Shown: in pieces, positions 1 through 33,592 of the stretch | How the letters are laid out: each line of letters opens with the position of its first letter | How positions within the stretch are numbered: position 1 is the first letter of the stretch | The notes under the pieces: generated by a model | What the model was told of the DNA's origin: nothing | What the model saw: the letters and a program-made list of their open reading frames with translations, nothing else | Database searches by the model: none | Made by a program: the position numbers and the translations under genes | DNA from: a virus | Lineage: Duplodnaviria > Caudoviricetes | Length of the DNA stretch: 33,592 bases | Virus record (IMG/VR): IMGVR_UViG_3300032143_000008 | Location: 1 to 33,592 of that record | Direction: 5' to 3' (one strand)

Positions 1-478
1 TATTAAGAGCTTGAACTCCATAAACCTTCACACCTATTTCCAAAAGACATTTCAATTCATTACGCCAATCTAGATGCATTTTGTTTTGGGCTTCATGAGC
101 AGAGTGAGGAACATCATCACCAATCAATATCAAAACCTTACTCTTCCCTGCTGTCCATTTAAAATTTCTAGCCGTATGCAAAACTAATTCATAACACTCA
201 GGAGCATCACCACCACCAGTATTTCCACAGTTCTGAATAAAATTTACAAGACTAGTTTTATCATCTGTCAACTCATGTGTCTTGATCACATAAGAATTTT
301 TATCACTAGCATCACAATAATCGCCATGAGCTACAACACCCATCTTGAAATTTGGAACGTCTGCAAAAAGAGTCTTAGCAAAATTTGATACTTCTCTTCT
401 TACCAAATTAAGACATTGATACATTGATCCAGTTGTATCGAAGGATACTACTACTTCGATATCTTCTGTAGATTTCAT
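1..478 (-). CDS. von Willebrand factor A (vWA) domain protein, runs off the left edge
   Basis: Not in the ORF track. Manual translation from ATG at 478 (AGGAG upstream): MKSTEDIEVVVSFDTTGSM...HGDYCD...TGGGDAPECYE...ILIGDDVPH; MIDAS-like DxTGS, GGGDxPE and IGD motifs. Confidence 0.85.
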   Translation of the reverse strand, partial: MKSTEDIEVVVSFDTTGSMYQCLNLVRREVSNFAKTLFADVPNFKMGVVAHGDYCDASDKNSYVIKTHELTDDKTSLVNFIQNCGNTGGGDAPECYELVLHTARNFKWTAGKSKVLILIGDDVPHSAHEAQNKMHLDWRNELKCLLEIGVKVYGVQALN

Positions 479-499
479 ACTACTTCTCCTTTTAAATTG

Positions 500-670
500 T
501 TATAATGGTTCAGCACTTTTTAAAACAATAGTTTTATTTCCATACTTATACAACACAATATCGTGTGTATTAAAGTCTTTAGGGTATTCAAACAGTTCCT
601 CTAGTTTTGGATTTTTCTTGTTGCCCTTAAAAATTATGGGCAAATCTTCTGGATAAAGAACAATAACCAT
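500..670 (-). CDS. small hypothetical protein (56 aa, MVIVLYPEDLP...)
   Basis: Manual ORF with AAGGAG RBS, fills the intergenic gap. Confidence 0.6.
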   Translation of the reverse strand: MVIVLYPEDLPIIFKGNKKNPKLEELFEYPKDFNTHDIVLYKYGNKTIVLKSAEPL

Positions 671-680
671 TTTCAACTCC

Positions 681-836
681 TTATAATTTTTTTTGTTTTT
701 CTTGATTAATTTTAATTTGAAGTTTGTGAATTTTATGATTTAATCTATTTATTTGATCACTATTATAATTCTTGTTATAACTACAAAGCTTTCGTAAATG
801 CTCCTTTGCTACTTCTAATTCTTTTTTATAATCCAT
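681..836 (-). CDS. small basic hypothetical protein (51 aa, MDYKKELEVAK...)
   Basis: Manual ORF tightly packed between neighbours. Confidence 0.5.
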   Translation of the reverse strand: MDYKKELEVAKEHLRKLCSYNKNYNSDQINRLNHKIHKLQIKINQEKQKKL

Positions 837-838
837 AA

Positions 839-1519
839 TTAAAGCATTGTCATTCTGACATTGTTTTGAGGTACAAAAATATTATCGGGACTAGTATTAT
901 TCATTATTAGCTTTCCATATTTAGAATAATAGTCTTCAACTGAAATAACAAATTTAGATTTAGCTTTGATCATCCATTCCTTTATATCTTCATAAAAAGA
1001 ATTACCATCAATGATTTCAACAGGATCATTAAATGTTTGACCATAATTCTGTATAATCATTGCCATAACATGAATCTTTAGGGCATATCCTTCATACTGA
1101 TGGATAGTTTCTTCTATACCATCTAAATTTTTATAAAGACTATCTGGTACACATTTACCGGCTCGTAAATCAAAAATACCATTTGTAAAATGATTTAAAG
1201 TCCAATTTTGTTTTTTAACTATAACTTTAATATGTTCAAAGTTATATAAAACTTTAGGATCATTTCTAACATAGAAATGAACGTATGCTCCTTCAGCATA
1301 ATGAGTTTTTGGTTCATCAAACTCTTCACCTTCATAAGTATAACCACAACAACAAAACTTAGGAATCATTCCTATTCTAGCCAATTCAAATACTAAAGGA
1401 CGTATAGGACGATCAATACAATCAAAGACCGTCCTTGTTTCACGATCAGCATTTATTTTTTTAAGACGTTTCATAAATGCTTCTTTATTAATCTTAGTAC
1501 TAATCCTTCCATTTGACAT
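839..1519 (-). CDS. hypothetical protein
   Basis: ORF track 839..1534; ATG at 1519 (MSNGR) has AAGGA upstream. The CIDRPIRPLVFEL...PKFCCCG segment looks like a small conserved motif; no function assigned. Confidence 0.7.
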   Translation of the reverse strand: MSNGRISTKINKEAFMKRLKKINADRETRTVFDCIDRPIRPLVFELARIGMIPKFCCCGYTYEGEEFDEPKTHYAEGAYVHFYVRNDPKVLYNFEHIKVIVKKQNWTLNHFTNGIFDLRAGKCVPDSLYKNLDGIEETIHQYEGYALKIHVMAMIIQNYGQTFNDPVEIIDGNSFYEDIKEWMIKAKSKFVISVEDYYSKYGKLIMNNTSPDNIFVPQNNVRMTML

Positions 1520-1530
1520 CGTACATCCTT

Positions 1531-2529
1531 TCAAAAATCAGTATTATATTTTAGATGATCACTTAACGGTTCAGGTGGTCTAGTTCTTTCTTCTACTTTA
1601 TTAAGGACTTTTTCCATATTGTCAAGTCTATCCATCATCATCTTGACGGATACATATTCAGTTCCTTGCTTTTGCATTTTAGATTCAGAACCATACCATT
1701 CTTCTATGCAATTAGAAAGAAGCTGATGTAATGCTCCGGTTTGTGGTTGCATAGCCAAAGAAGAACTAAGAGAAAGCTTTTCAAGTTCTTCTAGTCTATT
1801 CAAAACATATTGTTCGAATCTATTAAAATCTCCCCACTCCCCTCTTCTCATTGCTTTACATTCTTCTCTATTTCTCATTAGATCAAGATCATTCTCTGTC
1901 AACATCTGATGAAGTTGATCTAGAAGTCTCAATGGATGATATGCCATTTTCACATCATAACCAAATTTTTCAAAATATTCTTTTCTAGTTTGATTATCAC
2001 AAGTATGTTTGTCATTCCATTCTTTAACACCATTCTTTAATCTAGACAACTGTTGAAAGGCATATCCTTTAAAAGCATGGAATGATCTCATTGAAAGAAA
2101 TAACTTTCTATTATCTCTAAGAGTCCATCCAATATTATGAGCATATTTAACTAATGCTCTTCTAGCAAAAAGAGATTCTACTAATGAAGGAGAACCTTTC
2201 ATTCCTGCAAGAAAAAAGAAATTGACTAGAGATTGCCACTCACCTTCAACATCTGTTCCATTTTCTAATTGTAGTCTAGTCGTTTTATCCTTGCATGTTT
2301 TATGTTCAAAGGAAGGATATTGATCAAATCCTAGAACAAATCCATAAGACTGAGGATAAAGATGTTCATGCTTCGGCATGACTAGAGCTACGAAATCGAA
2401 ATCTGAATTCTCATTATTAGTTCCATAAGCTTGAGAACCCATTATTACTTCATACAATAGATTATCTTTCATCCATTGTTCTGAAGATTGAAATCTCTTT
2501 TGAGCAAATAATTCTGTAAAAGTATCCAT
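1531..2529 (-). CDS. DNA polymerase beta-superfamily nucleotidyltransferase (RlaP/YcgL-like)
   Basis: GSQAYGTNNENSDFDF (GS...DxD) signature, plus KGYAFQQL and GYDVKMAYHPLRLL motifs typical of this family. Confidence 0.8.
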   Translation of the reverse strand: MDTFTELFAQKRFQSSEQWMKDNLLYEVIMGSQAYGTNNENSDFDFVALVMPKHEHLYPQSYGFVLGFDQYPSFEHKTCKDKTTRLQLENGTDVEGEWQSLVNFFFLAGMKGSPSLVESLFARRALVKYAHNIGWTLRDNRKLFLSMRSFHAFKGYAFQQLSRLKNGVKEWNDKHTCDNQTRKEYFEKFGYDVKMAYHPLRLLDQLHQMLTENDLDLMRNREECKAMRRGEWGDFNRFEQYVLNRLEELEKLSLSSSLAMQPQTGALHQLLSNCIEEWYGSESKMQKQGTEYVSVKMMMDRLDNMEKVLNKVEERTRPPEPLSDHLKYNTDF

Positions 2530-2545
2530 TGTTATTCCTTTTTAA

Positions 2546-2761
2546 TTACATTAAAGCTGGACAATACGAACCGAAGTCTTTTAGTGTCATTACTTGTGGA
2601 TTAATAAATTCTATAATTCCCCATTTAAAAACAAGATCATGAGCTTTAGGATGTAACTTTCTTGTTCGTGATTTAATTAGAAATTTAAATTCATTCCAAT
2701 TTAAATCAGATTTAACAGGCAACGCCATCATTCCTTCGCCTTTAATAACATAAGTAAACAT
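2546..2761 (-). CDS. hypothetical protein
   Basis: ORF track, packed in operon. Confidence 0.6.
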   Translation of the reverse strand: MFTYVIKGEGMMALPVKSDLNWNEFKFLIKSRTRKLHPKAHDLVFKWGIIEFINPQVMTLKDFGSYCPALM

Positions 2762-2762
2762 A

Positions 2763-3047
2763 TTAATCTTTATCTAAAAGTTTAAGTTGTTCATATGGAA
2801 TAAAATCTGAACGAAGGTCTTTAGTAGTTGACCACCATTGAATCTTAACTCCTGGATTTATTGTACATATTACTTGATAATTACATCCAAGTTTAAAAGT
2901 TTTATTATGATGTCCAACAACCGTAACTTTGCATCCTAAATAATAAACACTAGTTCCAATTGGATATTTTTGTTCGACTTGTTTTAAACGTTTTTCATTA
3001 TCTTCTCTCTCTAATTTTTCTTTTAATCTTTTAGCTGATCCAAACAT
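2763..3047 (-). CDS. hypothetical protein
   Basis: ORF track, AAAGGAG RBS, first gene after the promoter at 3095. Confidence 0.7.
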   Translation of the reverse strand: MFGSAKRLKEKLEREDNEKRLKQVEQKYPIGTSVYYLGCKVTVVGHHNKTFKLGCNYQVICTINPGVKIQWWSTTKDLRSDFIPYEQLKLLDKD

Positions 3048-3066
3048 TCTTATCTCCTTTTAATTA

Positions 3067-3095
3067 AATATAATTTATGGTAATAATAAAGTCAA
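3067..3095 (-). promoter_or_regulatory. sigma70/sigmaA-type promoter TTGACT-N17-TATATT
   Basis: Near-consensus -35/-10 with 17-nt spacer containing CCAT; same motif at 15187 and 17183. Confidence 0.75.
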
Positions 3096-3097
3096 TG

Positions 3098-4783
3098 TTA
3101 TTTTGTAGAAACTTTATAGAGAAACTTTTCATTAATAAAATGAACCTTCCCACCTATCTCAACTAGTTTCATAGAACTATCGAAAGGAGGATTAGCAATT
3201 GTTTTAATCTTAGAATTATCTTTAAATAGTTCTAATTCATTATCAGTACTTAACAAGGCACAAATATCATTAGGAAGAACAGTAAAATTAATTGCATCAT
3301 AATTTACATCGTCTATCTTCCTGACTGTATATTTTGTGTAGGTATTGTCAAATACAAATACAAATCTATAATATACATTTTTCTTTTCGGCTGTAACTAC
3401 ACAAACTTTGTTTATCATTTTCATATCAATGATACGATGCTTCTTTAATTCTGGGACCATAACATTGACACACATTCCTTGACTATAAGGAATAGTCAAC
3501 ACACTAGTATCCATAAGGTCTTGATAAATTACCCCCTCAAATAAATGACTAGCCAATGTAGAAACAGATGCCGCAGTTCTCATATTAGCCAAGACTTTAC
3601 CATTAGGCAAAGTTCTAAGACTAGTCTCAATCAATTTATCATCATATATAGAATAGATACATTTATTCTTATACATGATGTCTTTTGCTTTAATAGCATG
3701 AACATCTAGAGATTTAAATGTTTTAAGTTCTGCATTGTGTCCCATTAATTGACAAGTCATAATATCCATATCCAATGTAGAACCGACTATTACTTTCTTA
3801 TTCTTATCTAGATCGGCTATCTTCTTTCCATTGGAATATATTGCATTCTTAGTAACTACATATTTAATTCCCATGATGTCAACTATATCAACAATATTTT
3901 CAGGAGCTTCTAGTATTCTTTCAATATCAAATCCTTCACTGCCTTTAATAATAACAATATGACTAGGCACTCCAACAGGAGCAATCGAATCAGCTATAGG
4001 AGGAATACTTCTTTCATTTTTAGTAAACACATTCTGAAACCAGTCTAGATGTCTTTTAGGAATGACAGTAAACTTATTACATACATTTGGTAATGTAACA
4101 TGTTTATCAAATACAGAAATATTATCATCCATTCTTTTTTGCCATTCAGAAGGTTTATAGTTTGGATGTTTTCCTTTGTATGGGTGAATCCCTATATAAA
4201 GTTGAAAGGATAATATAGCAAAGGCAAACCAATCTGTCATTTCATTAAAGGTTCCAAATGGAAATAGTCTGTCTCTAACACTATCCATGATAGCAGTCGC
4301 AGGAAAATTAGGAGTCTGATAACTATCAACGTCTATAAAGATAGGAACCTTGAACATATCTTTGACTAGTATATTCAATTCATTGAGATCGGCTATAACA
4401 CATTTATCTGTATGAACATTCTGAACAGTCAGTTGAATATTCTTAACTAGATCGCAAATATCTTTTTCAGTTATGTTCTGATTATCTTTAAATGTTTTAG
4501 TAAACAATTTACAAAGAGGAACACCATCTGTAACAAAGTCCATCATGAATCCAACATTCTTATTATAAGAATCATATACAACCGATAAAGGTTTAAGAAC
4601 ATTCTTATCTCTAATAGTTGATAATTCTTTTATCTTCTGTTCAGATATAGCTTTATGAAGATCATGATATATTTTAATAGCATGATTATTCAAAACATAT
4701 ATCTTAGCTTCTCCACCTTCAGCTAAATAATTCTTACTGCTTAAAGTTATCTTACCAAGACTAGGTATAAAATAATTACTCAT
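3098..4783 (-). CDS. Ser/Thr protein kinase (YegI/TerY-P triad type) with C-terminal beta-rich domain
   Basis: LAEGGEAKIY glycine loop, AIKIY lysine, IADLNELNILV catalytic loop, FIDVDSY, TDWFAFA, GIHPY. Confidence 0.85.
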   Translation of the reverse strand: MSNYFIPSLGKITLSSKNYLAEGGEAKIYVLNNHAIKIYHDLHKAISEQKIKELSTIRDKNVLKPLSVVYDSYNKNVGFMMDFVTDGVPLCKLFTKTFKDNQNITEKDICDLVKNIQLTVQNVHTDKCVIADLNELNILVKDMFKVPIFIDVDSYQTPNFPATAIMDSVRDRLFPFGTFNEMTDWFAFAILSFQLYIGIHPYKGKHPNYKPSEWQKRMDDNISVFDKHVTLPNVCNKFTVIPKRHLDWFQNVFTKNERSIPPIADSIAPVGVPSHIVIIKGSEGFDIERILEAPENIVDIVDIMGIKYVVTKNAIYSNGKKIADLDKNKKVIVGSTLDMDIMTCQLMGHNAELKTFKSLDVHAIKAKDIMYKNKCIYSIYDDKLIETSLRTLPNGKVLANMRTAASVSTLASHLFEGVIYQDLMDTSVLTIPYSQGMCVNVMVPELKKHRIIDMKMINKVCVVTAEKKNVYYRFVFVFDNTYTKYTVRKIDDVNYDAINFTVLPNDICALLSTDNELELFKDNSKIKTIANPPFDSSMKLVEIGGKVHFINEKFLYKVSTK

Positions 4784-4784
4784 T

Positions 4785-4991
4785 TTAATCTTTCATATCG
4801 GGATAGTTTATTTTAATATATACAATTTTATATTGTACTGCCTCTATACTATCTTTAATTTCATAAACATCATCTTGATTATAATTTCTATCATCTGAAT
4901 TAATACAATCTTGATCATATTCTTCTAGTCTTTTTATAAAGTCAGAAAGACTTTTATCTAAATCATTTAAGATTTTTACAAACTTATTCAT
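4785..4991 (-). CDS. hypothetical protein
   Basis: ORF track, AAAGGA RBS. Confidence 0.6.
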   Translation of the reverse strand: MNKFVKILNDLDKSLSDFIKRLEEYDQDCINSDDRNYNQDDVYEIKDSIEAVQYKIVYIKINYPDMKD

Positions 4992-5154
4992 GATTATCCT
5001 TTTTTAATTCGATTAATATTTCTTCACAACCTTCTATAAAAATTACTAATCTAGATTCTGTTTGGCAATAAATATCTCCTCTACAATTACCAGGATCAAA
5101 ATTTAACATTTCGTTTATTTTATCTATTATTTTTTGTTTTAATATATCATTCAT
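4984..5154 (-). CDS. small hypothetical protein (56 aa, MNDILKQKII...)
   Basis: Manual ORF filling the gap and overlapping the next gene start. Confidence 0.55.
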   Translation of the reverse strand: MNDILKQKIIDKINEMLNFDPGNCRGDIYCQTESRLVIFIEGCEEILIELKKDNHE

Positions 5155-5156
5155 AA

Positions 5157-6002
5157 TTATTCCTGTTCAAAATAAAGAGTTGCTATAGAAATATCATCGT
5201 CATGTTTAATATTATCCTTCAAGCATTGTCTTTTATAAGCCAACAATCTTCTAGATACAAAATCTCCAGTAACATTTTTAAAATTTGTAAATTCATTACA
5301 AACATTGTAGAGGTCTAGTTTCTCTCTATCCTTTGTAAATGTATGGACTCCATCCGAAAAAACAGAAATAGATTGTAATTTCATAGCTACATTATCAATC
5401 CATCTGTAAGTATCTTCAGTTGGAATAGAATTACAACTGTGTTCAGATTTATCTTTATGATGTATGCTTTTAAAAAATTTCTCCATTCCTTTAAATTGAC
5501 GTTGATAATCTGCATTTCTAGATTTAGATAATGCTTCATATGAAATATAATAAGGAGCATTAGATAAATATTCCATTGTAAACGTATGCGATATTCCTTC
5601 AGCCGTTCTTAAAATAATTACTCCATCACCATACATATATACTTCTGTTTTTAATCCATCTGTAACTGCTATGACTAGAGTTGCATCAAACATCAACGGA
5701 GTTATCGATGCAGAGAACATAGTAGAACAATTTTGTATCGCTATCTTCATTTGTTCTTTAAAAGACTTAGACCTATACTCAGTTGTACTTTCATGCAAAT
5801 AAGCATAGACCAAAGCATTATGAGCTAACAAAGTTAGAAGTCTAGAACCTACATCAGTATCTTTAGAAGAAGAACAACCATCACTTACAATTGCATAATG
5901 GTAATCTTTATCTTCTATGGAAAACTTTCCAGTTCTAGCATAGTCTTCACAGACTATATGATTGCTTCCTATCTCATAATAACTATCCATTAAAATTTTC
6001 AT
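5157..6002 (-). CDS. PP2C-family protein phosphatase
   Basis: CEDYA, VSDGCSSS, DATL, YGDG, FSDGV and DDDISI metal-binding motifs. Confidence 0.85.
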   Translation of the reverse strand: MKILMDSYYEIGSNHIVCEDYARTGKFSIEDKDYHYAIVSDGCSSSKDTDVGSRLLTLLAHNALVYAYLHESTTEYRSKSFKEQMKIAIQNCSTMFSASITPLMFDATLVIAVTDGLKTEVYMYGDGVIILRTAEGISHTFTMEYLSNAPYYISYEALSKSRNADYQRQFKGMEKFFKSIHHKDKSEHSCNSIPTEDTYRWIDNVAMKLQSISVFSDGVHTFTKDREKLDLYNVCNEFTNFKNVTGDFVSRRLLAYKRQCLKDNIKHDDDISIATLYFEQE

Positions 6003-6020
6003 ATTGTTCCTTTATTAATT

Positions 6021-6179
6021 AAAATAGTTATCTCCTACCCACTTCTATTCTTTTGTATGTAATATCATTATAAGAGATATTATATAATTTAAATCTATTT
6101 AAATAGATTTTCTATATAGAATAGATTGCTCGTTTTAGGAGAACACCCACCCCGTTAAGATTGCTCTCATAACTATTTT
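6021..6179. ncRNA. putative multibranched structured RNA (or MITE-like element) between the vWA and PP2C genes
   Basis: Nested inverted repeats: 6021-6031/6169-6179 (11 bp), 6031-6037/6136-6142, 6044-6051/6118-6125, 6056-6066/6076-6086, 6091-6110; duplicated motifs ACCCAC and AGATTGCTC. Confidence 0.5.
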
Positions 6180-6186
6180 CATTTCA

Positions 6187-6918
6187 TTAAATCGACAACG
6201 ACTGACTAGTTCCCCCAGTTCCAAGAGCCTGACTCGTTGAACTCGTCGAACGACTAATGTATCCTGCAAGCTTGGCAAGTTTACTAGGACTTACATCACC
6301 CATCTCAATATACTCTGTAAAATCTCCATCGTTCTTAATATCCTGAAGATACGATTGAACAGTAGAGTCACCGTTCATTCCAATAAGAACAGTAGCAATA
6401 GATTCAAGACTAATCTCTTCTTTTCTAATCTTATCTACAATTTTTTTAATTCGACTAGCTGTATAAGTCGAACGATTATCCATACCATCTGTAATAACAA
6501 ATACAATTGCATTTGTCAAATAGTCTTGATCCATCAGCTTCTTACCATAAGCGGCAGTTGCTTCAATAGCATTATAAGTTGTATCTATCAAATTAGTACA
6601 ACCTGAACAGTTAATCTTTCCATCATAATCATTAATCGTGATATTTCCAAGAAGCTTAAAGCCATGAACCTCTTCTTCATCATCAGCAAAAGTTACTAGA
6701 CGAACCATAAGGTTCTCTGCTCTTGCCGACTTCTGACACGATTCAACAGCAGCTTTAATCATCTTCTCAAGATCACGATCATAACCACTAAGGCTAGAAC
6801 TTTTGTCACAAACAATTGTGACTAGAGTATACTCACTACTTCCTAAACTATTCAACTTTGTACAGGAAAAACTGTAATTTGATGTCGTATTAATTGACAT
6901 CATTTTTTCATCGTTCAT
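6187..6918 (-). CDS. TerY-like vWA domain protein
   Basis: DKSSS MIDAS, GCTNLID, VITDGMDN; likely start at ATG 6918 after AGGAG; upstream of the PP2C and kinase genes. Confidence 0.85.
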   Translation of the reverse strand: MNDEKMMSINTTSNYSFSCTKLNSLGSSEYTLVTIVCDKSSSLSGYDRDLEKMIKAAVESCQKSARAENLMVRLVTFADDEEEVHGFKLLGNITINDYDGKINCSGCTNLIDTTYNAIEATAAYGKKLMDQDYLTNAIVFVITDGMDNRSTYTASRIKKIVDKIRKEEISLESIATVLIGMNGDSTVQSYLQDIKNDGDFTEYIEMGDVSPSKLAKLAGYISRSTSSTSQALGTGGTSQSLSI

Positions 6919-7002
6919 ACTAACTCCTTTCAAAATTGTATTGATAATCATATTGATCTTTTAAGAATTCCTTATACAGAATTTCAAAATATTAATAAAT
7001 TA

Positions 7003-7797
7003 TTAACTGAGAATATCTGTACTTGTTGAAATTTGCATTCCTCTTGGAATCATTTCATTTATAAAATCTTTACCAAATTGTTCAAATCCTGTAACATCCG
7101 AAGTACAATCTTGAAGTAAACACATTTTTTTAATATTTTCTTCTCCAAAATTATTTGCAATATCTCGTATCGTATTCGCAACACAGTGACTACGAGCTTC
7201 GCCAGCTAAAATTACAATATCTGATAACGCAAGCAAATCAAGAAGCTGAGTATTCAATTGTGTCGAAGGATCACTTGGGTCTTCAACTTCACTTCGTACA
7301 GCCGAATAATGCTCAGTCAATATATTTGATCCCTTCGTAACATAATTGATCGGGCGAAATTTTTTCATTTCCCATTGACAAATCACATCCGAAAATGCAG
7401 GAACAAGTGCATGACCCCACGATCCAATGATGCAATGATACGGCCAAATTGTTAATTGATACCTTTTATTAGCTTCAAGTGCTTCAACATATGCCAAGGC
7501 TTTCTTATTAAAGCCCGCATATGTAGGAGTCCATTTACCATTTCGTACATCACTTGCCGAAATAATAGTGAAAGGATTTGGATTCTTGCCTTGACTGTCT
7601 ACCCAAAAACAAGGATGGGCAACATCAATCATACGGTGGGAATCAATCGTAACATTGATTCCCGACAACTTATTACCAATACGATTCATCATGGCAACTA
7701 GTCGTTGCATATCTTCCGTTGCTCCTGCAACAAACAAGTTACCTCTTTGATCACAAAAATCATTCTGTGGATCGATGACTAACAACTGAACGTTCAT
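7003..7797 (-). CDS. pncA: nicotinamidase / isochorismatase-family cysteine hydrolase
   Basis: IDPQNDFC, DSH, WPYHC, TKG, GEARSHCV (Asp-Lys-Cys triad and metal ligands); GGAGG RBS. Confidence 0.8.
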   Translation of the reverse strand: MNVQLLVIDPQNDFCDQRGNLFVAGATEDMQRLVAMMNRIGNKLSGINVTIDSHRMIDVAHPCFWVDSQGKNPNPFTIISASDVRNGKWTPTYAGFNKKALAYVEALEANKRYQLTIWPYHCIIGSWGHALVPAFSDVICQWEMKKFRPINYVTKGSNILTEHYSAVRSEVEDPSDPSTQLNTQLLDLLALSDIVILAGEARSHCVANTIRDIANNFGEENIKKMCLLQDCTSDVTGFEQFGKDFINEMIPRGMQISTSTDILS

Positions 7798-8025
7798 ACA
7801 ACCTCCTTCAAGTTTATATTAGTTTTTGGAACAAAATGTTTCTTTGGTATTTTATTTTTAAACATATGTTTAATTTGCACTTTTACATTTGGAAACCATA
7901 ACATTTTAAACATAGATAATTCTTTAATAAAAAGAAATATCTTGCCCCATTTGTTCTACACCACAAACATCACAAGTAAAAGAACTAGTCGAACTGTTAG
8001 ACACAAATCCTTTTCTAATTTTCAT
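7794..8025 (-). pseudogene. frameshifted or internally deleted member of the MKIRxGFVSNSS family
   Basis: ATG 8025 with AGGAGG RBS: MKIRKGFVSNSSTSSFTCDVCG...FY, stop at 7924; another frame continues to a TGA overlapping the pncA ATG. Confidence 0.6.
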
Positions 8026-8035
8026 ATTAACCTCC

Positions 8036-8857
8036 TTAATGATGTGATATAGTTAAACGATTTAATTTTCTAAATATACCTCCATGTTCTAGGGAAGCTT
8101 CCCCGGAATTATCACTATAAGAAAAAATACCTATCCACGATCCTTCAGTATTATTCTTCATAAATTTTTCATAAACTTTATTATGAATCTTGTTTTCTAA
8201 TTTTTTATGTTTACTTTCAATAGTAGCTTCAATTTTATTTTGTTTTAATTTCCATTTTGCAAATGTTTCTATTTCATTAATAGCTTTTTGTTTAATCTTA
8301 AAATTATTTTTAATAATAAAACTACTTAACTCTCGAAGTTCACTTCTACTATTAGCTACATGAAGTATAGCATATTTCCTATTACTTAAAATATCTTTAA
8401 TAATTTTAACATCTTCTAAATTTTCTAATCTCCGTAAAATATTATAAATTATTCTTATTACATCTGGTCCTATATAATAATTTAATTTTTGAATCTCTTG
8501 ATTAATTAATATTTTATTTTCTTGATCCCAATTCTCTAGTTTAAGTAATTCAACAATTAAACTATTCCTACTTCCTAAATAAGAATCAAATTGACTAATC
8601 CAAGAATAACCAATTTCTTTTTTTATTATTTTAATAGATGCTGATCTATTTTGTTTTTTAATATCTTTAAATATTCTAACAACAGCATCTTTAACAGACA
8701 TCTTATCAAGATATTCATCATTGCTAATAGAATCATCTAAATCTTTATTAGGAAATAATAAATCTTTAACTTGTTTCTCATTCTTTGGTTTAAATGGGAA
8801 TATAACAATAAAAGAACTAGAACTACTATTACTTACAAAACCATTCCTAATTTTCAT
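8036..8857 (-). CDS. MKIRNGFVSNSSSSSF-leader protein
   Basis: N-terminal 16-mer shared with three neighbours; C-terminal YSDNSG..LEHGGIF....ISHH. Confidence 0.8.
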   Translation of the reverse strand: MKIRNGFVSNSSSSSFIVIFPFKPKNEKQVKDLLFPNKDLDDSISNDEYLDKMSVKDAVVRIFKDIKKQNRSASIKIIKKEIGYSWISQFDSYLGSRNSLIVELLKLENWDQENKILINQEIQKLNYYIGPDVIRIIYNILRRLENLEDVKIIKDILSNRKYAILHVANSRSELRELSSFIIKNNFKIKQKAINEIETFAKWKLKQNKIEATIESKHKKLENKIHNKVYEKFMKNNTEGSWIGIFSYSDNSGEASLEHGGIFRKLNRLTISHH

Positions 8858-9178
8858 TTAATTTTCTCCATAATGCTTTTTATAAAATTTATTCATTATA
8901 TTTTCATCAAATCCTTTTTCAAGACTATAATTACTATCAAACTTAGCCAAATTTCTAATTCCTAAAGTAGTTAAATATTCTTTCATATCAAAGTTATCCA
9001 TACTAGTTTCACCAACTAAATATCCATCGATAATATCTATAGTCCAAGGATCAGTACAATTTGGATCTTCAATTGCATGATTAACTATTTTAATAAATTG
9101 TTCCTCCGTTATATCTGATAATAAAATTATAAAAGAACTAGAACTACTATTGCTCACGTATCCTTTTCTAATTTTCAT
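8858..9178 (-). CDS. MKIRKGYVSNSSSSSF-leader protein
   Basis: Likely true start at ATG 9178 (ATGA overlap with the upstream stop); shared leader. Confidence 0.8.
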   Translation of the reverse strand: MKIRKGYVSNSSSSSFIILLSDITEEQFIKIVNHAIEDPNCTDPWTIDIIDGYLVGETSMDNFDMKEYLTTLGIRNLAKFDSNYSLEKGFDENIMNKFYKKHYGEN

Positions 9179-9516
9179 AACCATTCCTTTTGTAGCCAAA
9201 CATTATCCCCAATCTTATCGTATTGTTCTTCATCATAAGGATATCCATGACCACCTTCATGATATGTATATACATAGGTATGCTTCTCTGATAAATCATA
9301 CAATTCTGAATATTCATCTCTCCCATCGCTAACAAACTCTGTCAGGTAAACATGATCACATAATCCAAAAGATTGTTTAGTTTCTTTCCACAATCTCATT
9401 TTCTGTTCTTCATCTAGTTCTACATATTCAACTCCATCTGGAATTAATTCTTTTGAATTGAAAATTATAAAAGAACTAGAACTACTATTACTCACATAAC
9501 CATTTCGAATTTTCAT
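9175..9516 (-). CDS. MKIRNGYVSNSSSSSF-leader protein
   Basis: AAGGAG RBS; shared leader; acidic body. Confidence 0.8.
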   Translation of the reverse strand: MKIRNGYVSNSSSSSFIIFNSKELIPDGVEYVELDEEQKMRLWKETKQSFGLCDHVYLTEFVSDGRDEYSELYDLSEKHTYVYTYHEGGHGYPYDEEQYDKIGDNVWLQKEWL

Positions 9517-9553
9517 ATTTAACTCCTTAACGAATTTTAAGCAACTATTTTCA

Positions 9554-10651
9554 TTATTTCAAAATAAAATCTTCTTTTGGATTAATTTCAGGAAAAATTA
9601 AACATTTTCTACAACCACTTTTATAACAAGAAGATAATGATAATTTTCTATATGCATTTAACTTATTAGAAAACCAAACATCTTTAATAAAATTATCACA
9701 ATTTAAAACTGATATACCTTCTTGCCATTCTCCTTCTCCAGCCGCAAAAGAACAAGGAAAATAATTTCCAAAAACATCAATATAAGAAGAAAATAATCCA
9801 AAACTTTCACAGCTTTCACTCATTTGAATATATTCTTTTTTATTTTCATCTGTTAATAATTTAGACTTATCGATTGCATATTCATAGTCTGGTGCCGTAC
9901 AGCTATCAAATCCGAATCTAATACGATTTGAAATACAATATTCTACTAGTTTTTCATAATCATCGACTGACATGTTTGAAAAATTATTTTGAATAGCTCT
10001 ACCTTTTGGTTTCAATTTTAATAAAACAACAGCATTAAGATTTTTTAATCTATCATCATTTTGAATATCATTCAAAACTTCATATACAAAATTTTCATTT
10101 TCTTTAGAACACATTAAATGTATATTTGTTTGTTTAATACCTAAATCCGTAAATTTTTTAACAGTATTATAACAAATATTTTTATTTGTTTCATATGCCG
10201 ATACAGCGACAGCACCGATGTATTTAACAATTTCATTAGCTAATTCATCTGTTAAATCTATTCCAGATAATGTAAAATTTGGAATAATTTCTTGCTCTCT
10301 AGTATATTTTAAAATTTTTATAAAATCTGTATTAGTCTGTACTCCAGTAATTCCTAACGCCACTTGCGTAAGAACTCTTGGCATTTTGCTTAATATAGTT
10401 TTATAAGTTTCAAATGACATATTAGTAGCTTTATCATTTGTATTACCTTTATAACAGAATTTACAATTATTCGGACAACCATTAACTGACAATTCCAAAT
10501 CGAGAATTTCAGGTCCTATAGGAGAAAACTGAGGATCATCATCCAAAGTTTTCCCCCATCTGGCAAAGTATCCGGTTTTTTTATCGAAGTTGTAATTGTA
10601 ATCTTCTGATCTGATCATCTTAACTTTAGCGTTCTCAATCAATTTGTACAT
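9554..10651 (-). CDS. radical SAM enzyme with SPASM/twitch-like C-terminal domain
   Basis: CPNNCKFC (CxxxCxxC); C-terminal SCES...YIDVFGNYFPCSF...CYKSGCRKC. Confidence 0.9.
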   Translation of the reverse strand: MYKLIENAKVKMIRSEDYNYNFDKKTGYFARWGKTLDDDPQFSPIGPEILDLELSVNGCPNNCKFCYKGNTNDKATNMSFETYKTILSKMPRVLTQVALGITGVQTNTDFIKILKYTREQEIIPNFTLSGIDLTDELANEIVKYIGAVAVSAYETNKNICYNTVKKFTDLGIKQTNIHLMCSKENENFVYEVLNDIQNDDRLKNLNAVVLLKLKPKGRAIQNNFSNMSVDDYEKLVEYCISNRIRFGFDSCTAPDYEYAIDKSKLLTDENKKEYIQMSESCESFGLFSSYIDVFGNYFPCSFAAGEGEWQEGISVLNCDNFIKDVWFSNKLNAYRKLSLSSCYKSGCRKCLIFPEINPKEDFILK

Positions 10652-10664
10652 GATAAACCTTTCA

Positions 10665-11222
10665 TTAGTTAATTAATATTTCAATATCCTTTGGTTTCAT
10701 AATAATTTCTTTAAGAGAAACTTTATCAATCGTAACAGTATTAATACCTGTATTTCCTAGAAAGAAAATTAATCTAGCATTAGTATCAGTAGGACTAGTC
10801 ATAAAAAAATCAAAGGTACAACTATCAGTACTGATAAATGGATTAGTTGCAAATGTATGTTTGCCTGAATAACAAGTATATGGAGAATCTTGATGTTCTA
10901 GTTGTATTGATAATTTTTGAACATCTGTTGCTTTAGAGACAAAAGTTACTCTATAGCGTTTACATTGTTCTAATTTAATTCCTTTTTGATATAATTGAAT
11001 ATGCCAATCAGCTTCTCCATCATTTTGAATATTAATTTGTTCATCTCCAGATACAGATTGAAAAGTTGCTCTTGCGGTTGGGTTTACCCAACTTAACCAA
11101 CTATTCATATTATTTTTAAAATCATTATTCAATATCAATTCTGGTCCATAAGATTCTTCAAGAACTGGATTTATTATTATTTTTGTTCCCTCATTAGATT
11201 GTATCATTTGAATATTATTCAT
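10665..11222 (-). CDS. stand-alone carbohydrate-binding module (CBM4/9-like)
   Basis: ELILNNDF...W, WHIQLYQKGIKLE...YRVTF, ARLIFFLG...VTIDKVSL pattern of CenC-type CBMs. Confidence 0.7.
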   Translation of the reverse strand: MNNIQMIQSNEGTKIIINPVLEESYGPELILNNDFKNNMNSWLSWVNPTARATFQSVSGDEQINIQNDGEADWHIQLYQKGIKLEQCKRYRVTFVSKATDVQKLSIQLEHQDSPYTCYSGKHTFATNPFISTDSCTFDFFMTSPTDTNARLIFFLGNTGINTVTIDKVSLKEIIMKPKDIEILIN

Positions 11223-11242
11223 ATCTCTCCTTGATTAATTGT

Positions 11243-11470
11243 TTAAAGATATCCTAAGTATTTATCTTTAAACCATTTTAAACCATCTTCAAATTCTGTT
11301 TTTTGTCCTACAAACACTTCATATTTTAATTCTATTTTAGACCCAGTAAAACTAATAGTATCTATATCCATATAACTATCAGATTTTGAATCAAAAATTT
11401 GAACTTCAACATTCATTCCCTCTTTATCCATAATTGCATTAAGCTCAGATATTAATTGATAAATTTTCAT
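11243..11470 (-). CDS. hypothetical phage protein
   Basis: ORF track, AAGGAG RBS. Confidence 0.7.
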   Translation of the reverse strand: MKIYQLISELNAIMDKEGMNVEVQIFDSKSDSYMDIDTISFTGSKIELKYEVFVGQKTEFEDGLKWFKDKYLGYL

Positions 11471-11494
11471 CCTATCTCCTTATTAATTTATATT

Positions 11495-11523
11495 AAAATA
11501 TATTATGGCACAATTCATGTCAA
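11495..11523 (-). promoter_or_regulatory. sigma70-type promoter TTGACA-N17-TATTTT
   Basis: Perfect -35, CCAT in spacer as in the sibling promoters. Confidence 0.65.
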
Positions 11524-11540
11524 GATTTTTATTTAAAAAC

Positions 11541-11645
11541 TATAAATACTTATAAGATTATGAAGGACAGCGATTGATCCTCGTTTCTTTGCCAATTCAA
11601 AGATTACTTCAAAATCTCTTACTTTAACCTAATTGGAGGTATCTT
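11541..11645 (+). ncRNA. TATAAATA late-type promoter plus three-way-junction leader RNA, copy A
   Basis: TATAAATA 11541-48; P1 11555-65/11607-17; GACAG 11566-70; hairpin 11571-83; TT; hairpin TCTTTG-CCAATT-CAAAGA; TTA; loop CCAATT is complementary to AATTGG 11631-36 overlapping the GGAGGT RBS. Confidence 0.75.
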
Positions 11646-12602
11646 ATGCCTAAAAGATTAACCACAGAAGAATTTATTCAAAAAGCTAAACAAGTACACA
11701 GTGATAAATATGATTACTCTAAAGTCCATTATATTAATAGTAACAATAAAATTATTATAATATGTCCTGAACATGGAGAATTTTTACAAAACCCAAACGA
11801 TCATTTAAATAAACATGGATGTTCTAAATGTATGGCAAATAATAATAATTTAAAATTTAAAAAATCTATACATATTTTTTTACATAAAGCAACAAACATA
11901 CACAATAATAAATATAATTATTCTAAAGTAGAATATATCAATACTCATACTAAAGTTTGTATCATATGTCCTGAACATGGAGAATTTTTACAAACACCAC
12001 ATTCTCATTTGAATAATCATGGTTGTCCAAAATGTTCTCATAAAAAGGTTGGCACATTACATATTTTAGATTCAAATATTTTTATAAAAAATTGTATAAA
12101 ATCTCATAATAATTTTTATGATTATTCTAAAACCAATTATATTAATATGAGAAATGATATAATTGTTATTTGTACTAAACATGGAGAATTTAAAATAAAT
12201 GCACACTCTCACAAAAATGGTCAAGGTTGCCCAAAATGTATACCTAAAAAATCAAAAGGCGAACTTCAAATAGAAACATGGTTAAATAAAAACAATATAT
12301 ATTTTATACCACAAAAAACATTTTCAAATTGTAAAAATAAAAGAATATTACCATTTGATTTTTATTTGCCAAATTATAATATTTGTATAGAATATGATGG
12401 ACTTCAACATTTTATTCCAATTAAATATTTTGGAGGAGAACAAGAATTTCAAAGAACACAATTACACGATCATATTAAAAATCAATATTGTCAAAATAAT
12501 AATATTAAATTGATTAGAATAATATATAATCAAAATATTAATTTTATACTTTTAAATTATTTTAAATCGTGTTCTAACATACCCATTAAAAATTTCATAT
12601 AA
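11646..12602 (+). CDS. free-standing homing-type endonuclease: 3 DUF723-like Zn repeats plus PD-(D/E)xK (Vsr/DUF559-like) domain
   Basis: Three YDYSK..Y.N...KV.IICPEHGEF.Q....H....GCPKC repeats; SKGE..I..WL, PFDFYLP, CIEYDGLQHF, KNQYC..NNIKLIRI. Confidence 0.8.
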   Translation: MPKRLTTEEFIQKAKQVHSDKYDYSKVHYINSNNKIIIICPEHGEFLQNPNDHLNKHGCSKCMANNNNLKFKKSIHIFLHKATNIHNNKYNYSKVEYINTHTKVCIICPEHGEFLQTPHSHLNNHGCPKCSHKKVGTLHILDSNIFIKNCIKSHNNFYDYSKTNYINMRNDIIVICTKHGEFKINAHSHKNGQGCPKCIPKKSKGELQIETWLNKNNIYFIPQKTFSNCKNKRILPFDFYLPNYNICIEYDGLQHFIPIKYFGGEQEFQRTQLHDHIKNQYCQNNNIKLIRIIYNQNINFILLNYFKSCSNIPIKNFI

Positions 12603-13738
12603 TTTAAATCTTCACACATACTTTTTGATAAATTATCAGAAATTTTAGCAACAGGTTTTCCGTTTACCTCTACAATCTTAATCACATTCTGTAAAGCAGG
12701 AACTCCTAGATCATTGGTCAAATTAGTCCCGATTCCATAACTTAATTTAATTCTTCCTTTAAAATATTCATTTAACTTAATAGCCATAGGAACGTCTAGT
12801 CCATCACTAAACACTAATGTTTTAGTCATAGGATCAATATCAAAGTTTTTATAATGCTCAATCATTCTATCGCCCCAAACAACAGGATCACCACTATCAT
12901 GTCTCACACCATCATACAATCGTGCAAAACCTATATTAAAATCCTTTAAAAACTTATTAAATCCTAACGTATCAGTCAAAGCAATACAAAGTCTGCCTTG
13001 ATATTCATCATACCATTTTTGTAATAGAAACTTTTGACTATCAATAGGATGAACTATTGCTTGACAAATTTGAAATATCTCATGTGCCATTGTACCAACC
13101 GCAGGAATATCATACTTCATAGCATAATAAAGATTACTAGTCCCTTTGATACATCTATCTTCTATTTTCTTACCGACTAGTTTTTCAATAACAAATTCAT
13201 GCCAAGCATCATTAAATGCTCTTCTAGTTCCAAAATCTACAATATTTAAAATTCCTTGATAGTTTTTAATCATTTCTTTCTTTTCATATAGTCTTATGAT
13301 TCCATCATTCCAAATATCATTTAACTCCATTATATTCGAATAGGTTATATTAGTATAAACTTCATGCACAATTTTAAGAACATAAATTTCAAACATTAAT
13401 GTTTGAAGCAATGGTCCTTGAATTGTGATATCCATCTTACCATCTTTTTGCGAAACAGTAATATATTTCCTTTTAAGCTGATAGTCTTCTAGGAAATCTA
13501 TAAAGTCAGGTTTAAAAAAAGGATAGTTTGATAAGTAATTTAATTCATCTTTAGTAAATTTTAAACTACAAAGATGATCAAGTTCCTTATTAATCATAGG
13601 AATACAAGGAATAAGATCAACATCTTTATTACGACATTTGAAACGATATGTCGCAGTAGCATCCGAAAAATGATGAAGGACTAGTTGTAACATAGATAGC
13701 TTATAAAGATCATTCTTCATTAAAGTATCAACTATCAT
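12557..13738 (-). CDS. pncB: nicotinate phosphoribosyltransferase
   Basis: NDLYKLSM, DFGTRR, GTSN, GTMAHE, LTDT, GVRHDSGDP, VFSDGLD, GIGTNLTND, VAKISD. Confidence 0.95.
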   Translation of the reverse strand: MIVDTLMKNDLYKLSMLQLVLHHFSDATATYRFKCRNKDVDLIPCIPMINKELDHLCSLKFTKDELNYLSNYPFFKPDFIDFLEDYQLKRKYITVSQKDGKMDITIQGPLLQTLMFEIYVLKIVHEVYTNITYSNIMELNDIWNDGIIRLYEKKEMIKNYQGILNIVDFGTRRAFNDAWHEFVIEKLVGKKIEDRCIKGTSNLYYAMKYDIPAVGTMAHEIFQICQAIVHPIDSQKFLLQKWYDEYQGRLCIALTDTLGFNKFLKDFNIGFARLYDGVRHDSGDPVVWGDRMIEHYKNFDIDPMTKTLVFSDGLDVPMAIKLNEYFKGRIKLSYGIGTNLTNDLGVPALQNVIKIVEVNGKPVAKISDNLSKSMCEDLNYMKFLMGMLEHDLK

Positions 13739-13739
13739 T

Positions 13740-14135
13740 TCAACCTACCTTTATATATTTTGTAGTTTTAAAATATTGTCCATAGGTATTACTATCATCA
13801 AAATGAAAATTTATTTTATTTCGTTCACAATACTCTGCTTTAGCTTTATTCCAAACATCATCTGCAAAAAAAGGATTCTTAGAATCTTTCCAAATAACTG
13901 CTTCCCCTTTTTCTAAAAGATAATCAGTAACAGAAAAATGATGTGTATAATAAATATTAATAATATTTAAAAATTTTTCAATTTCTAAATTCCAACTAGA
14001 CCCCGTTATGATGTGAATTTGATTATCGTTTCCTCTAAAATATGAAGAATTCCCTATTATAGAATATGTTAAAAAAGAAAAAACTTCTGGATAACGATCC
14101 ACGACACCATGAATATCAATACCAATTTTTATCAC
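13740..14135 (-). CDS. HAD-superfamily protein (5'-nucleotidase-like)
   Basis: IGIDIHGVVD motif I-like, KAEYC, HFDDS motif IV. Confidence 0.65.
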   Translation of the reverse strand: MIKIGIDIHGVVDRYPEVFSFLTYSIIGNSSYFRGNDNQIHIITGSSWNLEIEKFLNIINIYYTHHFSVTDYLLEKGEAVIWKDSKNPFFADDVWNKAKAEYCERNKINFHFDDSNTYGQYFKTTKYIKVG

Positions 14136-14169
14136 ACTATATCCTTTATTAATTTCTAAATAATATATA

Positions 14170-14751
14170 TTATGGAATATAAGTTGTCAAGTTATTATTT
14201 AAAAATATTCTAAGAATTAAACTAGTTTTAATATCCATTTTAGAAATTCCTCTATTCACATTGTTCAACAAATCAACTACTCCTCCTTTTCCAAGTATAT
14301 GTATTTCAATATCTTCGGAAGATTCGTGTTGATTTTTAGAAACTTCTCCTTCGACTAGTCCACATACAATTGCAGTTTGTTCTGTACTAATTCCTGCTGA
14401 ATTATATCCAAAAGGAATAATTGAAGTAATGTATTTAAGCGTTAAACCTGTTTCCTCATTAAATTCTCTTTTAGCAGTTTGATCTTTGGTTTCATTATCA
14501 TCCATAAGTCCTGCGGGTAATTCCCAAATATAATCATTCAAAGGAATCCTGAATTGTTTAATTAAAACTATTTTATCCATTTCAGGACCATAATGATCTT
14601 GTATAACTCCTGCTATAGCTATTGCATTAACTTGTTTAGGTCTTTCCATAAATGTCCAGAATTTAGTTTCTCCCTTATTGTCAACATATTCACTAGCCTT
14701 CATCTCCAGAAATTTAGTCTTCAATAATGTTTCTGTCTGAATAACTTTCAC
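14170..14751 (-). CDS. NUDIX hydrolase, ADP-ribose pyrophosphatase-like
   Basis: KQFRIP...WELPAGLMDDNETKDQTAKREFNEETG Nudix box; NSAG; EDIE. Confidence 0.85.
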   Translation of the reverse strand: MKVIQTETLLKTKFLEMKASEYVDNKGETKFWTFMERPKQVNAIAIAGVIQDHYGPEMDKIVLIKQFRIPLNDYIWELPAGLMDDNETKDQTAKREFNEETGLTLKYITSIIPFGYNSAGISTEQTAIVCGLVEGEVSKNQHESSEDIEIHILGKGGVVDLLNNVNRGISKMDIKTSLILRIFLNNNLTTYIP

Positions 14752-14798
14752 AATTTACTCCTCTTCAACTTGATTTAATTCATTGCTATATGTTTTGC

Positions 14799-14944
14799 TC
14801 ATTTATATAAACCTTTTGTTTGAATATATTTCCATACTCTTTCATTTAAAAATATCTGAGCAGTATTAACTTTATCTTCTTTAATCCAATTTCTAATTTC
14901 ATATGAATAGGATCAAACGATCCTCCATAAATTCCTATTCTCAT
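14799..14944 (-). pseudogene. nadD: internally deleted nicotinate-nucleotide adenylyltransferase remnant
   Basis: ATG 14944 gives MRIGIYGGSFDPIH (NadD N-terminus, HxGH truncated) joined out of frame to EIRNWIKEDK...LNERVWKYIQTKGLYK-stop (NadD C-terminal pattern). Confidence 0.8.
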
Positions 14945-15168
14945 TTTTTTCCACAATCTATTAATTCTTTTTTCATTTTCTCAAAAAATACTTTATCAAG
15001 CTCTATTATTTTTCGTTGATGTTTTATAATTTCTTCATCCTTATCCATTATTTCTTTAGCAATTTCCATTTCTCTATTAAGAATTTCAATTTGCTTTGTT
15101 TGATTCTCTATCAATTCCATCAAAGTTTGATATTCATTAACAGGCATTGTAATAGTTTCTTGTTCCAT
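14941..15168 (-). CDS. small coiled-coil hypothetical protein
   Basis: ORF track, AAAGGAG RBS, ATGA overlap with the nadD remnant. Confidence 0.65.
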   Translation of the reverse strand: MEQETITMPVNEYQTLMELIENQTKQIEILNREMEIAKEIMDKDEEIIKHQRKIIELDKVFFEKMKKELIDCGKK

Positions 15169-15186
15169 ATTATCTCCTTTTCAATA

Positions 15187-15215
15187 AATATAATTTATGG
15201 TCATATAAAAGTCAA
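15187..15215 (-). promoter_or_regulatory. sigma70-type promoter TTGACT-N17-TATATT
   Basis: Nearly identical to the promoter at 3067-3095. Confidence 0.75.
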
Positions 15216-15223
15216 GTAAAAAC

Positions 15224-15326
15224 TATAAATACTTACATAGAGAGACAGCGATCTTCGAAGTCGTTTCTTTTGCCTAACCAAAAGATTATCTCTATTTAAC
15301 TTCAATCCTGTTAGGAGGTAACTTAA
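15224..15326 (+). ncRNA. TATAAATA promoter plus three-way-junction leader RNA, copy B
   Basis: P1 ATAGAGA 15237-43/TCTCTAT 15289-95; GACAG; CGA..TCG hairpin; TT; TCTTTTG-CCTAAC-CAAAAGA; TTA; loop CCTAAC is complementary to GTTAGG 15310-15 overlapping the AGGAGG RBS. Confidence 0.75.
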
Positions 15327-16073
15327 ATGTCTAAAAAACTTACTACCGAAGAATTTATTCAAAATGCTAAACAAATACATAATGATAAATATAATTATTC
15401 AAAAGTTAATTATAATGGTAATAAAACAAAAGTATGTATAATATGTCCTGAACATGGAGAATTTTATCAATCTCCTAATAATCACCTTAAACCACATGGT
15501 TGTTCAAAATGTTTTAAACATAATAAAAAACAAAAACAATTAGAAATAAAAACCAAAACTTGTATTAAATGTAATATCGAAAAAGATATAAATTTATTTC
15601 GTAAATACCGAAATATCTGCCAAGAATGTAATCTATTATATCATCAAACATATAATCAAGATCATAAAGAAAAAATATTAAAAATACAAAAAAATTATTA
15701 TTGGAATAAATATAAAACCGATCCACTTTATAAAATATCAAAGACCCTTAAAAGGCGAATATTATTAGCCGTGAAACAACAAAAAACTTCCAAAGCTTTT
15801 AAGTCAATAGAATTATTAGGATGTTCTATACCAGAATTATTAAATCATTTACAACAAACGGCAATTAAAAATGGTTATATTAATTTTGATATTAATAATT
15901 ATTCTAGTATAGAATATCATATCGATCACATATTACCATGTGCCCATTTTAATTTAAAAAGTCCAGAAGAACAAAAGAAATGTTTCAACTGGACTAATTT
16001 ACAAATCTTATCTGCTCAAGAAAATATAATAAAAAATGATAACATTAATTGGAAAAAAGATTTGATCTATTAA
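15327..16073 (+). CDS. homing-type endonuclease: one DUF723-like repeat, CxxC pairs, C-terminal HNH domain
   Basis: Same N-terminal repeat as the other four; CIKC..CQEC; YHIDHILPC...CFNWTNLQILSAQEN. Confidence 0.8.
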   Translation: MSKKLTTEEFIQNAKQIHNDKYNYSKVNYNGNKTKVCIICPEHGEFYQSPNNHLKPHGCSKCFKHNKKQKQLEIKTKTCIKCNIEKDINLFRKYRNICQECNLLYHQTYNQDHKEKILKIQKNYYWNKYKTDPLYKISKTLKRRILLAVKQQKTSKAFKSIELLGCSIPELLNHLQQTAIKNGYINFDINNYSSIEYHIDHILPCAHFNLKSPEEQKKCFNWTNLQILSAQENIIKNDNINWKKDLIY

Positions 16074-16965
16074 TATTATGCGGCCAATCTCTTTTAAAAT
16101 GTGTTCGTTCATAACGCAGGACAACAGGATGATTTTTATATTGTTCTCTAATTTTAATAAAATCTTCATAATTTTCGACTCGTCCCGCATATCTAAGATA
16201 ATCATCATATGTAAATTTATCACTATCATCAGTCAACCAAGTCTTTAATATCATATCAACTTCACTATAATTTTTTGCTTGAAGTTGTGCCACATCCGAT
16301 ACTGTAATCCCAAGTCCATCTGTTGCCACCCCGTTAATGCAAAGGTTTAAAGCTTCTGCTTTGTTATCATATGCTTTTCCATTTATGTATTGACTTGCCA
16401 TATAAATCGAAAGACTATAAACTTCAGTTTTCCATAAATTCTGTATCATTGCAAAATCTCCAATATCACCAGCCAAGGTCCAAAAACCTAGAAACCGTTC
16501 ACTGAGATTATCTGTCGAAAGAACCATGCCTTTATACTTCTGAGCAAGGTTATAAAGATAAACCATTCTAGTCCTTGCTTTAACATTTCCCAATCGAATC
16601 TTATCTTCAAGAGTTAGAGTACTATTAATCGTTTCATTTTCACCAATAGCAAGCTGTGCAATCATACCTCGATACATATTTCCAAGATCGACTTCTTGAA
16701 AATCATCACAGAAAGCACGACCGACTTTTTGTGCTCTTTCAATTTCTTCGGGCTTATTGGTTTCAATAGTCAAACTTCTTCCAATAAGTTTAATCCCAAG
16801 ATTTTTACAAACAGGATAAACCAAGGCTGCACAAAGAGCCGAATCAATTCCACCACTAACTCCAAGGACTAGCGATTTAATATTGCTATTCCTTATATAA
16901 CAAGTCAACTCATTTTGAATGTTTTGGATAACAGTATCCCAATTTTTTGTCTCATACGCATTCAT
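16045..16965 (-). CDS. nadE: NH3-dependent NAD+ synthetase
   Basis: LGVSGGIDSAL, GNVKARTRM, STDNLSE, GFWTLAGD, LWKTEVY; no glutaminase domain; ATG 16965 follows AGGAGG. Confidence 0.92.
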   Translation of the reverse strand: MNAYETKNWDTVIQNIQNELTCYIRNSNIKSLVLGVSGGIDSALCAALVYPVCKNLGIKLIGRSLTIETNKPEEIERAQKVGRAFCDDFQEVDLGNMYRGMIAQLAIGENETINSTLTLEDKIRLGNVKARTRMVYLYNLAQKYKGMVLSTDNLSERFLGFWTLAGDIGDFAMIQNLWKTEVYSLSIYMASQYINGKAYDNKAEALNLCINGVATDGLGITVSDVAQLQAKNYSEVDMILKTWLTDDSDKFTYDDYLRYAGRVENYEDFIKIREQYKNHPVVLRYERTHFKRDWPHNINRSNLFSN

Positions 16966-17158
16966 TTTCAACCTCCTGTAATATGTTTTTATTACACCGT
17001 TTACACAAATTCAATGATTTATAATAAGGAACATATAGTCGATTGCATTTTATACAATGGACTTTTTTAAAAGAATAATTTGGTTGTGTATCAATTTGCT
17101 TCTTTGCTTTTTCTGCTTTTTCATCAAGACGTTTTAGAATTTCATCAAGCTTTGCCAT
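16952..17158 (-). CDS. small Zn-ribbon protein
   Basis: CIKC and CKRC; start at ATG 17158 after AAAGGAG. Confidence 0.65.
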   Translation of the reverse strand: MAKLDEILKRLDEKAEKAKKQIDTQPNYSFKKVHCIKCNRLYVPYYKSLNLCKRCNKNILQEVENECV

Positions 17159-17182
17159 ATCATCTCCTTTAAATATAGGAAT

Positions 17183-17211
17183 AATATAATACATGGCAAA
17201 TTAAAAGTCAA
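17183..17211 (-). promoter_or_regulatory. sigma70-type promoter TTGACT-N17-TATATT
   Basis: Same motif with CCAT in the spacer; heads the nadE unit. Confidence 0.75.
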
Positions 17212-17213
17212 AT

Positions 17214-17519
17214 TTATTTTTCAATATTTTGAATATGCTCTTTAAATATTCTCTTAACTTCTTCCCAAATCTTGAGTTGCTGCTTTCTAGTTGTAGCTAT
17301 TTTTATTGTAGGTTCTTTTGTATTATCTATTTTCATTTGAATGAAACGTAATACTTGTTTAAGGTCTAATACATTATTAACTAATTTTCGAATCAACGAG
17401 GATAGTTCCCTTTGATCTGGTCCTTTTGTAAGGTTTCTATTAAATATAATAAGTTCTTGAATTAATTCTTTAACATTTTCTTTATTATCTTCTTCTTTTT
17501 CACGTTTAGATTTTTTCAT
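17214..17519 (-). CDS. hypothetical protein
   Basis: ORF track. Confidence 0.6.
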   Translation of the reverse strand: MKKSKREKEEDNKENVKELIQELIIFNRNLTKGPDQRELSSLIRKLVNNVLDLKQVLRFIQMKIDNTKEPTIKIATTRKQQLKIWEEVKRIFKEHIQNIEK

Positions 17520-17673
17520 TTTCTATTTCTTTTAGAATATTTCTTTTAGCATCTTGACGTACTTTCTTTTTAGAATTAATCCATTCTTCTGCTTCCCACC
17601 AATTAATTAAAGGTTTCTTAGGATGATAATCTGGATGATTACTAGTTATCTTCTTTCTACCATAGGCGATCAT
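17506..17673 (-). CDS. small hypothetical protein (55 aa, MIAYGRKK...NWWE)
   Basis: Manual ORF filling the gap. Confidence 0.6.
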   Translation of the reverse strand: MIAYGRKKITSNHPDYHPKKPLINWWEAEEWINSKKKVRQDAKRNILKEIENEKI

Positions 17674-17674
17674 T

Positions 17675-18223
17675 TTACCACCACAAATTTCTGTAATAAA
17701 TTTTAAAAAGATTAAGTCCTTCAGTTACTTCTTTTTGAACTAGACGTTGACGTTTTTTATATTCGGCATATCTTACTTTATCTGTCAAATCTGTCTCGTT
17801 ATAACTATCATACATCCAATCTTCTTTTAATAACCATTCAAAACCTTTAATCATTTTATCTAATATATCATCCCATTCTTTCTCTGCTTTCTTATCTGCA
17901 TCTTCAGATCGCTGATCTATATTAAAAGAAGGAAGATTACAAGGTACTCCAATTGTAATTTCCTTAAATCTTTTAAGTCTAGGCACAATAAATTTAGCAA
18001 TTTCATAATCTAGATTCCATGTTTGGGAATCATCCCAGCCTCTAGTTATTCTTTGATATAAGAATTTGATTCTTCTTATATTTAATTTAGGACTAAATAT
18101 AATGTTGATTGGATAAATCCATATATTATCATCTATGAATTCCCAAATCTTTTGATACCATTTCAATTTTGGTTCTTTTTTATCCATAGCTTTAAATATA
18201 ATATATTGTTTTTGAATTGTCAA
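17675..18223 (-). CDS. hypothetical phage protein
   Basis: ORF track; GWDDSQTWNLD..IA.FIVPRLKRFK and EWDDILDKMI patterns; start uncertain. Confidence 0.7.
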   Translation of the reverse strand: MTIQKQYIIFKAMDKKEPKLKWYQKIWEFIDDNIWIYPINIIFSPKLNIRRIKFLYQRITRGWDDSQTWNLDYEIAKFIVPRLKRFKEITIGVPCNLPSFNIDQRSEDADKKAEKEWDDILDKMIKGFEWLLKEDWMYDSYNETDLTDKVRYAEYKKRQRLVQKEVTEGLNLFKIYYRNLWW

Positions 18224-18224
18224 A

Positions 18225-19166
18225 TTATTGTTTCAGCTTCTCTTTTGAATTTGGATTCTTATGACCTTTCCACCAATCCTTATTGACGTTCACATAATTC
18301 TTATCAAAGACTTTCTTATCATATTTTCCCGGCGTACCTATATCTATTGTACTTACATCAAAGGTTTCTTCTTTGACTATAGGTTTTCTATACATTGTAT
18401 ATGATAATCTAAAATCTTTATGTCTTCCTTTATTTAATACAAATCCAAATCTTTTATAAAAATCTATCAATCTATTTTTTGAAGTTGCTCCAAAATCTGT
18501 CGATGGTGAAAGTGCTATAGTTAATTGATTATCATCTGCAAATTTAAATATTGCTTCCATTATCTTTGTTCCTTCTCCTTGTTTCCTCATATCTTTAGGA
18601 ACAAATATTCTACTAATAGCAATATAATCTCCAAACTTATGATAAGACATGCTTACCTCTATACCATTCTTCTCAAGCTTAGATGTTAAAGAATCTAATT
18701 TTGTTTCTATAGATTCTTCTTCATTTATATTAAGATTATATTTATCAAACGTTCCATTGTTATTTGTAGATTTAATTTGGTCTGGTTCTAAAATAAATCC
18801 ATCAAATGATCCATCTTTATTTTTAAGTATCGCTCCATCAAATCCTAATCCTTGAAGTTCTCCTATACTATAATTCTCATATTCTTTCCATCCTGCCGGT
18901 TTAATAATTCTAGCATATAAACTCATTATTACTTTTACGCTTTGTGCTCCAGATTTTCCATCCTCAATAGATTTTTTATTTGATGAAAACCAAAATATTC
19001 CCTGTGCTCCTTTCTTCATATTAATCTTAGAAAATCTTTTATTAGTTCCATGATATACAATTATAGGTTCACCAGAACTATCCACAACCTTACTATCTCC
19101 AAACCATTTTTTAAATTCAGGAGTTTTAGTTTGATCTTCATTTAAATAATGTTCTAAAAATTTCAT
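18225..19166 (-). CDS. ART-PolyVal-like ADP-ribosyltransferase domain fused to GNAT-like acetyltransferase
   Basis: TPEFKKWFGDSKVVD..GEP..VYHGT...QIKS..NNGTFD; second domain IFVPKDMRKQGEGT...FYKRFGF. Confidence 0.75.
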   Translation of the reverse strand: MKFLEHYLNEDQTKTPEFKKWFGDSKVVDSSGEPIIVYHGTNKRFSKINMKKGAQGIFWFSSNKKSIEDGKSGAQSVKVIMSLYARIIKPAGWKEYENYSIGELQGLGFDGAILKNKDGSFDGFILEPDQIKSTNNNGTFDKYNLNINEEESIETKLDSLTSKLEKNGIEVSMSYHKFGDYIAISRIFVPKDMRKQGEGTKIMEAIFKFADDNQLTIALSPSTDFGATSKNRLIDFYKRFGFVLNKGRHKDFRLSYTMYRKPIVKEETFDVSTIDIGTPGKYDKKVFDKNYVNVNKDWWKGHKNPNSKEKLKQ

Positions 19167-19168
19167 TA

Positions 19169-20728
19169 TTACTTATTCCATTGTTTAAATTTAGTTGCTG
19201 GGAATTTTCCAACGGATACTTTTTTAATTTTTTTTGGATTTGACATATTATATTCAATATTTTTTATTGCTTTTTCAACCGACTTAATTGCTTTTCGATA
19301 AAGGTCTTCTGTTGCTGCAATTCCTTCTTTCTTTGCTCTTTCTAATTCAGATTTTAATTTACCAAAAAATGCATCCATAGAAGCTTTATCAGCCAACATT
19401 TGATCTGTATGTGAAGGTTTTTCATTAATTTCTCCAACATTAATAATTGGATTAATTAATTCAACATAATTATAAATTGAATTTAATAAATCGATTTTCA
19501 TTTCTTCATCTGATATTAAACTATCCCAAAATTCTTTTTTATTAGAAACAATCTTTAAAAGAATAGATAAATCTAAATTTTGTTCAGGCGAAATAATAGA
19601 AACAATTTCTTTCATTTTTTGTTCTTTATCTTTATTACTTTTAATAATTTCTGTTATTTTGGGATTTTTAATAAAAGAATTTTTTAACTTTTTTTTGGCA
19701 GATTCATATTTTGATCCTATTCCATGAATTGCCAAATAAATATATTGCTTTCTTTTAACTTTACATTTATCACATATTGCACAAGAACCTAAACATTCTG
19801 TAATCTTATTTTTAGAAATTGGTACTTCTCCTCTATAAGCTTTAGTTCTTTCATTTTTCAATTTTTTAATAATTTCACTATACTCTTGATATTCTAATGG
19901 CATAAAAGCATTGTCTATCATAAAATCAGAACCATTTACGATCACATTATCTCCCATATTAGAATCTTCTCCATCTTTAAACAAATCTATTCTATGAGTA
20001 TAAGTATAAAAAATTAATGGTGAATTTTTACTTTTAGTATATTCTGCTACTTTTTTTAATTTTTCCATATCATCTGGTCCTCTAAATTCACCGGCTTCAT
20101 TTACTCTAACAAATTTAATCGATTTATCATGATTTGAAATAGCTATTAAAGCTTCTCCAAGTGCGGTTGGTGTCATACATTCCCATTGTTTAGCTTGTCT
20201 TTGTCTATATTGTCTAACCAAGTCATATCTTCTTTCTGGATTCATTGCATAACATATTCCTTTCGATCCCATTGGACAAAATCCCAATTTTAAACTCATA
20301 CAATCTGTCGCAGTAGACATATTAATAATAATAGTATCTGAACCAACTTTAACATTTCCTATACTATATTCAAAATCAAATTCATTTCCTTCATCATCAA
20401 CCCATTTAATACCCGATTTAACTATGTTAAGTTTGTCTTCTTTATCATCTTCTTGCATTTTATTATTTTCCTTCAAAAAATTTTTATGATATTTTATCGC
20501 TTCTTCTAAATTTTTAAAAATTTCATTACCTTTTTTTAAAATAATAATACCCTGTTCAACCAAATAAGGAAACATTTTACGAGGAATCGACATTTCTAAT
20601 GTTTTTGTTTCTTCATTAATTTCAATACAATCAAAATATAATGGAATTGTTTTAGTATCTTTCTTTTCTATCTTATATGGAAGTGTTCTAGTATTATCAT
20701 TACTTTCATAAAAATTTAAAAATCTCAT
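19169..20728 (-). CDS. Cys-rich protein with Gp88-like domain
   Basis: ATDC...CPM...CYA, RVNEAGEF, FYTYTHR, CLGSCAICDKC. Confidence 0.55.
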   Translation of the reverse strand: MRFLNFYESNDNTRTLPYKIEKKDTKTIPLYFDCIEINEETKTLEMSIPRKMFPYLVEQGIIILKKGNEIFKNLEEAIKYHKNFLKENNKMQEDDKEDKLNIVKSGIKWVDDEGNEFDFEYSIGNVKVGSDTIIINMSTATDCMSLKLGFCPMGSKGICYAMNPERRYDLVRQYRQRQAKQWECMTPTALGEALIAISNHDKSIKFVRVNEAGEFRGPDDMEKLKKVAEYTKSKNSPLIFYTYTHRIDLFKDGEDSNMGDNVIVNGSDFMIDNAFMPLEYQEYSEIIKKLKNERTKAYRGEVPISKNKITECLGSCAICDKCKVKRKQYIYLAIHGIGSKYESAKKKLKNSFIKNPKITEIIKSNKDKEQKMKEIVSIISPEQNLDLSILLKIVSNKKEFWDSLISDEEMKIDLLNSIYNYVELINPIINVGEINEKPSHTDQMLADKASMDAFFGKLKSELERAKKEGIAATEDLYRKAIKSVEKAIKNIEYNMSNPKKIKKVSVGKFPATKFKQWNK

Positions 20729-20746
20729 TTCTTTCTCCTTTTTAAA

Positions 20747-21244
20747 TTAAAAAATCTCTCCAGTAGTATTTATAATTGTTTTGGGTTTAATATTAACAAC
20801 CCAAAAATTAACAGGAAGATTATATTTCCATGCTAAGTTCATTCTCTTATTACCAGAGTATCCATAATACAAATCTCCCATTTTAATTAAAATAGGTGCA
20901 GGAAGTTTCATTTTTTTATTCTTTAATAGTTCTTCTTCCATTTGAACAAAACTTTGCTCATATTGAGGATTCATTAACTTTCTTTCAAACTCAGATTGTA
21001 ACAATCCCATATTAGTATAATTATCCGATAACTCCATTCTATTTACTTCTTGAAGCTTTCCTTTTCTTAAAATAGATTGTAATTTCTTCTCACTATCAAA
21101 TTCTATTCCATTCTTTTCAAAATAATCTCTGACTAGATGATTTTCAAAATATTCTTTTGCTTCATCTTTTAAAACTGGTTTTCCCCATCCAATACTAAGA
21201 TCAGATGATTCTAATTCTTCTTTTAAATATTGTATGTAACTCAT
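20747..21244 (-). CDS. ParB/Srx-fold-like small protein
   Basis: LPAPILIK...YYGYSGNKRM resembles the ParB-N core. Confidence 0.45.
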   Translation of the reverse strand: MSYIQYLKEELESSDLSIGWGKPVLKDEAKEYFENHLVRDYFEKNGIEFDSEKKLQSILRKGKLQEVNRMELSDNYTNMGLLQSEFERKLMNPQYEQSFVQMEEELLKNKKMKLPAPILIKMGDLYYGYSGNKRMNLAWKYNLPVNFWVVNIKPKTIINTTGEIF

Positions 21245-22017
21245 GTCTTCTCCTTTTTAATTTTTTCATTATAATTATCTGGAGGCATTAAAATATCATC
21301 TTTATTCCATTGAGGTATATCATTTTTTGAATTTACTTTATCGGCCAATTCAAAAAAATTACTACCATCTGGTTTTAAATATTTTGCATAAAAAGCTTTA
21401 TCAATTCGCCATGCTTCTTTAAATGATAAATTTCCACCATGTCCTATATGCGCTCCTATATCTATTAATCGTAATTTTTGTTCATCTGTCATAAATTTAA
21501 TTAATTTTTTACCAGATGCCGCCCAATCTGCATATTCTCCATCTTTAACATGTCTAATTTGATTAACTGTTAATTTTTGATTAGCTATTCTAGTCAACCA
21601 AAATAAATTATTCTTTTGTTCATATTCTTTATCTTTAAAACAGTTATATAATATTTCACCAATACTATCTTCATCTGGTTGAATATCTTTTAATTCTTTT
21701 CCATCTATACTAAATAAATATCCATATCGTTCATCATATCCATTTTTAACCATATTATACATATCATGTCCAAGCATGGCGGCTCCAAGAGAATATATAA
21801 TTGCATATTTAATATCTGGAGTTATATAAACTTTATTTTCAACTGGTTTTAATTTTCCTTTTCTTAATGTCAAATCTGGAATTTTAATTCCACTCTCATA
21901 TATTCCTTTTGCATTTTTTCCTGTTGAAGTACCATGATAATATATTTTTCCATAATCTATATCTCTAGGAGCAGCCATTTCAGCAAGCTCTTCCTTTAAA
22001 TATTCTAGATAACTCAT
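21241..22017 (-). CDS. putative ADP-ribosyltransferase-fold protein
   Basis: YYHGTS...I...GI, VYITPD..YA, QPDED. Confidence 0.55.
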   Translation of the reverse strand: MSYLEYLKEELAEMAAPRDIDYGKIYYHGTSTGKNAKGIYESGIKIPDLTLRKGKLKPVENKVYITPDIKYAIIYSLGAAMLGHDMYNMVKNGYDERYGYLFSIDGKELKDIQPDEDSIGEILYNCFKDKEYEQKNNLFWLTRIANQKLTVNQIRHVKDGEYADWAASGKKLIKFMTDEQKLRLIDIGAHIGHGGNLSFKEAWRIDKAFYAKYLKPDGSNFFELADKVNSKNDIPQWNKDDILMPPDNYNEKIKKEKT

Positions 22018-22295
22018 TTCACTGCCTCATTCTTATTATCTTTACCTTCTAAATTTTTCTGATATAATTTACCAGAATATGTAATAGCATTGGCCAAAGA
22101 AAAAATAACAATAACTGATTCAGGAAATGTAACCATAGCATGACTTGAAATTGACAGATATGCCCAAACTCCAAATATTAAAAAATTAGAAATGATAACT
22201 GACAATAAAAATGCAAATCTGGTTGAACTTAAATTGTCTCCGGTATCTTTTAAAAGACTCGCTATTCCCCAAAAAATTTTGTTGATAAAATTCAT
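22014..22295 (-). CDS. two-TM membrane protein (holin-like), paralog 1
   Basis: Two hydrophobic stretches, charged C-terminus; SSTRFAFLLSVIISN shared with 22900..23178. Confidence 0.6.
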   Translation of the reverse strand: MNFINKIFWGIASLLKDTGDNLSSTRFAFLLSVIISNFLIFGVWAYLSISSHAMVTFPESVIVIFSLANAITYSGKLYQKNLEGKDNKNEAVK

Positions 22296-22903
22296 TCCGT
22301 CTCCTTCTTTCCTGATAATTGATTTAATGCTCCTCTTCCACCTTGAATAAACATTGATGCTAAATCACTTCTTTGATGAACCACATTTAATACTTGATCT
22401 ATTAAAATAAGTTTTTTCTCATAATCAGTTTCTCCTAATAACTCTCCAGCCAAATCAACCAATTTATCTAAACCATAATCGGACAATCGCCATTGTCCAT
22501 TTTCATCTTGTAAATACTCTCCTAATTTTTCTAATAATTCTTCAGTTGGTTCTATTTCTTCATTGGCATCTTTAATCAAATCTTTTGGATCATCTCGTTT
22601 ATGCCCTAATAAAGCTGTATTAGCATCTAATGTTGCAATTTTATCAACTATGTTATCAACAATTTGATCTATTCCTCTTTCATCTCGTATAATACCTTTA
22701 TTCATGTAATCTTCCCAAATCTTCTTTACTCGATGTAAAGGCATAGGATACCATTTTTGTTTTTCATTTGGTTTAGCGTTTTGCACATCATTTAAAATTT
22801 CTAAAATTTTATTTTGATATTTTTCATAATATTCACCGACAGTATCATCGTTCCATTCTTTTAATGATTTTAATCCTTCGATTAAATATTGTATGTAACT
22901 CAT
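22292..22903 (-). CDS. hypothetical protein with N-terminal tag MSYIQYLIE
   Basis: ORF track, translationally coupled on both sides. Confidence 0.75.
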   Translation of the reverse strand: MSYIQYLIEGLKSLKEWNDDTVGEYYEKYQNKILEILNDVQNAKPNEKQKWYPMPLHRVKKIWEDYMNKGIIRDERGIDQIVDNIVDKIATLDANTALLGHKRDDPKDLIKDANEEIEPTEELLEKLGEYLQDENGQWRLSDYGLDKLVDLAGELLGETDYEKKLILIDQVLNVVHQRSDLASMFIQGGRGALNQLSGKKETE

Positions 22904-23178
22904 AACTTCTCCTTTTTAGTTTCTATATTCTTTTGCCAAATTTTTCCAGTAGTAGCAATGCCATTTGCTAAACAATACAAAATCAAAACTGATTCAGGTA
23001 TTATAATCATTTGTAATGACATAATTGATAACGTTGCCCATATTCCAAATATAACAAGGTTAGAAAATATAACAGATAATAAAAAAGCAAATCGAATCGA
23101 AGACCAACGCTCCGATCCATTCTTTAATAATCCTGACATGTTATACCATAATTTATCAAAAAATTCTCTAATCTTCAT
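22900..23178 (-). CDS. two-TM membrane protein (holin-like), paralog 2
   Basis: SSIRFAFLLSVIFSN...PESV..Y.LAN...GK..QKN.E, clearly paralogous to 22014..22295. Confidence 0.6.
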   Translation of the reverse strand: MKIREFFDKLWYNMSGLLKNGSERWSSIRFAFLLSVIFSNLVIFGIWATLSIMSLQMIIIPESVLILYCLANGIATTGKIWQKNIETKKEKL

Positions 23179-23474
23179 ATTCTTTCCTCACTATATTGTA
23201 TTTGATTGCTTTCATCTATATATTCTAATATCCTGTGACTATTACTGCACAATCTCCAACCATTAATTATAATTGATTGTTTAGATTTAATGCTATGATT
23301 TCCAGTTTTACTTTCTATTATATATACTTTATTATGACAATTTGCACAAAGATAAACTAAATTGTGCTTCTTATTAGAACCATTTAATTCTTTTGGTAAT
23401 ATATGATGTTTGTGAATCTTAGATCGTTCTTCTGTAATAAATTCACACAATTGACATTTATACAAATTAATCAT
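23175..23474 (-). CDS. small HNH endonuclease
   Basis: CQLC, HHILPKELNGSN...NLVYLCANCH. Confidence 0.8.
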   Translation of the reverse strand: MINLYKCQLCEFITEERSKIHKHHILPKELNGSNKKHNLVYLCANCHNKVYIIESKTGNHSIKSKQSIIINGWRLCSNSHRILEYIDESNQIQYSEERI

Positions 23475-23510
23475 AATATCTATTTCTCCTATTAATATTT
23501 ATAGATTTTA

Positions 23511-23610
23511 TATAAATACTTATAAGATTTTGAAGGACAGCGTAGGCATACGTTTCTTGCCAGTACAAGATTACTTCAAATCTCTTACTTTAACCTTACT
23601 GGAGGTATCT
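23511..23610 (+). ncRNA. TATAAATA promoter plus three-way-junction leader RNA, copy C
   Basis: P1 23525-35/23574-83; GACAG 23536-40; CGTA-GGCA-TACG; TT; TCTTG-CCAGTA-CAAGA; TTA; loop CCAGTA is complementary to TACTGG 23597-602 overlapping the GGAGGT RBS. Confidence 0.75.
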
Positions 23611-24531
23611 ATGAAAAAATTAACTACAGAAGAATTTATTAAAAAAGCTCAACAAATACATGGTGATAAATATGATTATTCAAAAGTTAATTATCTTAAT
23701 AGTCATATTAAAGCTTGTATAATATGTTTAGAACATGGAGAATTTTGGCAACTCCCAAATTGTCATTTAAATTATAAAGGGTGTCCTATGTGTGGAAGAG
23801 AACATAAAAACGAATGGAGAAAACTAACTACTGAAAAATTCATTCAAAAAGCTAAACAAGTTCATGGTGATAAATATGATTATTCTCAAGTGCAATATAT
23901 TAATTCTGCTCAAAAGATTTGTATCAAATGTCCTGAACATGGTGAATTTTTTCAACTTTCCAATAATCATTTTAAAAACGGATGTCCTAAATGTGGTGGA
24001 AGTAAAGCTTTAAATAAAGAAGAATTTATTGAAAGAGCGATTAGAATACATGGTAAAATATATGATTATAGTAAATCAGAATATAAAAATAATAAAACTA
24101 AAATTTGCATCATATGCCCCAAACACGGAGAATTTTGGCAAAAACCTATTATTCATTTATATGAAAAATCTGGATGTACTAAATGTCGAAGATCAAAAGG
24201 TGAAGAGACAATCGAACAGTGGTTAATAAATCATAATATTCAATTTGAAACTCAAAAAAAATTTAAAGACTGTAAAAATAAATTACCATTACCATTTGAT
24301 TTTTATTTATTAAATTATAATATTTGTATTGAATATGATGGCATACAACACTTTAAATCCAAAAAATTTTATGGAGGAATTGATGCTTTATTTATACGCC
24401 AAAAAAATGATAAAATAAAAGATCAATATTGTATTGATAATAATATTGATCTTTTAAGAATTCCTTATACTGAATTTAAAAATATTAATAATATATTAAA
24501 TTCTTATTTTAATATAAAAGAGGTATTCTAA
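23611..24531 (+). CDS. DUF723-like Zn-repeat plus PD-(D/E)xK endonuclease
   Basis: Likely true start ATG 23611 (MKKLTTEEF) after GGAGGT; three repeats; PFDFYL, CIEYDGIQHF. Confidence 0.8.
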   Translation: MKKLTTEEFIKKAQQIHGDKYDYSKVNYLNSHIKACIICLEHGEFWQLPNCHLNYKGCPMCGREHKNEWRKLTTEKFIQKAKQVHGDKYDYSQVQYINSAQKICIKCPEHGEFFQLSNNHFKNGCPKCGGSKALNKEEFIERAIRIHGKIYDYSKSEYKNNKTKICIICPKHGEFWQKPIIHLYEKSGCTKCRRSKGEETIEQWLINHNIQFETQKKFKDCKNKLPLPFDFYLLNYNICIEYDGIQHFKSKKFYGGIDALFIRQKNDKIKDQYCIDNNIDLLRIPYTEFKNINNILNSYFNIKEVF

Positions 24532-25102
24532 CTGGTTGTCCTTTATTAGCAGGACAAAACATAATTTCTCTAACTTGAAATTTAAGACCTTTAAAAGTCT
24601 CTAAATCAATTTTAGATTCTAACTCTTTTCTTGCACTTTTACGAATATACCCTATAGTTATGTGTGGATTATATTCGGGCCACTTAGTTGTATAATGAAC
24701 ATTTGATCTAAAATATTCGTTTATTTTACACACAATGTCTGTGGCATCATCTAGAAAAAATGATCCAAAAGATTTTAAATCAATTTTCATTACATCATAA
24801 TCTTTTTCACCTTCAAAAAAACTAATATTACCCAATTCTATTTCAAACGGTTTTATTTTAACAGCTAAATTTCTTATTTCATCGGGTTCTGTTGAGTGTA
24901 TCCCATATAATAAAGTACAATGACTTTGGTTTTCTAGTCCCAATGAAGGATCATCTTTACTAGTATATATTGCATTTTTAGGAAGTCGTTCTCCAAATTC
25001 TTTGATAGCTGTTGCTACATCTTCTTCAACATTAAATTGTACTGAAGAATATTGATATTCACCATTTGAATTTTCTTTAAAATAAAATTTTTTGAAACCC
25101 AT
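24509..25102 (-). CDS. 2H phosphoesterase (LigT / T4 gp57B-Acb1-like fold)
   Basis: Two HxT motifs: SHCTLLYG and PHITIGY. Confidence 0.8.
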   Translation of the reverse strand: MGFKKFYFKENSNGEYQYSSVQFNVEEDVATAIKEFGERLPKNAIYTSKDDPSLGLENQSHCTLLYGIHSTEPDEIRNLAVKIKPFEIELGNISFFEGEKDYDVMKIDLKSFGSFFLDDATDIVCKINEYFRSNVHYTTKWPEYNPHITIGYIRKSARKELESKIDLETFKGLKFQVREIMFCPANKGQPVRIPLLY

Positions 25103-25152
25103 TTATATCTCCTATTTTAACTTATATTGTTTCCTATTAGTATTTATATTAT

Positions 25153-25356
25153 TTAAATAGAAAAGATTTCGATTTCTCCTAGATATCCATTTTCACCTTC
25201 ATAATCTATTTCATCGATATCCCCTAATCTCTTTTGAATAAATTCTTGTTCTATTTCTCTTTGTTTATCTTCTGTAAGGTCTTCCCATTTAATTTGAACA
25301 GTCATAGACCTATTACCTTCTTTAAGATATTTGTTTGCCATCTCATTTATATTCAT
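25153..25356 (-). CDS. small acidic hypothetical protein
   Basis: ORF track, AAGGA RBS, KYLKE near the N-terminus. Confidence 0.6.
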   Translation of the reverse strand: MNINEMANKYLKEGNRSMTVQIKWEDLTEDKQREIEQEFIQKRLGDIDEIDYEGENGYLGEIEIFSI

Positions 25357-25423
25357 ACTTATTCCTTATTTAAATGTCATGATAAAATCTTTAATATTTA
25401 TATTAGTATTTATACTAAATTAA

Positions 25424-25514
25424 TATAAATACTAATATAAGGTTAGGTTTAATACTAGTAATATTAAACCAATCCACAGGAGTTCTTGTGGACTGTCCCT
25501 TAACTTTATTTATA
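25424..25514 (-). ncRNA. three-way-junction RNA copy D, inverted, between convergent TATAAATA motifs
   Basis: Minus strand: TATAAATA (25514-07), TAAGG GACAG TCCACA-AGAACTCC-TGTGGA TT GGTTTAATA-TTACTAG-TATTAAACC TAA CCTTA; AGAACTCCT is antisense to the gene's AGGAGTTCT RBS (25514-22); plus-strand TATAAATA at 25424-31. Confidence 0.7.
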
Positions 25515-25525
25515 GGAGTTCTAAT

Positions 25526-26434
25526 ATGCCTAAAAAATTAACTACGGAAGAATTTATTCAAAGAGCTAAACAAGTACACGGTGATAAATATGATTATTCT
25601 AAATCAATATATATTGACAGTTATACTAAACTAAAAATAATTTGTTCTAAACATGGTATATTTGAACAAAAACCATACATTCATTTACAAGGTTATAATT
25701 GTTATCATTGTGGTCTTATAGATCGTGATAATAAACATAGAAAAAATATTGAAACTTTTATTATCGAATCTCATAAAATTCATAATAATAAATATGATTA
25801 TTCTATGGTACAATACAAAAATAACATAACAAAAATAAAAATAATTTGTTCTAAACATGGAGTATTTGAACAAACTCCTAATTCTCATATTAGTCAAAAA
25901 TGTGGTTGTCCAAAATGTGCCAACGTATCAATTCCATCAACTCAATATTTTATTGAAAAATCTATAGAAATTCACGGAAATAAATATGATTATTCTAAAA
26001 GTAATTATATTAATAGCAGAACTAAAATATGTATAATCTGTAAAAAACATGGAAAGTTCTGTCAAATTGCAAGTACACATTTAAGAGGATGTGGATGTCC
26101 CAAATGTCAAAGATCAAAAGGAGAAGAACAAATTGCAAACTGGTTAAAAGAACATAACATAAACTATAAATGTCAATTTAAATTTAAAAACTGTAAAAAT
26201 AAAAATTTATTATCATTTGATTTCTTTTTACCAGAAATGAATATTTGTATTGAATTTGATGGTAAACAACATTTTCAACCGATTTCAGAATTTGGTGGAT
26301 TAATTAAATTTAATAAACAAAAAATAAATGATAATATTAAAAATCAATATTGTTATATCCATAATATAAAATTAATTAGAATTCCTTATTACGATTATAA
26401 CAATATTGATATTATATTATCACTTCATACCTAA
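25526..26434 (+). CDS. DUF723-like Zn-repeat plus PD-(D/E)xK endonuclease
   Basis: Three repeats; SKGEEQI, FDFFLP, CIEFDGKQHF. Confidence 0.8.
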   Translation: MPKKLTTEEFIQRAKQVHGDKYDYSKSIYIDSYTKLKIICSKHGIFEQKPYIHLQGYNCYHCGLIDRDNKHRKNIETFIIESHKIHNNKYDYSMVQYKNNITKIKIICSKHGVFEQTPNSHISQKCGCPKCANVSIPSTQYFIEKSIEIHGNKYDYSKSNYINSRTKICIICKKHGKFCQIASTHLRGCGCPKCQRSKGEEQIANWLKEHNINYKCQFKFKNCKNKNLLSFDFFLPEMNICIEFDGKQHFQPISEFGGLIKFNKQKINDNIKNQYCYIHNIKLIRIPYYDYNNIDIILSLHT

Positions 26435-27874
26435 GATAAAATTTTTAATTTTATCAATATCATTTACATTTATATTTTTATCAAGAATCCAATCCATAGT
26501 TTTTTTAATAATTTCTCCTATTTTTTTTCCTTCTGTTTTAGGATTGATTTTTAACAAATCAATAATAAATTTACCATTAATAATCTTTCGAATATTTTCT
26601 ACTGAATTACTACCACTATATTTACTTTTAAGTTTTTCAATCTTTTGAATAATTTTATTCCATTCTTCTTCGTCAAAAAGTTGACCCCTGGCTCTGCTAT
26701 CAGCTTCGGCTACACTTAATAATAAATCAAAATATGGACTATTCATCATTTTCAAAGCAGTAGAATCTTTTAACTTTAAAAATTGAGGCATTTTCATATG
26801 ATTAGCAGCAGCAAATTGTAAAGCTTCTCTAGTATCATTATCTAATTTAAGACGATTAGCTATTTCATCAATCATTTCAAATGCTTTAGCCTCGTGTCCA
26901 TAATAATGATGTTTATTATCATCTCCAACAGAATGTGTTTTTAACTTCCCAATATCATGCAAAAGAACCGCTAATGTAACTAATGGGTCTTTAATTTTAA
27001 CTGTCTTAATAGCCTCAATCACATGACCAAGTACAGTTCCTTTTAATTTACCTTCACCCTCGGGATGGTCTTCGAGACTATGTAATTTATCTGCTAATCC
27101 AACAATTTCAGGAAGAATATATTGCATCAATCCGGTATTAATTAACAATTGAATAGATTTTGCAAAGGTTTCTCCTTCAGCATCAGCCATTTTAAAAAGT
27201 TCTTGAGAAATTCTTTCAGCAGCAACTTTCTTTATTTCTGGCGCATGTTGTTTAATTGCTTCCATAGTCTTATCGTCTATACGAAAACCTAACTTGGAAG
27301 AAAATCTCACTCCACGCATTAATCTTACAGGATCTTCAATGATTCTAGTCTTAGGATCTCCAACAAAAGAAATAATTTTATTTTTAATATCACTTAATCC
27401 ATTTACATGATCTATAACATTTCCATCTTTGTCAATGCCAAGTGCATTTAATTTGTAGTCACGCCTTTCTGCATCGTCTTTAAATGAACTAGTTATTTCA
27501 ACTTTATCTGCTCCTTTACCTCCACCTAATTTATCATAAATATCTTTTCTATAAGTTGCAATTTCTATATTTTGACCTTTATAGGGTACTACAGTCACGC
27601 CCATCAATTTATTTTTACCTATATCTATGGAGGTTCCAAATATTTTTTCTATCTGTTCTGTATTAGCATTTGAAACTAAATCTATATCATGAGGATCTTT
27701 GCCCAACAATAAATCTCTAGTTGCTCCTCCGACTATCAAACATTCAAATCCGTGCGAATGAATTTTAGTCATTACTTCAACTGCATTTTTTAAATCTGAA
27801 TACTTATCTTTAAGGTCTTCCCATTGATCAAATTTTTCTTCTGTTAAATAGGTATAATATTCTTTAAATTTCAT
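26420..27874 (-). CDS. cca: CCA-adding tRNA nucleotidyltransferase with HD domain
   Basis: VGGATRDLLLG..PHDIDL, EIATYR, DAERRD..LNAL, EDPVRLMRGVRF, ERI..EL, HPEG, LLHDIGK, GHE. Confidence 0.88.
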   Translation of the reverse strand: MKFKEYYTYLTEEKFDQWEDLKDKYSDLKNAVEVMTKIHSHGFECLIVGGATRDLLLGKDPHDIDLVSNANTEQIEKIFGTSIDIGKNKLMGVTVVPYKGQNIEIATYRKDIYDKLGGGKGADKVEITSSFKDDAERRDYKLNALGIDKDGNVIDHVNGLSDIKNKIISFVGDPKTRIIEDPVRLMRGVRFSSKLGFRIDDKTMEAIKQHAPEIKKVAAERISQELFKMADAEGETFAKSIQLLINTGLMQYILPEIVGLADKLHSLEDHPEGEGKLKGTVLGHVIEAIKTVKIKDPLVTLAVLLHDIGKLKTHSVGDDNKHHYYGHEAKAFEMIDEIANRLKLDNDTREALQFAAANHMKMPQFLKLKDSTALKMMNSPYFDLLLSVAEADSRARGQLFDEEEWNKIIQKIEKLKSKYSGSNSVENIRKIINGKFIIDLLKINPKTEGKKIGEIIKKTMDWILDKNINVNDIDKIKNFILGMK

Positions 27875-27899
27875 TTGGTATCCTTTATAAATTTATCCT

Positions 27900-27928
27900 A
27901 AAATAATATATTTTAATTAAAAAGTCAA
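27900..27928 (-). promoter_or_regulatory. sigma70-type promoter TTGACT-N17-TATTTT upstream of cca
   Basis: Same -35 as the other minus-strand promoters, 17-nt spacer. Confidence 0.55.
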
Positions 27929-27940
27929 CCTATTTTTTAA

Positions 27941-28849
27941 TTATATTTCTCCTAGTCTATTAAATTCTCTATAAGCAAGTTCTAAATCATCTCCAAAAAC
28001 TCTTTTATAATCATTTTTACTTGGATAATTTTGATTATCTTTAATAAATTTTCTAAGATAATTATGAATTGTATTTTTGATTCCGTTCATTCCAAAAAAG
28101 CCCTTTCCAACTGCTTCATTACTTTCTAAATTTTTCATTATATCATCTCTCAATTTTTTCATATAATCACCATCTATATTTAAATGTAACCGTAATTCAT
28201 ATCCAATATCATCATCATCTAAAAAAGCTAAAGCAGCATCATTTAATTTTTTAATAAATTTATCTCCTCTAAGCGGCTCTAATGATTGTTTATATAACTT
28301 TGCAATTTTTTCTAATCTATTTACAATATTTTGTCCTTTAGTTGCAAGTTCTCCTTTTTTAACAGATATATCTGCACCCCTTTTAATAAAATTTTGTATA
28401 GTGTCTTGATAATCTCCACCCATAGCATTTACCATTAATTTTTTTCCACCATATGCTATAAATTTTTTATATGCTTCTAATTTTTGTTTTGTATATTCCT
28501 GATTTTCTGGATAAAAATACTCATTACCCCATGAACAAACAGATATATAATCATCTTTAGGGACTAGTTTTTTCTTATAATAATATTCCTGTAATACATC
28601 ATAACCTGTTCGATGTTCATCTGCTATAGCAATTGGAATAATATTATTGGTTTTTAATCCAATTAAGATATATCTTACTTGATCCCATTGTCCAATTTTC
28701 TGTCCTTTAGTAGCACTGTTAGCTGCTAAGATTTTAGCTTTCCAATTTTTAGCATTAGACATATCTCCAGTTATTTCAAAATTCTTTTGAATTTTTTCTG
28801 GAATAATAAATTGTTCTTTAGCTTCTTTATAATATTGTGAAAATTTCAT
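27941..28849 (-). CDS. hypothetical protein with N-terminal tag MKFSQYYKE
   Basis: ORF track. Confidence 0.75.
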   Translation of the reverse strand: MKFSQYYKEAKEQFIIPEKIQKNFEITGDMSNAKNWKAKILAANSATKGQKIGQWDQVRYILIGLKTNNIIPIAIADEHRTGYDVLQEYYYKKKLVPKDDYISVCSWGNEYFYPENQEYTKQKLEAYKKFIAYGGKKLMVNAMGGDYQDTIQNFIKRGADISVKKGELATKGQNIVNRLEKIAKLYKQSLEPLRGDKFIKKLNDAALAFLDDDDIGYELRLHLNIDGDYMKKLRDDIMKNLESNEAVGKGFFGMNGIKNTIHNYLRKFIKDNQNYPSKNDYKRVFGDDLELAYREFNRLGEI

Positions 28850-29875
28850 TTAATAATCTCCATAACCATATTCGATATATCTAGCCGCAGTTTTTGGTTT
28901 CATCTTTTTAAAATCATCCATACTATAAACTTCATCTGCTGGTTTTATAGCAACATAAATATTTTTAATAAAGACAGGTTTAATATTTCCTTTATAACCA
29001 TAGATACCAAATTCTTTAGATAAGCTCATAGGTTTACTTTTATATGTTCTTTTATGACTTTGAACATGATAATCATAAAATTCATGTGCTCCAGTTTCTC
29101 CTTCGACATCATAATCGGCAATCATTAAATCTTTATCTGGTATTTTAAATTCTAATATAATAGGAATTCCACCCTTCTTATTAGCAGTCATTATAGAATG
29201 CCCCATTGCTTCACCTATTAAAGTTGTAAAGAAAATTTTATCTGGATGTTGTATCCCTTGTTTTAGCCAATTAGATTCTCTCTCGTCAGGTCTAAGTCCT
29301 TTTCTTAAAATTCCATCTAAATATTTTGAAGTTGTTCCATGATAAGCAATATCTGATATTTCTCCAACTATTTTCTTTTTAGTAACTTTAATATCACTGT
29401 CTCCATGAGAAACAGTAACAGACTTTAATTTTAAAGTATCTACAACTTTCTTGACAAGAATAGAAGATTTAGGGTCTAATTTAAAAGATGAATAATTTTG
29501 AACATATAAGACTTTATCATGTATGCTTCCGACTAAAACATCTGGATATCTTTCACTAATTTCTTGCATAAGCGAATATACATCTGATGAATCATTATAT
29601 TCTTCAAAATTTAAATTAGTTGCTATTTCATCTTTAATATTTTGAATATTTGGATCATCATCGTTTAAAAAATAAATCCATTTATCAAATGCTATAATCA
29701 CATCATTGTTTTTATCTCCAACAACAACCATTTCATTAATAGCTTCATCATCTTCAAATTGAGTAACGGATGCATCATAAGCATTCAATCTTCTTTTAAG
29801 TTTATCTTCACTAAATTGATTAAGCGAAGAATCCATTCCATTTATTGCTTCTTTAAGATGTTCTATATAACTCAT
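28850..29875 (-). CDS. putative ADP-ribosyltransferase-fold (Tpt1/KptA-like motif) protein
   Basis: Start ATG 29875 (MSYIEHLKE, AAGGAG RBS); AYHGTT...ILRKGL.P, IFFTT, ILEF.IP. Confidence 0.6.
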   Translation of the reverse strand: MSYIEHLKEAINGMDSSLNQFSEDKLKRRLNAYDASVTQFEDDEAINEMVVVGDKNNDVIIAFDKWIYFLNDDDPNIQNIKDEIATNLNFEEYNDSSDVYSLMQEISERYPDVLVGSIHDKVLYVQNYSSFKLDPKSSILVKKVVDTLKLKSVTVSHGDSDIKVTKKKIVGEISDIAYHGTTSKYLDGILRKGLRPDERESNWLKQGIQHPDKIFFTTLIGEAMGHSIMTANKKGGIPIILEFKIPDKDLMIADYDVEGETGAHEFYDYHVQSHKRTYKSKPMSLSKEFGIYGYKGNIKPVFIKNIYVAIKPADEVYSMDDFKKMKPKTAARYIEYGYGDY

Positions 29876-30024
29876 TTGATCTCCTTTAAAATACAATCAC
29901 ATAATACATATCTTGCTATAACACTTCCAGATAAACACAATGTTGCCGTTAATACACAATTATCTTGTAATGTCCATCCTTCTGCTGCTGATGTTATAGC
30001 TCCACCTATAATAGTATATTCCAT
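29872..30024 (-). CDS. small hypothetical protein (50 aa, MEYTIIGGAITS...)
   Basis: Manual ORF with TAATG and ATGA overlaps with both neighbours. Confidence 0.5.
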   Translation of the reverse strand: MEYTIIGGAITSAAEGWTLQDNCVLTATLCLSGSVIARYVLCDCILKEIK

Positions 30025-30569
30025 TATTCACCTATCTTAATAACATCAAGATAAGGTTCTAGTTTTAATAAAAACATTTTATTTTGATCTTCAAATTTTA
30101 TAAAATTATATTTATCTTTCTCTGACATATCTTCATCAAATTCTTTCCATTCGTCTTCATCTGTTTTATATTTAACAACAGCCTTAATAGGAACGTCAAA
30201 TATCTTAATAACTTTAAGATTTAAATCTTCAAAATCAATTGCTTTACCACTATCATTTGTAGCTTTGACTAAAGTACCTTCTTCTAAATTATCTAATGCT
30301 TCATTGCTTTCAACACCAATATAAAAATCATATGTATATAATGATACAGGTTTTTTAGTTGGAGTTAATTTATTATCTGTATCTAAACCTCCACCTTTTT
30401 TAAATTGAGGGGGTCGATATTTTTCTTGTTCAGGTGCGGGCAACGACCTAATAAGAACACGATTTCTTTGACCTGTCGGAGTTACGTGGTACACATATCT
30501 ATCTCGCCACGATTTTTTTGGTTTTAAATTCAATTTATATTCGTTTAAATAAAATTCTAAAAAATTCAT
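30024..30569 (-). CDS. hypothetical protein with N-terminal tag MNFLEFYLNE
   Basis: ATG 30569 with GGAG RBS. Confidence 0.7.
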   Translation of the reverse strand: MNFLEFYLNEYKLNLKPKKSWRDRYVYHVTPTGQRNRVLIRSLPAPEQEKYRPPQFKKGGGLDTDNKLTPTKKPVSLYTYDFYIGVESNEALDNLEEGTLVKATNDSGKAIDFEDLNLKVIKIFDVPIKAVVKYKTDEDEWKEFDEDMSEKDKYNFIKFEDQNKMFLLKLEPYLDVIKIGE

Positions 30570-30585
30570 TTTTGTCTCCAATTTT

Positions 30586-30677
30586 TATAAATACTTAAAA
30601 GAGGTTAGGTTTAACATTAGTAGTGCTAAACCAATCGACAGGATACTAATCGACTGTCCCTCACAATAGTATTTATA
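30586..30677 (-). ncRNA. three-way-junction RNA copy E, inverted, between convergent TATAAATA motifs
   Basis: Minus strand: TATAAATA (30677-70), GAGG GACAG TCGA-TTAGTATCCTG-TCGA TT GGTTTAGCA-CTACTAA-TGTTAAACC TAA CCTC; GTATCCT is antisense to the AGGATAC RBS (30688-94); plus-strand TATAAATA at 30586-93. Confidence 0.7.
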
Positions 30678-30697
30678 ATTTTTAATAAGGATACCAC

Positions 30698-31594
30698 ATG
30701 TATAAAAAACTTACCCAACAAGAATTTATTCAAAAAGCCAAATTAGTTCATGGTGATAAATATAATTATTCAAAAATACTTTATATTAATGCAAGAACTA
30801 AAATTGAAATCATATGCAAATTACACGAATCGTTTTTTCAAACTCCAAATAATCATTTACAAGATCATGGTTGTCCTAAATGTTCTGGTAATTTAATATC
30901 TAATACTTATGAATTTATTCAAAAAGCAAATTTAATTCACGATAATTTTTACAATTATTCCAAAACAAATTATATAAACAGTCAAACAAAAGTTTGTATA
31001 TTATGTCATGAACATGGCAATTTTTACCAAACTCCAAATGCTCATTTAAATGGAAAAGGATGTGCTAAATGTTATTCAAAAACATTAAATGATTTTATTC
31101 AAAAAGCAAATTTAATTCACAATAATTTTTACAATTATTCAAAATCAGAATATAAAAATTCAAAAACTATACTATGTATTATATGTCCCAATCATGGTGA
31201 ATTCTGGCAACAACCTAATAATCATTTAATAGGCAAAGGATGTTCAAAATGTCAAAGATCAAAAGGCGAAGAAACTATTGAAAAATGGTTAAAAGAAAAT
31301 AATATTCAATATGAAACCCAAAAACGATTTAAAGATTGTAAAAATATAAAACCTCTTCCATTTGATTTCTTTTTACCAAATCATAATATTTGTATTGAAT
31401 TTGATGGGGAACAACATTTTAAACCATCATATTTTGGCGGCAAAGAATCTGGTATTGAAAAATATAATAGAACAAAAATATCCGATAATATTAAAAATAA
31501 ATACTGTCAAATCTATAATATCTCTCTAATCAGAATACCATATTATAATCTTAATAAAATTAAAACTACATTAAAAAAATATCTTAATTTATAA
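30698..31594 (+). CDS. DUF723-like Zn-repeat plus PD-(D/E)xK endonuclease
   Basis: Three repeats; SKGEETI, PFDFFLP, CIEFDGEQHF. Confidence 0.8.
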   Translation: MYKKLTQQEFIQKAKLVHGDKYNYSKILYINARTKIEIICKLHESFFQTPNNHLQDHGCPKCSGNLISNTYEFIQKANLIHDNFYNYSKTNYINSQTKVCILCHEHGNFYQTPNAHLNGKGCAKCYSKTLNDFIQKANLIHNNFYNYSKSEYKNSKTILCIICPNHGEFWQQPNNHLIGKGCSKCQRSKGEETIEKWLKENNIQYETQKRFKDCKNIKPLPFDFFLPNHNICIEFDGEQHFKPSYFGGKESGIEKYNRTKISDNIKNKYCQIYNISLIRIPYYNLNKIKTTLKKYLNL

Positions 31595-32081
31595 TTTTAA
31601 AATCTTCGTGTTTTATATCTTGCAATGTTTGTTTAAATTGATCATACATTCTATCTATTGCATAAGAAGGAGTATTACTACGATTTATTCCCTTTTTTAT
31701 ATCTTGTTGTATTCTTTGTTTAGCTATTGCAGGATCAATATTTAATATCTTTGCTATGAGTTTACAATCTGGCAAATCCTTTATAAAAGCTCTACGATTT
31801 TTTGTATTTACATTAGTTGCATCAAGTATTACAGATTTATTCTTCTTCAAATTATCAACAACTCTTTCTTTTGCAATCTTCCATACTTCTGAATTTCTAT
31901 TCTGACAATTCACATCCCCACAAATCTCCTTACGGATTTCATCAGGAGACACAACAACATAATTATGATTCTTATTTAAAGTTGAAATATAAGTACTTTT
32001 TCCAGAACCAGATATACCAATTGGTAAAATCAATTCAGGTATTTCTTTTTCTTCTTTCAAATAATATTTTTCAAAATTCAT
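31584..32081 (-). CDS. P-loop kinase (AAA_33 / polynucleotide-kinase-like)
   Basis: GISGSGKST Walker A, SPDEIR, ILDATN..R. Confidence 0.8.
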   Translation of the reverse strand: MNFEKYYLKEEKEIPELILPIGISGSGKSTYISTLNKNHNYVVVSPDEIRKEICGDVNCQNRNSEVWKIAKERVVDNLKKNKSVILDATNVNTKNRRAFIKDLPDCKLIAKILNIDPAIAKQRIQQDIKKGINRSNTPSYAIDRMYDQFKQTLQDIKHEDFKIIN

Positions 32082-32575
32082 AAACCCAATCCTTTCAATT
32101 GTTCTATTGTACTTTTAGTATCTGTATGAAGTATCCCCATACCTCCTGCAAAAATAAATTTATCAATCTTTTCTTGAGTATCATCTATAAGAATACAATT
32201 AGGACAAGCATACTTGTGTTTATCCTTTTCTAAAATTACTTCAACATTATCTCCTAGTTCTCTACTAGTCCATATAATTTTTCCATCTCTACTAAGTTGT
32301 GATCTGGAAGGACTAGATAGAACAGTTGGATTAAATGGTTTTAAATAATCCCAAAGCTTATGTCCATCTGGCATCCATTCCATCATGGACCAGAATTCTA
32401 TTCCTTGATCTTCAATTAATTTCCATTTAGCTTTTGTTCCATACTTATTTCCATATTCATCAAAATCAAGATCAGAAAGTTTATGCCATTCTTTTTTCCA
32501 ATTTGTTAAAACTCCATCCATATCACAAAATATTTTAAAATTCTGATCTTCTGTAAAATAAAAATCTTTAAACAT
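32078..32575 (-). CDS. HAD 5'(3')-deoxyribonucleotidase-like phosphatase
   Basis: FCDMDGVL, LSSP, GK..W, ILIDD. Confidence 0.8.
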   Translation of the reverse strand: MFKDFYFTEDQNFKIFCDMDGVLTNWKKEWHKLSDLDFDEYGNKYGTKAKWKLIEDQGIEFWSMMEWMPDGHKLWDYLKPFNPTVLSSPSRSQLSRDGKIIWTSRELGDNVEVILEKDKHKYACPNCILIDDTQEKIDKFIFAGGMGILHTDTKSTIEQLKGLGL

Positions 32576-32584
32576 TATTTTTCC

Positions 32585-33325
32585 TTACCCATAAATTTTA
32601 ATAATTTTATTTTCTTTTTCTGCTGTATCTATTATTTCTTGTGCCGATTTAGAATCTATACTATAATATGTAAAAGGTGATCCTCTTTTTGGTAATCCTT
32701 TTTTATGAGAATATTTTAATAGCACAGAATTATTAGACCTTAAAATAATAAATTTAAGATTTTTATCTTTAGCATATGTCTCTAAAAAATTTAATCTTAA
32801 TAATTCATCATCTGTTAAATTTTTAAATACTGATAAAGAATATTTATCTTTTGATTGTAATATAATAACGAAAAATTCTTTTCTTTTAATGGTATCAGAA
32901 ATTTCTAAATCTTTAACATCATCTTCTAAAGGAATGTCTAAATCATATTCTTTTTTTAATTTATCTATTATTGTTTTAAAATGACTGCCATGCATTCCTC
33001 CAATATCCTTTACCATTCCTACAACTTTTAAATATGCATGAATCATTTCGTGAATTAATATTGCTTGAGTATGTTTTTCAGTTTTATTAAAAAAATTTGA
33101 AATTACTATTTCTTTAAAATGATCTAGTTCTCCTCCTTTTAAATAAAAAACTATAAAACCGCCTTTGGTTTTCATTTTATTTATTCTAATAGGTATTTTA
33201 GGAAGTTTATTAAAAAAATATTTTTTATTAAATTCGTCATATTTATCTTCTAAATACTTGACATCATAATTAAAAATATCTTCAAATATAAATTGTTCCT
33301 CTAAATAATAATCTTGAAATTTCAT
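32585..33325 (-). CDS. SprT-like zinc metalloprotease
   Basis: YDEFNKKYF...LP, ILIHEMIHAY, HGSHF. Confidence 0.8.
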   Translation of the reverse strand: MKFQDYYLEEQFIFEDIFNYDVKYLEDKYDEFNKKYFFNKLPKIPIRINKMKTKGGFIVFYLKGGELDHFKEIVISNFFNKTEKHTQAILIHEMIHAYLKVVGMVKDIGGMHGSHFKTIIDKLKKEYDLDIPLEDDVKDLEISDTIKRKEFFVIILQSKDKYSLSVFKNLTDDELLRLNFLETYAKDKNLKFIILRSNNSVLLKYSHKKGLPKRGSPFTYYSIDSKSAQEIIDTAEKENKIIKIYG

Positions 33326-33592
33326 TCTAATCTCATATCTTTAATAAATTTATTTGGCAATACTGACAATACTTTTTTCTTTTCTTGATCATTAAGTTTT
33401 TCAAAACGTTTAGTAAAAAATACTCTATATAAATCAATATCATAAAAATGTTTTAAAATTCTATCTTTATTTTTATTATTAGTCATAATTTCAACAAAGC
33501 GATCCGGCCAGTCAGGCAATTCCATTTTAAAATCTAAATGTTTATCGTCACCTTTTACCCAAGGCATTTCATTTAAATAATATTCTTTAAAA
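33322..33592 (-). CDS. hypothetical protein, 5' end beyond the window
   Basis: Frame is open to the window edge: ...FKEYYLNE-MPWVKG, carrying the same N-terminal tag. Confidence 0.65.
   Translation of the reverse strand, partial: FKEYYLNEMPWVKGDDKHLDFKMELPDWPDRFVEIMTNNKNKDRILKHFYDIDLYRVFFTKRFEKLNDQEKKKVLSVLPNKFIKDMRLE

What the first reader, a model, noticed from the sequence alone, without database searches (positions are those of the whole stretch)
11541..30697. Conserved three-way-junction RNA with a gene-specific anti-RBS loop upstream of all five endonuclease genes
Seen: copies A (11555-11617), B (15237-15295) and C (23525-23583) share P1-GACAG-hairpin-TT-hairpin-TTA-P1' while stem sequences differ with compensatory changes. 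The 6-nt loop differs in each copy (CCAATT, CCTAAC, CCAGTA) and each is the exact complement of the 6 nt running into that gene's own Shine-Dalgarno (AATTGG, GTTAGG, TACTGG). Each begins a few nt after TATAAATA. Known: TATAAATA is the T4 late promoter consensus, and T4 homing endonuclease genes are repressed by simple RBS-occluding hairpins. Inference: this is a more elaborate pseudoknotted translational switch (protein- or ligand-responsive), or a small nuclease-associated RNA with a programmable loop. I do not recognise it as a named RNA family.
Basis: partly seen in the sequence, partly recalled or inferred. Interest (0 to 1): 0.92.

Follow-up and report, generated by a model that had tools for sequence, protein, structure and literature searches.

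The report
Three-armed RNA lock on phage nucleases
A small three-armed RNA fold, with no match in the RNA catalogue Rfam, sits at the start of all five selfish DNA-cutting genes of this uncultured phage and of many related phage genes, on either strand, and one loop nearly always matches that gene's own ribosome landing site, so it likely works as a re-targetable brake on nuclease production.

Summary
The element is real and widespread. A model trained only on opposite-strand copies from other phages finds D, E, A and C (not B), so both forms are one family. Three searches gave 174 non-redundant copies. In gene-strand copies the P3 loop pairs with the gene's own Shine-Dalgarno region (63 of 67; 6.5% of cross pairs), which often sits in a small hairpin, and the P2 loop is often palindromic. 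In opposite-strand copies the P2 loop is the anti-RBS loop (44 of 56 held-out; 5.1% cross). Targets are mostly endonucleases of unrelated families, plus TnpB, primases and tail-chaperone-like genes, so it is not a nuclease guide RNA. Best reading: a ligand-free translational brake acting in cis or as antisense RNA (0.6); protein or ligand switch, dimer sensing and ribozyme remain open. No Rfam match; no transcript data. This scan noted each orientation before on other DNA; I found no note uniting them. It may be among unnamed candidates of PMC10690425, whose alignments I could not read.

The parts
11541..11548 (+). TATAAATA late-promoter box, copy A
11555..11617 (+). Three-way-junction RNA A (core 11561-11611; P2 loop UUGAUCC; P3 loop CCAAUU 11592-11597)
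11627..11640 (+). Target mini-hairpin A: loop AAUUGG (11631-11636) closed by ACCU/AGGU, holds the Shine-Dalgarno
11646..12602 (+). Endonuclease gene A (phrog_559; DUF4379/DUF723-type repeats)
15224..15231 (+). TATAAATA late-promoter box, copy B
15237..15295 (+). Three-way-junction RNA B (P2 loop contains palindrome UUCGAA; P3 loop CCUAAC 15273-15278)
15307..15318 (+). Target mini-hairpin B: GUUAGG (15310-15315) closed by CCU/AGG
15327..16073 (+). Endonuclease gene B (one N-terminal repeat, different C-terminal domain, HNH-like by atlas features)
23511..23518 (+). TATAAATA late-promoter box, copy C
23525..23583 (+). Three-way-junction RNA C (core 23529-23580; P2 loop GGCA; P3 loop CCAGUA 23560-23565)
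23593..23606 (+). Target mini-hairpin C: UACUGG (23597-23602) closed by ACCU/AGGU
23611..24531 (+). Endonuclease gene C (phrog_559)
25424..25431 (+). TATAAATA box facing gene D (would make the nuclease mRNA)
25438..25502 (-). Three-way-junction RNA D, antisense to its gene; P2 loop AGAACUCC (25479-25486); P3 loop UUACUAG (25455-25461)
25507..25514 (-). TATAAATA box that would make antisense RNA D
25515..25522 (+). Shine-Dalgarno region GGAGUUCU of gene D, complement of the P2 loop of D
25526..26434 (+). Endonuclease gene D (phrog_559)
30586..30593 (+). TATAAATA box facing gene E
30601..30662 (-). Three-way-junction RNA E, antisense to its gene; P2 loop holds GUAUCCU (30640-30646); P3 loop CUACUAA (30617-30623)
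30670..30677 (-). TATAAATA box that would make antisense RNA E (also leader of the gene ending at 30024)
30688..30694 (+). Shine-Dalgarno region AGGAUAC of gene E, complement of the P2 loop of E
30698..31594 (+). Endonuclease gene E (phrog_559)

Best explanation
The five elements are copies of one portable RNA scaffold with a fixed core (GACA[G/U], UU, UNA) and two variable loops, one of which is complementary to the neighbouring gene's ribosome-binding site; it likely acts as a ligand-free brake that keeps selfish nucleases poorly translated from predicted strong T4-type late promoters. Gene-strand form (A-C): the leader would fold as transcription starts, and the P3 loop would kiss a small downstream hairpin, so that the 5' GG of the Shine-Dalgarno is held in the loop-loop helix and its AGG in the hairpin stem. 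Opposite-strand form (D, E): a facing promoter would make the same fold as an antisense transcript (often the leader of the neighbouring phage gene); its P2 loop would pair with the nuclease mRNA's ribosome-binding site in trans, and its anticodon-like P3 loop may first dock on the complementary loop in that mRNA's leader. The palindromic P2 loop of gene-strand copies may let two leaders pair. Shown: structure, covariation, loop-to-RBS matching, one family in two orientations. Inferred: transcription, pairing in the cell, repression, absence of a ligand.
For: Gene-strand: P3 loop has 6 or more Watson-Crick pairs in its own next 45 nt in 63 of 67 copies against 6.5% of 4422 cross pairs; the paired stretch ends 4-15 nt before the start codon in 63 of 63 and is flanked by a stem of at least 3 bp in 41 of 63 against 8.8 expected. 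Opposite-strand, held-out set found by promoter words plus GGACAG only: 85 of 123 loci hold the full fold, 0 after shuffling; P2 loop matches the opposite-strand RBS region in 44 of 56 new copies against 5.1% of 3080 cross pairs, while P3 shows no such match. Third set (metagenomes): of 40 new copies 26 fit the P3 rule and 7 others the P2 rule at 7 nt or more; none fits both. In both orientations the loop is complementary to the mRNA strand, as an RNA target requires. One family: model R2 from 32 opposite-strand copies of other phages finds D (E 6e-8), E (1e-5), A (1.4e-4), C (1.2e-3). Covariation: 11 of 16 pairs change on both sides among 13 copies in one related genome, 0 of 500 shuffles reach it (alignment fitted to the model). 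The related complete phage G001 has a gp55-like late sigma factor (E 1.8e-12) and other T4-like genes; three of its motif-less nuclease genes have a plain RBS-covering hairpin right after TATAAATA, read by eye, which suggests the fold replaces such a hairpin. The loop CC / target GG pattern resembles strong kissing loops from in vitro selection (PMC4872101, passages); 30 of 48 CC-loops hold CCNY.
Against: No transcript, structure-probing or reporter data. The junction bases are nearly invariant (GGACAG in 32 of 35 model hits, GGACAU in 3), more than a passive brake obviously needs, though the searches favour that core. The palindromic P2 loops (13 of 37 distinct loops with a 6-mer palindrome against 1.4 expected; 6 of 17 against 0.6) are not explained by a simple brake. 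In D/E-type cassettes the antisense RNA is also fully complementary to the mRNA leader, which could soak up the P2 loop. Plain secondary-structure models already pair much of the Shine-Dalgarno in A-E without the loop contact. 4 of 67, 12 of 56 and 7 of 40 copies fit neither rule at the thresholds used (some are decayed or cut short). Model R2 misses copy B and model R1 misses D and E.
Confidence: 0.6

Rival explanations
1. Protein- or ligand-responsive switch: the conserved junction binds a host or phage protein or a small molecule that locks or frees the loop-RBS contact.
For: Near-invariant junction bases with a non-canonical G-U/U-U position; loop-target duplexes average only -7.6 kcal/mol against -9.0 for the anti-Shine-Dalgarno, so the contact could be conditional.
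Against: Regulated genes are unrelated in function and fold, so neither autoregulation by the nuclease nor a shared metabolite fits; the fold occurs in T4-like phages, Clostridia-type siphophages and an Acidobacteria-type genome bin; it also works from the opposite strand.
Confidence: 0.15
2. RNA concentration sensor: two leaders pair through palindromic P2 loops, and pairing tightens or releases the RBS lock, tying nuclease output to the number of transcripts or genomes.
For: Diverse palindromes (UAGCUA, UUGCAA, UCAUGA, GUCGAC, UUCGAA, UAAUUA) are enriched in P2 loops of gene-strand copies only; P2 is also the arm that pairs in trans in the opposite-strand form.
Against: Copies with tetraloops such as GGCA in window copy C lack a palindrome yet keep the anti-RBS loop; 11 of 37 distinct loops have no 4-mer palindrome; some palindromes may derive from anti-RBS loops such as AUAGCUCC.
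Confidence: 0.12
3. Self-cleaving ribozyme or RNase-processing signal that cuts the leader or releases the antisense RNA.
For: About ten near-invariant bases in a three-way junction; copies between major-tail and DUF5055 genes have no promoter of their own.
Against: No match to any Rfam family, ribozymes included; gene-specific RBS matching is not needed for cleavage.
Confidence: 0.06
4. DNA-level or transcription-level device: facing promoters interfere with each other, and the fold is a by-product of an inverted repeat.
For: 10 of 11 first opposite-strand copies have a facing promoter word; a G001 homologue of gene E keeps the two facing boxes without the fold.
Against: Does not explain loop-RBS covariation or the gene-strand form (6 of 67 have a facing word); G-U outnumbers A-C 30 to 12 inside stems on the motif strand (descriptor partly favours G-U).
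Confidence: 0.05
5. Guide RNA of the nuclease, with the loop as a programmable targeting element.
For: Strong linkage to endonuclease genes (52 of 72 with an endonuclease PHROG).
Against: Unrelated nuclease folds and non-nuclease genes share it; the 6-9 nt loop always matches the gene's own RBS.
Confidence: 0.02

Closest known systems
RBS-sequestering hairpins of T-even homing endonuclease genes (I-TevI, I-TevII, I-TevIII, segB, Aeh1 mobE; PMC2988022 and PMC3014915, passages read)
   Same: RNA structure covers the Shine-Dalgarno of a homing endonuclease gene next to a TATAAATA late promoter.
   Different: There a single hairpin forms on early or middle transcripts and late transcripts start inside it and escape. 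Here the box lies upstream of the whole fold, the contact is loop-loop from a three-way junction, and there is an antisense form.
5' UTR hairpins with TATAAATA before GIY-YIG and Vsr-like endonucleases in fractured-gene loci (PMC2677866, passages read)
   Same: Portable control element shared by unrelated endonucleases of uncultured phages.
   Different: Described as simple hairpins, ten of them containing the promoter; no junction or covarying loop in the passages seen. Its figure S4 motifs were not seen.
C4 antisense RNA of phages P1/P7, Rfam RF01695 (as described in PMC5320573, passages read)
   Same: Three-stem RNA whose loops pair with a target that includes a ribosome-binding site; loop sequence sets specificity.
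   Different: No model match; different core; C4 is cut out by RNase P and controls lysogeny; no cis kissing form.
Cis-encoded antisense RNAs that start by loop kissing (ColE1 RNA I, PMC11012335 passages; IS10 RNA-OUT and U-turn loops, recalled)
   Same: Opposite-strand transcript overlapping its target; 19 of 51 seven-base P3 loops fit YUNNNAR against 1.3 expected.
   Different: Here a second loop carries a separate copy of the anti-RBS sequence, aimed at a site outside the overlapped region.
int-alpA RNA motif, Rfam RF02996 (lead from scan note e1-5865778)
   Same: Similar size; phage and prophage context.
   Different: No match on the window at E 10 nor on 54 member loci scanned against all of Rfam.
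Unnamed candidate structured RNAs upstream of HNH/GIY-YIG genes in PMC10690425 (e.g. DNAVirus_8080, 227, 5494, 1557)
   Same: Length 58-97 nt, within 25 bp of such genes (supplement tables).
   Different: Cannot tell: alignments and structure figures were not readable; no function is proposed for them in the passages seen.

Membership tests
T-even HEG late-bypass hairpin | RNA structure sequesters the endonuclease RBS | tested here: met
   by covariation only
T-even HEG late-bypass hairpin | Late promoter lies inside or after the 5' arm, so late transcripts lack the structure | tested here: not met
   TATAAATA ends 5-6 nt before the extended P1 in A-C
T-even HEG late-bypass hairpin | Single stem-loop | tested here: not met
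   three helices with compensatory changes
T-even HEG late-bypass hairpin | Phage uses a gp55-type late sigma factor | tested here: inconclusive
   found in relative G001; the window is an 11% fragment and was not searched for it
C4 antisense RNA (RF01695) | Match to the covariance model | tested here: not met
   none at E 10
C4 antisense RNA (RF01695) | Three-stem fold with loop complementary to an RBS-containing target | tested here: met
C4 antisense RNA (RF01695) | RNase P processing | not testable with these tools
   no RNA data
int-alpA motif (RF02996) | Match to the covariance model | tested here: not met
Known small self-cleaving ribozymes | Match to an Rfam ribozyme model | tested here: not met
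Known small self-cleaving ribozymes | Self-cleavage | not testable with these tools
   needs an in vitro assay
Riboswitch | Specific ligand binding, genes of one pathway | tested here: inconclusive
   genes share no pathway; binding cannot be tested
Nuclease guide RNA (omega RNA, HEARO, RAGATH-18 type) | Tied to one nuclease family, guide matches a foreign DNA target | tested here: not met
   many unrelated families; loop matches own RBS
Cis-encoded antisense RNA (copies D, E) | Promoter on the opposite strand overlapping the target leader | tested here: met
   by sequence only
Cis-encoded antisense RNA (copies D, E) | Transcript detected and target repressed | not testable with these tools
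   no RNA holder listed

The most novel reading that the evidence does not exclude
A natural re-programmable RNA chassis: a fixed junction holds one loop for pairing with another RNA molecule and one for pairing within the molecule, and the first (self-dimer or antisense capture), or a partner bound at the junction, switches the ribosome lock, letting homing endonucleases count their own transcripts or genomes during infection.
Probability: 0.22. Interest if true: 0.87.

Novelty: new variant of a known kind. Interest (0 to 1): 0.64.

Why it matters
Homing endonucleases are abundant in large phages and must be restrained; the known solution is a simple hairpin bypassed late in infection. This uncatalogued family shows a different, portable solution reused by unrelated nucleases, TnpB, primases and tail-chaperone-like genes, and the same 50-65 nt fold is used in cis with one loop and as antisense RNA with the other. 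That offers a natural, compact, re-targetable translational repressor and a direct test of how a cis leader and an antisense RNA evolve from one another. All predictions can be tested with short synthetic RNAs and reporters.

Tried and rejected
Rfam: nothing on the whole window at E 1, only chance hits at E 1.5-9 on copy A, nothing over the element in 54 member loci; C4 and int-alpA models empty on the window. Sequencing runs: no RNA holder listed; contigs of four DNA runs gave two joints that skip cassette C or E, with unknown sequence between, a weak hint only. Cultured phages: three short BLAST searches gave only weak hits at E 0.09 or worse; model R1 found nothing in five records including T4, GAP32 and KP13-7, but with no candidates scored, so this is not evidence of absence; a loose pattern was uninformative. 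Invertible-segment idea: among 56 facing-promoter copies P3 did not match the downstream side (3.29 vs 3.31 cross) and I saw no flipped copy. CsrA-type GGA sites: several targets lack GGA. Autoregulation by DUF723 repeats: most regulated genes lack them. Nuclease fold: no PDB or NCBIfam assignment; atlas leads only. MAFFT alignment A5 has register slips in P2/P3, which lowers its pair counts (68-74% paired; P1 97.5%) and weakens model R2. The search for the ColE1 loop sequence in papers returned nothing relevant, so that likeness is recalled only. The duplex-fold estimate for D/E against their RBS regions was dominated by AU-rich pairing and not used.
Full report
Setting. The window is an 11%-complete fragment of a virus record. 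Nearly all long ORFs run on the minus strand; five endonuclease-like genes run on the plus strand, all matching phrog_559. Fifteen window proteins, ten of them non-nuclease, have homologues (31-58% identity) in a complete 253,664-base phage, G001, which has T4-like tail tube, head protease, sliding clamp, UvsY and translation-repressor genes (102 of its ORFs scanned) and a gp55-like late sigma factor (E 1.8e-12). Reading TATAAATA as a late promoter is therefore reasonable but inferred.

The observation. A descriptor for P1-GACAG-P2-TT-P3-T[TA]A-P1' finds five sites in the window and none in 200 shuffles. D and E are on the opposite strand, between two facing TATAAATA boxes (2 matches, 0.00 expected), and there the loop of P2 is the complement of the gene's Shine-Dalgarno region (8 and 7 nt).

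Set 1. I classed 67 as gene-strand and 11 as opposite-strand by eye. In 63 of 67 the P3 loop has at least six Watson-Crick pairs within its own next 45 nt, against 6.5% of 4422 cross pairs; the best of 10,000 permutations reached 16. The paired stretch ends 4-15 nt before the start codon, usually in GG or AG, and in 41 of 63 it is flanked by a stem of three or more pairs, against 8.8 in spacer shuffles: a kissing contact that splits the Shine-Dalgarno between two helices. For 10 of the 11 opposite-strand copies (one cut short) the P2 match averaged 7.1 nt against 4.4.

Set 2, held out. Of 56 new non-redundant copies (one, L322, is gene-strand), 44 have a P2 match of six or more to the opposite-strand region, against 5.1% of 3080 cross pairs; P3 matches neither side. 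Of 51 opposite-strand P3 hairpins with a seven-base loop, 19 fit the anticodon-like pattern YUNNNAR against 1.3 expected; gene-strand copies 2 of 27. That pattern is its own reverse complement, so it is present on the mRNA leader too; docking of the two loops is my inference.

Set 3, held out. Of 121 metagenome loci, 68 hold the fold and 40 are new: 26 follow the P3 rule, 7 others the P2 rule at seven or more, 7 neither, none both.

One family. Model R1 (40 gene-strand copies) finds A-C but not D or E. Model R2 (32 opposite-strand copies from other phages) finds D, E, A and C but not B. Both forms occur together in the window, in G001 (16 gene-strand copies, 3 opposite-strand ones of which 2 have a variant core) and in G008. 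Among 13 G001 copies 97% of stem cells pair and 11 of 16 pairs change on both sides (fitted alignment, no phylogenetic correction). In 35 whole-record model hits the core was GGACAG in 32 and GGACAU in 3, so the G-U position is probably non-canonical.

Palindromes. P2 loops of gene-strand copies hold six-base palindromes in 13 of 37 distinct loops (1.4 expected) and 6 of 17 in set 3 (0.6 expected); P3 loops and opposite-strand P2 loops do not. I took this lead from earlier scan notes and tested it here. Window copy B has one (UUCGAA), A only GAUC, C a tetraloop. P2 thus appears to be the arm for pairing with another molecule in both forms.

Regulated genes. Of 72 ORFs called for the 78 set-1 copies, 52 match endonuclease PHROGs, including HNH, GIY-YIG, LAGLIDADG-like and EndoVII-like types; 5 are primase or replication proteins, 6 DUF5055, 1 ProQ, 1 TnpB, 7 unassigned or weak. 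DUF5055 copies lie 13-37 nt after a gene that I read as the major tail protein, ahead of a tail-chaperone-like pair (by eye). Of 48 ORFs opposite set-2 copies, 17 are GIY-YIG-type, 3 HNH, 2 NUMOD3 only, 5 DUF7487 or DUF4379, 2 zinc finger only and 19 without a Pfam hit, many cut short. In G001, 10 of 19 nuclease-like ORFs have the gene-strand fold and 1 a variant antisense one; three of the other eight have a plain hairpin over the RBS just after TATAAATA, including the homologue of gene E. The fold is thus optional and seems to stand in for a hairpin.

Mechanism. Most likely a ligand-free translational brake acting in cis or in trans (0.6). Because the promoter box precedes the whole fold, the early/late bypass described for T-even genes (PMC2988022, passages) does not apply. 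Rivals are a protein or ligand switch (0.15), a dimer-based concentration sensor (0.12), a ribozyme or processing site (0.06), promoter interference alone (0.05) and a guide RNA (0.02). Nothing here shows transcription or repression.

Novelty. No Rfam 15 match. Paper searches listed no description; the library lacks most subscription papers. Seen as passages: PMC2988022, PMC3014915, PMC2677866, PMC4872101, PMC5320573, PMC11012335, PMC10690425 (plus searches in its supplement tables 3-6; alignments and figures unreadable, so the motif may be among its unnamed candidates). PMC5737381: search listing only, supplement unreadable. This scan has noted gene-strand leaders (8 notes) and antisense cassettes (8 notes) on other genomes; the notes give no sequences, so identity with this family is likely but unchecked, and a word search for both orientations together found none. 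Verdict: real, an uncatalogued RNA family doing a known kind of job in a new way; interest 0.64.

Noticed in passing
window 12557-12602, 16045-16073, 24509-24531, 26420-26434, 31584-31594: All five nuclease genes are inverted against their neighbours and overlap the 3' end of the converging gene by 46, 29, 23, 15 and 11 nt, which may protect them from deletion.
   Followed up: partly
window 23175-23474 (-), 23496-23518: A small ORF with an HNH-like motif (by eye) on the minus strand sits behind a TATAAATA box that is back to back with the box of copy C.
   Followed up: no
window 26420-27874 (-): tRNA nucleotidyltransferase (CCA-adding)-like gene.
   Followed up: partly
window 2-7797 and 12557-16971 (-): By eye: vWA, kinase, phosphatase and isochorismatase-like genes, and NAD salvage genes (phosphoribosyltransferase, NAD synthetase, NUDIX); not run against libraries.
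   Followed up: no
window 8036-9516 (-), 18225-33567 (-): Three ORFs start with KIR.G.VSNSSSSSF; many ORFs start with a MKF.EYY..E-like motif, recalled as typical of head proteins cut by a T4-type protease.
   Followed up: no
L055 1045-1350 (-): A gene-strand copy and its LAGLIDADG-like gene lie directly after a group I intron core (Rfam 59 bits).
   Followed up: no
L268 1197-1256 (-): An opposite-strand copy targets the RBS of a TnpB/Cas12f-like gene.
   Followed up: partly
L239 1196-1243 (+): A copy before a DUF5055 gene has a minimal P3, and its P2 loop matches the downstream RBS region (5 nt): possibly a third wiring.
   Followed up: no
G001 copies L301, L304, L313:728-786, L317:16598-16664: The fold and promoter persist where the nuclease gene is decayed or gone, perhaps because the promoter serves the neighbouring gene.
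   Followed up: partly
P3 stems of L019, L030, L034, L036, L291 and others: A subfamily carries a GAAA/AGUA internal loop in P3, recalled as a loop-E or sarcin-ricin-type module.
   Followed up: no
junction of all copies: The GAC and UNA strands resemble the UAA/GAN internal-loop motif (recalled; not checked in papers).
   Followed up: no

Follow-up and report, generated by a model that had tools for sequence, protein, structure and literature searches.

Phages tolerate many selfish nucleases and, to our knowledge, the known controls on them are single hairpins particular to each gene. Translation of a mobile-element enzyme can be repressed by a small RNA encoded opposite its 5′ UTR, as with RNA-OUT of IS10; in RNAs of the art200 and RNA-OUT kind the antisense transcript itself spans the RBS. 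In type I toxin-antitoxin systems a small RNA blocks translation of a toxic protein, and in RNA-guided nucleases of the TnpB/IscB kind the RNA is tied to one protein family and is present with it, and its variable part matches target DNA at a distance from the gene.

Four described systems lie closest to the RNA reported here. The C4 antisense RNA (RF01695) of phages P1 and P7 is described as a ∼77 nt RNA with three stems and an exposed loop that pairs with the target mRNA, partly covering the RBS; the variable loop sets specificity, two loops (a′ and b′) are distinguished and RNase P cuts C4 from its precursor (PMC5320573, PMC8198154). RBS-sequestering hairpins are reported for the T-even homing endonucleases I-TevI, I-TevII, I-TevIII, segB and Aeh1 mobE; a simple stem encloses the RBS, and transcripts from the late promoter begin too far downstream to form the structure (PMC2988022). 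The art200 RNA of IS200, which faces the 5′ UTR of an enzyme gene in a mobile element, is described as repressing translation; only 40 of its 90 complementary nt pair, which is a precedent for an incomplete duplex (PMC4513863). CfrI of cyanophage S-PM2 is an antisense RNA at the homing-endonuclease gene of a T4-like phage (∼225 nt, antisense over the endonuclease gene and psbA), whose function is given as unknown (PMC2984593).

In the DNA analysed here (33,592 nt of IMG/VR record IMGVR_UViG_3300032143_000008, Caudoviricetes; the window), a 65-base, three-armed RNA fold adjoins all five related nuclease genes. Three copies (A–C) are in the sense orientation, as a leader, and two (D and E) lie on the opposite strand, head-to-head with the gene. 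D and E are minus-strand three-way junctions of the form P1-GACAG-P2-UU-P3-UAA, located between two facing TATAAATA boxes. The late-promoter consensus used for the box is as in PMC2984593. The RNAs were placed by descriptor, fold z-score and covariation in relatives, the boxes and target sites by sequence:

25424–25431, plus strand: D, TATAAATA box, T4-type late-promoter-like, predicted promoter of the nuclease mRNA
25438–25502, minus strand: D, three-way-junction RNA, 65 nt
25502–25498 paired with 25442–25438, minus strand: D, P1
25497–25493, minus strand: D, junction GACAG
25492–25473, minus strand: D, P2, followed by UU
25478–25486, minus strand: D, recognition seed in the P2 loop, 9 nt complementary to the RBS region of nuclease D
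25470–25446, minus strand: D, P3
25445–25443, minus strand: D, junction UAA
25507–25514 (read 25514–25507), minus strand: D, TATAAATA box, predicted small-RNA promoter, ending 4 nt before P1
25514–25522, plus strand: D, target site, the RBS region of nuclease D
25526–26434 (ATG at 25526), plus strand: nuclease D, 302 aa, antiparallel to its neighbours
30586–30593, plus strand: E, TATAAATA box, predicted promoter of the nuclease mRNA
30601–30662, minus strand: E, three-way-junction RNA
30662–30659 paired with 30604–30601, minus strand: E, P1
30658–30654, minus strand: E, junction GACAG
30653–30635, minus strand: E, P2, followed by UU
30640–30646, minus strand: E, recognition seed in the P2 loop, 7 nt complementary to the RBS region of nuclease E
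30632–30608, minus strand: E, P3
30607–30605, minus strand: E, junction UAA
30670–30677 (read 30677–30670), minus strand: E, TATAAATA box, predicted small-RNA promoter
30688–30694, plus strand: E, target site, the RBS region of nuclease E
30698–31594 (ATG at 30698), plus strand: nuclease E, 298 aa, of the family of nuclease D

The AGGAGTTCT 9-mer occurs on the plus strand of the whole window only at 25478–25486 (the loop copy) and 25514–25522 (the RBS), and nowhere on its minus strand; in E, AGGATAC is found at 30640–30646 and 30688–30694. Further boxes follow the D RNA at 25414 and 25402. Fold, boxes and loop–RBS match of D and E were all found where the first-pass annotation of this DNA had placed them. 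It had also remarked on a TACTA kept in both second loops. The motif is present in both but does not hold as a conserved loop, being found in only 4 of 39 inverted copies, and therefore marks the kinship of D and E.

The sense copies have the same core, with the RBS matched by the P3 loop instead of P2. The boxes of all five copies are 5′ of the whole fold.

11541–11636, plus strand: copy A, sense; box 11541–11548, junction ∼11559–11613; P3 loop complementary to 11631–11636; nuclease ORF at 11646
15224–15315, plus strand: copy B, sense; box 15224–15231, junction ∼15237–15295; P3 loop complementary to 15310–15315; nuclease ORF at 15327
23511–23602, plus strand: copy C, sense; box 23511–23518, junction ∼23529–23580; P3 loop complementary to 23597–23602; ATG at 23611

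Nuclease D has three zinc-ribbon-like repeats and a C-terminal nuclease-like domain. It matches the PHROGs profiles phrog_559 (E = 1.6e-76) and phrog_9084, ‘homing endonuclease’ (E = 1.7e-32), and is predicted to be a free-standing homing endonuclease; no solved structure matched the nuclease profile. Nuclease E is 56% identical to it (alignment A1). The window thus has both forms of the RNA before one nuclease family, which allows a direct comparison of cis and trans wiring.

In the window a structure descriptor found exactly five copies, and each of the five related nuclease ORFs has one beside it. Of 300 dinucleotide shuffles, 298 contained none and the other two contained one each. The fold z-scores are −2.79 for D (0/200 shuffles as good) and −2.41 for E (2/200); the minimum-energy fold of E has an alternative pairing, and its centroid is the three-way junction. 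Two-sided changes are seen in 17 of 19 pairs across 25 inverted copies and in 11 of 16 pairs across 24 sense copies. From the five copies of the window RNAalifold returned P1 alone, as the inner stems differ in length. Internal positions read on the GACAG strand show 16 G-U versus 4 A-C; folding energy favours this strand in only 22 of 39 copies. A model trained on inverted copies including D and E, with sense copies absent, finds the three sense copies at E ∼ 1e-6. The descriptor also finds both layouts, and the proposal of one scaffold in two orientations is supported.

GACAG and the box had served as selection criteria for the first copy collections. When the core letters were left free in a box-anchored search of three genomes, 20 of 25 matches had a GACAG-type core; a loop match of at least 6 nt was present in 20/20 of these and in 0/5 of the others. 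Variation within the core affects its fifth base and the first U (GACAA, GACAC, GACAT, AACAG; CU). Rfam gave no match in the window at E up to 1, nor over any copy at E up to 5 (20 and 13 loci), and no counterpart of the RNA family was found in the literature searched. The junction GA opposite U-(U/A)-A may be no more than a folding module of the UAA/GAN kind; a candidate likeness is that to other three-way junctions of the protein-binding sort. The near-invariant junction exceeds the needs of a plain antisense RNA.

The loop matches its own gene. Across 39 inverted copies the match to the cognate start region averages 7.26 nt versus 3.91 nt for non-cognate pairs (0/100,000 permutations), and it reaches at least 7 nt in 28/39 versus 1.3% of non-cognate pairs; the other loop (P3) is at background (3.23 versus 3.31). 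In the sense form (n = 23) the roles are exchanged: the P3 loop matches by 6.39 versus 3.89 nt and the P2 loop is at background. Held-out inverted copies found by the model only (n = 12) have a mean of 7.33 versus 4.51 nt, with at least 6 nt in 11/12, and 8/8 new metagenome copies match by 6–9 nt. The match is thus maintained in relatives, the point on which the first-pass annotation had staked its reading, as all three collections agree; 10 of 103 copies lack a 6-nt match. The seed is mostly unpaired in 33/39 inverted copies. In position the match goes with the ATG (sd 2.9 nt) and not with the promoter box (sd 5.6 nt), its correlation with the spacing being 0.75 for box distance versus 0.30 for ATG distance, and at two loci (L146 and L279) it covers the start codon. 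Tested for wobble-preserving changes, the loop–target pairs of 57 copies gave 2 G-U, 3 A-C and 4 transversions.

Promoter-like boxes do flank the inverted RNA on both sides, as had been suggested. The facing box is present in 31 of 34 copies that had not been selected for it (background 7/761 windows), and both boxes, with at most one mismatch, in 12/12 copies found by the model, which contains no box; a second box occurs in 0/23 sense copies. The distance from box to P1 is 4–6 nt in 37/51 copies, a spacing that points to a primary 5′ end of the putative small RNA. A sigma-70 scan was at background level (52 versus 56.1), and no classical terminator was found after P1 (3.5 U in 6 nt, versus 2.6 on the mirror side). 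Gp23 was matched in 5/5 genomes; gp45 gave weak matches, below the cut-off, in 2/5, too little to establish the late-transcription machinery.

The RNA family is widespread in T4-like phage contigs, with at least 18 copies in one 254-kb genome. Its partners are GIY-YIG, HNH, LAGLIDADG, DUF723-type and TnpB nucleases (two genes for the last), and it also occurs in group I introns (L010, L029). Two loci (L070, L263) have RNAs that are 98% alike and proteins without BLAST similarity; among RNA pairs of at least 75% identity, 9/27 lack protein similarity. The claim of an autonomous unit with an exchangeable recognition loop is supported in that the RNA moves between unrelated nucleases. Many close relatives are without it. 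Both models, run under stricter filters and without a positive control, found nothing in five named large phage records in which nuclease D has relatives. When D and C were compared with a phage collection by BLASTN, all matches were partial, weak, rich in A/T or confined to the box; the descriptor was passed by 1/8 genome-contig and 9/116 metagenome pattern matches.

Since the loop of each copy matches the RBS of its own gene, the element is likely a portable, re-aimable brake on nuclease production. We consider it probable that D and E are small antisense RNAs that repress nuclease translation and that the sense core does likewise from the leader. Judged by sequence, each would be transcribed from its own late-promoter-like box as an RNA of 60–70 nt, and its exposed P2 loop would pair in vivo with the RBS of the neighbouring nuclease mRNA, holding translation down; in A–C, within the leader, the P3 loop would cover the 5′ half of the RBS as a pseudoknot. 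The benefit may be to limit damage by the selfish nuclease. However, an mRNA from the facing box would hold the exact complement of the small RNA. Complete pairing of the two RNAs is predicted to gain 70 (D) and 86 (E) kcal/mol over their separate folds and would leave the RBS itself unpaired, so the antisense model needs kinetic trapping, processing or an excess of RNA.

A conditional switch, in which the junction binds a protein, ion or metabolite, or RNA copies pair with one another (through the P2 loop in the sense form, with the mirror copy of the mRNA in the inverted form), so that translation depends on dose or infection stage, would explain why the core is kept in diverged copies and regained by the free-core search. 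It would also fit the P2 loops of the sense form, where palindromes of at least 4 nt occur in 20 of 23 distinct loops versus 11.4 in shuffles and of at least 6 nt in 10/23 versus 3.2 (0/5000 shuffles reach either count), and the decoy copy of the RBS that an inverted-form mRNA would carry. However, the core is not fixed at its fifth base and first U, its GA may serve folding only, and the P3 loops of the inverted form have no palindrome excess (17/56 versus 20.0); we regard such a switch as unlikely. A related idea, which we hold only tentatively, is that P2 is an RNA–RNA contact in both forms, self-complementary in the leader form and RBS-aimed in the inverted one: mRNA copies would pair and sense their own dose, the mirror copy would be a threshold-setting decoy, and the whole a portable, re-programmable riboregulator. 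If true, homing endonucleases would have a natural translation switch that senses dose. It is distinctly unlikely that the fold is instead part of a host-strand transcript (a next-gene leader or read-through operon RNA), stabilizing or punctuating it, with the RBS contact a by-product. A gene lies on the strand of the RNA beyond the nuclease in 14/15 loci where this is visible and after the RNA in 18/22, E is 35 nt before a minus-strand ORF, and a clear terminator is lacking; but the loop matches the start region of the divergent nuclease and not the downstream gene, 17/39 loci have no ORF within 400 nt after the RNA, and in 10/39 a new box follows it, as happens in D. A long transcript with the loop would still repress, so this explanation merges into antisense repression.

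The conserved unpaired junction bases, and a helix always at the start region, would also suit a small ribozyme or RNase recruiter, formed by the junction and the loop–target helix, that cuts or marks the mRNA. We think this very unlikely: no Rfam ribozyme matches any copy, and a catalytic geometry would scarcely tolerate that, around an identical core, P2 supplies the helix in the inverted form and P3 in the sense form. A DNA-level device is highly improbable, whether the segment between the boxes inverts or the RNA loop invades its own promoter DNA. The boxes are indeed 8-bp inverted repeats 58–84 nt apart, the outer stem runs through them in a few copies and there is a weak correlation between the two spacings (rho 0.32, p 0.02). 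Against this, sense copies lack the second box and the match follows the ATG. The inversion between boxes raised in the first-pass annotation finds its flipped-copy signature (P2 loop against downstream RBS, at least 7 nt) in just 1 of 50 copies, in an A/T-only run. That annotation had further entertained a guide, and an RNA that binds the nuclease and directs or blocks its cutting, as guide or antitoxin, would account for the tight linkage to nuclease genes, two TnpB among them. The guide role is not supported. The partners are unrelated folds (at least five nuclease types), similar RNAs precede dissimilar proteins, a full-length copy is present at 0/32 other loci with relatives of nuclease D, and 9/18 and 6/10 related nuclease-like ORFs in two genomes have the RNA near their start. 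The variable loop is accounted for by the RBS, and a seed of 6–10 nt is too short for a search for distant DNA targets. We consider a nuclease-binding role extremely improbable.

Antisense repression of nuclease translation can be set beside the systems described at the outset. The RNA resembles C4 in its three-stem fold and, at the sequence level, in an exposed loop complementary to the RBS. It differs in having one matching loop (the second being at background against the start region), its own box, nuclease-gene targets and a sense leader form, and the RF01695 covariance model gave 0 matches in the window at E up to 10. With the T-even hairpins it shares a position upstream of a homing endonuclease gene, putative control at the level of the RBS and a T4-type late-promoter-like box; unlike them, it has the box upstream of the whole fold, meets the RBS with a loop, has a core common to different genomes and has a trans form. 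Like art200 and RNA-OUT it would lie opposite the target 5′ UTR, if the mRNA starts at the facing box. Those RNAs are element-specific, whereas here the RNA does not overlap the RBS, the box lies between the two, a duplicated seed of 6–10 nt reaches the RBS and one scaffold serves unrelated enzymes. For CfrI, the available part of the report describes neither a common fold nor an RBS-matched loop (PMC2984593). Unlike the RNAs of TnpB/IscB-type systems, this RNA is not tied to one protein family and, unlike an invertible phase-variable switch, the sequence copies compared include no flipped form between the inverted repeats; the layout would fit a type I toxin-antitoxin pair. The RNA module is uncatalogued and common to these genes; its aim changes with each new partner, and it has passed between a leader form and an antisense form. 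Programmable translation control could draw on a scaffold of 65 nt whose 6–10 nt loop can be exchanged, a small natural part that lends itself to simple tests with E. coli reporters.

The window is a linear virus record of 33.6 kb (27% G+C) whose minus strand carries the majority of the substantial genes. Five related nuclease ORFs (A–E) lie on the plus strand, each adjacent to one copy (A–E) of a ∼65-nt three-way-junction RNA (P1-GACAG-P2-UU-P3-UAA):

start 11646, plus strand, nuclease A
start 15327, plus strand, nuclease B
start 23611, plus strand, nuclease C
start 25526, plus strand, nuclease D
start 30698, plus strand, nuclease E

Four of the five, ∼300 aa long and 51–56% identical to D, combine three zinc-ribbon-like repeats with a C-terminal domain that is conserved; nuclease B has only the repeats in common with the family. 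PHROGs groups the four with homing endonucleases, and we infer nuclease activity from these domain and PHROGs annotations. Nucleases A and B are flanked by genes of NAD salvage (nicotinate phosphoribosyltransferase and NAD synthetase, 12557–16971), D and E by tRNA nucleotidyltransferase, 2H phosphoesterase and kinase genes. A 77-nt stretch (6930–7006), located where two minus-strand genes meet, shares 92% of its bases with nuclease C at its 3′ end (24423–24499) and looks like the leftover of a lost nuclease. Elsewhere, three neighbouring minus-strand ORFs (8036–9516) have the N-terminal motif MKIRxGxVSNSSSSSF in common, with a fourth DNA copy at 7977–8042, and many minus-strand ORFs between 18225 and 33567 open with one of two short tags (MKF.E.Y-like, MSYI.YL.E-like), which suggests a common sorting signal.

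The descriptor P1-GACAG-P2-UU-P3-U(U/A)A-P1′ matches the window exactly five times, three in sense (in the leaders of nucleases A–C) and two inverted (minus strand, head-to-head with D and E); 298 of 300 shuffled windows gave 0 copies. All features that the first-pass annotation had listed for copies D and E are present. Its proposal of one scaffold in two layouts is borne out, since a covariance model whose training set consisted of inverted copies detects the three sense copies of the window (E about 1e-6); the two layouts are thus one fold, and the window holds both before one nuclease family. Collecting copies by pattern from viral contigs (four scans) and genome contigs (one scan), and from loci reached through a protein search, gave 79 distinct cores. 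Of these, 23 are of the sense form, 44 are inverted and face a divergent ORF, leaving 39 when identical loops are counted once, and the other 12 fall in neither class. Model searches and a metagenome scan raised the total to 103 copies. One complete 254-kb genome has at least 18 (16 sense-type, 2 inverted), another six inverted and one sense, and all five RNA-carrying genomes tested have a T4-type Gp23 match. Covariation is seen in all three stems, in alignments that were built from descriptor hits and hence lean towards the structure. The fifth base of the core and the first U vary among copies. The GACAG-type core is not a product of the search patterns, because a search of three genomes anchored on the box (a T4-type late-promoter-like 8-nt motif), with the core letters free, returned it in 20 of 25 matches.

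In the window, the loops match the start region of their own gene over 6, 6, 6, 9 and 7 nt (A–E), against at most 5 nt for other genes. The 39 inverted copies were assigned to this form from their gene layout, independently of any loop match. Their P2 loop matches the start region of its own divergent gene over 7.26 nt and that of other genes over 3.91 nt; in 31 copies no other gene is matched over more, and the observed sum was reached in 0 of 100,000 permutations. The P3 loop of this form is at background level. The sense form (23 copies) shows the reverse: P3 matches over 6.39 versus 3.89 nt and P2 is at background. The first-pass annotation would have abandoned its reading had relatives lost the RBS match; they keep it, in these 39 copies, in 12 inverted copies that came from the model search only (7.33 versus 4.51 nt, own versus other genes) and in 8/8 new metagenome copies. 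A relaxed parser left four of 19 model-found copies unparsed and gave a match of at least 6 nt in 14 of the remaining 15. Two sense-form copies (L212:1318–1379, L316:1501–1562) have inverted-form-like stems and P3 matches of 9–10 nt, and are possibly intermediates between the layouts. The match stays at a fairly constant distance from the ATG although box-to-ATG spacing ranges from 10 to 30 nt, and at two loci it includes the start codon; because of this tracking and overlap the target is most likely mRNA rather than promoter DNA.

Late-promoter consensuses are TATAAATA for T4 and NATAAATA for S-PM2 (PMC2984593). The box also stands upstream of ordinary minus-strand window genes (25148, 23503, 20774). 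The facing box, on the plus strand of the inverted form and the predicted mRNA promoter, occurs in 31 of the 34 copies whose selection did not depend on it, versus 7 of 761 background windows, and in 0/23 sense copies. Inversion of the DNA between the two boxes is therefore not supported, and a P2 match of 7 nt or more to a downstream RBS, as a flipped copy would show, occurs in 1 of 50, there as a run of A and T only. Both boxes were within one mismatch in all 12 held-out inverted copies. The distance from box to P1 is 4–6 nt in 37 of 51 copies; late-promoter transcription is expected to start about 4–6 nt after the box, where P1 begins. Stem-internal non-Watson–Crick positions on the GACAG strand comprise 16 G-U and four A-C, counts with a slight selection bias. 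Folding energy, a weak strand indicator, prefers that strand in 22 of 39 copies.

Judged from sequence, the inverted form would most likely act in trans, as a small RNA that covers the nuclease RBS, and the sense form would do so in cis, which makes the RNA a likely translation brake on predicted selfish nucleases. The main difficulty for RBS covering is that mRNA begun at the facing box would contain the whole complement of the small RNA; by prediction, a duplex along that entire length is far more stable. Since the RBS match is kept, loop–RBS pairing appears to be under selection; the mirror copy in the predicted mRNA may be a decoy or second target. Self-complementarity is far more frequent in sense-form P2 loops than chance would give (three of 23, copy C among them, lack it) and inverted-form P3 loops show no such excess, hence our hypothesis that it may be P2, in either form, that contacts another RNA molecule. 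Genome G001 has two sense-type copies (L317, L322) with a box and neither target nor ORF behind them; the P3 loop of L322 is identical to that of the copy at L328, whose gene its RNA could reach in trans.

The suggestion that the RNA guides the nuclease found no support. Neighbouring genes match GIY-YIG, HNH, LAGLIDADG, DUF723/DUF4379-type, DUF7487, T5orf172 and IS605 OrfB/TnpB in Pfam; 8 of 57 have no Pfam match and several have zinc-finger or helix-turn-helix matches alone. Nine of 27 RNA pairs with at least 75% identity precede proteins without BLAST similarity. A full copy was found at 0 of 32 other loci with relatives of nuclease D (flanks up to 1.5 kb), and 9/18 and 6/10 related ORFs (one cut by a stretch boundary) have the RNA in two genomes; the RNA is therefore optional for these genes. 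Optional presence and dissimilar partners disfavour a guide or cofactor role and fit a self-travelling regulator. At two loci (L246:1313–1430, L261:1215–1337) an inverted RNA is head-to-head with a TnpB (IS605 OrfB) gene and followed by a short palindrome common to both, which may be an element end; at L261 the RBS has drifted and the match is down to 5 nt. At L010 and L029 a sense copy precedes an ORF next to a group I intron core, so nucleases encoded in introns are probably among those that the RNA serves.

The RNA is real, widespread and uncatalogued. No Rfam family matches it in the window or over a copy at the 20 and 13 loci scanned, and no description was found in the literature searched, accessible parts of PMC5737381 and PMC12510878 included, most subscription papers lying outside that search. 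A catalogue of >10,000 candidate viral RNAs (PMC10690425) gave no match in the supplements searched; the rest of its data may hold the motif unnamed. Among described antisense RNAs, CfrI is the sole one we found at a homing-endonuclease gene (PMC2984593). C4 of P1/P7 is alike in mode of action (PMC5320573, PMC8198154), and the T-even hairpins have the same purpose (PMC2988022); our RNA belongs to neither group. For pairing short of full complementarity, art200 provides a precedent (PMC4513863).
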